From a virus, in the IMG/VR virus record IMGVR_UViG_3300032224_000723, positions 92,994 to 156,993 of that record: a stretch of 64,000 bases of DNA, one strand, 5' to 3'. Below, one piece after another: positions 1 to 64,000 of the stretch. Numbering within the stretch: the stretch's first letter is position 1; each line of letters begins with the position of its first letter. The notes beneath the pieces were generated by a model. That model searched no databases, was not told where the DNA came from, and saw only the letters and a list, made by a program, of their open reading frames with translations. Made by a program: the position numbers and the translations under genes.

Positions 1-2
1 GC

Positions 3-146
3 CAATGCTACGACTCGGCCGCTGAGTACTACTACATCATGAAGGATGGTGTTTGGTATTGTGGTGACACTTATGGCTCTACCCCATTAAGCACACAATT
101 AACAGTTTTGGCTGAAGCACTGGCGTTAGATGAGGCTGTGGCATAA
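3..146 (+). CDS. 3' end of a hypothetical phage protein (truncated by window edge)
   Basis: Frame 3 is open from the window start (QCYDSAAEYYYIMKDGVWYC...DEAVA) to TAA at 144-146, just before the next promoter. Confidence 0.6.
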   Translation, partial: QCYDSAAEYYYIMKDGVWYCGDTYGSTPLSTQLTVLAEALALDEAVA

Positions 147-152
147 TAACTA

Positions 153-181
153 CAGACAATAAATCCAAGATTTTGTATAAT
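153..181 (+). promoter_or_regulatory. sigma70-type early promoter for the AAA ATPase
   Basis: CAGACA (153-158), 17 nt, TATAAT (176-181); SD AAAGGAG at 194-200 before ATG 207. Confidence 0.7.
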
Positions 182-206
182 ATAGTTTTTAACAAAGGAG
201 TTTGAG

Positions 207-1316
207 ATGGCTAAAGAGATGATGACAGAGCACCGTACGGTGACCAGTGAAACTGCTCGACGTGTAATCGTCAAGTGTTTTAAGAAACAACGACCTGCTT
301 TCCTGTGGGGTCCTCCAGGCATTGGTAAAAGTGAAGTTGTAGACAGTATTGCCAAGGACCTTGGCGGTGCTATGATTGATTTGCGTCTTGCACAGATGGA
401 ACCCACGGATTTACGTGGCATTCCATATTTTAATAAAGACTTGGGTTTAATGGATTGGGCGGCTCCCATTGACTTGCCCGATGAAGAATTTGCAAGCCAG
501 TATCCTATTGTGGTGCTGTTCTTAGATGAAATGAACTCAGCGGCTCCTAGTATTAAGGCAGCGGCTTATCAGCTGATTTTGAATCGCCGTATTGGCAAAT
601 ATAAACTGCCCGACAATGTGGTAGTTATTGCGGCTGGTAATCGTGAGTCAGACAAAGGTGTTACTTATCGTATGCCTGCTCCGTTGGCTAATCGTTTTGT
701 TCACTTGGAAATGCGAGTGGATCATGCTAGCTGGGAGACATGGGCTACTATTAATCGTATCCACACAGACGTGGTAGGTTACATTGGCTTTGCTAAACAA
801 GACTTGTATGACTTTGACCCACGTTCAAGCTCACGCTCGTTTGCTACACCACGTAGCTGGACCTTTGTCAGCGAACTGTTGGAAGACAACGATGTCAGCG
901 ACAGCGACTTGACTGACTTGATCTCAGGTGCAGTTGGTGAAGGTGTTGCAGTTAAGTTTATGGCACACCGCAAGGTTGCAGGTCAATTGCCTAAGCCAGA
1001 AGCAATTTTGGCAGGTACTGTTAAAGAGTTGAAGATTAAAGAAATCTCAGCTATGTACAGTTTGGTGATTGGTATGTGCTATGAGTTGAAGGATCAAACT
1101 GACAAGTTGGGTGGCAAGCCTAATGAAGCATGGCACGGCATGGCAGATAACTTCTTCAAGTTTATGATGGATAACTTTACTACTGAGTTGACTGTTATGG
1201 GTGCTCGTACTGCATTGACTACTTATAACTTGCCCTTTGTACCTGGCAAGTTGAAGAACTTCGACGAGTTCCATAAGCGTTTCGGCAAGTACATTGTTGC
1301 CGCGGCACAGAAGTAA
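207..1316 (+). CDS. MoxR-like AAA+ ATPase
   Basis: Walker A GPPGIGKS, Walker B LFLDEMN, sensor AAGN, arginine finger PLANRF, ATPRSW; strong SD. Confidence 0.9.
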   Translation: MAKEMMTEHRTVTSETARRVIVKCFKKQRPAFLWGPPGIGKSEVVDSIAKDLGGAMIDLRLAQMEPTDLRGIPYFNKDLGLMDWAAPIDLPDEEFASQYPIVVLFLDEMNSAAPSIKAAAYQLILNRRIGKYKLPDNVVVIAAGNRESDKGVTYRMPAPLANRFVHLEMRVDHASWETWATINRIHTDVVGYIGFAKQDLYDFDPRSSSRSFATPRSWTFVSELLEDNDVSDSDLTDLISGAVGEGVAVKFMAHRKVAGQLPKPEAILAGTVKELKIKEISAMYSLVIGMCYELKDQTDKLGGKPNEAWHGMADNFFKFMMDNFTTELTVMGARTALTTYNLPFVPGKLKNFDEFHKRFGKYIVAAAQK

Positions 1317-1323
1317 TTAGTTT

Positions 1324-1365
1324 AGGGGGCAGGGCTTTGTAACTCCTTTCAACCGTAAGTCCCCC
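1324..1365 (+). terminator. GC-clamped stem-loop after the ATPase (terminator or RNA element)
   Basis: GGGGGC (1325-1330) can pair with GTCCCC(C) (1359-1365); large loop containing AACTCCTTTC; short T-rich tail. Confidence 0.4.
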
Positions 1366-1374
1366 ATTTATATC

Positions 1375-1662
1375 ATGGCTTTAAAATTAGAACCTTTAGA
1401 CGGTCGCCACAGTGGCAAGATCTTTTTCAAATACCGTGTATGGGTATATGGTCCTGACAGAATTCGAGACTTTATTCAAATACGTAACTGGTGTTGGGAA
1501 GTGTGGGGACCGAGCTGTGAACGTGACGACCATATGCTGTCATACAACAACCCAGAAGTAGAAAATAATCTGCATTGGGCATGGCATACATATGAACGCT
1601 CACGTTATATCTATTTGGTCAATGACCAAGCACTGGCATTTTTCAAACTCAAATGGTTGTAA
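1375..1662 (+). CDS. hypothetical protein, FxLKW C-terminal family
   Basis: 95-aa ORF with WCWEVWG and ending ALAFFKLKWL. Confidence 0.75.
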   Translation: MALKLEPLDGRHSGKIFFKYRVWVYGPDRIRDFIQIRNWCWEVWGPSCERDDHMLSYNNPEVENNLHWAWHTYERSRYIYLVNDQALAFFKLKWL

Positions 1663-1676
1663 CAACAAAGTGTTAC

Positions 1677-1705
1677 TCGACAATAATTCATTCTTGTGCT
1701 ATAAT
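1677..1705 (+). promoter_or_regulatory. sigma70-type early promoter
   Basis: TCGACA (1677-1682), 17 nt, extended TGc-TATAAT (1700-1705); SD AAGGA before ATG 1729. Confidence 0.75.
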
Positions 1706-1728
1706 ATATACACTAACAAGGAACAAAG

Positions 1729-3033
1729 ATGACTACAACAAATTCAGCAGACAAGCGTAATCCCAAAGCAAATGGTGGTCGCTTAACAGAGAACACAGAT
1801 CCCACATTGGATCGAACTGTACGTGAAAAATTAATTACTGCCCGCATTGGCTTGCTATTGCGGGCTCCTTTCTTTGGTAACCTTGCTACTCGCTTAGAGT
1901 TGGTTAATGCGGACAGTTGGTTACCCACTGCGGCTACAGATGGTCGTAAGTTTTACTATAACACAGAGTTTGTCAATAAACTCAAACCCAAAGAAGTTGA
2001 ATTCTTGTTTGGGCACGAAGTCCTGCACAATGTCTATGACCACATTGGACGCACCGGCGACTTCCGTGACCGTAGACTGTTTAATTGTGCCGCTGACTTT
2101 TGTGTCAACGCAGACTTGATTGAACACAAAATTGGTGACAAGATTACTCCATGTTTGTATGATGCAAAGTACAAAGGTTGGAGTGCTGAAGAAGTTTACG
2201 ATGATCTGTACGAAAAAGCAGACAAGATTGACATCAGTGACTTACTGGACCAAATGCTGGACGAGCACATGGATGGTGATGGCGACAGTGACGGTGATGG
2301 CGACGGCGATGAAAAAGACGGCAAGGGTAAAGGTCGCGGTCCCAAGTTGACTGAAGAAGAAAAGCGTCAGATCCGAGACGAGATTCGCGAAGCATTGTTG
2401 CAGGCAGCACAGGCCACTGGCGCAGGTAACTTGCCCATGGGTGTTAAACGTCTTATCAAAGACTTGACCAAGCCTGTTGTTAACTGGCGTGAACTGTTGG
2501 AACAACAAATCCAAAGCACTGTTAAAGATGACTTTAGCTGGATGCGTCCTAATCGTCGTAGCTGGCACTTGGATGCTGTGATGCCTGGCATGAAGCCCGG
2601 TACACAGATCGACGTATGCGTAGCAATTGACACTTCAGGTTCTATCAGTGAACAAGACTTAAAAGACTTTCTAAGTGAAGTTAAAGGCATCATGGAGAGC
2701 TATGATGAGTATCGTGTACGTGTAATTACATGGGACACTGAAGTTTACAATCCCGAAGAGTTTACCAGTGACAACATGGCAGACATTGCTGAGTATGTGC
2801 CTGGTGGCGGTGGTGGTACTGACCCGCATTGTGTGTGGGAATGGTTGAAGGAAAACGACATCGAGCCTAAGAAGCTGATTATGTTTACTGACTACTGTTT
2901 CTTTGGTTGGGATCCTAAGTCCGTTGAAGACTACTGCGACACTGTTTGGGTTATCAAAGGCAATCCAGATGTTGAACCTGAGTTTGGTGTTTGGGCTCAC
3001 TACGAACAAGCCAAAAAAGAAGCCAAAGCGTAA
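1729..3033 (+). CDS. metallopeptidase + vWA-like protein (DUF2201-type), partner of the MoxR ATPase
   Basis: TAATDG and HEVLH (HExxH) in the N-terminal half, an acidic DGDGD linker, and a C-terminal MIDAS-like DTSGS...GGGT...FTD. Confidence 0.88.
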   Translation: MTTTNSADKRNPKANGGRLTENTDPTLDRTVREKLITARIGLLLRAPFFGNLATRLELVNADSWLPTAATDGRKFYYNTEFVNKLKPKEVEFLFGHEVLHNVYDHIGRTGDFRDRRLFNCAADFCVNADLIEHKIGDKITPCLYDAKYKGWSAEEVYDDLYEKADKIDISDLLDQMLDEHMDGDGDSDGDGDGDEKDGKGKGRGPKLTEEEKRQIRDEIREALLQAAQATGAGNLPMGVKRLIKDLTKPVVNWRELLEQQIQSTVKDDFSWMRPNRRSWHLDAVMPGMKPGTQIDVCVAIDTSGSISEQDLKDFLSEVKGIMESYDEYRVRVITWDTEVYNPEEFTSDNMADIAEYVPGGGGGTDPHCVWEWLKENDIEPKKLIMFTDYCFFGWDPKSVEDYCDTVWVIKGNPDVEPEFGVWAHYEQAKKEAKA

Positions 3034-3035
3034 GT

Positions 3036-3290
3036 GTGCAAAATAACTTAGAAGACGAGTTGATCCGCCGGCATAGTCAAGAGTTTGCGGATCAACTTGA
3101 CTTTGAAGTAATGCATGAGCTATTTGAATGGACTCGGCTAGAAAGATCACCATGGGTGACAGAGCAAGAATTCCTGGATTTTAAAAAATGGTTAAAGGAG
3201 TCATGCATGGGAAAATATGCGGGTAAGCAGGGTGTTTGGTTCTTTGAGCTAGAAGAAGATGCCACAGCATTTGCTCTTAAATGGTGTTAA
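3036..3290 (+). CDS. hypothetical protein, FxLKW C-terminal family
   Basis: ORF 2991-3290; likely start is GTG 3036, just after the upstream stop; ends WFFELEEDATAFALKWC. Confidence 0.7.
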   Translation: MQNNLEDELIRRHSQEFADQLDFEVMHELFEWTRLERSPWVTEQEFLDFKKWLKESCMGKYAGKQGVWFFELEEDATAFALKWC

Positions 3291-3299
3291 CTGTATAAT
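3271..3299 (+). promoter_or_regulatory. sigma70-type promoter, probably leaderless transcript
   Basis: TTGCTC (3271-3276), 17 nt, TATAAT (3294-3299), then 5 nt to ATG 3305; no SD. Confidence 0.65.
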
Positions 3300-3304
3300 G
3301 TACT

Positions 3305-3595
3305 ATGAGTAACGAACAAGCAAAATTTATCAATTCAAGACGTCGTCACAAAAATGACGTAGCAGTGGCAAGGCAAATGAAGATTGCCAAGGCCGCTGGC
3401 ATGACAGTTAAAGAGCCGCACAAGCTGGTTAAACATCATGCCATGGACTGTGGTAATCCTCATTGTTTTTTATGCGGTAATCCACGTAAAACACATAAAG
3501 ATAAACTGACACAGCAAGAAAAACGCCTGTTCCAAGATATAGAGCAAGTGCGTGACAAACATAGCAATGGACTAACACCTAATGATCAATCTTAA
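3305..3595 (+). CDS. hypothetical basic protein with a Cys/His cluster
   Basis: HHAMDCGNPHCFLCGNPR is a possible Zn site. Confidence 0.75.
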   Translation: MSNEQAKFINSRRRHKNDVAVARQMKIAKAAGMTVKEPHKLVKHHAMDCGNPHCFLCGNPRKTHKDKLTQQEKRLFQDIEQVRDKHSNGLTPNDQS

Positions 3596-3872
3596 CTTTA
3601 CTATCTCTAATCCATGGAGCAGTCGATGGGATATTCTTTGGAACAAAAGTAAATTCATTGGCAAGAATTACTACAGAAATAAGGCCGTGGAATTCAATGG
3701 CTATCGTACCAATCACATCATCAACGTAGATTTTAATTTCAAGCCTGTGGGTGATCATGGGGGTGCTAGGATCATGCTTGGTGTATTTGGGTTTGATGTT
3801 GAACTACACTTCTACGATACCCGCCACTGGGACTATGACACCAACACTTGGGAGACATATAATGGACACTGA
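3582..3872 (+). CDS. hypothetical protein
   Basis: 96-aa ORF overlapping its neighbours in operon fashion. Confidence 0.65.
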   Translation: MINLNFTISNPWSSRWDILWNKSKFIGKNYYRNKAVEFNGYRTNHIINVDFNFKPVGDHGGARIMLGVFGFDVELHFYDTRHWDYDTNTWETYNGH

Positions 3873-4020
3873 TATGAAATGGTATGCGATTGTTATGATT
3901 TTTATTATTGGTTTACCTATGGCTGGCCTAGCTCTCAAAGAGTACCAACTGAGCCAATGCCGTATTGAAGCTATCAAGGTAGGTATGGACACAGACAAGA
4001 TTTTGCAAGTGTGCAAATAA
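3862..4020 (+). CDS. small membrane protein
   Basis: GGAG at 3851-3854 before ATG 3862; hydrophobic stretch WYAIVMIFIIGLPMAGLAL. Confidence 0.65.
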   Translation: MDTDMKWYAIVMIFIIGLPMAGLALKEYQLSQCRIEAIKVGMDTDKILQVCK

Positions 4021-4484
4021 TGGATAATAGTGCTAAAGGCCGTGACAGTTTTGATGCTACCACTGGTAATACATTGGTGCATTTTTTCAATCGTAATGTT
4101 ACGCCTTATGCCACTAGTACACTGGGACCTAAGTTTGATCTAGTGCCTGTTGAAAGCCAAAAAGACCTTATGGTCAATGCGGCACGTATGCATGCCCAAC
4201 AAGAATACGATCGTATCATGCAGTTGGTCACAGTGTTGCAACAACAAGCAGATGACATACGTAGGCGTTTGGATATCACAGACATGGTACGTGCTGCCAA
4301 ATACGAGTTTCAAACCTATCATGGACAAATCTACTGGTTAGTACAGGACAACCGACACAACTGTACACGCCTAGTTCATACTGGTCCCACAGACTGGAAC
4401 ACTGGAGTTCCTGAAGGATATCAATATATTTGCCAAGTACAATGGCTAGGTGATTATACTTGGCAGGAAGTTAAAAATGACTAA
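4020..4484 (+). CDS. DUF2452-like protein
   Basis: Coiled coil followed by AKYEFQTYHGQIYWL...GPTDW...LGDYTW, recognised by eye; TAATG coupling at 4018-4022. Confidence 0.7.
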   Translation: MDNSAKGRDSFDATTGNTLVHFFNRNVTPYATSTLGPKFDLVPVESQKDLMVNAARMHAQQEYDRIMQLVTVLQQQADDIRRRLDITDMVRAAKYEFQTYHGQIYWLVQDNRHNCTRLVHTGPTDWNTGVPEGYQYICQVQWLGDYTWQEVKND

Positions 4485-4941
4485 GAAAATCTTTTACGAA
4501 AAAGTTGGACGTAGGTATAAACCTGTGTTAGAAAACGACAACGAATTCTACGATGCATTGCCCCACGGTAATCATTTAATCATGTGTTATCCAGGCGGTC
4601 GTACCACACGCTACAACGTTGATCCTGCACTGGCACCTATGATTGCCGCAAGCCGTGTAGCTGAAGATCGCATGAGCGAAGCAGTTCGCCGAGCCAGTGA
4701 ACTAAGGCCTCGCAACAAGCCTGTCACAGAAAACCAAAAAAAGGCATGGACTAATCTAAGCAAAGCCTTTGGTGATGAAATATACACTATGGAAATTGCC
4801 AGTGCCAGAGAGGTTGCAGAAGCTGGTATTAAAGCCATGCAAGAAGAAGCAGAAAAATTAATGACTCACGCAAGTGTGCGGGCCGCATACGAACAGTTTC
4901 TTTTTGTCTGTAAACTCTGCGCCGAAGAGAACAACGAGTAA
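4477..4941 (+). CDS. hypothetical protein
   Basis: ATG 4477 (MTKKIFYEKVGRRY) overlaps the previous stop region; AGGAAG upstream. Confidence 0.75.
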   Translation: MTKKIFYEKVGRRYKPVLENDNEFYDALPHGNHLIMCYPGGRTTRYNVDPALAPMIAASRVAEDRMSEAVRRASELRPRNKPVTENQKKAWTNLSKAFGDEIYTMEIASAREVAEAGIKAMQEEAEKLMTHASVRAAYEQFLFVCKLCAEENNE

Positions 4942-4948
4942 ATACGGT

Positions 4949-5170
4949 ATGACTACAAAATTCGAACAGTTGCTAGCAATATTTTTAGGTACCATAGTAG
5001 TATGGACATCGATACTATTTCTTTTGAGATATGAAAACGACGAAGAAGATGCAGACTATGAGTTAACTATCACCTACGACTGTAGAGCTGTTTTAAGTGA
5101 AAACAAAGACGAGGCTAACAAGTATCCTAAAGATATTAAAAATGAATGCCGTGAGTTAATGCACAATTAA
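4949..5170 (+). CDS. small membrane-anchored hypothetical protein
   Basis: N-terminal TM LLAIFLGTIVVWTSILFLL; GTAAATA late-type motif at 4938-4944. Confidence 0.65.
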   Translation: MTTKFEQLLAIFLGTIVVWTSILFLLRYENDEEDADYELTITYDCRAVLSENKDEANKYPKDIKNECRELMHN

Positions 5171-5171
5171 T

Positions 5172-5462
5172 ATGTTAAAAAACGGCGAAGTCAATCCTTT
5201 AAATGTATTTGGTCTACGTAGACTAGAACACTGCCCTCCCCACTTTGCAAGAATCTGCTTTGATCTGCGAGTAGGAGAAAAAGCTATCTCGGACTGGGTT
5301 TGGGAAAACCTCGAAGGTAGATTTTGGATGGGTGATCAGTACTACAAAACAGGATCAAACACAGTTATGCAGAAGTGTGTGGCATTCGAAGTTCCCAGCG
5401 AATCTAGCTACTTTGCACTATTCCTAGATCAAATCAATAAGTCAAGCTACGACGAATTCTAA
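5172..5462 (+). CDS. hypothetical protein, related to the FxLKW family
   Basis: DWVWENLEGRFW...VAFEVPSESSYFALF. Confidence 0.75.
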   Translation: MLKNGEVNPLNVFGLRRLEHCPPHFARICFDLRVGEKAISDWVWENLEGRFWMGDQYYKTGSNTVMQKCVAFEVPSESSYFALFLDQINKSSYDEF

Positions 5463-5521
5463 AAATTTTTCTTCGATCTTATACAAGGTTAAATATTTGT
5501 ATATTATTATCGGAGCTAAAA

Positions 5522-5755
5522 ATGACAGAAGAAACTACTGGTGAACAGGTACAACCTAATCTAGGGTTGAATGACTTAATCGTAGTATTACAAACACTGC
5601 AACTCGCAAGTAGCCGAGGTGCATTTAAGCCGGAAGAATTTACTACCATTGGCGGATGTTATGAAAGAATTTTTGCTTTCTTATCTGCCAGCGGAGCAAT
5701 TAATCCGCCTGAACAAACGCCAGAGCAACCTGCCGCTGATTCAGTTCAACAATAA
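5522..5755 (+). CDS. hypothetical acidic protein
   Basis: GGAG SD; TTAAATA at 5489-5495; SRGAFKPEE motif. Confidence 0.75.
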   Translation: MTEETTGEQVQPNLGLNDLIVVLQTLQLASSRGAFKPEEFTTIGGCYERIFAFLSASGAINPPEQTPEQPAADSVQQ

Positions 5756-5766
5756 GGAAAATCAAA

Positions 5767-6438
5767 ATGATTAAACACGTAGGCAAACACAGTAACAAGA
5801 AATGTATCATTCTTTGGAGGAAAGTTCCAAATGAAGATCATATGGCCCTGGTTGTATATCCAGACTTAATGGCACGTCACATTCATGACGATATTATGAA
5901 ATATTTAGAATCTGATTCAGGACAACAATCCGACCAATTCAGTGACTACTTGTTCAGAGTCAATTTAAGTGATGGTGAAAATGCACTGACAAAACTTCAT
6001 AAAGAAGGTATGATTAAAAAAGTACCGACAAATCAAGTTGTTGTTACTCCTAATAATAAGAGCACAGTCAGACTAGATGAACTTAATGGTATTCTAGACA
6101 AAATGGCCATGGGTGAGGAAGCTGTTAAAGAAATGGCCGAACTTGACTCTAAATCCGGACTACAAACTAAACGTAGTAATGTTAAAGAAGTAGGTGTGCC
6201 TAGAAATAGTCGCAGTGCGCCAGCTGAAGTTGTTAATGAAAATATAAGTATTAATGATGTGTTGTCAGATGAACAGTTAGCCACTCAACGTCTAGCACAA
6301 GCACAGAAGATGCAAGCAGATGCTCGAGCACTATTAGCAGAAGCAGACCGCTTACAAAAAGAAGCAATGACATTAACCGGCTCAGACAAAGATGGCACAA
6401 CAAAAACCAAAAAAACCCGCCAAGCCAAAGCGGCTTAA
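5767..6438 (+). CDS. hypothetical protein with C-terminal coiled coil
   Basis: AAGGA SD; 223-aa ORF. Confidence 0.8.
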   Translation: MIKHVGKHSNKKCIILWRKVPNEDHMALVVYPDLMARHIHDDIMKYLESDSGQQSDQFSDYLFRVNLSDGENALTKLHKEGMIKKVPTNQVVVTPNNKSTVRLDELNGILDKMAMGEEAVKEMAELDSKSGLQTKRSNVKEVGVPRNSRSAPAEVVNENISINDVLSDEQLATQRLAQAQKMQADARALLAEADRLQKEAMTLTGSDKDGTTKTKKTRQAKAA

Positions 6439-6730
6439 TCTTAACACAAAAACAGCTTGGCGAAATATTCTTAAAGACGTAGATAAACAAGAAGTACCAA
6501 TACACGTTTTAGAAAAACTAATGGTATATCTCAAGGACGGCACACAGGTTACAGTTGACATTAAACGACTATTGGCCGAAGGTGCTGATCCTGACGAGAT
6601 TGAATTGCATGTTGATCGTCGATTACAAGAATTAGATGCATATATAGACAATGTAGACTTTTTCGTAGATGTTGATCTAGTGCAACAAACAGTCCAACCT
6701 GAGACAGACAAGATACTATCAAAATTATGA
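6392..6730 (+). CDS. hypothetical protein
   Basis: 112-aa ORF, ATGA-coupled to DHFR. Confidence 0.75.
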   Translation: MAQQKPKKPAKPKRLNLNTKTAWRNILKDVDKQEVPIHVLEKLMVYLKDGTQVTVDIKRLLAEGADPDEIELHVDRRLQELDAYIDNVDFFVDVDLVQQTVQPETDKILSKL

Positions 6731-7233
6731 TCAAGGCAATATTTGCCGTAGACTACTGGGGAGGCATGGGGTTAAATGGTTCTTTACCGTGGCCCCATCA
6801 CTCAGAGGATCTACAATACTTTAAAGAACAAACTGATGGGCAGGTAGTTGTAATGGGTCGCAGGACCTGGGACGATCCTAAGATGCCTAAGCCCTTACCC
6901 AATCGAATTACATACGTTGCTACCAATAGACCATTATTCGGTTACAGCGGAGTAAAAACTATTCGTGGCGATTTAGAACAACAGGTTCTAAAAATCAAAG
7001 CCGCACATCCCGACAAAATTGTATGGGTTATTGGTGGACCTGAAATTCTGCTAGCAACTAAAGGAGTAGTCGACGAAGCACATATTACACATTTCAAAAG
7101 CCAATATAAAACCGATATTCAAATTGACTTAAGAAAATACTTGAGCTTGTTCCAAGCAACTGGTGCAGCACCTAGTTTGGATCGTAAGTGCAATTGGACC
7201 ACTTACAAAAACATTGACATTTTCCGCGCTTAG
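6727..7233 (+). CDS. frd: dihydrofolate reductase
   Basis: GMGLNGSLPW, DLQYFK, VVMGRRTW, PLPNR, VIGG. Confidence 0.93.
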   Translation: MIKAIFAVDYWGGMGLNGSLPWPHHSEDLQYFKEQTDGQVVVMGRRTWDDPKMPKPLPNRITYVATNRPLFGYSGVKTIRGDLEQQVLKIKAAHPDKIVWVIGGPEILLATKGVVDEAHITHFKSQYKTDIQIDLRKYLSLFQATGAAPSLDRKCNWTTYKNIDIFRA

Positions 7234-7242
7234 TAGTAAACT
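7214..7242 (+). promoter_or_regulatory. sigma70-type promoter, leaderless thymidylate synthase mRNA
   Basis: TTGACA (7214-7219), 17 nt, TAAACT (7237-7242), 6 nt, ATG 7249; no SD. Confidence 0.65.
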
Positions 7243-7248
7243 AACACT

Positions 7249-8109
7249 ATGAAAACATATTTAGACGCAATGCAAGAAGTGCTGGCCAAAGGCACGGTTA
7301 CTGAAGACAGAACTGGTGTTGGTACTATTAGTTATTTTGGTATGCAACAACGCTATGACCTTAGTAAGGGATTTCCTGCGGTAACAACAAAGAAACTAGC
7401 ATGGAAAAGTGTTGTGTCAGAATTACTATGGTTTATTGAGGGATCCGGCGACGAACGTAGACTACGTGAAATATTACATGGTAGCAGAGACTCTGAAAAA
7501 ACCACTATCTGGACCGCTAATGCTGAAGCAGACTACTGGAAACCTAAAGCTAAGTTTCCAGGAGACTTGGGTCGTGTTTACGGAGTACAGTGGAGACACT
7601 GGCGCCCAGGTAACGAGGAAGTTGATCAATTATTAGACCTAATCAACGGAATCAAAGCAGATCCACACGGACGACGACATATATTAACAGCGTGGAACCC
7701 AGGAGAGTTAAAATCTATGACCCTGCCACCGTGTCATTGCTTTGCCCAGTTTTATGTGCAACACAGATCAGGTGCAGAACGCGATGCACTGAGTTGCCAA
7801 ATGTATCAACGTAGTTGCGACATGTTTCTTGGAGTCCCATTCAACATTGCAAGCTACAGTCTATTAACCCACATGATTGCACAAGTCTGTGACTTAGACG
7901 TAGGCGAGTTCGTTCACGTTCTTGGCGACGCCCATATATACTTGAATCATGTAGAGCAGGTAAATGAACAATTAAGACGTGAACCCTTGCCTGCTCCGCA
8001 ACTATGGCTGAATCCTGACATTAAGGATATTACTAAGTTTACTATGTCCGATATTCGACTAGAGAATTATGTTAGTCACAATGCTATTCGAGCAGAGATG
8101 GCAGTATGA
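7249..8109 (+). CDS. thyA: thymidylate synthase (ThyA type)
   Basis: DRTGVGT, ELLWF, LPPCH, YQRSCD, PFNIASY, DAHIY. Confidence 0.97.
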   Translation: MKTYLDAMQEVLAKGTVTEDRTGVGTISYFGMQQRYDLSKGFPAVTTKKLAWKSVVSELLWFIEGSGDERRLREILHGSRDSEKTTIWTANAEADYWKPKAKFPGDLGRVYGVQWRHWRPGNEEVDQLLDLINGIKADPHGRRHILTAWNPGELKSMTLPPCHCFAQFYVQHRSGAERDALSCQMYQRSCDMFLGVPFNIASYSLLTHMIAQVCDLDVGEFVHVLGDAHIYLNHVEQVNEQLRREPLPAPQLWLNPDIKDITKFTMSDIRLENYVSHNAIRAEMAV

Positions 8110-9617
8110 CTTTTAATCAAAAAATTCTATGCGTCGGAAATGAAACAGAAGATACTGACATAAAAGTCAATCAACTATCTCAGGATCATAACACTGTTAA
8201 TCACGGTGTCATAACTGATACAGTGGTTGTCCCAGTACACCCAGGATATTATCATACTACATTGGCAGACATCCAACCTGGTGGCATTGCACACATAGCT
8301 AAAAACTTCGACGAAATCATAATGTTGGATCAATCACCAGAATCGTATCCTCATTGGAAATCGTTTGTTGGTACTTTTAGGTTAATGTACGATCTAGAAC
8401 AAACTGGAAACAAAGTTACATATAGAAACAATGAAGGTAATAAAGTTATTTCGTATTGGCATGACTTATTAAGAGAAAATAAAAGTGTTTGCTTTTATCC
8501 ATTCTTAGGACTAATAGATAATCTTACATCTGCAGGAGTATGTCCTAAAAACTTTGACCCGTTTACAGACATAAACAGTATACATGATTGGCAAGTTGAT
8601 GCCAAATATAATGTTATACGTAATAAAATGTTACGAGGAGAATTAGTCAATGAATGGTGTGAAGATTGCTACAGTCAAGAAAGTTTAGGTCAAGAAAGCA
8701 CAAGACAATTCGAAACACTTGAGTGGATGTCAAGATTAAATTTTAAATCAATTAACGATCTTGCTGACGTAGAATCACCTGCATACTATGAAATTCGCCC
8801 CAACAACAAATGCAATGTCATGTGCAGAACTTGTGACAACGCTCGCAGTCACTTAATTGAAAAAGAATGGAAAACTATTAATATTCCATTACTGCATTAT
8901 AAAGACGGAAATATAAAATTTGAGCACGTAGATTTTAACACAGTTAAAAGAATTTATGTTGGTGGGGGCGAACCAACAGTAATGGCAGAATTTTATGATT
9001 TCCTAACTAAGTGTATCAAACAAAACCGCACTGATTTTGAACTTGTAATTGGTACAAATGGTATGAAGTTCAGTGATAAAATTATGGGACTCTTTAGTCA
9101 TTTCAGTGATGTTTGTTTTTCTGTTAGTTTTGATGGCTATAAAAAAGTAGGCGACTATATTCGTTGGGGCACTGATTTTGACACAGTTGTTAAGAATTCG
9201 CACATGCTGTTGGCACAAGGACATAAAGTATCGCTACAAACTGTGTTTTCCATTTACAATTCAACTCGTATGCATGAGATTTTTGAATTTTACGATAGAG
9301 AATTTCCCACTTCAAGTCTACTAGTACAGTACGCTGGATTTGAGGAAGACATAATGAATCCATATAACAATCCTTGTCGAGAAATGGTAATAGAATCCAT
9401 GTATAAATGTATGCAAACAAAAGTCTATTACTCCAATGGCAGATCATGCAAAACACAAGTGGATGCTATGTTGGATTGGTATGAAAACAACTATCAATTT
9501 GATGTCAATAAATTAAAAAAGTTTTTTGAGTTTAATGATAAAATTGATCGTCAAAGAAATAGTCTACTAGGTAATTACATACCCGAGCTTGAACAAGCAA
9601 GACATTTAATTAAATGA
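8106..9617 (+). CDS. radical SAM protein with N-terminal extension and pre-core Cys domain
   Basis: CFYPF...WCEDCY, then CNVMCRTC, GGGEP, TNG, SFDG, YIRWG. Confidence 0.88.
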   Translation: MTFNQKILCVGNETEDTDIKVNQLSQDHNTVNHGVITDTVVVPVHPGYYHTTLADIQPGGIAHIAKNFDEIIMLDQSPESYPHWKSFVGTFRLMYDLEQTGNKVTYRNNEGNKVISYWHDLLRENKSVCFYPFLGLIDNLTSAGVCPKNFDPFTDINSIHDWQVDAKYNVIRNKMLRGELVNEWCEDCYSQESLGQESTRQFETLEWMSRLNFKSINDLADVESPAYYEIRPNNKCNVMCRTCDNARSHLIEKEWKTINIPLLHYKDGNIKFEHVDFNTVKRIYVGGGEPTVMAEFYDFLTKCIKQNRTDFELVIGTNGMKFSDKIMGLFSHFSDVCFSVSFDGYKKVGDYIRWGTDFDTVVKNSHMLLAQGHKVSLQTVFSIYNSTRMHEIFEFYDREFPTSSLLVQYAGFEEDIMNPYNNPCREMVIESMYKCMQTKVYYSNGRSCKTQVDAMLDWYENNYQFDVNKLKKFFEFNDKIDRQRNSLLGNYIPELEQARHLIK

Positions 9618-9868
9618 AATTATTTGAAACAATGGTACTGCACGAATTTAATATGGGCGATGTAGAAGATCCGTATTTGTATGCGGCATTTCCTATTGGC
9701 GACTGGCAAAAGACAGAACAAGGTCAGTGGGTCATGGACAATGTTATCGGTGAGCCAACTTTTCACTGCATGCCAGATCCGCATCAATATGGGTACCGTG
9801 TAGTTATTACTGGAGAGCTATCTCCAAAAAATCAAACTTACTATAATTTAAAATGGGGCATTAAATGA
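9614..9868 (+). CDS. hypothetical protein, FxLKW-like C-terminus
   Basis: DVEDPYLYAAFPI...QWVMDN...TYYNLKWG. Confidence 0.75.
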   Translation: MKLFETMVLHEFNMGDVEDPYLYAAFPIGDWQKTEQGQWVMDNVIGEPTFHCMPDPHQYGYRVVITGELSPKNQTYYNLKWGIK

Positions 9869-10839
9869 AATTTTTAGTAACTGGCGGTGCAGGCTTTATT
9901 GGCCACAACGTAGTTAGACAATTAGAGCAACAAGGGCACGAATGCTTTGTATTAGATTGCATAACTAATTATGGGTTTGTGCCACAAGACGAGTTAACAT
10001 ATCTAGCACGTGAACGTAAGCAACGTATGAAAGCTAATGTAGCACATATAGATCTACGTGATACTGAGGCTGTTATTAATTGGTTTAAAACTTTTAGTTT
10101 TAGAGCAGATGCCGTAATTCACCTTGCTAGTTTTCCTAGACAAAAAGTTGTAAGTCAAAATCCTGTTATGGCGTCAGAAGTTATGAGCACAGGACTAGTT
10201 AACTTGTTGGAACTTACTCGTCAACTTAAAATTCCTAAGTTTGTTTATATCAGCAGTAGCATGGTCTACGGAGATTTTGACAATGATGTCACAGAGAGTA
10301 GTCCGTGTAAGCCGCAAGGACAATACGGTATTATGAAATATATGGGAGAGAAACTTGTTGAAGATTATACTCGCCGTGGTTGTTTTAGCCACGTTATTAT
10401 CCGCCCCAGTGCTGTTTATGGCGAATACGACGTCGAAGACCGCGTCGTGTCCAAATTCATGCTCGGAGCAATGCGTGGTGAAACATTAAAGATTAAAGGT
10501 GCCAATGAAGTTCTGGACTTTACATACGTAGAAGATACTGCACAAGGTATTGTGTTGGCTGCAACTAAAACAGAAGCTGACAATAAAATCTATAACATCA
10601 CAAGAGCAGATACAAAACTATACACATTGTTAGATGCCGCAAATATTGCATTAAGCATTGCAGGCAAAGGCAGCATAGTTATACAAGACAAAGATGCCGA
10701 CTTTCCCAGTCGCGGAAGATTAAGCATTGATAGGGCTGTTGCTGATTTAGGATACAAGCCCACTGTCAGCGTTGAAGAAGGTTTTAAACGCTATTACGAA
10801 TGGTTTAAAAAGAGCGCATTTTGGCAGCAACGAATGTAA
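9865..10839 (+). CDS. NAD-dependent NDP-sugar epimerase/dehydratase
   Basis: TGGAGFIG, ISSSMVYG, YGIMK (YxxxK), DFTYVED. Confidence 0.93.
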   Translation: MKFLVTGGAGFIGHNVVRQLEQQGHECFVLDCITNYGFVPQDELTYLARERKQRMKANVAHIDLRDTEAVINWFKTFSFRADAVIHLASFPRQKVVSQNPVMASEVMSTGLVNLLELTRQLKIPKFVYISSSMVYGDFDNDVTESSPCKPQGQYGIMKYMGEKLVEDYTRRGCFSHVIIRPSAVYGEYDVEDRVVSKFMLGAMRGETLKIKGANEVLDFTYVEDTAQGIVLAATKTEADNKIYNITRADTKLYTLLDAANIALSIAGKGSIVIQDKDADFPSRGRLSIDRAVADLGYKPTVSVEEGFKRYYEWFKKSAFWQQRM

Positions 10840-11930
10840 TTCCTTTCTTTGGTGTTAATCGCCAATATCAAAACTTACGTGAAGAACTATTAGAAGTAAT
10901 AGATCAAGTATACAGTACTGGCCAAGTTCTAGACGGTAATTACACTAAAGAATTTGAAAGGCAAATTGCTGCCAGATGCCATAGACGTTATGCTGTGGCT
11001 GTGGGCAGTTGCACTCAAGCATTGATATTTGCCCAGCAAGTATTGTTCCAAGAACCCACAAAAATTCTAATACCCACTGTTAGTTTTGTTGCCACTATCA
11101 ACAGTGTGTTACTAAATGGCAATACTCCTGTGTTTTGTGATGTAGATGATCAAGCACTGATGAATTTAGAAAGCGTGGACTATGCTATCAAAGGATCAGG
11201 TGTTGACGGTATCATGTATGCTAACTTGTTTGGCAATACTGTGGACTACGATAGGTTTACCATGACTGCGGGATTCTTTAACAGTGATTTAAAAGTAATT
11301 GAAGATGCCGCTCAAAGTTTTGGTGCTAGCTACAAAGGTCAACCCAGTGGCAGTTTAGGTGACGTCAGTGTATTAAGTTTTGATCCCACTAAAAATTTAA
11401 ACAACTACGGATCGGGTGGCATGGTTTTAGTAGATGATTTGCCCACTGCTAAATTGTTGCGTGACTTACGTGACAATGGCAAAGAACTAAATCACGACAA
11501 TCCTGGTACTAACAGTAAGATGAGCGAAGCAGATTGTGCTCAAATGTTGGTTAAGTTAAAACATTTTGATGCTTGGCAGCGGCGCAGAACTGAAATTGCA
11601 GAATACTATAACGCAGAGCTGTCTAATTACGTAGATACTCCAAAAACTACAACTGGCACGGTACATGCGTGGAGCAAGTATGTGATTAAAACTGCAGATA
11701 GATCTGCCCTTAAAGAACAATTAAGCAAACAAGGCATTGAAACAAAAGTAAACTATCACACACCATTGTATGATCTGCAGGTAGGATATTCTTACATTAA
11801 CTATGCCATGGACTTGTATAGAGAAGCCAGCGCATTTTGTGTTGAGTGTTTGTCATTGCCTATCTATCCCGAGATGACTGACACGGAAGTAGAACGTGTA
11901 GTTGATGCGATTATTTCGTATACCGCTTAA
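10821..11930 (+). CDS. DegT/DnrJ/EryC1/StrS PLP-dependent sugar aminotransferase
   Basis: EDAAQSFG, SFDPTKNL (PLP lysine), LSLPIYP; TTG start uncertain. Confidence 0.93.
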   Translation: MAATNVIPFFGVNRQYQNLREELLEVIDQVYSTGQVLDGNYTKEFERQIAARCHRRYAVAVGSCTQALIFAQQVLFQEPTKILIPTVSFVATINSVLLNGNTPVFCDVDDQALMNLESVDYAIKGSGVDGIMYANLFGNTVDYDRFTMTAGFFNSDLKVIEDAAQSFGASYKGQPSGSLGDVSVLSFDPTKNLNNYGSGGMVLVDDLPTAKLLRDLRDNGKELNHDNPGTNSKMSEADCAQMLVKLKHFDAWQRRRTEIAEYYNAELSNYVDTPKTTTGTVHAWSKYVIKTADRSALKEQLSKQGIETKVNYHTPLYDLQVGYSYINYAMDLYREASAFCVECLSLPIYPEMTDTEVERVVDAIISYTA

Positions 11931-13542
11931 AGTATTCCTGTAGCCAAGCCCATTCAAAAGTTAACATCAACGCATCATAGTCTCCGTTAACTGACTCATA
12001 ATACTCCACAGCATCTGCGGCTCCACGCAAACACCATTCAGCATAATCACCTTGAGCTTTGGTTAACCAAGTCTTAAGTCTATATTCTGTTTCTACATTA
12101 GGTTCAGTAACACTAAAATGTTTTAACTTAACGACTTCACGAAACGCAGTACGCCAAGTCATCCATGCACTTTGATTGAAGTGTGCAATGCCGCTAAGAA
12201 TAGGCACTACTTCATGTGCTTTGCTTAATGTAAAGTCTAATCCACTATCGATAGTTTCTAATACCAATCTCTTGTTATATGCAATCATAGCTTGATGTCC
12301 GTAGACTAATCCATTCACGGGATTCTTAGCATGGAAGATATAGTGTTTGGGTTCTTGGAAATAGTCTGGTTGCCAGTGCCAAGGAAAACTCCCACCCAAG
12401 ACTTCCAATTTGGCAAACACAGTTAAAAACCATGGAGTAGTACTAGCTTCGGCTGCTGCCTTGTAAGCATTAGCACGACCATTGACTCCGCGTATCCACT
12501 TAACATCTCTGTTGCTTTGGTATTCAGTGTTCTCAAACCATTTTTGTTCGTCAGGTTCTCCGTTGCTGATGTAGATAATATCCAGCTCTTTTTCAGTGAA
12601 ATGTTGCTGTTCTTGGCTCTTAACGTAGGGATAATCGTATACTTGTGACTGCAAATGTGCCTTAATATCACGGGGTACTACACAGACAGCGTGACTACGT
12701 GTAAATGTCTCTACAGACCTGTCTTTTTCACTCCAAAGACAGGGTTGGTAATAAACAGTTAAATCAGACTGATTGGTAAACAGCGCATACGGGCCAGTAA
12801 ATTCGAATTTTTTAATTTCATCAACTAAGTTATCCGAATCATACTCACAGCGTGGCATGGAATGTCTCTCAACTCGCATGCGGTCACAGTAGTTGATTAC
12901 ATTAAACCAATCCAACAACTCTAGTTCTGCCATTTGACGTTTAAATGATTCCACATGAATGTAAAACGTATCTCCACGTTTTTGATTGCCGCTGGGAAAC
13001 ACATGAACCATTTCTTCTGTCCACTGGGCAGGATGCCAGGTAAAATCAAATGCCGCATAATCACATAGACTACTAATGATCCATACGTACTCTGTGGCGG
13101 CAAGATTTATTATGCGTTTGAATACGTTTAAGTGACTGTCAACATATCTAGTGGATTTTATATTGGACCAAGATTCTCTAAGTAATGCTAGATCAACTTG
13201 GCTTCCAGTATTCATAAAGTCCATGTAGAATATGTCTGTGGCTTGTGCTCTATTTACAATATCCTGTGCTTCAGTGTGCCAATGCCATTGATGTTCTTTA
13301 GTATGTTTAGGAACAAAATAAGTGCCACCATTATCTTGCCATTGACTGGCCCAAATATGTGTGTGCTCTGCTTCCCACGGCACAGGAACAAAGTCGAAGT
13401 CAAAGTCTGTGTAATCGTTTAAGCCGTTAACAAACCAACAGAACTTAGTGCGGCTCTGTGACTGTGCATCTACTAGGTCTCGAGCTGGACGTTCAAATGC
13501 AAATAAGTTGGGTTTTGGTCCTGTATAGAATACGTCAAACAT
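11911..13542 (-). CDS. glycosyltransferase-like protein built of repeated degenerate GT-A-like units
   Basis: C-terminal domain aligns with 27497-28423 (DIIYISNGEP, GVNG...AYKAAA, NGLVYG, WRTAFREVVKL); internal FDFxxxPxxW repeats. Confidence 0.6.
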   Translation of the reverse strand: MFDVFYTGPKPNLFAFERPARDLVDAQSQSRTKFCWFVNGLNDYTDFDFDFVPVPWEAEHTHIWASQWQDNGGTYFVPKHTKEHQWHWHTEAQDIVNRAQATDIFYMDFMNTGSQVDLALLRESWSNIKSTRYVDSHLNVFKRIINLAATEYVWIISSLCDYAAFDFTWHPAQWTEEMVHVFPSGNQKRGDTFYIHVESFKRQMAELELLDWFNVINYCDRMRVERHSMPRCEYDSDNLVDEIKKFEFTGPYALFTNQSDLTVYYQPCLWSEKDRSVETFTRSHAVCVVPRDIKAHLQSQVYDYPYVKSQEQQHFTEKELDIIYISNGEPDEQKWFENTEYQSNRDVKWIRGVNGRANAYKAAAEASTTPWFLTVFAKLEVLGGSFPWHWQPDYFQEPKHYIFHAKNPVNGLVYGHQAMIAYNKRLVLETIDSGLDFTLSKAHEVVPILSGIAHFNQSAWMTWRTAFREVVKLKHFSVTEPNVETEYRLKTWLTKAQGDYAEWCLRGAADAVEYYESVNGDYDALMLTFEWAWLQEYFKRYTK

Positions 13543-13987
13543 CTACTTGTTTTATATCAATGTTGCACTTTTTAAGAAAGTCTACTCCCGCCATGTCCCG
13601 ATAACTATTGCGATAGTATACGCTAGATATACCGCTTTGGTATATAAGTTTGGCACAATCCAAACAAGGAGCGTGAGTAATAAAAATACTAGCATCACTA
13701 CCGCTTTGGCTTGATTTGGCCAGCTTTGCAATCGCATTGGATTCAGCATGTAATACCTCTTTTCTTGTTACTAATTCTTCTATCTTTGTTTGGGGGTGTC
13801 TAAAGACGTATTCACAATTATTATCCCAACCACTGGGCATACCATTATAACCAATGCTAATGATTGTATCATCTTTAACTATAATAGCACCTACATGTAA
13901 ACGTGTTGCTGTACTACATTCAGCAAATATCTCCGCTGTTTTCATGTATGCTTTAATGTGTTTTTCTTTTATGACCAATTTGTCCAT
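13535..13987 (-). CDS. dCMP deaminase
   Basis: IGYNG, HAESNAI, PCLDCAK; exact start uncertain. Confidence 0.92.
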   Translation of the reverse strand: MDKLVIKEKHIKAYMKTAEIFAECSTATRLHVGAIIVKDDTIISIGYNGMPSGWDNNCEYVFRHPQTKIEELVTRKEVLHAESNAIAKLAKSSQSGSDASIFITHAPCLDCAKLIYQSGISSVYYRNSYRDMAGVDFLKKCNIDIKQVDV

Positions 13988-14631
13988 TTATCTGTTAGTT
14001 GATGAAATTTTGATAGATCTAGGTGTTTATCACCAGGCATATAATTATTAATCATTTCAACAAGTTGGTTTGCTAGTTCTTGATTGTTGTCTATGCTTAA
14101 ATGATTTTCCCTAGAGTCATGGAACAAAGCAAATTCTTTAGCATTTATTTCATTTAAACTTATAGATGTCAAACTAGGCCAAACATTAATTCCCGCCAAC
14201 GCAGATCTTTGACTCCATGTCCACGGAAAACAATGTAAGTTTACTATCTTTGTGTGTGCCCACCTAACGGTAATTTCTTCAAACCATTTTTTATGTGCCC
14301 AATGTACAAAATCACTGTCGTGTATATATTTGAAATAAAGTGCGACGGCAAGTTCTATTTCATTATTTTTATTCAATTGAGAATGATTAATCTTACCAAT
14401 TGTTTTATTACTAGTCGGAATTCTGTCAGAGTTAGTATGTGCAAATATCACTGCTTCACAGTTTTCAATATCAGCCTCACTAACTGAATTTAAAAAACAT
14501 TTTACAGCCCACCAAGGTTGACCACCGCCGCCATAACAGATTAAATTTAAATTTAATTGTTTAGCTACCATAGTTGGCCAAAATTGATAGTAAGTTGAGA
14601 AACTGTCACCTAATACAATTAAATTTTTCAT
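13969..14631 (-). CDS. SGNH/GDSL-like hydrolase or acyltransferase
   Basis: N-terminal VLGDSF, block II-like GGGG, C-terminal NHLS; AT-rich. Confidence 0.65.
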   Translation of the reverse strand: MKNLIVLGDSFSTYYQFWPTMVAKQLNLNLICYGGGGQPWWAVKCFLNSVSEADIENCEAVIFAHTNSDRIPTSNKTIGKINHSQLNKNNEIELAVALYFKYIHDSDFVHWAHKKWFEEITVRWAHTKIVNLHCFPWTWSQRSALAGINVWPSLTSISLNEINAKEFALFHDSRENHLSIDNNQELANQLVEMINNYMPGDKHLDLSKFHQLTDKWTNWS

Positions 14632-16154
14632 TAGCTAACTACCTTTATTCCATATAGAGTTTCAAATCTATCTGCATCTGCGCGGTCGTTGACCATAGGC
14701 TCACCGCGTATATTTAGACTAGTGTTCAACAACATAGGACAGCCAGTCATCACGTACCACTTCTCTAGTAGTTCTCTTATACCGCTACCGTCTTTGGCGA
14801 CAGTTTGTACACGACTAGATCCATCAACATGCACAATAGCAGGAAATAAATTAGGTCGTTTACACCAAGCAACGGACTGCATGTAAGGACTAGTTTCCCA
14901 TCCCTTGTGCATATCGAAATACTCGTCGGCTAATTCAGCCAATATCACAGGTGCAAAAGGTCTAAACTTTTGTCTACGTTTGATTTCGTTTACACGATCT
15001 TTGATATCAGGACCACGCGGGTCTGCAAGTAAACTTCTATTGCCTAGCGCCCGCGGACCAAATTCTGCACGTCCACTCGCCACACCAACAATGCCAGTAG
15101 TGACGAGATGGTCAAGGGCATCATTAACAGGATACCCACCAGGGATGTCATGACCCAAAAAAGCAGTAGTCCAATTAATACGCTGACCGTAAGCAAGGGC
15201 CGCGGCGCCAAGGCTACTGCCAGCATCACCAGGATTAGGCATAATCCATATATTATCATAATAATCTCCTAAGTTTCTATTTGCTAAACAATTTAGGGCA
15301 ACACCGCCCATGTAAACAAGATTTGTACTCCAGTCAAAACTTTTGGACCGGCGTATAACATTATATATCAACTTTTCCACAATCTCTTGTGCGGCCCATG
15401 CCCAAGCTTCATTATCTATTCTCCAATTACTTGTAATTCCCGTGTGTAAATTATCTCTGAAAATAATTTCTTGGTCATCTTTGATATAAACTCTACTCAA
15501 TATGTCTGGTAGTAACTCTGTAGTTTTTCCATATGCAGCCATACCCATAAGTATGTATTCTTCTTCGTTGGGTTTTAGGCCCACTTCTTTGGTTATTGCA
15601 CTATAAAATAATCCAATGCTGTGTGGATATTTTTGTCCCCACAATTTTTTATACTTTGCCTGTCCTTTTTTATTGTACTCTGCGCCCCAAATACTTATAG
15701 TATCCCATTCGCCAATAGCATCGATGACAACTACTGTAGCACGATTGAACGGACTTGTTTGAAAGCCTGCGGATGCATGACTTAGATGATGATTATAACT
15801 ACTAGTTGATATATTAGTTAAAGGTCGAATCTCATCAGTTACTTGTTTATTTTTTAATTCCGTATACCAACTACCAAGTTGTTTTCGTAAAGATTGTTCT
15901 ACGGTCAATGACTGCCACTGGATACCTTCGCCACTGTATAACCTACGTAGTTGTTTAGCCCATGGGCGTTCGTAGTATGCAATTTCATTAATATCAAATT
16001 TAGAAATTTCTTCAATAAGTCCAGCACTGATATTGGCGTCATTCTTTACTTTGCTATAACGTTCGCTATGGCCAGCAAAAAGTATATCGCCATGGCGATT
16101 TATAACTGTAGCGGCTGCATCGTGAAATCCAGCCGAAATTCCTAATATATTCAT
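14631..16154 (-). CDS. carbamoyltransferase (NodU/CmcH family)
   Basis: GFHDAAA, ERYS, HHLSHA, VIDAIGE, GGVALNC, GDAGSSLG, EFGPRALGNRS, RPFAP, DGSSRVQT, LNTSLN. Confidence 0.95.
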   Translation of the reverse strand: MNILGISAGFHDAAATVINRHGDILFAGHSERYSKVKNDANISAGLIEEISKFDINEIAYYERPWAKQLRRLYSGEGIQWQSLTVEQSLRKQLGSWYTELKNKQVTDEIRPLTNISTSSYNHHLSHASAGFQTSPFNRATVVVIDAIGEWDTISIWGAEYNKKGQAKYKKLWGQKYPHSIGLFYSAITKEVGLKPNEEEYILMGMAAYGKTTELLPDILSRVYIKDDQEIIFRDNLHTGITSNWRIDNEAWAWAAQEIVEKLIYNVIRRSKSFDWSTNLVYMGGVALNCLANRNLGDYYDNIWIMPNPGDAGSSLGAAALAYGQRINWTTAFLGHDIPGGYPVNDALDHLVTTGIVGVASGRAEFGPRALGNRSLLADPRGPDIKDRVNEIKRRQKFRPFAPVILAELADEYFDMHKGWETSPYMQSVAWCKRPNLFPAIVHVDGSSRVQTVAKDGSGIRELLEKWYVMTGCPMLLNTSLNIRGEPMVNDRADADRFETLYGIKVVS

Positions 16155-16252
16155 TTATAGATAAATGGATCTCGTTTACGTAGTTCTTTTAGTTTTTTAC
16201 GATATCGAATTTCTAATCGAATTCTGTTCCAAATGTTTCTTAACCAGTTCAT
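16151..16252 (-). CDS. unannotated 33-aa basic peptide ending DPFIYK
   Basis: MNWLRNIWNRIRLEIRYRKKLKELRKRDPFIYK; AAGGA SD; stop overlaps the carbamoyltransferase start (ATGA). Confidence 0.75.
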   Translation of the reverse strand: MNWLRNIWNRIRLEIRYRKKLKELRKRDPFIYK

Positions 16253-16257
16253 TGATT

Positions 16258-17385
16258 TTATCCTTCAGTAATATTTATAGTGCTACTGTAGTCATACCCC
16301 GGTTTCATCATATCAATCTGCATTTGTTTGTATCCAGAATCAGCCCAACTATAATTAAACGTATTTGACACACCGTTAACTTCAATTTTATAGATGTCTA
16401 AGTGTGAACCTAATATGTTCCATATAGTTTGATAGTCTTCAGTACCAAAACTCTCTTTTAACATAACTTGGCCAATTGGCAAATATCCTAAACTTAACTT
16501 AGGATCCATTGGATCTCTTCCGTTGTCAATTAACCAATCATGAAATCTTTGTTGTTCTGTATTGTGCCAAGGCACTGGGCCACCGAGCTTAACATCGTTG
16601 CCCCATTCAACATCAAATTCCCCGCTATAATATTTTAGTTCAGTTATGGCTTCACATACTGTGTCTGTTAATTCTGGTGCACCTTCATCTCTAAAAACTT
16701 CAAATAGTGTTTTACCTATTTGTGTCCAATGCATATATACACCGCCTATTACACGATCATATCCATTTTGTAAAAATAACTGTCTATGATTATCTGTTAA
16801 ATCAAATCTAGGACTATTAATAAATGTTGTAATTTGACTGGGTCGTACCCAATAAGGAACTGTGGTTAATTTACGTTGGCTCAGTATTAAATTTTCTATT
16901 TCGTGACAAATGTTATTCAATTGTCGTATTGCATATTTTGTTTCGTAGTCAGCACGACGATAGTAATCACTTAGATTCCAAACTGTGCCTTGCAACTGTT
17001 CAAAATGATTGTGTAGTTTGTTCAACAATTCATGATTTGGTCCCAATGTACCCACATTAAATCCTTCTGTGGCTGTGTCAGGTGCTAATAAATTGTCGGG
17101 CTGTATATCCAAATCAATTTGATAATCTGGAAAATAGTTATTGATTGTAACTACATGCATTTGCAATTCTGTGCATAGGTATTCTAAACTACGGGAAGTT
17201 TTTGGAAAACCCATAAAGCAAAAATTCTTTTCTAATAAATTATTAGACTGCAACAAACCTTTAAGTGCATGTGTCCAATCCCTTGCTAGTTCATTGTCTG
17301 CAGGTTGAATTACATAATCAATTTGATCGTTATAATTTAATGGATTACGTAGTACTACTTTAATTGATTGATTGCCACCACTCAT
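16258..17385 (-). CDS. hypothetical protein, paralog of 20226-21035
   Basis: 375-aa ORF; LNKLHNHFE, LNNICHEIE, IGKTLFEVF, LGYLPIGQV. Confidence 0.8.
   Translation of the reverse strand: MSGGNQSIKVVLRNPLNYNDQIDYVIQPADNELARDWTHALKGLLQSNNLLEKNFCFMGFPKTSRSLEYLCTELQMHVVTINNYFPDYQIDLDIQPDNLLAPDTATEGFNVGTLGPNHELLNKLHNHFEQLQGTVWNLSDYYRRADYETKYAIRQLNNICHEIENLILSQRKLTTVPYWVRPSQITTFINSPRFDLTDNHRQLFLQNGYDRVIGGVYMHWTQIGKTLFEVFRDEGAPELTDTVCEAITELKYYSGEFDVEWGNDVKLGGPVPWHNTEQQRFHDWLIDNGRDPMDPKLSLGYLPIGQVMLKESFGTEDYQTIWNILGSHLDIYKIEVNGVSNTFNYSWADSGYKQMQIDMMKPGYDYSSTINITEG
16272..16279 (-). promoter_or_regulatory. T4-type late promoter TATAAATA
   Basis: Exact TATAAATA on the minus strand, 19 nt upstream of the peptide ATG. 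Confidence 0.55.
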
Positions 17386-18658
17386 ATACGTCCGGTCTTT
17401 GTTTTAGTATGTCCGCCATGGTATAAGTATCACCGCGGATCTTCTCTAATTGTAACACACGGGCTTTACCTTTTGCAAGACCTTTGGCATATTCATCAGG
17501 CCAAGATTCAGCGAAAGTGGGTCTGGTTTTTAGCTGAACTAAGATATCCTGTAGGGCGTTGCCAGAAATCTTTAACTGGTCAATCATTTCGTCTACCCAA
17601 GGATGTAATAGTTCCCGGGGTAGTGCTAACGGTGACATAACTATGTCCGGTGTAAAACTAAACACCACTTTTGCTAAAACATCTACATCTAACTCTTGTG
17701 CGAGTCTCCCAATATGTGCAACCTCGAACATTCCGGGCAAAGTGAGCGTAAAGTCAATTCGGACTTGACGACTGTGACGTCTGATTTTAAGTCCCTCACG
17801 GAAGTTTTCAAGCCACGTAGTATAGTCAAGGCCTGTTCTAATATATTCACCGATTGCGCCTGTTCCGTCGAGGCTTGCACATATCTGCCAATCCCGAAGC
17901 CTGCTAAGAATATCATTGTAAAGATTGATACCTTTATAATTAACCCTAGAAAGGTTAGTGTTGTATCGAGCATAAACATTTGGTCCGTCTCCCAATTCTA
18001 TTATCCGTTTCATATAACGCCAATGTTGTTCGTACATTAAAGGTTCACCACCAACCCAATATACTTCTTCAACACGGTGTTCTTCGACGGCTTGACTAAA
18101 CTCTGCCTCAATTTGTGTATCTTGAAACTGTTCAATCTGTTTTTTGATATCAGGCTGCATCCAATTATTCTTTGGATTATGCCAATTGATCATGTTGTGT
18201 TGGCGTTGCTCGCTTTCCCAAGCACTGCTTAACATGTCACCGCACATACGACATTTGAAATTACATAAGTTACTAAACCTATAATCCCAACTCACAGGCT
18301 TCATTGTAGTATAACCTGTAGTGTCTGTACTTGCGACTACTTCATTGTACTTATTCCCAAATAAACTATCAAAATAACTGCGGTAAACGGCAGTGTTTAA
18401 AAGTTTGTCATTACATACTTCACATTCAGGCAAAGTTTCACCTGCCATCATACGCCTACGCACAGACTTCATGTGTTCACTGTTCCAATGTTCGTCTAAT
18501 GTGATAGGTATATATTTGCCAGTGCCAGCACTTGTGTCAATATACTGCTGAAAGTTTTGTGCAGGCTCTCTACTGGCGCAACACATTCTACGCTCAGTTT
18601 GTGGACTTAGATATGTATGGGTCCAAGGGGCCAAACATAGTGTATTAGGTTTTGTCAT
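17360..18658 (-). CDS. radical SAM protein with N-terminal SPASM/twitch-like domain
   Basis: CLAPW, MCC, CEVC; CNFKCRMC, GGEP, YNTN, SLDG, YIRTG. Confidence 0.9.
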   Translation of the reverse strand: MTKPNTLCLAPWTHTYLSPQTERRMCCASREPAQNFQQYIDTSAGTGKYIPITLDEHWNSEHMKSVRRRMMAGETLPECEVCNDKLLNTAVYRSYFDSLFGNKYNEVVASTDTTGYTTMKPVSWDYRFSNLCNFKCRMCGDMLSSAWESEQRQHNMINWHNPKNNWMQPDIKKQIEQFQDTQIEAEFSQAVEEHRVEEVYWVGGEPLMYEQHWRYMKRIIELGDGPNVYARYNTNLSRVNYKGINLYNDILSRLRDWQICASLDGTGAIGEYIRTGLDYTTWLENFREGLKIRRHSRQVRIDFTLTLPGMFEVAHIGRLAQELDVDVLAKVVFSFTPDIVMSPLALPRELLHPWVDEMIDQLKISGNALQDILVQLKTRPTFAESWPDEYAKGLAKGKARVLQLEKIRGDTYTMADILKQRPDVYEWWQSIN

Positions 18659-19163
18659 TGATCCAATTTATGTAAAGTGATTTTCGAATTATACCTGCAG
18701 GAACACTACCAACCATTCCGTGAAATATTTTGTCGCTGTTTAACAATATTAATCCGGTGTTTTTCTTATAAGGAATTTTGAAACGGACACCTTCTTCATA
18801 TTCTGTGCCGATTTCTAATTCCTCATCCCCTAAATAAATTATCATTACATTCTGTACACTTGGGGCATCATAATGAAAAGGATTAATATATCCTGGATGA
18901 TCTCTCCATAATTCCATTCCCCTAATCCTCGGTTTTTCAGTAACTGTGTGTATTATAAAAGATATCGAATCAAGTATACGATGGCGTAGGTCAGTGTTGT
19001 CACGAATAAAACATACTTCTCTAGGATTATCACCGTTTGGTTGGCTTGGTCGAATCTGGTTACGAAAAAATGTATTACATCTATCAACTATGTCAGTTAA
19101 TAGCACAGGATCAAATACATTTGATAATGCAAAGCCATTAGTTGATAAATTATTAATTTCCAT
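18645..19163 (-). CDS. 2OG-Fe(II) oxygenase-like protein
   Basis: HYD...IIYL...FHGM...RKSLY fits the HxD...H...R pattern. Confidence 0.7.
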   Translation of the reverse strand: MEINNLSTNGFALSNVFDPVLLTDIVDRCNTFFRNQIRPSQPNGDNPREVCFIRDNTDLRHRILDSISFIIHTVTEKPRIRGMELWRDHPGYINPFHYDAPSVQNVMIIYLGDEELEIGTEYEEGVRFKIPYKKNTGLILLNSDKIFHGMVGSVPAGIIRKSLYINWINDKT

Positions 19164-19167
19164 TTGC

Positions 19168-20229
19168 TTATATACTTTGAAGAATGCCTAAATTATGATT
19201 TTTAAATATCGGATCTAACATGATTTCTTTTAATTCAGTATAATGAGGAGATTCTGGAATATGCACACACTGTTTAGAAAAATTGTGCCATGTGCCCCAG
19301 TCAGACAAATGAGAAAAGTTGGCATACATATTATAGTTTTCACATAAGTAAACAAATTCTTTCATTTCTTTATAATTAGAAATCTGAACTACAAAATTGC
19401 CTATCTTATCTACATGATTCAATGATGACAAGTATCCTAAGTTTTCCAGCAAATTGTCCCATCGTCCCCCACGTCTAACTTTTTCGTAAGTTGTTTTGGT
19501 GGCTGCATCTATACTAACTTCTATTTTCTTAATATTTGAAATAAAGTTTGTATCTAGTTCAGACAGTCGAGTTTTTAAAAATGATCCATTGGATCTAATA
19601 TTAAATCTTATGTTTTTTAAGTGCTGGACTTGTTCAATGAAGAATAGATAAATTTTACTAACAAAAGGTTCACCGTTGGATCCTATCATGATATTAAATG
19701 TTTGGTCTTGCGCTGATCTAATCCACAATACTATTTTTTCAATCCATTTTTTTCTTACTTCGATATACTCTGAGGACGAATCCATTATCACCCTTTCTCT
19801 ACAACTGGGGCAACTTAAATTACAACTCATATCAATTCCAACATTTAAAGTAATGCCATTAGCTTCGTTGATCATGTTTTGAATTTTTATCCCACATGAG
19901 TCAACTACACAATATGTAAACTTTTTTTCTGTAATAGATTTTTGTATAGCCTGTGCTATTGGAGAATTAAAAACTTCTTCTATAGAATCGAATCCTTCAA
20001 TAAGCCCCACTGGGTAAGGTAACCACCCATCACAGTTACACAAGAATATCCTACCTTTATGATCTAAATTTAAACTAGTCCAAGGTATTTTACAAGAATT
20101 TGCTATCCCTTGCTTGTCTGAAGGTAAGTTATGGACTTTTCTTATATACTCAAGATCATGATTGATGTTGCTAAGATAGCCATCTGGCATAGTTATCGTG
20201 GACCAACTTCCTGCTGTGGGTTTCATCAT
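19168..20229 (-). CDS. radical SAM protein with N-terminal SPASM-like domain
   Basis: CKIPW, LCNC, YCVVDSC; CNLSCPSC, NGEPF, SIDA, YEKVRRGG. Confidence 0.88.
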   Translation of the reverse strand: MMKPTAGSWSTITMPDGYLSNINHDLEYIRKVHNLPSDKQGIANSCKIPWTSLNLDHKGRIFLCNCDGWLPYPVGLIEGFDSIEEVFNSPIAQAIQKSITEKKFTYCVVDSCGIKIQNMINEANGITLNVGIDMSCNLSCPSCRERVIMDSSSEYIEVRKKWIEKIVLWIRSAQDQTFNIMIGSNGEPFVSKIYLFFIEQVQHLKNIRFNIRSNGSFLKTRLSELDTNFISNIKKIEVSIDAATKTTYEKVRRGGRWDNLLENLGYLSSLNHVDKIGNFVVQISNYKEMKEFVYLCENYNMYANFSHLSDWGTWHNFSKQCVHIPESPHYTELKEIMLDPIFKNHNLGILQSI

Positions 20230-21035
20230 TCAAATTCCAAACTATCAAATTCTAATTCTTTAATATTTAACACCACATGTAGATCATCTAGATTAGTAAC
20301 TTTACCAACAACAGGATATCCTGTGTAATGCAATATTTTTTCTGTCCCATGTAATTCAACAAACCCAGGATCGTGTTTTAAAAAGAAATCTAAAAGTTCA
20401 TTGTGTTGGGTGAATGTACCGTAATTAGTTTGTGCTATATTGATACCTGGTTTAACCATGTCATGAAATTTACAAGTCTGTGTTATGTTAACCCCATCTT
20501 GTTCTTGAAAAATTTGTAATGGGCCGTGCCCCACAAAAGGATTTTGTAATTTAACATCCCCGATATTTAAATCATTTTTAAATTTAAAATCTAGGGGTAG
20601 ACTAAATCCTTCGTCGTTGAACCATTCTATTTGTAACCATGATCCTCTAGTAGATTGAATTCCGTTTTGAACTAGGTGTAAACAGTAATGCAACTCATGT
20701 ACGAGATAGTCATGCTTTGCAGGGATATCGTCAAAACCATAGCCGACTAATGTTTCTACACTTTTGTGTAATATCGGTGCAATATCATCATCAAAACCTG
20801 TATGTAAATCCCACAGAGGGGATTCGAACTCCCATGTCCACTTGAATGCTTTTTTGGCCTTAACGATTAATTCTTTCATATACTTGTTAGTGTATTTTAG
20901 TGGGTCTCTGAATACAGGCGGGCTATGTGAATAATTTTCCTCAATTAATTTAAAATAATTATTTCCGACTTCTGAGTCTTCTATTTCTAATTTTAATGTT
21001 GGAGCATTTCGAAATTGAACTAAAATTCTACTCAT
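20226..21035 (-). CDS. hypothetical protein, paralog of 16258-17385
   Basis: ILHKSVE, ELHYCLHLVQ, VGHGPLQIF, TGYPVVGKV. Confidence 0.75.
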   Translation of the reverse strand: MSRILVQFRNAPTLKLEIEDSEVGNNYFKLIEENYSHSPPVFRDPLKYTNKYMKELIVKAKKAFKWTWEFESPLWDLHTGFDDDIAPILHKSVETLVGYGFDDIPAKHDYLVHELHYCLHLVQNGIQSTRGSWLQIEWFNDEGFSLPLDFKFKNDLNIGDVKLQNPFVGHGPLQIFQEQDGVNITQTCKFHDMVKPGINIAQTNYGTFTQHNELLDFFLKHDPGFVELHGTEKILHYTGYPVVGKVTNLDDLHVVLNIKELEFDSLEFE

Positions 21036-22251
21036 AACCCATAGCCTTTGCTATCTCTGGATGTGTATCCATAAAATTCTGCCGACGATATTCGTCTGCT
21101 TGTTTCATTCGTCTTAAAAATTCTACCCCATCACTGCCTGGTCCATTTTCAATAAAGTTGATTAAATTATCTACTTCTTGTTGAAATTTATTAGATTTCC
21201 AAAACGTTAATTTTAATTTATTTAACACAAGTTCTTTTGCCTCAGGGGTCATATGTTGTATACTCATATGAGGAGGACTGTGTAGCATATTAAAGTAAAT
21301 ACTGCCAAACTTTTTAGTAATTGCCCACGACAACAATTCATCTAGATAGTAAACATTCTGAATGTTAACAGTAAAACAAAGTTGCGTAGTTATGTGACTT
21401 TGATTGGTATGCGCTGCCAATTGGAAGGAAGGCCAAGAAGCTTGGATCACTGCATCAATGTTTGCATTTGCTTCATCCCATTTTGCACCATATCGTTCAT
21501 ATTCAAATCTGTTCCCAACATTGTCTATACTAAAGGCAATGTCAACTCGTTTAAATTTGCTCCAAATTTTAAAGAACTTGTTGGGACTAACTGTAGCATT
21601 AGTGTTGTAATGTATGTCAATATTTTCAGCGTACCCGTGTTCGCTTGCATACTCCAACAAATCCCAATGCTCTTGTATCAACCATGGCTCACCACCAGTA
21701 AACTCAAAGTATTTGATGTTGGGCAACAATGATTTTAAGTTTTCCCAGAACTCAGGACTTTCTTCAGGCCACGTTCCAGCCTTGAGCCACTTATATGCAA
21801 TGTGCGATTTTTTATCAGCACCTGGGGGCAAGTAATCCATTTCTTCTGCAGCCCACTTGCTACTTGACCATGAACCACAGATACGACATTTTAAATTACA
21901 GATATTACCTAGTTTAAGATCAATGAACCATAACTGATCAGGAGTATCGTTTGCCCAATCGACTTCTGCGTATAGATCTTTTAATCGTATACGACTGTTA
22001 ATTCGTTTGCTTATACGTCCAGCAGCTTCCTCATCCCAACATTGTTGACAAGTTGCAGGCTTTTCTCCAGCACGAAATTGTCTACGTAGATCCTGCATAT
22101 ACTCACTTTTATATGCATCCTCTAAGGTATTTTGTCTTAGATCAATAACAGGAATTTCTTCTCTTGCTAAACAGCAAGGGCGAGTAGTGCCCATGGGACT
22201 GGTTTCTATACTAATCCATGGCAACATACAAATTGAATCAGGTAGGGTCAT
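21028..22251 (-). CDS. radical SAM protein with N-terminal SPASM/twitch-like domain
   Basis: CMLPW, PCC, CQQCW; CNLKCRIC, GGEP, YNTN, FSID, YERYG. Confidence 0.9.
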   Translation of the reverse strand: MTLPDSICMLPWISIETSPMGTTRPCCLAREEIPVIDLRQNTLEDAYKSEYMQDLRRQFRAGEKPATCQQCWDEEAAGRISKRINSRIRLKDLYAEVDWANDTPDQLWFIDLKLGNICNLKCRICGSWSSSKWAAEEMDYLPPGADKKSHIAYKWLKAGTWPEESPEFWENLKSLLPNIKYFEFTGGEPWLIQEHWDLLEYASEHGYAENIDIHYNTNATVSPNKFFKIWSKFKRVDIAFSIDNVGNRFEYERYGAKWDEANANIDAVIQASWPSFQLAAHTNQSHITTQLCFTVNIQNVYYLDELLSWAITKKFGSIYFNMLHSPPHMSIQHMTPEAKELVLNKLKLTFWKSNKFQQEVDNLINFIENGPGSDGVEFLRRMKQADEYRRQNFMDTHPEIAKAMGYE

Positions 22252-23581
22252 AATCTTTTAATGGTTGTAGTTCTGTAAAAGTTGTCCAAAAGTCTTCATT
22301 ACGTATTCTGTCTAAGTCTGCCACTTCTTTTTTAAATTTTGACCAGTGATATATTTGACTTTGATCGTTCATTAAGTTTAGTATGCTTTTAAATCCATTG
22401 GTAGCACGTTTTAACGTATCCTGTGGTTCCAGCCAAGCAATGTGCTGTTCATATGCAGGCGTAATTGTTTGTTGTTTAAACCAGTCTGGGAATATATCTA
22501 CCCTATACCAATCAGGACTTTGACATATATTTACATTAAAGTCTTTGGCGTGAATCAATCCTTGTTCAGTCCATGCTTTATGGAAATCCAGCACATGAAG
22601 TACATTCATCGCACTGATAGTTGCGCTGACATAAAAATCCACATGCGGTACTTGTTCCATCATACGACGTCGATTGTCTAGTGTTTGTGACCAATCTGTG
22701 CCTTTACGTATTAATTCTGCACGTGGCCCCATGGCATCTAAACTAGCGCCTACACTTACATTTTTAAAATGTTTCCAATACTCAAATACGTGTTTGTCTT
22801 TAAATCTCAATTCACTGAAGTTTGTGTTATACTGTATGCGAACATCTGTTTTACCTGCTTCGATTAACTTCTCTAATAAGAAATAATGTTCCTTCATAAT
22901 AAGAGGTTCGCCGCCTGCAAAATACACTTGTTCAAGATATGGTATATGCGGCATCATTTGTTCAATCATTGAATCTTCGTCGCCTGCTGTGTATTCTACA
23001 CGGGCCATGTCCCTGCCTAATACATCAGGTTTACGATCGTAGAGTTTAACATGGTCGTTGTACCAGTTACTGCTAAAGATAGGACCACAACTACGGCAAC
23101 TAAAATTACATAAGTTGCTAAATCTCACGTCCCAATATCTAATTTTAAAGTCTGGGTGTGTTCCATCAGGTTGTGTGTTATCCACTTCTTTGATATGATG
23201 ACCGTAATTACGATTACTATCGTATCGCATACTAAACGCACCATGTTGTTCCTGCTCATAGCACTTGTTACATTCTTTACAAGGTTTATCCTCAAGCATG
23301 TTTTGTCGCATTAAACGGTATGGCTCTTGATTCCATACTTGTTCCATAGTACTTTTACGTAAGTCACCTACAGGATGCCAGTAATCACTTAAACAGCACG
23401 GGTATGCACGACCATCTGGAAAAGCATGCATGTGCATCCATGGTAACATACAAAACGATTTACTCTCGGTTAGTCGTTTCCATTGTGTATCTGTTAAATC
23501 GGACTTATCAGCAAAATAAGGAGCACGTTGATTATAGTCGTAGCCCTTATTGTAAAAACCTTTTACGTCTTTATCTGTCAT
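22238..23581 (-). CDS. radical SAM protein with N-terminal SPASM/twitch-like domain
   Basis: CMLPW, DGRAYPCC, CNKCY; CNFSCRSC, GGEP, YNTN, SLDA. Confidence 0.9.
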   Translation of the reverse strand: MTDKDVKGFYNKGYDYNQRAPYFADKSDLTDTQWKRLTESKSFCMLPWMHMHAFPDGRAYPCCLSDYWHPVGDLRKSTMEQVWNQEPYRLMRQNMLEDKPCKECNKCYEQEQHGAFSMRYDSNRNYGHHIKEVDNTQPDGTHPDFKIRYWDVRFSNLCNFSCRSCGPIFSSNWYNDHVKLYDRKPDVLGRDMARVEYTAGDEDSMIEQMMPHIPYLEQVYFAGGEPLIMKEHYFLLEKLIEAGKTDVRIQYNTNFSELRFKDKHVFEYWKHFKNVSVGASLDAMGPRAELIRKGTDWSQTLDNRRRMMEQVPHVDFYVSATISAMNVLHVLDFHKAWTEQGLIHAKDFNVNICQSPDWYRVDIFPDWFKQQTITPAYEQHIAWLEPQDTLKRATNGFKSILNLMNDQSQIYHWSKFKKEVADLDRIRNEDFWTTFTELQPLKDYDPT

Positions 23582-24957
23582 AATGTATTGTACCAGTTTG
23601 CGAGCGCAGGAAATGTTTCTGTAAAGTTTTTACCACGACGTTGATCATATTGCATGTAGAAGTTTTTAAAGTCACGTTGTAGCACAATTTGCGACATTGC
23701 TTCTTTGTGTGCTTCACTGACTTCACGAATATAGTCCAACAATCTTGTTAATTGATTCCATTCGTACTCATGCATTTCTGAGCCGTGCCTATAACTGTCA
23801 GCAAAGTCATTCAATTTGTTGTAATACATTGATCGGATATCTTCAGGAAATACAGTCAGTGATTGAAAACTAGGAAAGCGTAATATATTTAATGAAAAAT
23901 TAATTGCATCTTTTCCGTATTCACGTTTCCAATTCATAACCATTTCTAGGAAACTGTCCAGACTATCGAGACACAAAGCATTAATGGTACACATGACATG
24001 AAGCCCGCAAAATTTTCCGCTGTCCAGTAATCGTTCTACATTGTTGGCCCAGTCGTCGAATACAAGCCCGTCTCGAATATATTCTGCTTGTAGACTCATT
24101 GATTCGTTACTGGTGTACAAATCAACTTCAACACCATCAACTGCTGCCAACAATCTATCAATATCTACGTCTGTGCCTAGATTACTGTTAATGGCTAGTC
24201 GCGTCGTCGACTTGCCTTTATTGTTCTTAAACCACTCAATGAGGTTCCACGTGTGGGCGGACATGAGAGGTTCACCTCCTGTGATTCTAAGTTCTTTAAG
24301 GGTTCTATGGAGGTCTGATTCCCACCATTTGAAGAATGCTTCCACATACGGATTAGTCTCACTGAATTTATAAAGTTGACTGCTATCATGAGTGTGAGTA
24401 AAATGGTTCCTACCGTCACTAACCAATCCTGTGTAGGATCCATTTTTTCTGATGTCATTAACCCAGGTACTACTAAATGCAGGGTTACAATAAGAACAAG
24501 CGAACTGGCAAGTGCGGTCAAAAGCAATTTCAAGAGTTTGAAGGTCGATGTCTGTCGTGGGGTCTGATTTGAATGCATGGTCTAAGTCCTCATCTGAATA
24601 TATTACTGTTTTGTATACACGATCGCTAATAGGCACTGGCACATCTACACCAGTATATTTTGGATCTTTGTACATATCTTCAATCTTCCAGCAGTATTCA
24701 CAACCACTGGGACGTTCTCCTGCTTGCATTTGACTACGTTCAAATTTCTTTTTAGTAGTGTTATGCAGAGACTTGGGATTAAATTTAATTGCTTCAACAT
24801 CAACTGCATGTGGCAATGGATGATGGCAACTGGTTGTTTGCCCGCTGCCTAACCATATAGTGGCATTGTACCATTTTGCTCCGCAGAAACTTGCCGACTT
24901 AATGTCAATGACTCTGCGTTTGTATTCTAAATCTGTTTCGTTGGGTAACCTAGCCAT
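23578..24957 (-). CDS. radical SAM protein (CxAKW/SCxHP subtype)
   Basis: CGAKW, SCHHP, CEYCW; CQFACSYC, GGEP, YIRDG. Confidence 0.9.
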   Translation of the reverse strand: MARLPNETDLEYKRRVIDIKSASFCGAKWYNATIWLGSGQTTSCHHPLPHAVDVEAIKFNPKSLHNTTKKKFERSQMQAGERPSGCEYCWKIEDMYKDPKYTGVDVPVPISDRVYKTVIYSDEDLDHAFKSDPTTDIDLQTLEIAFDRTCQFACSYCNPAFSSTWVNDIRKNGSYTGLVSDGRNHFTHTHDSSQLYKFSETNPYVEAFFKWWESDLHRTLKELRITGGEPLMSAHTWNLIEWFKNNKGKSTTRLAINSNLGTDVDIDRLLAAVDGVEVDLYTSNESMSLQAEYIRDGLVFDDWANNVERLLDSGKFCGLHVMCTINALCLDSLDSFLEMVMNWKREYGKDAINFSLNILRFPSFQSLTVFPEDIRSMYYNKLNDFADSYRHGSEMHEYEWNQLTRLLDYIREVSEAHKEAMSQIVLQRDFKNFYMQYDQRRGKNFTETFPALANWYNTL

Positions 24958-26125
24958 TCACATGCTCCGACAATTTTGATAATGTTGTTTTCCAATTAAT
25001 GTTTCTTAGCGAATCTATTTTTGTTAAATAATCTCTCCAGTCGTCACCACTTGTTATTCTTGCAGTTTCTAATTTAGAAATAATAGAATTTTTAATGTAA
25101 GCATAGTCATCCGAGATTGTTTGTAGATGATCTATAGCAGGTTGTTTTAATTCTTGGTCAATTGACTCTAAAGATAAAACATTCCCTCCGTAACTTTGGT
25201 CGCCCGCAAATGTTATGTATATCTCAATTGGATCTGTATTAGGTAATTCTGAGAAATGCGTGTTTTTCCAATCAATTATATCTTTTATATAAAACATATT
25301 AACCTTACTAACTGTTACCCCTAATTGTAACCACATATTAGGAATCACCGAGTTTAAATTTCTAATGTTAAACATATTTTCTTGTACTTGAGACCATTTT
25401 GCCGGATATCTAATATATTCAAATTGATTACCTATTGCATCTATACTAAAATATATTTTTACTAATTTCGTTTTCTGCCATAGTTCTACGGCTTCATCTG
25501 TAGGAAATACTGTGCCATTTGTATTATAACTCACCGTCACTTTACTTAGGTCACAACCTTGATGTTCCATCTCTTTTAAAACATTGACATGATCGTCTGT
25601 TAATAACGGTTCACCTCCTTGAAAATGCAGTAGTTGAATTTTATTCAATGGCAAAGACTTGTATATTAAATTACCATTTCCAGACACTTTTACTTCACCA
25701 CCTGTTATAGGATATCCCAGTTTTTTATAATCAGGCTTCCATAACGAACTGTATCTAGGGCCGCAAGTAACACATTTTAAATTACAAACATTTTCACAAT
25801 TATAAGAAAGACTTATTAATTCAACAGTATCATCTATGGTTATTTTATTTTGTTCAAATACCTTTTGTTGTCCTATTCTGTAGCTTTGTGTATTATGTTT
25901 TTCATGTATTAAACATCTATTACATTCTGGCACAGTTTCAATTGAATTTCTTACATAATTTAAATAATCATTGTTATAGAAATCCACTACATCATAGGCA
26001 TTATTACTGAATACTTGATCACAACACATAGCAACAAGCGCAGATTGTTTATCAACTTTTTCAATATACAGACCTTTTTTATATAAAGGACAATCAATTT
26101 TTGTTTCGTTATGTTGTTTTAGCAT
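24950..26125 (-). CDS. radical SAM protein with N-terminal Cys domain
   Basis: MCC, CNRC; CNLKCVTC, GGEP, YNTNG, FSIDA, YIRYP; ATG 26125 preferred; very AT-rich. Confidence 0.88.
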   Translation of the reverse strand: MLKQHNETKIDCPLYKKGLYIEKVDKQSALVAMCCDQVFSNNAYDVVDFYNNDYLNYVRNSIETVPECNRCLIHEKHNTQSYRIGQQKVFEQNKITIDDTVELISLSYNCENVCNLKCVTCGPRYSSLWKPDYKKLGYPITGGEVKVSGNGNLIYKSLPLNKIQLLHFQGGEPLLTDDHVNVLKEMEHQGCDLSKVTVSYNTNGTVFPTDEAVELWQKTKLVKIYFSIDAIGNQFEYIRYPAKWSQVQENMFNIRNLNSVIPNMWLQLGVTVSKVNMFYIKDIIDWKNTHFSELPNTDPIEIYITFAGDQSYGGNVLSLESIDQELKQPAIDHLQTISDDYAYIKNSIISKLETARITSGDDWRDYLTKIDSLRNINWKTTLSKLSEHVNG

Positions 26126-27503
26126 GATACTCACATTCTTTCCAAAAATCAATCATCTCTGGAAAGGTTCTTATAAAGCCAGTTCCCCTGCGCTTATCGT
26201 GTTCATTAAAGAACTTATAGAAATTAGCTTTTTGCATTTTAACATACTCTGGGTCCAAATTGCAACCTTCACGCATATAATCAATCACACGTTGTAGGCG
26301 TTGTGGTTCATAATCTTTAAATCCTTTAAAAGGCTTGTCTTCTGTTTCCAATTTACTAACCATAAACGCCCATGTTTCTTCTAATCGATCCACATAACTT
26401 TCAGGTAACAACTGAACACTTTGCCATTCTGGATTACGAAGTATGGGAGTATCAAACCAAACACGTTGATATGTTTTGCTGTATATTTGTCTAAGTCCAT
26501 GTATGCAATTAATCAAATCGTGAAAACCTGTGACGTTCAAATTGTTCATGGTAATGATAAACGTCAAACTACTTCTATTAGGTACTTCATTTAAGAAACG
26601 ATTAACATTTTCCCAAAGACGTTCAAAGTTTAAACCGTCTCTTGCATATTCTGCTTTAAAGAATGTAGCATCTACACTAACATACTGCATAAAATGTTCC
26701 AAGTACTTAGGTTCGTTTGTGGTCAATTTTTTTACACAATCTAAATATTTTTCAAACAACTCAGGCTCAACACTAAAATTGCTAGTAACGTTTAGATGTA
26801 ACTTAGGACTAGGATTGGCCAATACATAATCAAATACACGATATGTATTTTTATCCATCAACGGTTCTCCGCCTGTCATCCTAAAATGTTCTAAGTTAGG
26901 ATATAATGTAGGCCACCATTCCCAAAATGCTTCTACATAGGGATTATACTCACGGGCAGGTATGAGGCGCCTGCGGCCAACAAAATGATCAGGAGCATTG
27001 TGAGGCACCAAAGTAGGATATGCACCAAGTCTAGCAACTTCATCGGCCCATGAGCTGCTAAACTGTGGACTGCAATAGCTACACCGCAGATTGCAAGCGT
27101 GATTGAAATTAACTTCAACATAACTAGGAATAACATTGTCTTCGAGTCCTGTACTATTTTTTATATTTTCAAAATCCACTGCGGCCCAAGGCTCACCGCT
27201 ACGATAGTGACGGTCGCTTAGGTTACCTAAATCTTCTTGTGTCCAACAATAATTACATTCTTGTGGACGTTCGTTTTTTAACATCAACACACGTTGCTGT
27301 TTCTTATGCTCAGTGTTATGTAAGGCTGCAGGAGTTAGTTTAATTGCATCAGCGTCAATTTGATGTAATGGAGGATGATAGCAACTGTTGTTTAGTCCTG
27401 TGGGTAAGTGTAGGCTTACCTGTTTCCATTTAGCCAAGCAAAGCGCGGGACCCAACTTAGATTTAGCATCTTCTGCGTCTGTTAGAAATACGCTTTTTAC
27501 CAT
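26109..27503 (-). CDS. radical SAM protein (CxAKW/SCxHP subtype)
   Basis: CLAKW, SCYHP, CNYCW; CNLRCSYC, GGEP, YARDG. Confidence 0.9.
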   Translation of the reverse strand: MVKSVFLTDAEDAKSKLGPALCLAKWKQVSLHLPTGLNNSCYHPPLHQIDADAIKLTPAALHNTEHKKQQRVLMLKNERPQECNYCWTQEDLGNLSDRHYRSGEPWAAVDFENIKNSTGLEDNVIPSYVEVNFNHACNLRCSYCSPQFSSSWADEVARLGAYPTLVPHNAPDHFVGRRRLIPAREYNPYVEAFWEWWPTLYPNLEHFRMTGGEPLMDKNTYRVFDYVLANPSPKLHLNVTSNFSVEPELFEKYLDCVKKLTTNEPKYLEHFMQYVSVDATFFKAEYARDGLNFERLWENVNRFLNEVPNRSSLTFIITMNNLNVTGFHDLINCIHGLRQIYSKTYQRVWFDTPILRNPEWQSVQLLPESYVDRLEETWAFMVSKLETEDKPFKGFKDYEPQRLQRVIDYMREGCNLDPEYVKMQKANFYKFFNEHDKRRGTGFIRTFPEMIDFWKECEYHAKTT

Positions 27504-28423
27504 CCTTCAGCCTTACGAATAATTTCCATTTCTGACACTGTGGTGCCTAAATTCTTCTGTACTTTACTATAGTGATGTTTAAAGAAACGACTTTGCTCCG
27601 CTGTCATATCTACTATGGGCAATGCTAGCCTTTGTTGTAATGTTTGTCCTAAACTTACACAAGCAGATTCAGTGTCTCGTTGGAATGAACTCCATAATGA
27701 TGCCAATTGATCAAAGTCTTGCACTAATCGATAATCCCATTCACGTAGCATTGTAAGATATGTCCCTAGCCTTGCGCCATATATGGCCCAGAATCCGTTG
27801 TCAACATCCATGCCTACACTTTGCCATATACACAAGTGATCGTAGTTTCTAGCATGTACTTTTTGTTCAAATTCTTGCAGGCTAGGTTTCTTGCCTCGGT
27901 CCAAGCACATCTTAACACCTTCGCGGAATCCTGCTCTCCATGCCTGAAAGGGTGTGGCATTGGGATAAGTTGTGCTGTAACAATCATGCATAGGAACGTA
28001 TAATGGATCAAAGCAAAACTCAACCACAGTTTCATCTCTACCATCTGTGTTTTCATGTGTACGCATGTTGTTAACAAAGTCTTTGGTCCAGCAACTAAGT
28101 CCACCGTTGCCGTACATTAATCCATTAATGTGGTTACGTGCTTTCCAACGGAACACACAATCTTTGTTATTGTCATTTAATTTTAATTGTAGATTAAAAA
28201 ACTCAGGGTCAGGTATGTTGTCACCATCAATTAATACAAACCTATCTGTGTCACTGGCTGCTGCCGCGGCTTTGTGTGCGGCATCACTGCCTTTAACACC
28301 ATCTACACGTTTGGCCCATGGAACCATATTTTGAATCTTAATCCAAAATTCTTCCTTTTTAGGTTCGTCATAAGTTAAAAATATGCAGTCAAGATCTGCA
28401 ATGTCAATTAGTTCTTCTGTCAT
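27497..28423 (-). CDS. GT-A-fold glycosyltransferase-like protein
   Basis: DCIFLTYDEP...AHKAAA...FVLIDGD (DxD after a beta strand), AWRAGFREGVK. Confidence 0.65.
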   Translation of the reverse strand: MTEELIDIADLDCIFLTYDEPKKEEFWIKIQNMVPWAKRVDGVKGSDAAHKAAAAASDTDRFVLIDGDNIPDPEFFNLQLKLNDNNKDCVFRWKARNHINGLMYGNGGLSCWTKDFVNNMRTHENTDGRDETVVEFCFDPLYVPMHDCYSTTYPNATPFQAWRAGFREGVKMCLDRGKKPSLQEFEQKVHARNYDHLCIWQSVGMDVDNGFWAIYGARLGTYLTMLREWDYRLVQDFDQLASLWSSFQRDTESACVSLGQTLQQRLALPIVDMTAEQSRFFKHHYSKVQKNLGTTVSEMEIIRKAEGW

Positions 28424-28757
28424 AATATTCTATATCTGGATATGTTTCATTTTCTTCGAGTAGCAATGCCGCATTATTTTTAACAACTCGGTAACCTTTA
28501 TTACTTTTAATTAGACGTGAAACAAGTCCGTTATTTTGTACAATTTTTTCTAATACACCATTAACTACATGATACCTATAGTACATATCATATGTTTCTT
28601 TATCGACCACAACATATTGGGTCGATTCTGGATGTTGTACCATAGTACACAAATAAATGTCACCCAATTCATTATAATGAAGACGATACTCTATGGGTTC
28701 ATCCTCTGTTACAATCATTGAATTGAGTGCTTTAAGTAATTCCGATTCGCTGTTCAT
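28404..28757 (-). CDS. hypothetical protein
   Basis: 117-aa ORF overlapping both neighbours. Confidence 0.7.
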   Translation of the reverse strand: MNSESELLKALNSMIVTEDEPIEYRLHYNELGDIYLCTMVQHPESTQYVVVDKETYDMYYRYHVVNGVLEKIVQNNGLVSRLIKSNKGYRVVKNNAALLLEENETYPDIEYYDRRTN

Positions 28758-29592
28758 AGTATTTAATTATTTCATCTGTGGCAAAATTTTTATCAAAATA
28801 ATGCACTGGGTAGTATTGATTTAAATTGTTAACCCTAATAATATCACCGTCAAATTCCCCAATAACTGAATCAGCCCATGATCTATTTTCATCCAGCCCG
28901 TTTATGCTAGATTTCATATGTACAAAATTGATAAAATCTGCACTGGGAATCGTGCAATGTTCTCTGCCAATGACTTCAGTGACTATTGCGTACAATACAT
29001 CAGTGCTGGGTTTATCTTCTCTACAGTTCTTTAAAATTTGATCTTTTATTTCTAGCCAATTCAATGTTAATTGTTTTGCAAGCACAAAAAAATCTACCGC
29101 TGTTTTACTATATCTAAAGTACATTAATCCATTGTAGACATCAGGTAAATTGTTGTCATCAAACAACTGCCTATATGTTCTAACATTGGACATTTTTCCA
29201 AGATAATTTTTACAGCCCGTACTTAGTACAATATCTTTTAATCTAAATGTATTCCACCAATGATCAATACTTCTACCAAACAACAAATCACTTTCCAACT
29301 TAATTGTTTCTTTAAAAGGTGTTAACCAAAATACCTGCCATTCATTCGATAACTTCCAGTTGCTGTCCGGATCATTATAATCATCAGTTAGTTCTATCAC
29401 ATAGTCAAACACTTGCCTATGTTGATCTGTTACTAGTTGTGCTGTTGATTTGTCTACGATAACTGCATACTCGGCTGAAGGTTGTGTTGATTTTATGTTC
29501 ATTGCCTGCAGGTATGCAAGTTTGAGATAGTCCACAGATTCTGTGTTTTGTGCAAAGGTTACAAAACCTCGTTGTGATTTATGCTGACTCAT
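28732..29592 (-). CDS. GT8/GT71-like glycosyltransferase paralog (ESD in place of DxD)
   Basis: GFVTFAQN...YLKLA, TPFKETIKLESD, HYFDK; ATG 29592. Confidence 0.6.
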   Translation of the reverse strand: MSQHKSQRGFVTFAQNTESVDYLKLAYLQAMNIKSTQPSAEYAVIVDKSTAQLVTDQHRQVFDYVIELTDDYNDPDSNWKLSNEWQVFWLTPFKETIKLESDLLFGRSIDHWWNTFRLKDIVLSTGCKNYLGKMSNVRTYRQLFDDNNLPDVYNGLMYFRYSKTAVDFFVLAKQLTLNWLEIKDQILKNCREDKPSTDVLYAIVTEVIGREHCTIPSADFINFVHMKSSINGLDENRSWADSVIGEFDGDIIRVNNLNQYYPVHYFDKNFATDEIIKYYEQRIGIT

Positions 29593-30403
29593 TACAAAAC
29601 CCATCAACAAAATATTCAAAGTCTCTGCTAGATAAAAACTTTTTATCCATTATGTGTATGTTTTGTTTAGCAACTACATCTGCAGATTCTTTATGTCTTA
29701 GGATAATAAAATTATTTTTAATTTCAATTGATTCAATCCCTTGATCGACGGTGAGCATGGACCATGGGATACCCCTATGCTCGTTTAGATCATATCCATT
29801 TAAAATTAAATTGGCCATAGCAAATGCATGATCATTTCTATATGACCCCACACAATTAAATAATATAGAGTAATAAAGATAATTCTGTTGAATTCTACCA
29901 ATTAAATCAAAGTATTGTTTAGATAGTTCAGATTTGTTAAACAGAACCACAGTCGCCCATACAAAGGGTAGACCTAGTGTACCCATGATTTGATACATTT
30001 CTTCTTTTGGTCTATGACTATTGTGCATTAATCTGTAATCAAATTGTTGATCCAATAGATTTAATAAAGAATTATCCAGTACCAAATAGTCGCAGTCAAG
30101 TAAGATAGTAGTGTCGTATGGACTTAGCTCATATGCAAGGTACCTATCAAAATTACGCCACTCAACTAGTTCTCCACTGGAGCTGTTTCTAAGATTCCCT
30201 GTTTGACTATCAACTTTAATCACACGGTCATAATTAAATTTTGGGTCTGCGTTGATATCTGTTATTAATGTTATTGGCAGTTTTAAATTAGCATCAATTA
30301 GTCTACTAGATTGATCTGCTATCTTTACATAATTTACTGTTGTCGAGTTAAATGCAAATACAACTACACCTTTAGATTTTTCTAATTCTTTTGAGTTCGT
30401 CAT
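29579..30403 (-). CDS. GT8/GT71-like glycosyltransferase
   Basis: GVVVFAFN...YVKIA, LITD, SPYDTTILLDCD (DxD), RNDHAF, HIMDK. Confidence 0.68.
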   Translation of the reverse strand: MTNSKELEKSKGVVVFAFNSTTVNYVKIADQSSRLIDANLKLPITLITDINADPKFNYDRVIKVDSQTGNLRNSSSGELVEWRNFDRYLAYELSPYDTTILLDCDYLVLDNSLLNLLDQQFDYRLMHNSHRPKEEMYQIMGTLGLPFVWATVVLFNKSELSKQYFDLIGRIQQNYLYYSILFNCVGSYRNDHAFAMANLILNGYDLNEHRGIPWSMLTVDQGIESIEIKNNFIILRHKESADVVAKQNIHIMDKKFLSSRDFEYFVDGFCNESA

Positions 30404-30689
30404 GTTGTTGATGCCAAGTGTTCATAACTTTTTGATAATGCTGTTGGGCTGTTACTAAAAATATTTGCCGATCGATTTCTATGGGATTCTGATAAACATC
30501 TTCAAGATATAATATATCTAATGGCCATGTTGCAACAAAGGCCAATAGTTCTGGAGAAATTTTGAAAAGACCATTGTTGTATGGTAAATGCAGATCTGTT
30601 TGTATTTTTTCTCTGAGCAATCTTTTATTTGATTGGTAATCAGTTGCTTGCTTGACTTGAGCCACTAAGTTTTTTAGATCAGTATTCAT
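30372..30689 (-). CDS. hypothetical protein, first gene of the enzyme operon
   Basis: ATG 30689 directly after a sigma70-type promoter. Confidence 0.75.
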   Translation of the reverse strand: MNTDLKNLVAQVKQATDYQSNKRLLREKIQTDLHLPYNNGLFKISPELLAFVATWPLDILYLEDVYQNPIEIDRQIFLVTAQQHYQKVMNTWHQQHDELKRIRKI

Positions 30690-30695
30690 AGACAA

Positions 30696-30724
30696 ATAAT
30701 AACATCTAATAGATCAAAAGTCAA
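30696..30724 (-). promoter_or_regulatory. sigma70-type promoter heading the enzyme operon (leaderless)
   Basis: Minus strand TTGACT (30724-30719), 17 nt, TATTAT (30701-30696) with TG extension, 6 nt, ATG. Confidence 0.65.
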
Positions 30725-30742
30725 TTGATTTAATCTACCAAA

Positions 30743-31681
30743 TTATGCAATAGTAACTGCACCCCAGGTATTGGCTAAGAATGTGGTTGCTGGATAAATT
30801 ACATCAACTCGATGGTTTAATGTAACATTAATTGATTGATTGAATGTGACTGCTTTTGCGGCACTGGTCAAATCCACACCAAAGGAAAAAATTGTGCCGT
30901 TGTCTGAGTTACTACCTTGCACTCCATTGGTTTTTCCATATAAAATTATGTTATCACCAGTATATGTATATGTTGTGGCAGTAATCTGTGTTAATGCAAC
31001 GTTGGAAGTGGTTCTAACATAATACCCTGTGTTCTGCAACAAATCAGTATTTAATGTTCCGCCGGTGCCAGTTCTCGCTGTGCAATCTTGTGCTGATACG
31101 TTTTTACTTCCTAAATTATTTACAGCCAAAGTAATCATGTCAGCGCCACGAGTAGTAGCGCCAGTGTTTGTACCACTGATAAACACAAAGTTTAAAGATC
31201 CCCCGGCGTTCCAAAAATATCTAGCTGCATCTGCATTGGCAAAGGTTGCTGTTCGAGTTAATTGAAATGTTACTGCGGCTGTTTGTGCAGGAATAGTGAA
31301 TACTGGGCTAAAAGTGGCACCTGTAACTGTTGTGCCGGCTGCTGCTGATGACAACCGACTACCAAATGCCGTAGATAAGTTTCCGCTAATATCATTGGTA
31401 GCATTAATAATACCCCCTGCGGTATATGTACCAATATTAGCAAATCCCGCACCACTTTGATGTTTACGTACAGTATTAACAGCATTAACTAATGTAGTCC
31501 ACTGTGTAGCTGTTATGTCAGTTGCTCCCGCAACGTTTGCTATAGTACCTTGCCCATAACCTGCGTTACCTTTGCCAATTGAATATACTGTGTTTATTTG
31601 ACCATTAACATTGGCGGCGGTATTACCAGCAAGAAAGTTATAATCACTTGATTGTATAAGGCCGCCGGAAGAGTATGTCAT
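30743..31681 (-). CDS. virion structural / tail-fibre-associated protein, copy 2
   Basis: Thr/Gly/Asn-rich, GYGQ, ARYFWNAGG; 312 aa, paralog of the adjacent gene. Confidence 0.75.
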   Translation of the reverse strand: MTYSSGGLIQSSDYNFLAGNTAANVNGQINTVYSIGKGNAGYGQGTIANVAGATDITATQWTTLVNAVNTVRKHQSGAGFANIGTYTAGGIINATNDISGNLSTAFGSRLSSAAAGTTVTGATFSPVFTIPAQTAAVTFQLTRTATFANADAARYFWNAGGSLNFVFISGTNTGATTRGADMITLAVNNLGSKNVSAQDCTARTGTGGTLNTDLLQNTGYYVRTTSNVALTQITATTYTYTGDNIILYGKTNGVQGSNSDNGTIFSFGVDLTSAAKAVTFNQSINVTLNHRVDVIYPATTFLANTWGAVTIA

Positions 31682-31690
31682 TTGGCCCCT

Positions 31691-32629
31691 TTATGCAATG
31701 GTAACTGCACCCCATGTATTGGCCAAAAATCCGCCAGCTGGGTATATAACATCAACCCTGTAGTTTAGTGTAACATCAACTTCTTGATTAAATGAGGATC
31801 CTCTGGCTCCAGTGGTTAAATCAACGCCAAAACTAACAACAGTTCCATTGTCTGCATTGGTGCCTTGTGCGCCGTTGGTTTTTGCATACAATTTAATGTT
31901 ATCACCAGTATATGTGTATACTGTACTAGTTATATCTGTCAACGCCACATTACTGGTTGTTCTAACATAGTAGCCTGTATTTTGTAATAAGTCAGTGTTT
32001 AACGTACCACCTGTACCAGTTCTTGCTGTACAGTCTTGCCCTGCTAGTTTTTTACTACCTAAATAATTAACAGCCAATGTAATTAAGTCAGCACTACGAG
32101 TGGTACTATTATTATTGGTCCCGCTGATAAAAACAAAGTTTAATGCACCACCTGCATTAAAGAAATAACGGGCTCGGTCTGCACTGGCAAATGTTGCTGT
32201 TCGAGTTAGTTGGAATGTTTGTGATGAAGTTGTTGCAGCAAGAGTAAAATTTGAAGTATAAGTTGACCCAGTGGTAGTTGTTGTGGTATTGGCAGTTAAT
32301 CGACTACCGAATGCTGCGCTTAAATTTGATGCAAAATTGGTAGTGGCATTGACTAGTGTACCAGCAGTGTATGTACCTAAATTAGAAAATCCAGCACCAC
32401 TTTGATGTTTACGTACAGTATTGAGAGCATTAACCAGTGTTGTCCATTGAGTTGCTGTTACAAGATTGGCGGCGGCTGTTACATTTGCTATTGCAGTTTG
32501 TCCGTAGCCTGCATTACCACTGCCTGTACTAAGTATGGTGTTGATTTGCCCATTTACGTTGGCCGTGCTACCACCAGCAAAATTATTATAGTCTGAAGCT
32601 TGAACTAAACTACCACTTGTATATGTCAT
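31691..32629 (-). CDS. virion structural / tail-fibre-associated protein, copy 1
   Basis: GYGQ, ARYFFNAGG; 312 aa. Confidence 0.75.
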   Translation of the reverse strand: MTYTSGSLVQASDYNNFAGGSTANVNGQINTILSTGSGNAGYGQTAIANVTAAANLVTATQWTTLVNALNTVRKHQSGAGFSNLGTYTAGTLVNATTNFASNLSAAFGSRLTANTTTTTTGSTYTSNFTLAATTSSQTFQLTRTATFASADRARYFFNAGGALNFVFISGTNNNSTTRSADLITLAVNYLGSKKLAGQDCTARTGTGGTLNTDLLQNTGYYVRTTSNVALTDITSTVYTYTGDNIKLYAKTNGAQGTNADNGTVVSFGVDLTTGARGSSFNQEVDVTLNYRVDVIYPAGGFLANTWGAVTIA

Positions 32630-32642
32630 TTTTTATTTCCAA

Positions 32643-34202
32643 TTAACTATTTAATTTAACAATAGCAGTTACTACACCTTCACCAATGGTTAATTTATCT
32701 TCTAAGCTGCGGCCAAGCACATTAAATGCTGTAATTTCTGATTTTGATCCTGCTCTTGCTAGGCCACTTCCTGCACTAACTAAACGGTCACCTTTTTTAA
32801 TTTTGCCAATTACTCTAACTGGAACTCGACCGTTTACCGCAACCTGTGGGTGTGTGCTATTTGAACCAGCACTGCCGTTTAACAAGAATCCTGCATTAGT
32901 ACTTATAACGCCGAATACGTTTTCACTTAGTTCTTGATTTTCTATAGTTACTTCTGCACTTCCACCAATAGCCAAAACTGTTCCTGGAGAATAATCAGCA
33001 TCTGCTTCAAACCTTTCTGCCAAGTCAGCGTAAAAAGATTGGATAGCAGTACCAATTAGATATGATGCATTAATATTACCACTAGTGATATAGTTTGCGG
33101 CTGTAACGTTTCCGCTATAGATACCAGCCACAGCATTGACGTTGGCTGTTACCACTACATTGGCGGCTTTTACATTAGAGCTAAACACACCTTGACTGGC
33201 GTTAACATTGGCACTAACTGTTACGTTTGCGGCTGTTACGTTACCAGTAGCCACAGCATTTGTAAACACGCCATTGGTTGCATTAACGTTACTGGATACC
33301 AATAAGTTTGCAGCCATTGTTACGTTTGATGTAGACCCGTCGATTAATATCGAGTTTACATAACTTCCCGCAGTATTTGCTCTAATCGCAATATTGGAAT
33401 TATTAACGGTATTGTTTAATTGGACAACGTTACCATTTAAGTTAAGATTAAATGTGGATGATGGCCCAACAGTCAATCCGCTAGCACTAGAAATAGTCAC
33501 TGGTGCTGTGAATGTTGTATTAGTATCAGTTCTTGCATAACTAGCCGCTACAACACCGCCTAATTGGTCTGCTGTGTATGCAGTGCCCCAAACTTTGGTG
33601 TTAGCTAGTGTAGAGCTTAAATTTAATCCAGGATAAATTGTTGTGAATCCGCTGATAGTTGCAGATGGAGTATAAGAATCCTTGCTGAATATACCAACCA
33701 ATGTACTAGATACATAAACGTTGACAGCAACGTGAGTTGCAAGATTACCTGCATTGTCTGATATAGAACCAACAATTGCACCTGATGTACCTTGGCTGGC
33801 AGTGGCCGCTGGTCCAATTAGTGCCCATCCTGCATTGGATGAGTAATTAGGATCGTATACATAGAACTGCTGGTTAACAGTATCCCACCAGCTATTGCCT
33901 GTCACTGCACTACTAGGTTTGGCGTTTGCGGCAGTTATACTACCTAAATTTTTAAATGCTGATCCAGTGTAAACTTTAAGGTTACCTGCGGTATCCCACC
34001 AAAGTTGGCCTGTTAAAGGAGTAGTAGGAGCAGTACTGTTACTAGCATTTTCTAATATGTGTACTAGATTGTCGTTTAAAAACGTACCGTATCCGGCATA
34101 ATTTTTACCAATCAGCGTCAATGACGTTGTGGTACTATTGATTGTACCATCTGCGATTGTAGCTAAAATATTGCCGTTTGTTAAATTTATCGTATATGCC
34201 AT
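32643..34202 (-). CDS. tail fibre with C-terminal intramolecular chaperone (YADLAE, peptidase G2-like)
   Basis: LIGKNYAGYG...PLTGQLWWD anchor, Asn-rich beta repeats, YADLAE...GVIST...GRVPV...KGDRLV. Confidence 0.8.
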   Translation of the reverse strand: MAYTINLTNGNILATIADGTINSTTTSLTLIGKNYAGYGTFLNDNLVHILENASNSTAPTTPLTGQLWWDTAGNLKVYTGSAFKNLGSITAANAKPSSAVTGNSWWDTVNQQFYVYDPNYSSNAGWALIGPAATASQGTSGAIVGSISDNAGNLATHVAVNVYVSSTLVGIFSKDSYTPSATISGFTTIYPGLNLSSTLANTKVWGTAYTADQLGGVVAASYARTDTNTTFTAPVTISSASGLTVGPSSTFNLNLNGNVVQLNNTVNNSNIAIRANTAGSYVNSILIDGSTSNVTMAANLLVSSNVNATNGVFTNAVATGNVTAANVTVSANVNASQGVFSSNVKAANVVVTANVNAVAGIYSGNVTAANYITSGNINASYLIGTAIQSFYADLAERFEADADYSPGTVLAIGGSAEVTIENQELSENVFGVISTNAGFLLNGSAGSNSTHPQVAVNGRVPVRVIGKIKKGDRLVSAGSGLARAGSKSEITAFNVLGRSLEDKLTIGEGVVTAIVKLNS

Positions 34203-34222
34203 TGCAATGTTTCCATTTTATA

Positions 34223-34230
34223 TATTTATG
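34223..34230 (-). promoter_or_regulatory. late promoter CATAAATA
   Basis: Intergenic, 20 nt upstream of ATG 34202. Confidence 0.6.
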
Positions 34231-34234
34231 TGCT

Positions 34235-34828
34235 TTACAGATTGCTACTCAAGTTAGTCAAAGTTTGAATTCTAACTGTGTAGTCAATTTGTATCAATCT
34301 ATTCAACGCTTTTTGCACAGGGTGAAAAATAACATGGGTTAGCAATTTTCCGCTAGAACTAAGCAAACCTAGCTCGTCAAAAACGTATGATCCCTGCATG
34401 GTGGAGCTATTATCAAATGCTTGTTGATCGCTGGGCTCTGCGTAATCTAGCAAGCAACTAACAAAAATATCAGTATAAATTAAACCTGGAGTATGTCTTA
34501 TTTCTAAGTAATTTCTAGCAGGATCTAAGTTTAATGCACTGGTATTGTCTACAATTTTACTGTAAGTTTGATTATAAAGACTAGCATTTTGCCCAAAAGT
34601 ATTAGTGGGCAAATATGTAATAACCCCAGTGCTGTCCACAGCAGTTGCACCGTTACCAAATGCCATACTTTGAATGGTACCTGTTCCTTTGTTGCCTAAA
34701 CTTTGTGCTAATGCTTCACTCATATTTTCATAGTGGATAGCATTGGGCTTGTCCTGTAAAATTTCGCCGGTGACTGGATCCCAAATTTTAATGTGTCCTT
34801 GTACCATTGTATTGTTTTTATCTAGCAT
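34235..34828 (-). CDS. baseplate / fibre-attachment protein
   Basis: MAFGNG, FDELGL, THVIFHPVQK, IQIDYTVRI; located in the tail module; ATG 34828 preferred. Confidence 0.65.
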   Translation of the reverse strand: MLDKNNTMVQGHIKIWDPVTGEILQDKPNAIHYENMSEALAQSLGNKGTGTIQSMAFGNGATAVDSTGVITYLPTNTFGQNASLYNQTYSKIVDNTSALNLDPARNYLEIRHTPGLIYTDIFVSCLLDYAEPSDQQAFDNSSTMQGSYVFDELGLLSSSGKLLTHVIFHPVQKALNRLIQIDYTVRIQTLTNLSSNL

Positions 34829-34838
34829 ATTTGATCCA

Positions 34839-34985
34839 TTAATTTGCTGTTTGCACAATTACTTCACCAGTATCTGGGTCAGAAATTTTCACAAAGCCAC
34901 GCACGTAAATTCCCGAAGATTCATCAGCTTTGGGCCTAGGCTCATTGGCTTCAACCTGTTCTTTTTGCTGCTTTTCTGAATCCAT
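34839..34985 (-). CDS. unannotated 48-aa protein resembling the N-terminus of the next gene
   Basis: MDSEKQQKEQVEANEPRPKADESSGIYVRGFVKISDPDTGEVIVQTAN; fills the intergenic gap; GATAAATA 5 nt upstream. Confidence 0.7.
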   Translation of the reverse strand: MDSEKQQKEQVEANEPRPKADESSGIYVRGFVKISDPDTGEVIVQTAN

Positions 34986-34990
34986 ATGGT

Positions 34991-34998
34991 TATTTATC
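34991..34998 (-). promoter_or_regulatory. late promoter GATAAATA
   Basis: Intergenic, 5 nt from ATG 34985. Confidence 0.6.
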
Positions 34999-35021
34999 AC
35001 TGTTTTTACACCTTTTTTAAC

Positions 35022-36458
35022 TTATAGTATCACTGCCATAATTTGGCGTTTTTCGTAATTTCTATCTTCTACTAGAGATTTGGCAAAAATGCTATGACCT
35101 TTAACATCTCTAAATGCCGCACTTTCTGCATATCCTGGCTCATCTGATGTTACCAATGGGTCACCTTTGGATACTTGTCCCACCACATTAACCAGCACCT
35201 TACCACGCAATGCTACTGGTAAGCCAGTGCTTTCGCTGTTCATTAAATATGCTGGATCTGTAGAAATTACTCCCGCTACCCTAGTATCCGCAAAACTAGT
35301 AGTTGTAGTGATCTCTTGTGCTCCGCCAAATATAACCACAGTGCCAGGCAAATAATTATTATCTGCTAGATATTTTTCTGCCAAGTCAGCATAATTGGAC
35401 TGCATTGCTGTTGCATATACTGTGCTATACCAGCTTGCACTACTACCCAACGTATAGGTATTTGCTGTTGTTGGTACAATATTTTGAGAATTTAATTGTC
35501 CACCTAATCCCAAAGTAGATCCAATGGTTACCGAATTGTTTACAGTTAATGCGCTGGCTGTTATATTGGCATTTGATGTAATTGCTGCCGCTGTTGTTGC
35601 GCCTGATATACCAAGTGTAGTACCAATTGTCACTGAATTATTAACTGCTAATCCATTTACTGTGGTATTTCCAGATGTTACAAGAGTAGTGCCTATAGTA
35701 GCAAATGTGTTAACTTGCAAAGAAGCCGCAGTACCTTTGCCCGTCACCGTTAATGCACCGCCTATTGTTTCGCTGCCTGAAATATTTGTATTAGAAAAAG
35801 AACCAATTGTTGTAGATATATTACCAACAGTGGCATTACCTACAATCCATAGGTTACCACCAGCACTGATACCCCCACCTACTTGTAATGCACCAGTTGC
35901 ATTGGCAGTGGTTGCAGAAGCATTGCTGATTAGCATCTGACCCACTTGCATTGTGCCTAATGTGGCCCCACCGCTGATAATACCAGTATTAGCATTGCCT
36001 GCTGTTGCACCAGCATAAACTAAATATCCTGTGCTGTTTTGACGATATAAGGCAGCAGTGGATGCCGTTGTACCTACATAATAGTAAAATCTAAATCCAA
36101 TGTCTCTACCATCATCACTGGTCCATGGTGCTAAATTACTATTAAACGTGTGCAAATCAATGATACTACTATTAGAACTTAAATTTTGACTGCTGGTACT
36201 TGTTGTTGTTCCAATAACGTTCAAATTTCCAGTTACAGTAAGGTTAGCAACTGTGCTGGTTAAATTTGCAGTAATCGCGCCAGTTAGATTCAAATTACCA
36301 GTTTGTACGTAAGATTTAACATTTGAAAATGACGTTTGGTATGTAGTAACATTTCCGCTAGCAACACTAGCTATCAAAGGCATTGACAATGATGTAGTAG
36401 TACCCGACGTAAGCTGGGTTGACGTAATATTGGGTAATTGACTAATTTGTACTGACAT
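35022..36458 (-). CDS. tail fibre/spike with C-terminal intramolecular chaperone (YADLAE)
   Basis: N-terminal ISQLP, GALQVGGG, Ser/Thr/Asn beta repeats, YADLAEKY...GVIST...KGDPLV. Confidence 0.8.
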   Translation of the reverse strand: MSVQISQLPNITSTQLTSGTTTSLSMPLIASVASGNVTTYQTSFSNVKSYVQTGNLNLTGAITANLTSTVANLTVTGNLNVIGTTTSTSSQNLSSNSSIIDLHTFNSNLAPWTSDDGRDIGFRFYYYVGTTASTAALYRQNSTGYLVYAGATAGNANTGIISGGATLGTMQVGQMLISNASATTANATGALQVGGGISAGGNLWIVGNATVGNISTTIGSFSNTNISGSETIGGALTVTGKGTAASLQVNTFATIGTTLVTSGNTTVNGLAVNNSVTIGTTLGISGATTAAAITSNANITASALTVNNSVTIGSTLGLGGQLNSQNIVPTTANTYTLGSSASWYSTVYATAMQSNYADLAEKYLADNNYLPGTVVIFGGAQEITTTTSFADTRVAGVISTDPAYLMNSESTGLPVALRGKVLVNVVGQVSKGDPLVTSDEPGYAESAAFRDVKGHSIFAKSLVEDRNYEKRQIMAVIL

Positions 36459-36479
36459 TTTTAACCTTTTATATCTTTA

Positions 36480-36487
36480 TATTTATT
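36480..36487 (-). promoter_or_regulatory. late promoter AATAAATA
   Basis: Intergenic, 21 nt upstream of ATG 36458. Confidence 0.55.
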
Positions 36488-36506
36488 TTAAAATAACAAT
36501 GCACGA

Positions 36507-39500
36507 TTACTCTCTAACAAAGATAGCTTGTTCTTGACTGCTTACATATAATCCTAATCCATTTGTTGGGCTAGAGTATGTAGGTTCTGAGGTCAACAGT
36601 TCTGGAGTTTCTGTAGCTAATAGCGTTTCAGCAGTAAACAATCCAGCTTCAATAGCTAAACTAGAGACACCATACCCTGTATCATACCATAAATTGCTGG
36701 TAATATAAGTTTGTCCAGCTTTAAATGTTGCGTATCCTGTGGATGTTAATTGTTTTAATGTATCTACGTTCGGAGTCCAAGTATAATTATCGCTGTATGG
36801 GACTAATTGAACCGCACTTTCATCGTATACTGCTGACCCTGCTGTCAATGTACTTACACCTGTTCCCAATGTTGCTCTACGAATATTACTCAAAGTATTT
36901 GTAGTGGTATTGTTAGTCCAATATGTAATTCTTTCGCCGTTTACAAATATTACCCCAGGAACTGTTGCACTAGGGTTTGGATGTGATAGCACTGAAGAAT
37001 TGGCCACTGTAATTGTGTTTGAAGTTGTAGAAATTATGTTAGTCGAAGCATTGGCAGACACTCTATAGTAACCATAGTTATCATTCATGTCTTTGAATAT
37101 CTTATAGCTAAACGTAGGATAATCATTTTGAGTCAAAATAGCAGTCGCAGTTGCTGGGCTTACATTGCTTCCAGTTATTATGACATTGGGGATAGTTGTA
37201 TACTGTGTACCTGCTGAGACAATACTGATAGACATAATACTACCATTCGCGTCTAAAATTGGGGTTACTGTTGCCCCAGTTCCTGTTGTACCTGATATAG
37301 TTACAGATATAGTGTTTGCGGTATATCCCAATCCGCCATCAACTACTTCAATACTACCAACTTCAAAGCCGTTGGTTGCAACCCAACTAGAATAACTCAA
37401 TGAAGCTGCGTTTGTTGCAAATGTAGTAACAGTTATATCTAGTGTGTCAAACACTCTACCTGGTATTAGTTCTTCAGGAGCATGGCTGCTGTATGTGTCA
37501 ACATATCCGCCGCCGTCGATAATAATATCTTCAGGTCTAATACCCAAACTAGTGTCAGTGTATGAGCTTTGAATTACACTGTCAAGTATACTGTCACTTA
37601 TTACAGGATTCCCTTCTGCGTCAATGTCAAACGGATCAAACGGTGAAGAATCAAATCCTGCTACCGCAAACCCACCAGTGTCAGTATATAGTAATCCGTC
37701 AACCAATACGCCTGGATAATTTATTCCACTTTGTAATAATGAAGGATTTTTACCTGCTTGTCCCACTCCCGGATTGTAGTATGCTTGTATCCTGTCATTT
37801 GCATTGTTAAATTTATAAGCAGGGTATACAGTCAAATAATTTCCATTGAATGATGATCCGCTAGTAAAGTTTGAGTTTACAAAATATCCAACACCGTTGT
37901 AACTAATAATAGTTCCAGTTGTATAACTTGTATTAGCAGTCCAATCTAACACAGTGGTGCTGTAAGTTATACGGTCGTATGTTAGGGTTGTTTTTACTTT
38001 TCTAATAGTTTCATTGGCTAATTGAGCATATGCAACTGCACCTGTGCCATTGCCACCAGATATAGTTACTGTTGGTTGAGTAATATAATTTGATCCACCA
38101 TACAATACTTCTATTTTACTGACTTTTCCGTTTGAAATTAACGCCCTTGCTACGGCATCATTCCCAATAGAGCTCCCTGTTATAGTAACTACTGGTGCTT
38201 GAGTATAACCGCTGCCACTGTTTTCAATTGTGATGTAATCAACATAGTATTCGTAAGTTAACAACCAGTCTCTATATTGTGGAGACTGTAGCTCGGTAGC
38301 ATCTTGAATAAATGTTCCACTTGGGCTGCGATATACACCCAATACTTTATCATAGAAAGGAGGAACATCAAAGTCTGTGACATATCCTGTTAAGTTGTCA
38401 CTTCCTTGATAATCTAATACGTATTCTCTGATAGTAGTTTTATAAGGCTTAACTTCTTCAATGTATTGTTTATAGTATTCTTGGTTATCTTTAGTGTAAA
38501 TTTGAGGTTGATTTAATCCTCTGAATTTGTGCAGCACATCAATGAAGCTAGTTTTAAATACCCAGTCTACATATTTTTGTTCGTCAAGCACATAGTAAAT
38601 GAACACATAGAACAACTCTAAGAAGTTTTCTCTTAATTGATTTATAAATAAATCATTTCTTAGTGCGCTGAGAATATTTCGAAGTTCAATACTAGGATTT
38701 TGGTCAAAGCGTTGAGTATCAAAATTATCGTTACCAAAGCCCATGCCATAGTCTACTAAATTGTATAAGTTTTCAGTTAATGCAATGGTACCAGACTGTA
38801 TGCCGACTGTGTTTACAATATTAGGAAATACTTGCAACAACAACCAGTTACCTTGTCCGTTATTTAGAACTTTGACAATGTCTTGTGACTTTAACGGCAA
38901 GGTAGACAAATCAGCATAGGTGTTAACTGTGTATTTTGGCCTTGTTGTTTTATCAAATCCAGTAGCATACCAATCAACATATTTCCAGTAATCAGAAGTT
39001 CTATAACTCTGTACTCTAGACAACAACCAAGTATTGTTAGATTGTTTAGTATAGATAGACCATAAATTGTTTACAGTGCTGTCAGAAACAACCAACACTT
39101 TGTAATTTGCAGGCTGAATAATAATATTCAAATATGTAAGTTCTTCGTAGGTATTAACAGACAAATCAAATACATCAGTGCCTGCAACAGGTAAAAGTTC
39201 TCCTGAACTTAGAGTAGTTAAATTATATCCTTGACTTATGATGTTTTTAGCAAAAACACTGTTAACATAAGTCACCATCTCTTTGACTGCTTGCAGTCTG
39301 TCAATGAACACGGACTGACGAGGACGAATATCAATACCATATCTATTTTGTACAGCTAGTTTTGGATCAGGTACAGGATTTCCAAATAAATCTTGTCCGC
39401 TGACACTGTCCACTAACTTGTTGTAAATGTTATTTGGTATATCACTGGCTTTGCCGCCTTTTTCAGGAACCAGTGCGTATTCACTGTGTATTATGTTGTT

Positions 39501-42500
39501 ATTGATCTGCGATGCATAATCAATGTGTAATATAACATCTTTGCCTGATACATCTTTATTAAGATTATAAACAGCCACACTGTCATCTCGCAATGCCGCC
39601 ATGTATTTTATACCACTAGATTTAGGATTAGTGATATAATCAGCAATCGTTACCGTAGGTATTAATCTACCAAATTTATTTTCAGTGACTGTGGTTTTAT
39701 TTTTTACCCAGTAATAATAAGTTACTGTTGGGATGTTTGTATTAGGATCAACATAAATTAATGTCGAATATGCAGTATTATCTGCGTACTTAGGCTCGCC
39801 ATCGCCACCTTTGGCTATGTACTGGCTTGGTGGATATATACTCTCTACCCATTCATATACATCTACGCTACTGCCTGGGAATAATCTACCCCAGTTTGTA
39901 GTTCTATATTTTATAGATCCTTGTTCGTAGTCAATGAATCTTACTGTTGAAAGATCCCACCAAACTTGACCAACTTGGGTGTCATTCCAATGTAGGCTTG
40001 TGCTACTAGATACTGTGGTAGCATTGGCTACGTTATAAACAGCAGGATCGTAGTCTGTTTTATAGGTAATATCTTGTTCAGCAACACCCAGTATCTTACC
40101 TTTCAAAGGATCAATGTAATCTAAATTATACATTATGGTTTGAGAAGATGCGCTGTAAACGTAATTCTTTAATATTGAGTCAATGTCTACTTTAGGCCCA
40201 CCTGAACGAATAACGTCCCAACCGTTTAATCCTTGTGTATTTTTAAATTGATATACTATACCAGTGTTTTTGTTATACGTACTATCTGTGTATGATCCAA
40301 CTATCAAGTTGTAGGTATTAACATCTATGTCATGCCCAAATCCTACCTTAGATTTCAATCCAGGATAAGGTGTTAGACGCTCAACAAAATTAAATGCTCC
40401 AGGATAGTTAATAGAATTTCTGCTGTCTAGTAGATAGCTGAATGTCCATACACTTCCGCTGGTTTGTATGTAGTCCTTGAATTTTGTAGCAGTTCCGTCA
40501 AATGTAACTTCAAATGTTGCTGTATTTGTTGCATCAAATGTAGTGGGTTCTAATGTGTTTGCAATGTCGCTACCAACAAACAGCACATCGCTGTTATTAT
40601 TAATTTTAACTTTTTTACCAAAATAATCATATGAGTGATTATCATTGTTAAGAATTTGTTGTGTTTCAACAAATACATTTGCACCAATGTCGGTCAGTGC
40701 TGTTCCCACACCCGGTAATAAATTCAATTTATCGAATGCAAGTCTAGAGTCACTGATTAATACCAATTGTCCATCTACTCCAACGGCAGTAACACCAGGA
40801 ATATTTTTAGAATTAATTGCACTCACTACATAACTCAATCTAGTGTCACTGAATGTAACTTCAAAATTGTTAATACGAATACTGTCGCCGCTTTTTATTC
40901 TTGCAAAAGTTAGACTTGCGCCTACGTAGGCCTGGCCAGCTACGTTTTTATTCAACGTAACTATTTTGTTGGTTGTGTCAATAGACGAAATAGTATAACT
41001 ATTAGTTGAACTTATATTGCTGGTAGTTGAGTTTATTAAGTACATGCCAACAGTTAAACCAGCTACTGATGAAACTGTAACATTTGCTGTAGAGGCCGCA
41101 ACGTTAGTAGATATAGTTGTTGTTTGTTCAATTACGTTAGAGCAAATTACATTTCCATATACTTTGCCTTGATTCACTAGTCTATATACTGCACCATTAA
41201 AAACACCTGCTGTTGATTGATACGGAGCGCCAGCATATACACTACAGTTACGTGGGCAAAGGTCAACACTATAACCAAATTGCTGGTTGCTGTAACTAAC
41301 AGTTGGAGCAAGCTCTTGTATCTTGTTGAATTGATTTGTTTCTATACTAACAATAGCACCAGCATGAGGTGCTGTTGTAAACGTAACTTGGTTGCCCAGA
41401 GTTACAACATAATCAACTCCTATTGTTTTTAATGCTTTGTCAACATAAACTTTACTAACTGATAACAGTGAACGTTTAGTGGTAAAAATAGTTTGATTTG
41501 CGCCAGCAATAAAGTTTTCTACAGAACGATCATATACACTTACACTACCATAAATTCCAGAAGTGTTACCTACTACTATGTTGGCAAGTGGTGCACCTAT
41601 TACAACTTGTGCACCATCTGTTGAACTAGCAACACTGTAACCAAATTGGCTAGATGCATTTGAATGAGCAATACTTGTAATGTATCTATACCCAGGATTT
41701 TGTCTAACAACAATATTACCAAGTCCAGTGTTGGAGGTAAACGTTATAGTATTTCCACTGATAGTAAAATCAACATTGGGGACATAATCTCTTGTGCTTC
41801 TTGCAACATATAAAAATTCTTGACTGCTAGGAGTAAAGTTTAATGTAAATGTTTTTGTGGTTGCATTAGCAGGAGCAATAGTATAACTTAGAGCAGTAAC
41901 AGAACTGTCATATGCATATACATAAACTTTGCCTGCGCCAGGAGCACCCACATACAACCACTGTTCGTCATCACTTAGTGATACACTAGTACCAAATTGT
42001 GATGCTGCAACATTGGCTGTTAAAATTTGATTTGTAGTCAGTGTACCAGTAAAGTCTTTAGTAAAGCCAACTACATACCCTATATTACTGCTACTGGTAG
42101 GTGCTCCAACTAATACATTGGTGCGGCCAAAGTCAATACTAGAGCCCATTCCTGACGCATTGGCAGCTAGTGTGCTTGTTGTTCCGCCTTCGTAAAAATC
42201 GCCAGTATATGACTGCAACATAGTAGTAACTGCACCAGTATTTGAACTGTATCCAGGTTGACCAATTAATGCGAATGTCCCGTCTGTTGATATCTTTACA
42301 GCTGACCCATAGTTAACATTGGCATCGGACTGACTTTGGGGTAATCGTTTTAAAAATGTCCATGGTTCAGACTTATTATAGACTTCCCACTGACTGTTAG
42401 CGCCTTCATTTATCCATACTTTATTATTAACCGACCAACCATTTGCAGGAGTATAGGATGTTACTTGACTCGCATAATCAAATCGCATGCTGACCAATTT

Positions 42501-45500
42501 GTATAATGGGCTAAATCCTGTTACTTTGCTAAAGCCTGTTAACGAACCAGTAAAATCTGCCACAAAGGTAGTTAAAGATGGAACATATGATATCTTGTAA
42601 AATCCCTTGTAGGTATTGTATCCAGTAACCACTACAACATCGCCAACTGCAAGATTATGATTTTTATCTGTAGTAAATTGAAGTTTATTGTTTAATGCAT
42701 TGGCGATTTCAGTTACATTTTTATTTGTATCAGATACTCTATATACATTCCAGTCTTGATTGAAATCGGCCACAGTCCAAATAGTTGAGCCTACGTCAAT
42801 ATTTGCTATATTTCCACTTAGTGTGGAGAAATTTGATAGATCAAATACTGTGTAGTCAATGTCATCAATATTAACAAAACCTGCAGACTTCAAATCCTCG
42901 ACATAAGAACTTTCGGCAGTTCTGTTTAATAAAAATGGAGGAGCCCATGTGGGAGATGATGTTTTATAAATTTCAAAATCTTCTGTGTACACAGAAGAAT
43001 AAGTCACAGTGTGATCATCAACTACCTCTAAACTGGTAGGATTGTTTAATACATACTGTTCGTCTAGAACTAATTCAACAAACTGATTGGTGTCTAAACT
43101 TCCATAAGCACCAACTCTAAATGCCCAATTTTCAGTGATAGTATAACTGGTTTGATCTGGGCCTAGTTTAACTCTGCCCAACGCATCTATGGCGTTCAAT
43201 GTGCCTTTTTCTTTAATAAACCCTTGGTAGAATTTGACCTGAGTTACGTCATCCAAAGCCAAATCATTCAAATAGTTTCTGTTTCTGTAACCAATAAGTC
43301 CTAAACCAAATAAGTCAAATTCGTTTTCTAAATTTACTTTGTCTACATTGTAGAAGTTTTTACTTAATGAGCTGTTACGAGCAAAATTGCTTAGTAAACC
43401 AGTTTTAATTTTAGCTTTTTCTACTGGTAGCCAGTTGTTAAAATTAAATTCGTCTGTGCCTGGTAAGTTTTTACTAGCGGCATAGTAAATGTTTTTGTAT
43501 TCTACTAGATCACCTTTAAGGTAATCAGTAGAAGGCATCCAACTTTCAACACCTTCTTTGTTATATATAAAACCTGGAGGAGCAAACGTACCTGTCCATC
43601 CTGCGGTCTTGTTACCAATTAGCTTTAATTTAAATTGTCTTTGCCCAACAGTTGGATCATAGATAATGTCATTGAATTGTGTAGTATTTTCAAAAATTAT
43701 CACATGTTCATATTGAACAGTCCTCAAGTCCAAGAACCCTATCATGTCGCCATTCTTAACGTCAATGGATACCGTAAAATTGTTGTCTTGTCTAACTACT
43801 GAGTATGCATCAGAATCTAATACTGTGTAATTCTGCGTCATTACTTTGCTGCCATAAAAACTATTTGTAATAGCATCTACAACAGAATCAGCAGACCTAA
43901 ATTTAATTGTATCACCAGCTGGGTTTAACACTAAAATACTGTCTACTGCCCAGCCTTGCTGTGCCCAGAATAAAAATTCTTTTGTGCTTAATTCCCAGTT
44001 ACGAATTTGTCCTAAATCTGGATCATATGTATTGAACAAGAATCCCAAACTAATCAAATATCTTTCATATCCTGCTAGGAATGATGCAACTTGCTGATAG
44101 TTGGTGAATGTTGTGCCATAAGGAACAATAACTTTATAACTTGCAAATTCTTCATAGTATTGAACAGATTTTCCTACTGTAGTCACTGTTATACTTGTGC
44201 CAGTGATAACTGGTGGTGCTATAACAAAATACGGGTGTGTGGTGTCGTATCCGCTTACTTGCCACCCATCACTGCGTTTTTCTATTATTACTGCACTATA
44301 TCTTGGATTTCCCATTGGTGTTGATTTATTCAACACTAAATCAATATCAGCGTCTGGTATCAAAATAGATTCATTAGTACTATTTGGACTGTTTTGTTCT
44401 GCCAAAACTTTAAAATATTGTTTACCACTGAACCCAGCCATACGATAACTCAATTGAATATTATAGTTACGTATATAATTCAACAAATCTGTTTTATCTG
44501 TTATTCCTAGGCCAGTCAAATAATCACTGATCCAGTTAATATAACTAGAACTTCTACTGGTAACACCCGATGATGATGTGTAACTGTTAACATCAATATC
44601 TGCAGGAGTCAGTCGTTGATTGGTTGTGGTTACCAAATACTGATCTAATGTTGTATTGTATTTGTATTTGCTGGTAGCAATACCCAATGCAAAATATTTT
44701 GCTGGGTGAATAAGAGCAGAAATATATTGCAATGCAAACGGATAATCGCTGCTGTTACGCCATGCGGTTTCAGTTGGGCTATATTGACCCACTTGCCAGT
44801 TGTTGTCAAAGCTGTTTAAATCATACTTTTGAGTCAGCAAGCCAATTGGCGGTTTCAATTCACCATTTTCATTAACTGGGATAATGTTTAATAATCCAGG
44901 GCGGGCAAACCTCAAGTCTATACCTTGTCGTTCACCATCTGCGATGTAACCATTTTGTAAATCTGTCCACAATACAGTATTACCGCCAGTGTATGGTGCT
45001 GGCCCATAATATGTTTCCCACCAGTCTGGTTTTGTACTGAATCCCAACATTTCCCATGGGTGAGTATGCGGCTGAGTGGTATCATAGAAATATTGAAAAC
45101 ATGCACGCCAAGACCCTGGTAATTTTGATCCGTCTATTACATCTAAGGCAGAACCGTAGTTATATGTAAATGGCACATCAAATTGATACGTTGAGTTTGT
45201 AATATAATCTAAGTTGTTGTGCCCTACCCACTGCAAATATGATTTTGTCAATACTGCATTGTATTCAGGAAGGCTGTACCCAATGTCTCTAAATTTTCCA
45301 GGAATATTATCATAGATATTGAGCAAGTTAGGATCATAACTAATTTTAATATTGTTGTAAATTCTTTTTTCTAGTTCCAATAATAAATCGTCACGGAAGT
45401 CACCAAATGTTGGGGTTAAACTTCCGTCGTGTCCTACAATGAATGTTTGTGGAATTAAGTAAGTGTAGTCTGTTATGATCTCAGGTTGGTATTTTGGATA

Positions 45501-48500
45501 TAGGCCCAATTTACTAGGAGTTTCTGGTACATAGCATCCGTCGGTGTCATAATATTCGACTATAGTTAATACATCGTCTATATTTGGAAAATATGTGCTG
45601 GTAAAAGAAATACCAGGCGCTTGGGCTAAGAATGTATAGTCTTTGCCATAGATAAGTTGAGCACCATTGACATAAACAAGTACCGCTTTATTTGTTAACT
45701 CATTATTTGTAAACAAATTTGTAATTTCGTAATTACGCTGTGCAGGATCAAAAATATTATAAGAAATTGTATTTTTATTTGCGCCGTATGGAATCATATC
45801 ACTATAATACCAAGGGAACATTTTATTTTTAGAAATGTTTATTTGCCCTATGATAACGTCAACTGCACTGGCAGGGTCAGCGTAGTCTATGGCATTGCTA
45901 TGTGATGCTATAGTTAAAAACTTATTCTTAAATCTAGTATATTCTTGGCTAGCAGATGTAACTGAATTTACAAAATTATAATTGTTATCACACAAGAACA
46001 TTGAGGCATAACTTGTTGGCGCACTTTGTTGAACAATAGTGCCTCCTTGATTAGTCAATGTAATGTCTCTGATATTGCTTGCACCAGGGAAAGCACCTTT
46101 AAAAGCCAGTGAACTCTCTGCTAGTTTACCTAAATGGTTACGCATTTCCCCAAGTGTTGGACTAACAAAAGGAGAATTTTTAGCATTTAAATTTAAATTA
46201 TCAGGTATTTGATAAAAACCCAATTTGCTAACAGATCCACTGTATACTAAAAGATCTACTCTATCATTTGTTTTTAACTTGGCAGGGTTGATACTAATAA
46301 GTTTTGAATTATTGGGTATGTTATAAATTTGATAGCCTGTGCTAGATATCCTTTTATAATTTATAAACACCAATAGATTGTGTGAATATTGACTTAGGGC
46401 CGGGGTTACGTCAATAGCAAATGAATTATCAATACCATCGTATATGTATGAGATATCCTGATATTGTTTTGTGTTTTCTGATACTTTGGACCATACATTT
46501 AATTTTTGCACAGAGCCATTAACATTATTTTTATATAAAAATCCAATGTTTACTTTATCATTGTATGTTATACCATTTACAGTATAAACAAATGTATCAT
46601 TGTCAAAATTATTTTCAAATTCAATATCACCCACATTGTTAAAATTTCTATAGGACAATGGGAATCCTAATATAGGGTCTATTGTTCCAGTTCCTTCTTT
46701 ATAACTGAATATTTTTGTTCCAAGGAACGCATCAGTGGTATTAGCAATAGGATATTTTGAAGTATCACCTAAGCTAACGCCGTCGGAATCGAATACATCA
46801 AAACGTGGTGCTTGATTTATTGTAGTTTTTGTTTGTCCTGTTTCCCAATTGGCGCCGTTATACCAATAACTTTTACCTGCATTAGATAAACCAGACAACA
46901 CTGTAATAGTATCACCTTCTTGGACATCATGATCTGTGGGCTTTTCTAAGTGCAAGTGAATAACTGTAGGATCATTGGGACTATTGCCGACTTGGTCATA
47001 GAAATTTGCAACCCAAATTTTATGCACTGTTGCGGGGTCTTGGTCCGCGGCAAAAATAATACGCATACCATCAACGACTTTTACCCCGTCGATATACAAT
47101 CCTTCTTGTCCTTCTACAGTTAAAAACGGAGTTGTAATAGTATTGTCAAATAAATCAACAGGTTTTAACCCATTTCTACCAAAATCATATAACTGATAAT
47201 TAGGATTAAATTCAATGATGGGACGGGTTGCTCGCTGCGTTTGATCAAGAATTGCGACAGTGTTATTGTACCTTGCGGCAGCGTCAATTACATTTTTATG
47301 GAACCAACGATTATGTTTTGACCATAAATTAATATCTCTACTAGATCTGTTGATAGTAATATAATCTTGAGTTGCAAGGCTGGTTGAAGTATCTATACTT
47401 AGACTACCGTAAAAAGCACTGCCCACAAAGTAAGGATAAACTGGATTGCTGCCGTAGTCCTGTACAGCAAAATAAGCATATGTACCTAAAGGAAACTCAG
47501 GAGTTACACAATATCTTCCGTTGAATCTATCTAATGATCCTGTGCCTGTATATGAATAATCTTCAATAAATGCGCCTGGTAAAAATTCAAAGTCTACACT
47601 AGTACCAGCCACTACTGTAACATTGGTGTTTAATTGAACTTGATTAACGCCCTGTGTAAATTGACCTGGACCAACGGCAGAATGTAGACCGCAGTTTAAA
47701 ATCCATATATCGCCAGTGGGCAAGCCTGCTGTGTTGTTAGTGATCCGCATACCAGGATTTAAACCAAAAGTAGACGATACTGTAATTGTATTAGTAGAAT
47801 CAGCATTGGCACTTATAGTCACAGTTTGCTTAATAGGACGACCATACCCGTTACTTGTTGAAACGTAAGAGCTGGTCATTCGAATTGCACCGCTGTCTGC
47901 ATTTAAAGGATTGGCATAGCCAAATGGACCATAGATAGGATATCCGTCTGCTGCCCATCCGATTAATTTACTGTGCCCTGAATTATCAGTACTAAAATAG
48001 CCATTTAAGTTACTGGTAAAATATCCAAAATTTCCCCAAGCATTGGCTGTGATAAATGTACTGTCTCTGTAATGATATATTCCTTGATCGTCAGGACTTC
48101 CGCCATATTGGTCTTCACCGTTGATCAATACTTGACTGGCGTCATAGTGCCAATTTGTTCCATTTGTTCCTGGCACATACCAATCATTGCTAGGACCATA
48201 GATCACAATACCAGGTAAGGATACACCGATAATTCCAGATTGTAATATATTGCTTACGTGAGTACCTTGTGTATTTTGGCCAGCTCTATAAGGATAATGT
48301 AATGTAATATCTTGTGGAACAATGTAATTAGAATTATCTAAATTAGGGAAAGTGCCGCAGAGTATGTTAGTGCCATCAGGAATATCTGTTGTAGAAATTG
48401 TTAATTGATCTTTGGCTGTGTTTAATCTTGCAGTAACAGGTGCACCTGACGTGTTTGCATTTGCAAACCAAGTGGTTGGATTGTAGTTTGTGGTATATCC

Positions 48501-49904
48501 AGGATAACTAATGGCTAATTGGTCAACTGAAGTTAATGATATGCCATCAGCCGTGCCAACTCCGTCAACATACCATTCTCTGTCTTGATAATCTACTGGT
48601 AGTACACTGGTATCAAATCTAACTTTTAAACCGTTAGTAAACGTTATACCATTGGGGCTTACATAATTTTGTTTTCCTAATATTTCAGTGTCTATGTTAA
48701 TAGCATTATTTGATGGGTCAACTAATTTAATGACACCATATTGACTTGGATCACTACCGTCTTGATAGTATAGAGTATCTAAATTAGCAGTTATAATAGG
48801 TGCTTGAATAAGAACGTTGGTAGAATCAGTATACCAAGTGGTGCTGGCATAAACAACACCAGTTGTGATGACAACTTTATTGTTAACAGGAATGCTGGTT
48901 ACATAACTTAGACTTATTGTTCCACCAGTTGTGGAAATTTGCCATATACCATAACGTTGATTTGCAGGAACAGTGCTGCCCACAGTCCAAGATGCGGCGT
49001 CAGTGTACTGTACTCCAAAAATTAAGTATTTGCCGTTGAGGTAAGTTTGCCCGTCTATGCCATTATATGTACTATTAAATGTGGATAAAGACTGTCCTTG
49101 TATTTGCGAATACATCAATGTTGTTACTAGATCTACATTTTGCACCAATGGCATATTGATGTAGAAATCTTGTGCTGTTTTAAGCGGTACGTTAAACGTA
49201 ACTGTGCCTACATCATCACCGTTGTTACTAACTCCTAGAACTTGTCTACTAGAAAAATTGGAATGTGCTGTTTGTACACCGCTAGTGCCCGGATCAGTTT
49301 GAATGTAGAAAGGCTTAGTGTATTGGTTAACAATAAAATTATAAGTGCCGCCTCTAGCTAAAATCAATTCTGGATTAGAAATGGTACTATAGCCACTGAT
49401 GTTATAAACATTGGTATTGTTGTTAGGGTATATATAATATGTTTTCTGTAGATCTGCAGATCCTGCAAATACATCTACAGCATCTGGCCCATTTGGTAAC
49501 CAGTAGTACTGACTGAAGTTTATAAATGCATCATAATTTATATGAGGATTGTAACTATAATATTCGCTGGCCCACAATCTATCGTGGTCGTTGATCTTAC
49601 CGCCATAGAAGCTAATTTGTTGTAAAACTTCAGGATATGTGGCATTAAATTCTACATTGCCAGTTATAGAATTTTTAACAACAATACTAGGCTCTAACTG
49701 ATAGTCTGCACGATCAGCAGTAGGTTCTTTGATAAAAGCATCTATAGGCCGTTGCCCAGGACCAAATTTTCTCCCAACATACCCGTTAACGGGTTTAAGA
49801 TTAGGTTCTGTTACTAGTTGATCCAGTGTTGCATTTAAGAATTTCTTATTTGCATCACTTTGAAAAACTGCTGGTAAAAAATTTCCGGTTTTAGTTGTAG
49901 CCAT
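36507..49904 (-). CDS. giant 4465-aa baseplate wedge / structural protein with YHYH, FG-GAP and GSGY repeat modules
   Basis: Follows gp6 in the position of gp7; YHY...GWAADGYPIYGP...LDRFNGR; FGxSV...VGAP repeats; GSGYT..P.VTI repeats. Confidence 0.8.
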   Translation of the reverse strand: MATTKTGNFLPAVFQSDANKKFLNATLDQLVTEPNLKPVNGYVGRKFGPGQRPIDAFIKEPTADRADYQLEPSIVVKNSITGNVEFNATYPEVLQQISFYGGKINDHDRLWASEYYSYNPHINYDAFINFSQYYWLPNGPDAVDVFAGSADLQKTYYIYPNNNTNVYNISGYSTISNPELILARGGTYNFIVNQYTKPFYIQTDPGTSGVQTAHSNFSSRQVLGVSNNGDDVGTVTFNVPLKTAQDFYINMPLVQNVDLVTTLMYSQIQGQSLSTFNSTYNGIDGQTYLNGKYLIFGVQYTDAASWTVGSTVPANQRYGIWQISTTGGTISLSYVTSIPVNNKVVITTGVVYASTTWYTDSTNVLIQAPIITANLDTLYYQDGSDPSQYGVIKLVDPSNNAINIDTEILGKQNYVSPNGITFTNGLKVRFDTSVLPVDYQDREWYVDGVGTADGISLTSVDQLAISYPGYTTNYNPTTWFANANTSGAPVTARLNTAKDQLTISTTDIPDGTNILCGTFPNLDNSNYIVPQDITLHYPYRAGQNTQGTHVSNILQSGIIGVSLPGIVIYGPSNDWYVPGTNGTNWHYDASQVLINGEDQYGGSPDDQGIYHYRDSTFITANAWGNFGYFTSNLNGYFSTDNSGHSKLIGWAADGYPIYGPFGYANPLNADSGAIRMTSSYVSTSNGYGRPIKQTVTISANADSTNTITVSSTFGLNPGMRITNNTAGLPTGDIWILNCGLHSAVGPGQFTQGVNQVQLNTNVTVVAGTSVDFEFLPGAFIEDYSYTGTGSLDRFNGRYCVTPEFPLGTYAYFAVQDYGSNPVYPYFVGSAFYGSLSIDTSTSLATQDYITINRSSRDINLWSKHNRWFHKNVIDAAARYNNTVAILDQTQRATRPIIEFNPNYQLYDFGRNGLKPVDLFDNTITTPFLTVEGQEGLYIDGVKVVDGMRIIFAADQDPATVHKIWVANFYDQVGNSPNDPTVIHLHLEKPTDHDVQEGDTITVLSGLSNAGKSYWYNGANWETGQTKTTINQAPRFDVFDSDGVSLGDTSKYPIANTTDAFLGTKIFSYKEGTGTIDPILGFPLSYRNFNNVGDIEFENNFDNDTFVYTVNGITYNDKVNIGFLYKNNVNGSVQKLNVWSKVSENTKQYQDISYIYDGIDNSFAIDVTPALSQYSHNLLVFINYKRISSTGYQIYNIPNNSKLISINPAKLKTNDRVDLLVYSGSVSKLGFYQIPDNLNLNAKNSPFVSPTLGEMRNHLGKLAESSLAFKGAFPGASNIRDITLTNQGGTIVQQSAPTSYASMFLCDNNYNFVNSVTSASQEYTRFKNKFLTIASHSNAIDYADPASAVDVIIGQINISKNKMFPWYYSDMIPYGANKNTISYNIFDPAQRNYEITNLFTNNELTNKAVLVYVNGAQLIYGKDYTFLAQAPGISFTSTYFPNIDDVLTIVEYYDTDGCYVPETPSKLGLYPKYQPEIITDYTYLIPQTFIVGHDGSLTPTFGDFRDDLLLELEKRIYNNIKISYDPNLLNIYDNIPGKFRDIGYSLPEYNAVLTKSYLQWVGHNNLDYITNSTYQFDVPFTYNYGSALDVIDGSKLPGSWRACFQYFYDTTQPHTHPWEMLGFSTKPDWWETYYGPAPYTGGNTVLWTDLQNGYIADGERQGIDLRFARPGLLNIIPVNENGELKPPIGLLTQKYDLNSFDNNWQVGQYSPTETAWRNSSDYPFALQYISALIHPAKYFALGIATSKYKYNTTLDQYLVTTTNQRLTPADIDVNSYTSSSGVTSRSSSYINWISDYLTGLGITDKTDLLNYIRNYNIQLSYRMAGFSGKQYFKVLAEQNSPNSTNESILIPDADIDLVLNKSTPMGNPRYSAVIIEKRSDGWQVSGYDTTHPYFVIAPPVITGTSITVTTVGKSVQYYEEFASYKVIVPYGTTFTNYQQVASFLAGYERYLISLGFLFNTYDPDLGQIRNWELSTKEFLFWAQQGWAVDSILVLNPAGDTIKFRSADSVVDAITNSFYGSKVMTQNYTVLDSDAYSVVRQDNNFTVSIDVKNGDMIGFLDLRTVQYEHVIIFENTTQFNDIIYDPTVGQRQFKLKLIGNKTAGWTGTFAPPGFIYNKEGVESWMPSTDYLKGDLVEYKNIYYAASKNLPGTDEFNFNNWLPVEKAKIKTGLLSNFARNSSLSKNFYNVDKVNLENEFDLFGLGLIGYRNRNYLNDLALDDVTQVKFYQGFIKEKGTLNAIDALGRVKLGPDQTSYTITENWAFRVGAYGSLDTNQFVELVLDEQYVLNNPTSLEVVDDHTVTYSSVYTEDFEIYKTSSPTWAPPFLLNRTAESSYVEDLKSAGFVNIDDIDYTVFDLSNFSTLSGNIANIDVGSTIWTVADFNQDWNVYRVSDTNKNVTEIANALNNKLQFTTDKNHNLAVGDVVVVTGYNTYKGFYKISYVPSLTTFVADFTGSLTGFSKVTGFSPLYKLVSMRFDYASQVTSYTPANGWSVNNKVWINEGANSQWEVYNKSEPWTFLKRLPQSQSDANVNYGSAVKISTDGTFALIGQPGYSSNTGAVTTMLQSYTGDFYEGGTTSTLAANASGMGSSIDFGRTNVLVGAPTSSSNIGYVVGFTKDFTGTLTTNQILTANVAASQFGTSVSLSDDEQWLYVGAPGAGKVYVYAYDSSVTALSYTIAPANATTKTFTLNFTPSSQEFLYVARSTRDYVPNVDFTISGNTITFTSNTGLGNIVVRQNPGYRYITSIAHSNASSQFGYSVASSTDGAQVVIGAPLANIVVGNTSGIYGSVSVYDRSVENFIAGANQTIFTTKRSLLSVSKVYVDKALKTIGVDYVVTLGNQVTFTTAPHAGAIVSIETNQFNKIQELAPTVSYSNQQFGYSVDLCPRNCSVYAGAPYQSTAGVFNGAVYRLVNQGKVYGNVICSNVIEQTTTISTNVAASTANVTVSSVAGLTVGMYLINSTTSNISSTNSYTISSIDTTNKIVTLNKNVAGQAYVGASLTFARIKSGDSIRINNFEVTFSDTRLSYVVSAINSKNIPGVTAVGVDGQLVLISDSRLAFDKLNLLPGVGTALTDIGANVFVETQQILNNDNHSYDYFGKKVKINNNSDVLFVGSDIANTLEPTTFDATNTATFEVTFDGTATKFKDYIQTSGSVWTFSYLLDSRNSINYPGAFNFVERLTPYPGLKSKVGFGHDIDVNTYNLIVGSYTDSTYNKNTGIVYQFKNTQGLNGWDVIRSGGPKVDIDSILKNYVYSASSQTIMYNLDYIDPLKGKILGVAEQDITYKTDYDPAVYNVANATTVSSSTSLHWNDTQVGQVWWDLSTVRFIDYEQGSIKYRTTNWGRLFPGSSVDVYEWVESIYPPSQYIAKGGDGEPKYADNTAYSTLIYVDPNTNIPTVTYYYWVKNKTTVTENKFGRLIPTVTIADYITNPKSSGIKYMAALRDDSVAVYNLNKDVSGKDVILHIDYASQINNNIIHSEYALVPEKGGKASDIPNNIYNKLVDSVSGQDLFGNPVPDPKLAVQNRYGIDIRPRQSVFIDRLQAVKEMVTYVNSVFAKNIISQGYNLTTLSSGELLPVAGTDVFDLSVNTYEELTYLNIIIQPANYKVLVVSDSTVNNLWSIYTKQSNNTWLLSRVQSYRTSDYWKYVDWYATGFDKTTRPKYTVNTYADLSTLPLKSQDIVKVLNNGQGNWLLLQVFPNIVNTVGIQSGTIALTENLYNLVDYGMGFGNDNFDTQRFDQNPSIELRNILSALRNDLFINQLRENFLELFYVFIYYVLDEQKYVDWVFKTSFIDVLHKFRGLNQPQIYTKDNQEYYKQYIEEVKPYKTTIREYVLDYQGSDNLTGYVTDFDVPPFYDKVLGVYRSPSGTFIQDATELQSPQYRDWLLTYEYYVDYITIENSGSGYTQAPVVTITGSSIGNDAVARALISNGKVSKIEVLYGGSNYITQPTVTISGGNGTGAVAYAQLANETIRKVKTTLTYDRITYSTTVLDWTANTSYTTGTIISYNGVGYFVNSNFTSGSSFNGNYLTVYPAYKFNNANDRIQAYYNPGVGQAGKNPSLLQSGINYPGVLVDGLLYTDTGGFAVAGFDSSPFDPFDIDAEGNPVISDSILDSVIQSSYTDTSLGIRPEDIIIDGGGYVDTYSSHAPEELIPGRVFDTLDITVTTFATNAASLSYSSWVATNGFEVGSIEVVDGGLGYTANTISVTISGTTGTGATVTPILDANGSIMSISIVSAGTQYTTIPNVIITGSNVSPATATAILTQNDYPTFSYKIFKDMNDNYGYYRVSANASTNIISTTSNTITVANSSVLSHPNPSATVPGVIFVNGERITYWTNNTTTNTLSNIRRATLGTGVSTLTAGSAVYDESAVQLVPYSDNYTWTPNVDTLKQLTSTGYATFKAGQTYITSNLWYDTGYGVSSLAIEAGLFTAETLLATETPELLTSEPTYSSPTNGLGLYVSSQEQAIFVRE

Positions 49905-49913
49905 TTGTTTTTA

Positions 49914-52900
49914 TTATGTAATAATAGTATTTACCGCTGTAGATTGAAGGTTTAATTGCGCCGCAGTAATTGCCGTAATAACTTCAATATTTTCCACTGT
50001 TGCACAGCTCAAGAAAATTTCATTAGCTTCAGAACCAATTTGTTGCAAGGATCCATATACTTGGCTTTGACTGTTGGGCACAATAACAATACTACTGATA
50101 TTAGGCGCCAATGCTTGTTGAATATAAGTAGCAAGTTCAGTGAAGTAAAAAGTTTCCCCAAAGTCCCAGTTTGCTGTTTGGAAGAATGAATTGATGTAAG
50201 CCAACACTTGACTTCTAATTTCAGTGTCGCTTAAATTTATATTGGTATTTTTAACTACTTTAAATGTTGCTTGTAATTCAGGTTTAGATTTTTTACCAAA
50301 CAACAATTTAAATTGTGCAGAATTGTAAATGATAGCATCACTTACACTTTTATAATTTTCTAAATCGTTAAATTCTAATCTTAAAGATTCACTGGTTAAG
50401 CGTTCTGGCTGTGGGATTGTTCCTGTTGTATCCAATGCCCATGCCCTATAGTCTGCTTCATATTCTTTGGTCAATAGATAGATATCTATTAAATTATTTG
50501 GGCTAGGATCTAAACGTCTGTTACCTGGTGCATTGTGTCTATACTGGAAATACAAATTAGAGCGACCAACTTTTGCAAGGTAGTTACTGTTTTGAACTAG
50601 GCTGTAGACATTATTTGTTACTGTTAACACATAAAACAAATCTTCGCTGGTGGCGTAAAAAATTTGACCTACCAAGTAATTGTTGATATTTGGTAGTATA
50701 GCTGCTTTAGTTGGGAAATTAATATTAACTAAGGTACTGTCCACAGGAGTAAATGTTACAAAACTTTCATACCCATATGATTTTTCAAAGAATACATGTT
50801 TTGTTAACGGGTTAATATTGGGTTGAACTATGGTTGTAAAAATGTCTGGATTGTCAGGAACCCCATCGTCATTGACATCACTGAACGTAATATAAACTTT
50901 TCCTTGATCCACATAACCATCAGATTCTGTAGCTTGACTATAAATGAACCACGGTAAGTTTTCTGTTAAAATTGTCCCTGTGTCAGGATCTCCATTGACT
51001 TTTAAAATATTGATTTCATCGTTTACAGTGCGGCCTGTGATTGGATCAAATACTTTAAGTTGATTGTCAAAATAGAATTTTGTTTCACGTACACTGGCAA
51101 ATACATAGTTTAATCCTCTAGAAATCACTGAATACAAAGTGCCATTAACCGTAAATGCTAATAGCCAACTAGAGTCAAGTCCTTGGCCTGATAAGGAACC
51201 TTGATTTGCTTGACTAAATGCTCCGTTTAAATCTATATCTTGAGCTGAAATTATTTGCCAAGTACGTGTATTTTGATCATATCTAATACCAAACTCTGTA
51301 TAAGAAGAGATCAAAGAAATTAATTGTGTTGTAAATGCTGTGGTAAAACTATTACTCCAAGCAGGTATAACTGTAGTTGCTATGGCACCAGTAGGAATAT
51401 TTTCACTTAGTGCAACAGGTCCGAACCCAGTGGTTAATACACCCTGACCACCATTGCCCACTAATCTAGTTATTGACACATACAATAAACTTTTTCCATT
51501 CTGTGGAAGAACTCCTGATGCTGGTAAAGTTAAAATATTATTTTGAGCATCAAAATAATTGCCAGTACCTGGACTAAAAACGATAATACTGTTTTCAGTT
51601 GCATACGACAAATTGCCAGACACTCCTGCACCTATTTGTTGGGCAACACCAGATGAGTTTACAAACCATCCAGTGGATGAACTAGAACCTGCTGTTTGTT
51701 TATACCAGCTTACATTTAAATTAGTTAAGTCAAATCTATTATAGTTTGCATAATAGTAATGCATCAAACTTTTTGTTTCAATAATGGGAATGATTTGATT
51801 TTGAATTTCTCTATTAATGTCCGCTGTTGTAGACCATGTGAAACTAAAACTAGTTGTGTTATCTTCTTCAAATAATATACCGTCTTGTGCAAAAATATTT
51901 GTACTAGAATATCTACCAGTAGTGTCAATAATGTCCAAGTATCTGCTTACACCGCTACTGGTTCTATTAACAGCTTTGACTTTACTAACAGTGTTGAAAT
52001 TTGCGTAAGGAAATATATTGTAATCTTCCCCTGTGACCATACGATTTTGTGTATAGTATAATTGAGGGGCTTTAGTTCTAATGTCGTTGACGCTTTCACG
52101 AGAGACTGCATTGGCTATTGTGTATTTCAAACTAGCAACTACAGACAATGTTTCTGATCTGCCTGTTTTGCTAATATAAGGAATATTAATCCTTATGTTT
52201 TGCATTTCATCAGGAGTAATTTTATAAGTTAGTCCTGTGCTGGTTCTAAAATAAGTTCTAAAATTGCCTTGAGGTATAGCAGCAAAAGTGCCGTCGCCAA
52301 AAATTAAGTCAACTTGGTCATTTCCTCGACTACTTGCTTGATAACTTTTCTTAACTGCATTGTTATTATAAATGATGTTGGTCCCAACAACTGTAGGCAA
52401 TTGACTCCATATTATGTTAGGGGTACCAGTATTAGTCAATTCCCATAGCCAAACATCAGTATTATTAATGTTATCAAAATTTATATTAACTAGATTATTA
52501 GGAATGCTTTCAGTAATTGCAAAATCTTGACTTTGTAGATTTCCTTGTTTGAAGTAAAAGAAAAACCCAGTGCTGTTACTGGCATTGCCTAAGTTGTCGT
52601 TTTTATATAATATGTTCAGTGGGCGGCCAGGTGCAGGTGGTACTTCATATATGTAATTTTGATTGGCACTAGTTGGACTTACAACTTCAAATCCTAAACT
52701 AACTGTTTCAATTTGAGCATTGTATTTAAAAATAGGCAGATTATTGGCGGGCAAGTTAATATTGTATTCTTCGTTGACAATCCCCGCTATGGTTTTGGTA
52801 TTTGCAGAGCGGCCCACTTGTTGATTAGAGGGCAATGCCCCGTTTAATATTGTAATAAACTGTTCATACCAATTAACATTGGCGCTGTCATTCCACTTAA

Positions 52901-53324
52901 CAATCAAATTAGTTAGATCTGTACCATTGCTGTCTATTAGAGTTTGTGTGGTCTGCACACTGTCAAATTTTAAATATCCTGTGGCAGTTTGGTTACGTTT
53001 AGGGATATAGCTGATAAGTTTAGCTAGTTTTAGTACACTGTCTCTACGTTCAGCAGTGTCAATAAAGTTTTCACGAGCATTTAAGTCTGTGCGAAATGCT
53101 AGGCTTTGTCCTAAATATGCAATTAAATCTATCAGCGCAACATATTCGCTGGATTCGATGAAATCGTTAAAATCTTCAGGAAAATAAATCTGAAGATAAT
53201 CAATCATGCTCTTTCTCAGAGTCTGATAGTCGTAGCTCTGAAAATCTGCATTTCTAAAACTTTCGTAAATTTTAGTCCAGTCTTGATTTACTAAAAGATT
53301 GTTTTGTCTGGTGGTACTAGGCAT
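49914..53324 (-). CDS. baseplate wedge protein (T4 gp6-like)
   Basis: FNDFIESS, ENFIDTAERRDSV, LIFGDG, QNRMVTGEDY; follows gp25. Confidence 0.85.
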   Translation of the reverse strand: MPSTTRQNNLLVNQDWTKIYESFRNADFQSYDYQTLRKSMIDYLQIYFPEDFNDFIESSEYVALIDLIAYLGQSLAFRTDLNARENFIDTAERRDSVLKLAKLISYIPKRNQTATGYLKFDSVQTTQTLIDSNGTDLTNLIVKWNDSANVNWYEQFITILNGALPSNQQVGRSANTKTIAGIVNEEYNINLPANNLPIFKYNAQIETVSLGFEVVSPTSANQNYIYEVPPAPGRPLNILYKNDNLGNASNSTGFFFYFKQGNLQSQDFAITESIPNNLVNINFDNINNTDVWLWELTNTGTPNIIWSQLPTVVGTNIIYNNNAVKKSYQASSRGNDQVDLIFGDGTFAAIPQGNFRTYFRTSTGLTYKITPDEMQNIRINIPYISKTGRSETLSVVASLKYTIANAVSRESVNDIRTKAPQLYYTQNRMVTGEDYNIFPYANFNTVSKVKAVNRTSSGVSRYLDIIDTTGRYSSTNIFAQDGILFEEDNTTSFSFTWSTTADINREIQNQIIPIIETKSLMHYYYANYNRFDLTNLNVSWYKQTAGSSSSTGWFVNSSGVAQQIGAGVSGNLSYATENSIIVFSPGTGNYFDAQNNILTLPASGVLPQNGKSLLYVSITRLVGNGGQGVLTTGFGPVALSENIPTGAIATTVIPAWSNSFTTAFTTQLISLISSYTEFGIRYDQNTRTWQIISAQDIDLNGAFSQANQGSLSGQGLDSSWLLAFTVNGTLYSVISRGLNYVFASVRETKFYFDNQLKVFDPITGRTVNDEINILKVNGDPDTGTILTENLPWFIYSQATESDGYVDQGKVYITFSDVNDDGVPDNPDIFTTIVQPNINPLTKHVFFEKSYGYESFVTFTPVDSTLVNINFPTKAAILPNINNYLVGQIFYATSEDLFYVLTVTNNVYSLVQNSNYLAKVGRSNLYFQYRHNAPGNRRLDPSPNNLIDIYLLTKEYEADYRAWALDTTGTIPQPERLTSESLRLEFNDLENYKSVSDAIIYNSAQFKLLFGKKSKPELQATFKVVKNTNINLSDTEIRSQVLAYINSFFQTANWDFGETFYFTELATYIQQALAPNISSIVIVPNSQSQVYGSLQQIGSEANEIFLSCATVENIEVITAITAAQLNLQSTAVNTIIT

Positions 53325-53341
53325 ACTGTCCTCGTTTTAAG

Positions 53342-53349
53342 TATTTATT
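53342..53349 (-). promoter_or_regulatory. late promoter AATAAATA
   Basis: Upstream of the GAGGA SD and ATG 53324. Confidence 0.6.
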
Positions 53350-53368
53350 GCAGACAAAATATGCTAGT

Positions 53369-53746
53369 TTAAAGGGCTTGTAATTGGTTTGAATTTTGCT
53401 GATCAAATAGTAATTGCATGGTGCCTGTTTGTCCATTAGCTATGTACAACAGCACTACTTCAATTTGAATGCCTTTTTCAAATTGAGTTACTATGACATT
53501 TTGTGCAGATACCCTACTGTCAAATGCTATAATTCGCTTAACGTCTTTGATTATGCGATTTTTTGTGTCATCGTCAAAAGGGTCAAATAAAGTATCCCAT
53601 ATAATAGTGCCGAAATCAGGTTGCATCAACTTTTCGCCTTTGCGTATATTGAAATGATTAGTTATATCTTGTTTAACCAAGTCAAAATCAGTCAAGCGAA
53701 AATGCTTGGATCTATTATATGTGCTGAATCCTTTATATTGTGTCAT
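53369..53746 (-). CDS. baseplate wedge subunit (gp25/GPW family)
   Basis: YKGFST, RKGEKLMQPDFGT, LFDP, DSRV. Confidence 0.9.
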   Translation of the reverse strand: MTQYKGFSTYNRSKHFRLTDFDLVKQDITNHFNIRKGEKLMQPDFGTIIWDTLFDPFDDDTKNRIIKDVKRIIAFDSRVSAQNVIVTQFEKGIQIEVVLLYIANGQTGTMQLLFDQQNSNQLQAL

Positions 53747-53751
53747 ATGTA

Positions 53752-53758
53752 TATTTAC
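53752..53758 (-). promoter_or_regulatory. late promoter GTAAATA
   Basis: 5 nt upstream of the gp25 ATG; no SD. Confidence 0.5.
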
Positions 53759-53760
53759 CC

Positions 53761-55890
53761 TTACTTGTTCACCTTAGATGCGTTGCTTGATATTATGATA
53801 GGCACTTGTGTTTGACTATATCGTCCTTGATTATAATTAGCACTTGCTGTAACACCGTTAGCATCTCTGACATTTTGACCTGTTTTGACCCAATTTATTG
53901 TCCCATCTACACCGATTGTATCATTATGACTGGATGCTAAGAATCCTGCTACTTGATCCGTTGTATTTTTATTTGTAATTACACCTGCACTTTGTAGTGC
54001 CGCATAGTTGTCTTGCGTGTGTTCGTACATTGCTAGATCCTGAATATCGGGGCTAGCACGGAAATCAGCAGCACTATATACTCCGTTTCTACCAGTCCAA
54101 TTATTGGGATTACTTAATGCTTCTGCAGTTTGCGGAGTACCTGGATTAACGTACCCTAATTGAGCCAATGCCGTTGCCCCAAGTTGATATTTTCCTTGAT
54201 ACCCTTGTGCATTTTCTGTATCGTATACCCCACCAGAATTGTTTCCTACTTGTGCCATATATGCTCTCAAAGCATCTTTGTTTAAAATTCCCAGCTCTTG
54301 ACTAGGCTCTGTTTGCATAATAAATGCTGAAGTGGGCGCTGGATCTGGCACTGGTTCAGTGATAGCTTGATTTGTACCTACAGTGGTATCCACTGTTTCA
54401 GGTTTAATCACATCCCCCAATACATTGGTTTCATTGGTAGCTGCGGCTGCTGCCGCATCCTCTTGTTGCTGTATTAATGCAGATATATTGCCCCTAATAT
54501 ATGGCTCATGTGTTGGGACTTTATTATTAATAGATCTTAATACTTCTGTTTCCACAGTCCACCCAGTGCTGGTAAAAACGACATCTGGCAGATTAAATTC
54601 TGGTATTGGACTAGGGGGAGCAGATGCCGCACCACCACCACCCCCATTTAGACTGATAGTTCCGCCTTGAATACCTATAGAGCCACCAGAATGTATTGAC
54701 ATACTACCAGCAGCAGATACACTCATCGACGATCCGCTTTTTAATTGTGCTTGTCTTCCGTAAAAATTTAAAAATTGGCTGGCATTATTAGTAATAGTTG
54801 GGCCTTGCATTTTTATACTAGATCCTGCATGTACTTTAAAACTGCCGCCGGCATTAAAACTCATGTTACGATCACTGTGCATCATCAAATTGCCCTGTGT
54901 TCTGATACTCATGTCCCTTTGCCCGTAGATTAATATATCTCCATTTTTTGTTAATTCAACCCACGCTGTACCTTCAGAATTACTGATGTATATAAACCCC
55001 GCAGTGTCATGCATTAATATCTGATGCCCAGCGGCAGTTTTAAGTCTGACTAAATCATTGTCACCAAATAAATCACCGTCGTCCATAGTCAAACTATGGC
55101 CGCCAACACGGGTTGTTACTTTTAACGTATCAGGATTAAAGTTTCCGCTGATAATTTGTTCTCTGGTATAAGTGAATTTTGCATCTTGTGATTTAATTGG
55201 TCTACCTGGGGTACTAAATCCAAACACCGCACTGACTGGATCACGTTGAGCACTACTGGTTATTGCGCCTCGTAATACATCACTGTCTAATCCTTGAGTA
55301 ATTAAACGTATAGTTTGTGGAATATGTAAAGGCTTAGGTGTATTAATCCAGTCTGAATCTGTGTAACCTTTAGTTATTTCTTGATTCCATTCTCCCACTG
55401 GATATCTATTTCCATCTTTAAGATAGGGGAGAAGATCTGCAGGAACTGTGTTTCTGTCGATGTCGTCTACAGCAACAGAGCCAATGGCAGGCACCATGTA
55501 TCTACTTAGATTGGGATTTATACAAGCAAACCAGTAACCTTCTGTTCTGCTACCATTTGGGAAACAACATAATACTATGCTACCCAAATCTGGAGGGGTC
55601 ATATAAAACCCATAAGTCTGCTGTGTATTATAGAAGTCATTGTTTACTGCATTCAGCGGACCGCGAGTTACTCCACCAAAAGGACTTGCATAACTAACCA
55701 AAGTCCAATTTTTTTCGTCATCTGAGTCGTCGCCACCAAACTCAGGAATATAAACGTATACCCTGCCACTGCGTGTACCTGTGTCTATTTTTCTAATAAC
55801 ACCTTTGTAAATTGAAAATGTCAAAGGAAAATCCGATTTACTGGGATCAGCAAATTCTGGAAGTTTTGTCCCCATGTAGGGTTTATTCAT
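53761..55890 (-). CDS. central spike / hub protein (gp5/VgrG-like) with C-terminal lysozyme-like domain
   Basis: OB-fold GRVYVYIP...PPDLGS, GHSLTMDD/GHQILMHD beta-helix, PTHEPY, then NAQGYQGKYQLG. Confidence 0.8.
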   Translation of the reverse strand: MNKPYMGTKLPEFADPSKSDFPLTFSIYKGVIRKIDTGTRSGRVYVYIPEFGGDDSDDEKNWTLVSYASPFGGVTRGPLNAVNNDFYNTQQTYGFYMTPPDLGSIVLCCFPNGSRTEGYWFACINPNLSRYMVPAIGSVAVDDIDRNTVPADLLPYLKDGNRYPVGEWNQEITKGYTDSDWINTPKPLHIPQTIRLITQGLDSDVLRGAITSSAQRDPVSAVFGFSTPGRPIKSQDAKFTYTREQIISGNFNPDTLKVTTRVGGHSLTMDDGDLFGDNDLVRLKTAAGHQILMHDTAGFIYISNSEGTAWVELTKNGDILIYGQRDMSIRTQGNLMMHSDRNMSFNAGGSFKVHAGSSIKMQGPTITNNASQFLNFYGRQAQLKSGSSMSVSAAGSMSIHSGGSIGIQGGTISLNGGGGGAASAPPSPIPEFNLPDVVFTSTGWTVETEVLRSINNKVPTHEPYIRGNISALIQQQEDAAAAAATNETNVLGDVIKPETVDTTVGTNQAITEPVPDPAPTSAFIMQTEPSQELGILNKDALRAYMAQVGNNSGGVYDTENAQGYQGKYQLGATALAQLGYVNPGTPQTAEALSNPNNWTGRNGVYSAADFRASPDIQDLAMYEHTQDNYAALQSAGVITNKNTTDQVAGFLASSHNDTIGVDGTINWVKTGQNVRDANGVTASANYNQGRYSQTQVPIIISSNASKVNK

Positions 55891-55906
55891 TTAAATTATC
55901 TCCGTA

Positions 55907-58747
55907 TTATCCAATTAAGTCGCCACCGAAGTCGCCACCGAAGTCGCCACCTAAGTCAAGGTCTGCTACATCAACATCAACTGCACCATCAACGCCAACA
56001 CCATCATTAAATTCAATGTCTTCCCCACCACCAAACGCATCACCATTTGGATCAGTAGACTCATTGTTCCATTCTTCACTGGCTTGATTCATAGCCGATT
56101 GTTCCGGTGCATGTTGGTCAGGTATATTGCCCGAACTAGAACTAGCGGCGCCATCTGCACCACCCCCACCACCCAATGTACTAGTAGATCCAAACCCCAA
56201 AGAATCTTTAATTTTATTAAAAGCATCTTTAGCATAAGCACCTGCTTTGTCCACTAATGGCTTAGTAACATCGCTAATCGCTTTATTTACTGCATTACCG
56301 GCAACTTGTTGAAGTTGTCCCGTTAAACCACTAAGTAATCCACCGCCACCGCCGCCCGATGATCCTGCAGTCAGACTTGCCCCGACACCAGCGCCGCCGC
56401 CAATTAAGGTATTTTGTATAACATTAGGCCCTGAGAATCTAGTAGCAGTAAATCCTTTGGGTGTGTAGTTCTGTAATATCAATGATTCAATTCTTTGTAT
56501 AGCATTATCGCGTGTAGAATTACTGGCTTCTTCAATCGTAATCAACACTAAATCTAAAGTTTGTTCAAATTTTCCTCTAGCAAAATCATTGCTAACTGTG
56601 ATTAGTTTGTATATTCCACTGAATTCATTTTTGCTATAGGGATTATTTCCTGGTATAGCTAAACCTATGGTTTCATCATAATCTGCAGGAGTGTCAAACA
56701 ATACCCTTATATACAACTCTCCGTTGTCCATCCAAAGGCTATTATTATCAGTTAATAAATTAGTGTCTTTGCCAGACCCTCTGCCCATGTAAAACAAGTC
56801 GTCTTGTTTAATAAAATGTGGATCACCAATGATTCGTAATTTAAGATTTACCATGTCCCCCCTAGCGGACAGTGTAAAAGATCGTTGCACATCTGCCGCA
56901 GTAGCTGAATCACTTTGATCTGCTCCTGCTCGTCCTTGCATATATCTACTAGAGACATAAGAAGTCGCAACTGGGGATACTTGCCTATATCTAGGAACAC
57001 CTGTTGACCCGGCATCCACTGCTTGTGCAGAGTCGGGGTTATCATCGCCCGCTTGTCTAAGATTGGGGTCGCCCACATTCTTAGCTGTGTCTGTTAATTT
57101 AGTTTTATTTCTAAATGCTTGTAATTCATTAAAATATAACAAATCAAAGTCAATTTGCATGTCTAATACATCTTTATTTTGACCAGTATAGAACCATGCA
57201 TATTCTTTAACAAAACCTGGAGCTCGGCCTTGCGGAGCATATGGGTGTTTAGCTGACAGTGTCCACATTTTTACATAGTAAGTAATTGCTAATGAATAAC
57301 GATTAGTTAACGGATCAAATGACTTAATTAGAATGCGAGGTACAATTTTATACCAGTTAAGTGGTTTTGACCTATCAGCATTAATGTCAAAAGTTTTTCC
57401 AGTGCTGGGATCACTTAACTGATTTCCTATGTAACTACTATTCCTTACGGCCCAGTCTATTAACTTGTCTATGGTCATACCTGCAGGGATTGATATTTTA
57501 CCAGAACGAAAATCAATTTGGCCTTTGGCTTGCCCTGCGGCATTTTGTGCGACTGTTTTTGCATTATCGTTAGATGTAGCTTGTGCTGTATTAATGGGAC
57601 CAGTTGTTGGATATAATGTAGCATTGGCAATCTCATCGTCAAATACCACAGATATAGTATCAATTGTTTGAACGGATCCTTTGGCCAATAATCCCTTCGA
57701 CCACCCGTTTATGCCATCAGTATATCCCGTGGATTGAAGATTTGTTGATAGTGCGGCCAGTTGTTTATCGATGGCCGCTAATTGGCTTTGTGAATTGGCA
57801 ATACCAAAGCCCCCTCTACCGTCATTGCCTGGTGATGCTGTGGCAGCTGCCAATCGCTGACGTTCTTGTTCTAATTCAATTCTTTGATTTGCTATAGTGG
57901 TAGCATTTTGATCAGCAGTACCTGACCCAAATACTTCCTGCACTGTTTTGGCTGCTATAGTAAATGCAGCTGGACTGGTAACATAAATTTGATTAAATGC
58001 ATGGTGATTATAGGGAACTGCTTGAATACTGTATTCAGTGCCGCGTGTTGTAATACGACTTTTTAAATCAGTTAATTTGATCGGTATTACTTTAGTCATG
58101 CTATCCAGTGGACCAGGATTTACAAAGTTATTTCCCTCGCCCACTCGAATAAATTTATTACCAGTGCCACTGGGCATGATATCGCCGTCTTTAAAACCAA
58201 AAAAATCAATTTGTATTACAAACGGCATTAGCAAATAACTACCACCAGTGTTTAATTCGTTGGCGGCAGCGATCAAACGATTAATAAATGTAAAACCTAA
58301 TGGTTCTATTAGAGTAAAGCTACATTCAACTAAGTTAGTACTTCTATTTCTAGTAGTTGTATTAATGACTGTGCTCATCTTAAAATTGTCAAAGTAAAAA
58401 TCTTCAGTGAAATGTCTATTTCTAACAAAATCTCTACCATAACGGCCAGCACTGCTCACTAACACATTTTGAGGATAATATAATTTTTTTTGGCCAAGAA
58501 TTTCAGTGCCTGTCATTAAATCATTATATTCGTCAATACTTAATAAGTGTAAACTTAAACAGTATGTATAGGAGTCATAATCGTTGAGTGGATTAGTCTG
58601 TTGATCTTGAACATAGACCGTTACATTGGTCATTTCATTAGACGAAGTTGATGGACTAGTCGCAGTTGATGCAGGACCAGTGGTGCCTGTTTGTGAGCCT
58701 GCCGCATTTATTGCGGCACTCAAATCTGCTGAATTCATCACTGCCAT
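55907..58747 (-). CDS. baseplate hub protein (gp27-like)
   Basis: NPLNDYDSYTY, IEPLG, IIGDP, FSGIY...F..GKFEQTL; between gp53-like and gp5-like genes. Confidence 0.65.
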   Translation of the reverse strand: MAVMNSADLSAAINAAGSQTGTTGPASTATSPSTSSNEMTNVTVYVQDQQTNPLNDYDSYTYCLSLHLLSIDEYNDLMTGTEILGQKKLYYPQNVLVSSAGRYGRDFVRNRHFTEDFYFDNFKMSTVINTTTRNRSTNLVECSFTLIEPLGFTFINRLIAAANELNTGGSYLLMPFVIQIDFFGFKDGDIMPSGTGNKFIRVGEGNNFVNPGPLDSMTKVIPIKLTDLKSRITTRGTEYSIQAVPYNHHAFNQIYVTSPAAFTIAAKTVQEVFGSGTADQNATTIANQRIELEQERQRLAAATASPGNDGRGGFGIANSQSQLAAIDKQLAALSTNLQSTGYTDGINGWSKGLLAKGSVQTIDTISVVFDDEIANATLYPTTGPINTAQATSNDNAKTVAQNAAGQAKGQIDFRSGKISIPAGMTIDKLIDWAVRNSSYIGNQLSDPSTGKTFDINADRSKPLNWYKIVPRILIKSFDPLTNRYSLAITYYVKMWTLSAKHPYAPQGRAPGFVKEYAWFYTGQNKDVLDMQIDFDLLYFNELQAFRNKTKLTDTAKNVGDPNLRQAGDDNPDSAQAVDAGSTGVPRYRQVSPVATSYVSSRYMQGRAGADQSDSATAADVQRSFTLSARGDMVNLKLRIIGDPHFIKQDDLFYMGRGSGKDTNLLTDNNSLWMDNGELYIRVLFDTPADYDETIGLAIPGNNPYSKNEFSGIYKLITVSNDFARGKFEQTLDLVLITIEEASNSTRDNAIQRIESLILQNYTPKGFTATRFSGPNVIQNTLIGGGAGVGASLTAGSSGGGGGGLLSGLTGQLQQVAGNAVNKAISDVTKPLVDKAGAYAKDAFNKIKDSLGFGSTSTLGGGGGADGAASSSSGNIPDQHAPEQSAMNQASEEWNNESTDPNGDAFGGGEDIEFNDGVGVDGAVDVDVADLDLGGDFGGDFGGDLIG
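55917..55957. repeat. 12-bp tandem repeat (AAGTCGCCACCG) x3.4 encoding (D-L/F-G-G)n
   Basis: aagtcgccaccg aagtcgccaccg aagtcgccacct aagtc. Confidence 0.9.
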
Positions 58748-58748
58748 G

Positions 58749-59054
58749 TTATTTTATTACCGATAAGATAGAAGTTTTTTTAGGCAAATAAATGCGTTTA
58801 CCTATTTTCATGTCAAATACTGGGTCTTCTATGTAGTCAGGATTACGTAATGCAAACACCCACCACAAGCCAGCATCGTTGTATAAGTCATAGGCTAATA
58901 AGTCAGGTCTAAACTGATAAGTTTTGTTAATGGTAAAAATAACGTCGTCAAATTCAGCAGGTATGGCAGGAAATTTAGCTACATCTAAAAAGCTACCATA
59001 AAATTGTGTTAGAAAATAAGGACTACTTCTATTGTATTGAACTGATATCGACAT
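58749..59054 (-). CDS. baseplate wedge protein (gp53/LysM-like)
   Basis: RPDLLAYDLY...LWWVFALRN...IYLP. Confidence 0.85.
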   Translation of the reverse strand: MSISVQYNRSSPYFLTQFYGSFLDVAKFPAIPAEFDDVIFTINKTYQFRPDLLAYDLYNDAGLWWVFALRNPDYIEDPVFDMKIGKRIYLPKKTSILSVIK

Positions 59055-59956
59055 TATATAAATCCCCCCAATGCGCCACCGGAGCCTTGCATTAGTAAGC
59101 CCTGTGCATATTTTTCCAATGTAAAGTTGTCATAGATGTTAGCTCTGCTGTATACCGGTTGTAATACAATTGACATGGTACTACTAGTAGGCAAACGTGT
59201 TAATACTCCTGAAGTGTCGGGCATTATACTGCCTGCAGGAGTATTCAATACTGTAGCTATTGGAATGTCTACATAGTCAACATCAGCTGGCATAGTATGC
59301 TCAAAACTCTGCACTACGCAAGGAACGTTAGGTAGATAAGCAGGCCCGTATCCATTTAAAAATACCATGGGAGGAGGAGTTCCTGCAAAATCACTACTGC
59401 CATAGAACATTTTTGTTGTTGCCCGCATAAAATGAATAGCAGCCATTAGGTATTGGCCTTCCCATATATTTTGCACAGTAAAATCAGCACTAATTCTAAT
59501 AGATCCAATTTCACTGCCTTCATAAAAATAACTGCTATAGTTACTGTGAGTTAATTGTGATGGATTGTATCTTGCACTGTGCGTTATTGTTATATTAGGA
59601 GTATATGGAAACACTAGGCCTTTGGTTTGACTTAATGCATACATAATGAGATTGCTTTGATTATTATAAAATATGCTGGCCAACAATGGTTGCATACTAA
59701 TTCTCACACGCCAATCAGAATCCATAGGTAAAGGATTTCCGTTTGTCCCCAAGAAATCAAAGTTAAATACTTGTCCAGCTGACCCAGCCAGTGCATTTAC
59801 AGCGCCGGATACCAATCCTGACCCAAATAATCTGGCTGCACTGGGGTTATCCGGCGATGGTGGTATTGGGCTGTCTAGTCCGTTAGGATTATACGCTTGT
59901 GACGACACTCCGTCGGGTGTGGTGTTGTTTGAATTATAGCCAGTGGTATCTGCCAT
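59054..59956 (-). CDS. tail tube initiator / baseplate-tube junction protein (gp48/gp54-like)
   Basis: FPYTP, HSNY, PPPMVFLNGYG, NVPCVV, DVDY; ATG 59956 follows the late promoter. Confidence 0.6.
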   Translation of the reverse strand: MADTTGYNSNNTTPDGVSSQAYNPNGLDSPIPPSPDNPSAARLFGSGLVSGAVNALAGSAGQVFNFDFLGTNGNPLPMDSDWRVRISMQPLLASIFYNNQSNLIMYALSQTKGLVFPYTPNITITHSARYNPSQLTHSNYSSYFYEGSEIGSIRISADFTVQNIWEGQYLMAAIHFMRATTKMFYGSSDFAGTPPPMVFLNGYGPAYLPNVPCVVQSFEHTMPADVDYVDIPIATVLNTPAGSIMPDTSGVLTRLPTSSTMSIVLQPVYSRANIYDNFTLEKYAQGLLMQGSGGALGGFI

Positions 59957-59975
59957 TGTTTTACTCGTTATCAAA

Positions 59976-59983
59976 TATTTATC
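59976..59983 (-). promoter_or_regulatory. late promoter GATAAATA heading the baseplate operon
   Basis: 19 nt upstream of ATG 59956. Confidence 0.6.
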
Positions 59984-60014
59984 GATTGAAAAATAGCAGT
60001 ATTTTATAAAAAGG

Positions 60015-60044
60015 TTGACAAAGTTTGTCAAAAGATGTTAGTAT
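60015..60044 (+). promoter_or_regulatory. sigma70-type promoter of the late sigma factor, containing a 17-bp palindrome
   Basis: TTGACA (60015-60020), 18 nt, TGt-TAGTAT (60039-60044); TTGACAAAGTTTGTCAA at 60015-60031. Confidence 0.7.
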
Positions 60045-60070
60045 GTACTAACTGTTTAAGGAGAACTAAA

Positions 60071-60937
60071 ATTAAACACAATTATCTTAATAACAAAGAT
60101 ATTCTTAAAGAAATACATAAAAGCAAGACTACGTACTGTGCTTACACCGATCCCTCAGATGCAGACTACGACATGATTGTGGACAGTGTCAAAAAGATCA
60201 ATAAGAAAAATATTCTAGAAGCACGTAAAAATAGGGCAGAAAGACTAACAAAATTAGCACACGAATCTGCTGTTCTTGCCACTGGTGAAAAGCAGAAAAT
60301 GAATCAGTTTGAAATCAAATATACAAAAATTTCTGCAACTGATGTGGTTTTTCGTGTTATGACTTGGGATCATATACCCATAGACGATGTAAAAACTAAC
60401 AAAGCAAGGAACACTGCCAAAGAACTTTATGAAGATGAAGATGAGGTGGCGCACACAGAATACGATGAAGAAGATCCAAAACATAACAAATATGTCAAAG
60501 TTAACTTTCCCCCTTTTTGCCACTACAAAGTAGACGAAGCTGGGGAACCTATACTAGTGGGCAAAAGCCATTGGAAGGGTCCTTTGGACACAGGATCATT
60601 TAGCAAGGATCACGGTGCAATGACTAAGAAGCTAGCACTGATGTTTATAAAATTATGCGAGCGTTATGCCACAAGATCAAATTGGAGAGGATATACCTAC
60701 AATGACGAAATGCGAAGCCAAGCCCTGTTGCAACTCAGCCAAATTGGGCTGCAATTCAACGAAAGCAAATCGCAGAACCCTTTTGCGTATTATACTGCCG
60801 CTATCACTAATAGCTTTACTCGTGTCTTAAACATCGAAAAACGTAATCAAAACTTACGTGACGATATTTTAGAAATGAACAATTTGAACCCCAGTTATAC
60901 ACGACAAGGCCAAAGTTCCAGTCATTATGATGAATGA
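60071..60937 (+). CDS. late-transcription sigma factor (T4 gp55-like)
   Basis: NYLNNKD, NWRGYTYNDEM, FNESKSQNPFAYYT...NSF; upstream of gp47; probable ATT start at 60071. Confidence 0.85.
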   Translation: MKHNYLNNKDILKEIHKSKTTYCAYTDPSDADYDMIVDSVKKINKKNILEARKNRAERLTKLAHESAVLATGEKQKMNQFEIKYTKISATDVVFRVMTWDHIPIDDVKTNKARNTAKELYEDEDEVAHTEYDEEDPKHNKYVKVNFPPFCHYKVDEAGEPILVGKSHWKGPLDTGSFSKDHGAMTKKLALMFIKLCERYATRSNWRGYTYNDEMRSQALLQLSQIGLQFNESKSQNPFAYYTAAITNSFTRVLNIEKRNQNLRDDILEMNNLNPSYTRQGQSSSHYDE

Positions 60938-62351
60938 AATTTTAGCTACTCTAGATATAAACACATATAGTTCGTTAAAGGACTTGTATACAGATTTGTT
61001 ATCTCTTAAAAGAGATGTGTTTTTAGATCATACGAGAATAGTTTTAATTTATAGTTCAGATAATCAAAAAAAATTATTGACTCAACTAATTACAGTCATT
61101 GATATTCCTGAGTTTTTTGTAATTTTTCAAAAATCAGACTCTAATAAGTTAGGGTATTTAGATTTTAGTTTCAGTGATTCACATTGCGTATATGCGTGGT
61201 GTAACATGGAAATACGTAATGATGGAAGTTTTTCACCCTGTTGCAGATTTGATGGGCACATTCTAAATGATCAAGGTCAAGCATTAACTATTCAAAATTC
61301 AAATATTGAAGAAGCGTACTTGAGTGCATTTATGCAAGATCTTAGAAAAGATCTATTAGAAGGTAAAAAACCAAAAACATGCAATTACTGTTGGGTCAAT
61401 GAAAAAGGAAACAACAAAAATAAAAACAGTAGCCTACGCTATGTCGGTAATCATAAATTTAAAGATGTTTATTATATATTAGATTATAAAAAAGAAGATG
61501 TTAATAACATACGGTCCTTAGACTTGAAATTAGGCAATACTTGCAATTTATCATGTAGAATATGCAATCCTGTGCCTAGTTCTAAAATTGCTTCAATGGA
61601 TTTAACTGTTGGGCGTTTGACTTTAAAAGATTTTAAAAAAATTAGCCGGGCCACTAAGTGGGCTACCACTGATGAGTTTTGGCATCAATTCTTGCCAATT
61701 GCACAAAATTTAACATCAATAGATATAGTGGGAGGAGAACCTTTTCTAGTCAAACCCCATTATAACTTTGTAGCAAAACTAATAGAGCTAGGTCTTGCTA
61801 AAAACATAACAATGAACTACGAGTCAAATGGTACAATATATGCTGATGAATATATTGAACAATGGAAACATTTTAAAGCAGTCAAAGTTGGGTTTAGTGT
61901 AGATGATATGAATGAAAGATTTGAATATCAACGAAACGGTGCGATCTGGGAATCAGTGGTAGAAAATATTAAAAAGTACAGTTCGTTGAGATTTGAAAAT
62001 CTTTCTTTAGAAATTTATCCAACTATTAATATTCAAAATGTTTACTACCTTCCCGAACTGCTAGAGTGGGCATTAACTATGAATGTTGACACTATCAGTT
62101 ATGGGTTTTTACATGGGCCCGAGTATTTGTCCATTGAAAATTTAACTGAAGAAGCAAAAAAGTTAGTTATTGACAAACTGCTGCCATATCAAGATAGATA
62201 TGAAATGATTGATGCTACCATCAATAAAATTAAAAATTCAAAACCCATACAAACCGACTTTTTAAAACAAATGCAAAGTCGAGACGCTGAGCGAGGTCAA
62301 AATTTTGCCGCGCACCACAGTGATATTGCCAAAGCCATGGGATACACCTAG
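60927..62351 (+). CDS. radical SAM protein with N-terminal extension and SPASM/twitch-like domain
   Basis: CVYAW, DGSFSPCC, CNYCW; CNLSCRIC, GGEP, YQRNG; very AT-rich. Confidence 0.9.
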   Translation: MMNEILATLDINTYSSLKDLYTDLLSLKRDVFLDHTRIVLIYSSDNQKKLLTQLITVIDIPEFFVIFQKSDSNKLGYLDFSFSDSHCVYAWCNMEIRNDGSFSPCCRFDGHILNDQGQALTIQNSNIEEAYLSAFMQDLRKDLLEGKKPKTCNYCWVNEKGNNKNKNSSLRYVGNHKFKDVYYILDYKKEDVNNIRSLDLKLGNTCNLSCRICNPVPSSKIASMDLTVGRLTLKDFKKISRATKWATTDEFWHQFLPIAQNLTSIDIVGGEPFLVKPHYNFVAKLIELGLAKNITMNYESNGTIYADEYIEQWKHFKAVKVGFSVDDMNERFEYQRNGAIWESVVENIKKYSSLRFENLSLEIYPTINIQNVYYLPELLEWALTMNVDTISYGFLHGPEYLSIENLTEEAKKLVIDKLLPYQDRYEMIDATINKIKNSKPIQTDFLKQMQSRDAERGQNFAAHHSDIAKAMGYT

Positions 62352-62377
62352 ACAAAACAAACGATATAAAGTATAAT
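62349..62377 (+). promoter_or_regulatory. sigma70-type promoter, leaderless gp47 mRNA
   Basis: TAGACA (62349-62354), 17 nt, TATAAT (62372-62377), 7 nt, ATG 62385. Confidence 0.7.
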
Positions 62378-62384
62378 GTCTGTT

Positions 62385-63401
62385 ATGACTAACCTTTTTA
62401 AAAAAGCCGCGGTTTTTACAGATATACATTTTGGATTGAAATCAAACAGTCAATTACACAATGAAGACTGTTTGAATTTTGTAAAATGGGCCACTGCTAA
62501 GGCCCGAGAAGAAGGCTGTGAGACTGCGCTGTTTTTAGGCGACTGGCACAACAATCGGGCCAGCATCAACATTGTTACACTTAACTACAGCCTAAAAGCA
62601 CTGGAACACTTAAATGGAAATTTTGACAGAGTGTATTTTATTCCTGGAAATCACGATCTCTATTATCGCGACAAACGTGATATACAAAGTGTGGAATGGG
62701 CACGTCATCTCCCCAATGTGGAAATATGTAACGATTGGTTTAACAGCGGTGATGTCATCATTGCTCCTTGGCTCGTGGGTGATGATCATAAAAGAATACC
62801 TAAGCTAAACGCCAAATACATGTTTGGGCATTTTGAACTGCCGCATTTTTATATGAATGCCATGGTACAGATGCCAGATCACGGGGAAGTTAAACGTGAG
62901 CACTTTGGCAACTTTGAGCATGTGTTTACTGGACACTTTCATAAACGACAAAGTAATAAGAACATCACTTATATTGGAAATTGTTTCCCCCATAACTATG
63001 CAGATGCTGGCGACGATGAACGTGGCATGATGATTTTAGAATGGGGCAAGGAACCAGAATATCACGCATGGCCCGATCAACCCCGTTATCGTGTGCTGGG
63101 ACTGGGTGCAATACTTAATAATCCTGATGATGTTTTAAAAGCAGGCATGCATGTACGTGTTAATCTTGACATTGATATCAGCTATGAAGAAGCTAACTTT
63201 ATCAAAGAAACATTTATTGGACAATATAATCTTAGAGAGATTACACTGATTCCGCAGAAAAACACAGACATAGAACAATACGAAATACAAGGCAATGTAG
63301 CATTTGAAAGTGTAGACCAAATTGTTACAAATCAATTAACTGCAATTGCCAGCGAGCACTACGATAACAAATTACTATTGGACATTTATCGAAATTTATG
63401 A
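62385..63401 (+). CDS. recombination endonuclease subunit (T4 gp47 / Mre11-SbcD)
   Basis: DIHFG, LGDW, GNHD, GHFE, GHFH metallophosphoesterase motifs. Confidence 0.92.
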   Translation: MTNLFKKAAVFTDIHFGLKSNSQLHNEDCLNFVKWATAKAREEGCETALFLGDWHNNRASINIVTLNYSLKALEHLNGNFDRVYFIPGNHDLYYRDKRDIQSVEWARHLPNVEICNDWFNSGDVIIAPWLVGDDHKRIPKLNAKYMFGHFELPHFYMNAMVQMPDHGEVKREHFGNFEHVFTGHFHKRQSNKNITYIGNCFPHNYADAGDDERGMMILEWGKEPEYHAWPDQPRYRVLGLGAILNNPDDVLKAGMHVRVNLDIDISYEEANFIKETFIGQYNLREITLIPQKNTDIEQYEIQGNVAFESVDQIVTNQLTAIASEHYDNKLLLDIYRNL

Positions 63402-63871
63402 GTTGGCGCACTATTCAATTACAGGATCAAACGTGCGATCAAGACGATATCATACTAGATTTGTTTAAAGATCAAAGTGTAAACTATATCGGAATAGATG
63501 ACGAGTTTGCTGAAAAATTAATGTTGGCTAGTGATAGCGACAAATTAATTGCTATTTTTAATGGCAAAGAACAGTGGCTGTCGGAATTAATAGAGTTTGT
63601 GGAACAACAATTAAAGAACACACAATATCAAACATTCTATTTTGGTATTAACAGATACTTGATATTGGGCAACGATACAAATTTATCATTTAATCAAATT
63701 GACAGCAGTGGTGAACAAATTATCAATTTAATAACCGATATCTTTGAACAATATGGCTGCTTTGTAACGCAGTCCGGCAAATTTGATGATGACCGTGGGA
63801 GATATTTTAATTTTGTACAGCCATTAACTTGGGTATACGGACATAGATATGATAGAATCTGCACCCAATAG
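63398..63871 (+). CDS. hypothetical protein
   Basis: 157-aa ORF, ATGA-coupled to gp47. Confidence 0.7.
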   Translation: MSWRTIQLQDQTCDQDDIILDLFKDQSVNYIGIDDEFAEKLMLASDSDKLIAIFNGKEQWLSELIEFVEQQLKNTQYQTFYFGINRYLILGNDTNLSFNQIDSSGEQIINLITDIFEQYGCFVTQSGKFDDDRGRYFNFVQPLTWVYGHRYDRICTQ

Positions 63872-64000
63872 TCAAAATAGAGACGATTATTATAAAACTG
63901 TTTACCCAGTGTTATCCATGTCAGAATCCCAATTAATTAACTTAACTGGGCTGAATCCTGCTAAAATAATAATCATTGATAGTTGTGCTTGGTATTATAA
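63849..64000 (+). CDS. 5' part of a hypothetical protein (runs off window)
   Basis: ATG 63849, MIESAPNSQNRDDYYK...IIIIDSCAWYY, open to the window end. Confidence 0.55.
   Translation, partial: MIESAPNSQNRDDYYKTVYPVLSMSESQLINLTGLNPAKIIIIDSCAWYY

Follow-up and report, generated by a model that had tools for sequence, protein, structure and literature searches.

A conserved enzyme island in a giant T4-like lake phage that may build and tailor a glycan

The window (64,000 nucleotides of IMG/VR record IMGVR_UViG_3300032224_000723) comes from a giant uncultured T4-like freshwater (lake) jumbo phage of about 350 kb. Positions 8106–30724 hold a conserved tailoring block of approximately 22 kb, made up of soluble enzymes and an invariant 33-residue peptide. 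The genes and features, including neighbours given for context, are as follows.

7249–8109, plus: thymidylate synthase (context), PF00303 359 bits
8106–9617, plus: rS0, N-terminal-twitch radical SAM, NF033640 206 bits, 125-residue N-terminal extension
9614–9868, plus: U84, 84 residues, family-less, inserted together with rS0
9865–10839, plus: extended SDR of NDP-sugar epimerase/dehydratase type, PF01370 150 bits, PF16363 121 bits
10821–11930, plus: DegT/DnrJ/EryC1-type sugar aminotransferase, PF01041 268 bits
11911–13542, minus: U543, closing the minus operon, with two N-terminal repeats; C-terminal domain GTa-like but degenerate
13535–13987, minus: dCMP/cytidylate deaminase, PF00383 73 bits
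13969–14631, minus: SGNH/GDSL-like esterase or acyltransferase
14631–16154, minus: core NodU/CmcH/TobZ-type carbamoyltransferase, PF02543 119 bits, PF16861 164 bits
16151–16252, minus: pep33, 33-codon ORF encoding a strongly basic peptide; stop codon overlaps the carbamoyltransferase start (ATGA)
16258–17385, minus: U375, core, family-less, present in 44 loci
17360–18658, minus: rS1, core N-terminal-twitch radical SAM, NF033640 291 bits, median identity 77% in 47 loci
18645–19163, minus: small 2OG-Fe(II) oxygenase-like protein, accessory, HxD..H..RxS motif, in 4 loci only
19168–20229, minus: rSx, accessory radical SAM, PF04055 38 bits
20226–21035, minus: U269, accessory, family-less, one orthologue (in L010)
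21028–22251, minus: rS2, core N-terminal-twitch radical SAM, NF033640 354 bits, median identity 68% in 47 loci
22238–23581, minus: rS3, core N-terminal-twitch radical SAM, NF033640 402 bits, the top score for this family model
23578–24957, minus: rS4, core N-terminal-twitch radical SAM, NF033640 268 bits
24950–26152, minus: rS5, accessory N-terminal-twitch radical SAM, NF033640 203 bits
26109–27503, minus: rS6, core N-terminal-twitch radical SAM, NF033640 312 bits, paralogue of rS4 (29% identity)
27497–28423, minus: GTa, core, N-terminal GT-A/nucleotide-diphospho-sugar transferase fold (putative), invariant D66-G-D68
28404–28757, minus: U117, small core protein, family-less, in 36 loci, median identity 39%
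28732–29619, minus: GT8a, GT8 (glycogenin/LPS glycosyltransferase)-like core protein, by profile and PHROG matches
29579–30403, minus: GT8b, core, GT8a paralogue, invariant D103-x-D105
30372–30695, minus: U107, small core protein, family-less, opens the minus operon, 33 loci, median identity 64%
30696–30724, minus: sigma-70-type promoter, TTGACT, 17 bases, TATTAT, with TG; 47-base gap before U107
30743–32629, minus: F312a and F312b (context), paralogues in tandem, 72% identical; copies of a variable protein encoded ahead of the island in every case
32643–34202, minus: F519, fibre-like (context), Peptidase_G2 IMC domain PF11962, E 2e-4, below cut-off

As originally predicted, there are two convergent, tightly overlapped operons. 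Successive gene gaps in the plus operon (7249–11930) are -4, -4, -4 and -19 bases, the minus operon (30695–11911) overlaps at nearly every junction, and the two operons overlap each other by 20 bases. None of the island proteins contains a segment hydrophobic enough for a membrane helix, and no sugar nucleotidyltransferase was found among the island genes. U84 has no Pfam or PHROG match and no orthologue in related loci, and family searches with U269 and U117 gave no match. The island is embedded in nucleotide-metabolism genes: the dCMP deaminase lies within it, at the same place in 16 related loci, thymidylate synthase and DHFR are coupled to the SDR and DegT genes, and early-type nucleotide-metabolism genes surround the island's end. 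Thymidylate synthase overlaps rS0 by 4 bases (stop over start), and synteny in relatives couples it directly to the SDR. The original prediction included neither the deaminase, nor this overlap, nor the translational coupling of SDR and DegT to thymidylate synthase in relatives.

Related IMG/VR loci were anchored on one radical SAM gene (46 loci) or on pep33 (80 further loci). The backbone order in the 46 is U107, two GT8-like genes, U117, the GT-A-like gene, five radical SAMs, U375 and the carbamoyltransferase. In both sets twelve core genes and pep33 keep a fixed order with overlapping junctions, at 40–77% identity. Variable cassettes are located at fixed junctions. Few relatives have rS5, rSx, the 2OG gene, U269 or the SGNH gene in this form; between thymidylate synthase and SDR sits the rS0/U84 insertion, with rS0 limited to this phage and its nearest kin and missing from that site in G001 and G002. 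Some relatives carry an additional NDP-sugar epimerase cassette within the radical SAM run, or APS-kinase-like and further SGNH/DUF6071-like cassettes beside the carbamoyltransferase. The prediction of one pathway, whose genes would be co-conserved in relatives rather than scattered, thus holds for the twelve-gene core and pep33, while five of the listed genes are accessory cassettes in few relatives, and rS0 and U84 form an insertion. The island might instead be no single pathway at all, but a hyperplastic dump of independent mobile cassettes whose enzymes have unrelated targets. Cassettes are indeed gained and lost at many junctions, paralogues of the radical SAMs are dispersed elsewhere in the genome, and the island starts with an element of the PeSL type, which is known to occur where T4-type phages shuffle their genes. 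Nevertheless, the constancy of the core in 46 and 80 loci, and the lack of intergenic promoter gaps within the window's island other than the pep33 slot, make this very improbable.

All eight of the predicted CxxxCxxC proteins match Pfam Radical_SAM, and seven of them pass the 170-bit cut-off of NCBIfam NF033640, used here to assign N_Twi_rSAM, with 203–402 bits. The eighth, rSx, scores 54 bits, has a Cys-rich N-terminal part, and is present in 4 loci. There are more than 7,000 metagenomic relatives of rS3, the best 120 at 72–100% identity. rS4 is 48% identical over its full length to L001:11799–13139, and an rS4 orthologue accompanies the carbamoyltransferase in Ralstonia phage RsoM2USA. Matches to rS5 in related loci are at paralogue level only (median identity 27%). 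The core paralogues are 20–30% identical to each other, compared to 68–77% to their own orthologues, and therefore each is likely to have a separate conserved job. Complete relatives contain 6–8 more N_Twi paralogues scattered outside the island, so the family is not bound to this island alone. We know of no N_Twi radical SAM for which the reaction is known, and for this reason "sugar editing" is guesswork drawn from the surrounding genes.

The predicted NDP-sugar epimerase/dehydratase and DegT aminotransferase are both clearly recognised by Pfam, although the SDR reaches no NCBIfam equivalog cut-off. SDR orthologues adjoining thymidylate synthase in complete relatives are 49–63% identical, and DegT (orthologues 59–62% identical) is at the convergent island end in all four large relatives tested. 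Such SDR and DegT pairs produce NDP-4-amino-4,6-dideoxyhexoses.

Four GT-A-like ORFs had been proposed. Three are credible, namely GT8a, GT8b and GTa, while U543 is degenerate and lacks the DxD motif. The first 110 residues of the GT8a profile, as far as an E-S-D motif, match glycogenin-1 chains (E 0.03), and GT8a matches PHROG 1903 at E 1.5e-5; profile–profile comparison relates GT8a to GT8b (hhalign probability 97.9%, E 5e-13). For GTa, which has at least 8,000 metagenomic relatives, the top Foldseek rows are GT2-type transferases (E 0.02–0.1), with a fold match for the N-domain (residues 5–148) at Z 6–8. The C-terminal domain of U543 resembles GTa (BLASTP E 1.4e-4, 187 residues); U543 has no Pfam match, and its orthologues are 610–1071 residues long. 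The glycosyltransferase assignments are putative, given profile and fold matches that are weak (E 0.02–0.03, Z 7–8).

The carbamoyltransferase is found in 40 of the 46 loci, at 58–69% identity, and is 45% identical to gp199 of RsoM2USA. NodU/TobZ enzymes O-carbamoylate sugars. The SGNH-like protein belongs to a paralogous family of which 45 of 54 loci carry 1–3 members, ahead of or behind the carbamoyltransferase, and Ser10 and His177 are invariant in the alignment of relatives. The 2OG-like protein has no direct Pfam match, and resembles Atlas clusters that are 57–88% PF13640 (feature score 0.95, TM 0.80). The predicted identities of all three are borne out: the first by PF02543 and PF16861, the SGNH-type protein solely by its relatives' profile against PDB GDSL/SGNH chains (E 1.7e-7), and the oxygenase by its motif and PF13640-rich look-alikes.

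The pep33 gene was absent from the original prediction. It occupies a slot between rS1/U375 and a unit of zero to two SGNH genes plus the carbamoyltransferase, followed by the carbamoyltransferase in 59 of 61 loci and preceded by rS1 in all 73. Its 34 distinct DNA sequences (51 loci) all have 33 codons and 12 invariant residues, and the C-terminal tail DPFIYK is unchanging although silent DNA changes are numerous. This pattern of substitution shows strong purifying selection on the pep33 protein. Relatives are encoded on at least 370 IMG/VR contigs. The neighbouring U375 is modelled as a cyclophilin-like β-barrel with a long helical insert (pLDDT 86), aligning with cyclophilins at VIA-align Z 8–9 over about 140 residues; Foldseek found no match to the model.

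A different product is also conceivable. pep33 could be a ribosomal scaffold or precursor modified by the radical SAMs, carbamoyltransferase and SGNH proteins at the invariant E14, Y17 and DPFIYK, with any sugars placed on the peptide. The phage would then make a peptide with modifications, or a small molecule derived from one, in the manner of PQQ, mycofactocin and scaffold-peptide natural products. The fixed length and invariant residues, the number of viral contigs and the locked position of pep33 all fit this, as does the weaker pep33 copy in the minimal module of RsoM2USA, which also has a radical SAM, SGNH copies and the carbamoyltransferase. Moreover, SPASM/twitch radical SAMs give weak secondary matches to peptide maturases in the NCBIfam profile search, the cyclophilin-like fold of U375 is peptide-binding in other proteins, and the PF13640 proteins to which the accessory 2OG enzyme is similar are of the prolyl-hydroxylase type. 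HypF, which belongs to the same superfamily as the island's carbamoyltransferase and is itself a carbamoyltransferase, acts on the C-terminal residue of HypE, and mycofactocin has a transferase dedicated to glycosylating its core. However, profile searches of the island found no RiPP recognition element, leader peptidase or exporter, the glycosyltransferase genes are 10 kb away at the opposite end of the operon, and the near-invariance of pep33 is equally consistent with a small enzyme subunit or regulator. We consider this explanation possible, though on the unlikely side.

At the other end of the minus operon, U107 lies between the F312 gene and GT8b in every locus that has it, and the F312/U107 junction is retained in all loci extending that far. 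F312a and F312b have no Pfam match and are presumed to be a fibre or receptor-binding component. F519 and F478 (35022–36458) are 41% identical over the C-terminal 120 residues, and share a weak intramolecular-chaperone domain. Between these genes and the island are a promoter and stem-loop, sometimes with a terminator hairpin ahead; the original prediction did not include them. At the promoter site relatives have TTGACA-N17-TATAAT, often with an inverted repeat spanning the -10 box, and the promoter is conserved in approximately 20 of 27 distinct upstream regions. The architecture matches that of PeSL elements (PMC2839356). The sequence of the sigma-70-type promoter and stem-loop suggests that the island is transcribed early, not late. 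The minus operon does therefore adjoin the fibre-like genes, as had been claimed, but a promoter intervenes and the fibre identity is plausible but weak (PF11962). Because of the promoter and occasional terminator, adjacency may reflect only a hyperplastic insertion site. Virion proteins as the most plausible target likewise have nothing beyond adjacency in their favour, given the intervening elements and the early-type genes at the island's end.

Early expression bears on two further explanations. Soluble enzymes made early could act on the LPS core or a cytoplasmic-face glycolipid intermediate and alter the cell surface, for example to exclude competing phages. GT8 proteins are mostly LPS core transferases, and a role at the host surface has already been proposed for the host recognition clusters of pelagimyophages, which parallel this island in having GT8 genes and radical SAM cassettes (PMC7029224). 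Pfam and hydrophobicity analysis of the island revealed no membrane protein, flippase, polymerase, ligase or undecaprenyl-phosphate transferase; the surface could hardly turn over within a short lytic cycle, and pep33 is left unexplained. Envelope remodelling is thus distinctly unlikely. Alternatively, a base of the phage DNA might carry a tailored sugar, or a group containing carbamoyl, as protection against host nucleases, consistent with the promoter type, the deaminase in the operon, the coupling of SDR and DegT to thymidylate synthase and DHFR, and P-loop kinase cassettes in relatives. We hold this to be quite improbable. The only gene of the thymidylate synthase family passes the NCBIfam equivalog cut-off for a genuine thymidylate synthase (NF002497, 363 bits; cut-off 327), no second copy occurs in complete relatives, and so there is no hydroxymethylase of this type for dCMP or dUMP to create an attachment point. 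Searches found no DNA-binding or base-flipping domain, and the DNA glycosyltransferases known from T4-type phages are GT-B, not GT8-like.

On the basis of these observations, our preferred reading is that the island encodes a self-contained cytoplasmic route by which a glycan is assembled and tailored on a protein or peptide of the phage, a tentative view which we rate a little short of probable. The building and remodelling of a glycan, as first predicted, is still the best reading of the GT-like families, SDR and DegT, the epimerase cassette, the carbamoyltransferase and the SGNH proteins. Our literature searches agree with the earlier statement that no phage pathway with this enzyme set has been characterised, such gene sets being mentioned only in passing. 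Several observations count against our preferred reading: the weak glycosyltransferase matches, the missing sugar nucleotidyltransferase, the promoter and occasional terminator on the fibre side, the setting among nucleotide-metabolism genes, the N_Twi paralogues outside the island, and the RsoM2USA module, near which no glycosyltransferase is recognisable. The SDR and DegT would convert a host NDP-hexose to an NDP-amino(deoxy)sugar. The two GT8-like enzymes and the GT-A-like enzyme would then assemble a short glycan on a phage-encoded acceptor, joined in relatives by more transferase-like cassettes. Candidate acceptors are an adjacently encoded virion protein (F312 or fibre-like) or pep33; glycogenin, a GT8 enzyme, glucosylates a tyrosine. 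Each of the five core N-terminal-twitch radical SAMs may make one distinct radical edit of the glycan, candidates being oxidation, epimerisation, deoxygenation and C–C or C-methyl chemistry. The carbamoyltransferase would add a carbamoyl group, and the SGNH paralogues would add or remove O-acyl groups. Finally, the cassettes (extra radical SAMs, 2OG oxygenase, SGNH copies, P-loop kinase and extra epimerase) would make the decoration differ among phage strains, in a manner reminiscent of serotype loci.

The window comprises the final 64 kb of an IMG/VR virus record of 157 kb, for which CheckV gives a completeness of 45%. Close relatives measure 354–357 kb at 98–100% completeness, and the source is therefore a jumbo phage. 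The gene set is T4-like, with DHFR, thymidylate synthase (TS), dCMP deaminase, a baseplate-hub-like OB domain and fibre-like proteins, and this jumbo lineage of about 350 kb comes mostly from lake metagenomes. A megablast of the entire region against 50,697 phage records gave no match. ORF calling in the window gives two convergent operons. The plus operon reads DHFR-TS-rS0-U84-SDR-DegT, where rS0 is a radical SAM gene, SDR an NDP-sugar epimerase/dehydratase and DegT an aminotransferase; here, as elsewhere, U with a number denotes a protein with no known family.

6727–7233, plus strand, DHFR
7249–8109, plus strand, TS
8106–9617, plus strand, rS0
9865–10839, plus strand, SDR
10821–11930, plus strand, DegT

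The junctions from TS to DegT are −4, −4, −4 and −19 bases. The minus operon has 19 long ORFs, running from U107 (30372–30695) to U543 (11911–13542), with neighbours overlapping almost throughout. The island sits amid early-type nucleotide metabolism: it encloses the dCMP deaminase gene, and its SDR and DegT are coupled to TS and DHFR.

All eight proteins originally picked out by their CxxxCxxC motif match Pfam Radical_SAM. Seven of them score 203–402 bits against NF033640 (N_Twi_rSAM), which has a curated whole-protein cut-off of 170, whereas the eighth, rSx (19168–20229), scores 54 bits against this cut-off and is a non-member, a different kind of radical SAM. The eight are old paralogues, mutually only 20–30% identical. 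A Cys-rich SPASM-like domain is found N-terminal to the CxxxCxxC core, with Pfam SPASM matches at residues 8–107, before Radical_SAM; Pfam places it ahead of the core in five of the eight. In an alignment of relatives (A5), a CxxC pair (C104/C107) and the core cysteines C158/C162/C165 are invariant. This auxiliary domain preceding the core, together with seven scores above the cut-off, is what the island shares with NF033640, a family that has merely been catalogued and is here expanded in copy number: there are 10 copies above the cut-off in the 157-kb record and 11–13 in each complete relative. Members are rare among isolates (4 of 50,697 phage records), none of this type was found among 72,556 plasmids, and the Atlas clusters nearest to the family are all viral. 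Our search of the literature found no described reaction for the N_Twi_rSAM family.

Similar genes occur outside the island. A ninth N-terminal-twitch radical SAM of the window (60927–62351, plus strand; 306 bits) lies beyond the baseplate/fibre module, flanked by an unknown 300-residue protein (60035–60937) and a calcineurin-like phosphoesterase (62376–63401). The cultured Vibrio phage K566 (L002, OZ196521.1, about 255 kb) has four adjoining N-terminal-twitch-like radical SAM genes at 161.5–168.3 kb, which are 21–27% identical to those of the island; the 31 kb examined holds no carbamoyltransferase and no copy of pep33, a 33-codon gene discussed below.

The SDR, DegT and carbamoyltransferase are all clear Pfam members, as had been proposed, and none of them reaches an NCBIfam equivalog cut-off. 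DegT has a full-length match above the Pfam cut-off (268 bits over 346 residues). The SDR scores 150 bits to PF01370, and its best equivalog, RmlB, gives 125 bits against a cut-off of 365. The carbamoyltransferase matches Carbam_trans_N at 119 bits and Carbam_trans_C at 164 bits (gathering cut-offs 24 and 27), and the NodU equivalog NF041651 at 129 bits (cut-off 1000); it is classified on its sequence as a member of the NodU/CmcH/TobZ superfamily and not as a NodU orthologue.

The original prediction counted four GT-A-like ORFs, of which GT8a, GT8b and GTa are credible and U543 is not. GT8a and GT8b are a homologous pair (hhalign 97.9%). The GT8a profile (A3) matches about 15 glycogenin chains, weakly (E 0.03–1); neither protein has a Pfam match, and GT8b has no PDB match in a profile search. 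At the DxD metal/nucleotide-sugar motif following the fourth strand, GT8b has an invariant D103-x-D105, and GT8a an invariant E109-x-D111 at the aligned position. GTa (27497–28423) has a putative N-terminal domain of GT-A/nucleotidyltransferase type. A profile search of the PDB with GTa gave no match, and the top Foldseek rows for its model (pLDDT 74) are GT2 enzymes with E of 0.02–0.1, among them the structure of A64R from chlorovirus PBCV-1. VIA-align gives Z of 6–8 over residues 5–148, a likeness common to IspD-type nucleotidyltransferases. The stretch L64-I65-D66-G67-D68-N69, which supplies the DGD, is invariant and comes immediately past a predicted strand at 61–66. U543 carries a degenerate copy of the GTa-type domain, from which the DxD is absent.

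The two remaining tailoring assignments, like those of the transferases, were examined with profiles made from relatives. The SGNH-type protein (13969–14631, 220 residues) is a member of a paralogous SGNH family, and a profile of relatives matches solved GDSL proteins, with E of 1.7e-7 to 4rsh and hits to more than 20 other SGNH chains. In the family alignment G8, S10 (the block I Ser) and H177 (the block V His) are invariant. Most members have G-P-x-G-H-P in block V, where the window protein has R-E-N-H, and the usual Asp of DxxH is not conserved. The 172-residue protein called a 2OG-Fe(II) oxygenase (18645–19163) carries the motif HxD..H..RxS, the iron triad as H97-x-D99 (H97 invariant, D99 in four of six sequences) and a His at 'FHGM', and the 2OG anchor as R-K-S. 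It has no Pfam, NCBIfam or PDB-profile match. In the Atlas it resembles 2OG oxygenases of the prolyl-hydroxylase type, with a feature score of 0.95 and a TM of 0.80 to viral clusters that are 57–88% PF13640.

For U84, U543, U375, U269, U117, U107, GT8b and F312 (the presumed fibre-like protein preceding the island), nothing useful was obtained from Pfam (also at E ≤10), PHROGs or NCBIfam. U375 is modelled (pLDDT 86) as a cyclophilin-like barrel with a helical insert. VIA-align gives this model Z of 8–9, slightly above background; there was no Foldseek match to it, and a PDB profile search with U375 was empty.

The island is real, strongly conserved and abundant. For the radical SAM gene rS3, metagenomes yield more than 7,000 relatives, of which the 120 best are 72–100% identical; for GTa they yield at least 8,000. 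Gene order was compared in 46 IMG/VR loci retrieved via rS3, in which the order F519-F312-U107-GT8b-GT8a-U117-GTa-rS6-rS4-rS3-rS2-rS1-U375-(SGNH copies)-carbamoyltransferase-(small cassettes)-dCMP deaminase-U543 is kept (F519 being a second presumed fibre-like gene), and orthologues of these backbone genes are 40–77% identical. DegT lies convergent directly past U543 in all four large relatives tested. Two complete genomes read TS-SDR-DegT, with 4-base overlaps, and rS0 and U84 are therefore an insertion in this phage. Between the anchors, cassettes are gained and lost. Among them are additional radical SAM genes, in part with SPASM at its usual C-terminal place, genes of SGNH/DUF6071-like type, a family of about 340 residues that has no recognised relatives, P-loop proteins resembling APS kinase and, within the radical SAM run, a gene for an NDP-sugar epimerase; the cassettes of the window are rS5, rSx, the 2OG protein and U269. 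Set against a backbone order kept across the loci, it is very improbable that the island is an assembly of unrelated cassettes.

The family of about 340 residues is represented by 62 copies in 37 loci, with no more than four in any one locus, and is absent from the window. Its genes are placed among the radical SAM genes and also on the opposite strand, before U543; examples are as follows.

4599–5552, locus L008
18692–19822, minus strand, locus L003
5016–6062, locus L055

They share a conserved block, 'F.TEK..KP....PF..G...L...GF.TF', which we take to resemble fucosyltransferase motifs. An assignment as GT10-like was considered on its 'TEK' motif only and was dropped, since Pfam on 20 members and PDB profiles gave no support.

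At the upstream end of the minus operon, the 312-residue protein preceding the island is tandemly duplicated (30743–32629, minus strand; 72% identity). Relatives have one or two copies of F312, with 36–56% identity and a conserved C-terminal TWG.VT motif, and it is therefore more variable than the island enzymes.

The 47-base gap between the nearer F312 copy (F312a) and U107 (30696–30742, minus strand), which was compared with the equivalent gaps in loci L003–L050, contains a putative promoter, TTGACT-17-TATTAT with an extended −10, at 30696–30724. TTGACA-N17-TATAAT is kept at this gap in about 20 of 27 distinct relatives, within surrounding sequence that is not conserved. In relatives an inverted repeat often spans the −10 box, its sequence changing while pairing is kept, and in some loci the predicted promoter is preceded at short distance by a GC-rich terminator hairpin. 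This arrangement resembles the PeSL elements, the cassettes of early promoter and stem-loop in the hyperplastic regions of T4-type phages (Arbiol et al. 2010, PMC2839356). Such elements are defined by a strong sigma-70-like promoter combined with a stem-loop, in the interval that separates an upstream stop from the SD/ATG of the next gene (PMC2839356). The element at 30696–30724 conforms to this: a near-consensus predicted sigma-70 promoter lies between the upstream stop and U107, and in relatives a stem-loop overlaps the −10 box, the commonest PeSL layout. It differs in that it heads a 19-kb multi-gene operon and not a single orphan gene. With its own predicted promoter and stem-loop, the island would thus be a separate transcription unit and not a continuation of the late fibre operon, and its transcription is probably early. 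A late promoter before pep33 was considered and rejected: the T4 late-promoter word TATAAATA is present there in the window, but only 2 of 96 distinct relatives have it. TATAAATA is under-represented, occurring twice in the 64 kb against about nine times expected from shuffles, and this phage lineage may use another late-promoter consensus.

The only sizeable gap in the minus operon (103 bases) contains the pep33 ORF (16151–16252), which encodes MNWLRNIWNRIRLEIRYRKKLKELRKRDPFIYK and whose TGA overlaps the ATG of the carbamoyltransferase. In 51 loci there are 34 distinct DNA sequences of pep33, every one of 33 codons, with E14, Y17, R18, L21, E23 and D28–K33 invariant. These residues are fixed while their codons vary freely (three Pro, three Ile and five Arg codons are used, for example), so that selection acts on pep33 as a protein. 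Scanning with pep33 alone gave at least 370 viral contigs. In the best 80 loci, rS1 is upstream in 73 of 73, and the carbamoyltransferase is downstream in 59 of 61, directly or past one or two SGNH genes; a Shine-Dalgarno-like AAGGA precedes pep33 in most loci.

The only relative of pep33 found in a cultured phage is a weaker copy in Ralstonia phage RsoM2USA (MG752970.1), an unannotated micro-ORF of about 33–36 codons ending in DPFIYK, between gp201 and gp200 (L001:14041–14133, about 125,894–125,986 of the phage record). It is flanked by two SGNH-like genes (hhalign 98.7% and 99.1%) and adjoins genes for a carbamoyltransferase of 45% identity and an rS4 orthologue of 48% identity. The minimal module is therefore a radical SAM, an SGNH protein, the peptide and the carbamoyltransferase. 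A pep33-like tail is absent from the examined stretches of Vibrio phage K566, marine virus AG-345-D19 and phage C48C1.

The peptide pep33 is a second candidate acceptor, beside the virion proteins. PQQ and mycofactocin are products of peptide-derived pathways with SPASM/twitch radical SAMs, and HypF-HypE provides an example of carbamoyl transfer. In the island, too, radical SAM enzymes with auxiliary clusters are accompanied by a short and highly conserved gene for a peptide, which, as in RiPP or cofactor clusters, is next to radical SAM genes, with U375/rS1 on one side and the carbamoyltransferase on the other. The carbamoyltransferase, of the YrdC/Kae1-type superfamily, adjoins a peptide with an invariant C-terminal tail, and is in this comparable to HypF-HypE. 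The differences are that the auxiliary domain of the island enzymes is N-terminal, and that Pfam and NCBIfam found no RiPP recognition-element domain, leader peptidase or exporter in the island proteins (divergent recognition elements may escape such searches). A complex prediction for the carbamoyltransferase with pep33 scored 0.00 and 0.00, which counts neither for nor against binding. A pathway centred on the peptide, RiPP-like or cofactor-like, has on this evidence a low but appreciable probability. A more specific form of it, in which pep33 would be a ribosomal scaffold and a glycosylated, carbamoylated and radical-SAM-edited product would be built on Y17 or DPFIYK early in infection, is of similar, low probability.

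No island protein contains a hydrophobic stretch of membrane-helix strength, and the island has no flippase, polymerase or lipid-carrier transferase. It follows that the chemistry is cytoplasmic, and that an autonomous surface-polysaccharide pathway is unlikely. Remodelling of the host envelope is also an improbable function. DNA hypermodification is a poor candidate also. The sole TS-family gene is a true thymidylate synthase by its equivalog cut-off, and no further copy is present in complete relatives; the customary way of making a hydroxymethyl base that can be glycosylated is therefore missing. As for virion proteins, which the original prediction held to be the most plausible target, the adjacency to F312 is kept in every locus that reaches F312 and keeps the candidate alive, while the intervening predicted promoter and terminator weaken the link.

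We hypothesise, with confidence somewhat short of even, that the island encodes a cytoplasmic pathway. SDR and DegT would make an amino-sugar nucleotide, from which the GT8-like and GT-A-like enzymes would build a short glycan, with a protein or peptide encoded by the phage as its acceptor. Five radical SAM reactions, each distinct, would next edit the glycan, which would afterwards be carbamoylated and undergo O-acyl exchange, and strain-specific cassettes would vary the decoration. The protein families, their linkage, their solubility and the selected peptide are observed, and from these we infer every reaction and the acceptor.

Related gene collections have been noted before. A T4-like environmental genome with 12 radical SAM genes was described by Nishimura et al. 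(2017, PMC5332604), and Zaragoza-Solas et al. (2020, PMC7029224) noted GT8 genes together with radical SAM cassettes in the host recognition cluster of pelagimyophages and cyanomyophages. The island shares with them a hypervariable region, by the tail-fibre genes of T4-type aquatic phages, that carries GT8-type genes and sugar genes of LPS type, and in which the radical SAM cassettes change from one close relative to the next. These reports, however, are annotation-level remarks, defining no core gene set, peptide gene, promoter or carbamoyltransferase link, and the island phage belongs to a jumbo lineage of about 350 kb, mostly from lake metagenomes. Elsewhere in the literature on phage radical SAM systems we found passing mentions only, and no paper on such a pathway.

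Virus-encoded glycosylation of virions is known from chlorovirus PBCV-1 (A64R) and from the capsids and tails of mycobacteriophages, and the fibril sugar clusters of mimivirus contain a 4,6-dehydratase and a DegT-type aminotransferase. In these systems soluble virus-encoded GT-A transferases and amino-sugar enzymes act on virus proteins in the cytoplasm. The island has similar genes, for soluble, putative GT-A-type transferases and for amino-sugar enzymes, and is best filed with virus-encoded glycan and tailoring clusters. To our knowledge none of the chlorovirus, mimivirus or mycobacteriophage systems has radical SAM enzymes, a carbamoyltransferase or a conserved micro-peptide.

A peptide-scaffolded pathway, if true, would be new in kind. 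The product would be a phage-encoded glycopeptide, or a peptide-derived small molecule or cofactor, made by an enzyme family that is widespread in aquatic jumbo phages and has had no chemistry assigned to it. Phages of this kind are abundant: in lake and marine metagenomes individual core proteins have relatives by the thousand, many about 70–95% identical, and at least 6% of a 350-kb genome is devoted to radical SAM enzymes with no known reaction. The identity of the product would assign chemistry to an entire catalogued and unstudied radical SAM family, would reveal what large aquatic phages decorate (particle, DNA, host, or a secreted or intracellular peptide), and would explain the cassette-style diversification beside host-recognition genes. 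The invariant 33-residue peptide and the mini-module of the cultured Ralstonia phage RsoM2USA provide handles for bench work.

Two further genes of the window were noted. Upstream of the fibre-like genes there is a single ORF of 4,465 residues (36507–49904, minus strand), which in complete relatives has orthologues of 3,600–3,800 residues with 38–40% identity. Upstream of the DHFR-TS block, a protein with a DUF2201 metallopeptidase and a VWA-like domain (1729–3033, plus strand; PF13203, 142 bits) is 66–69% identical in complete relatives.
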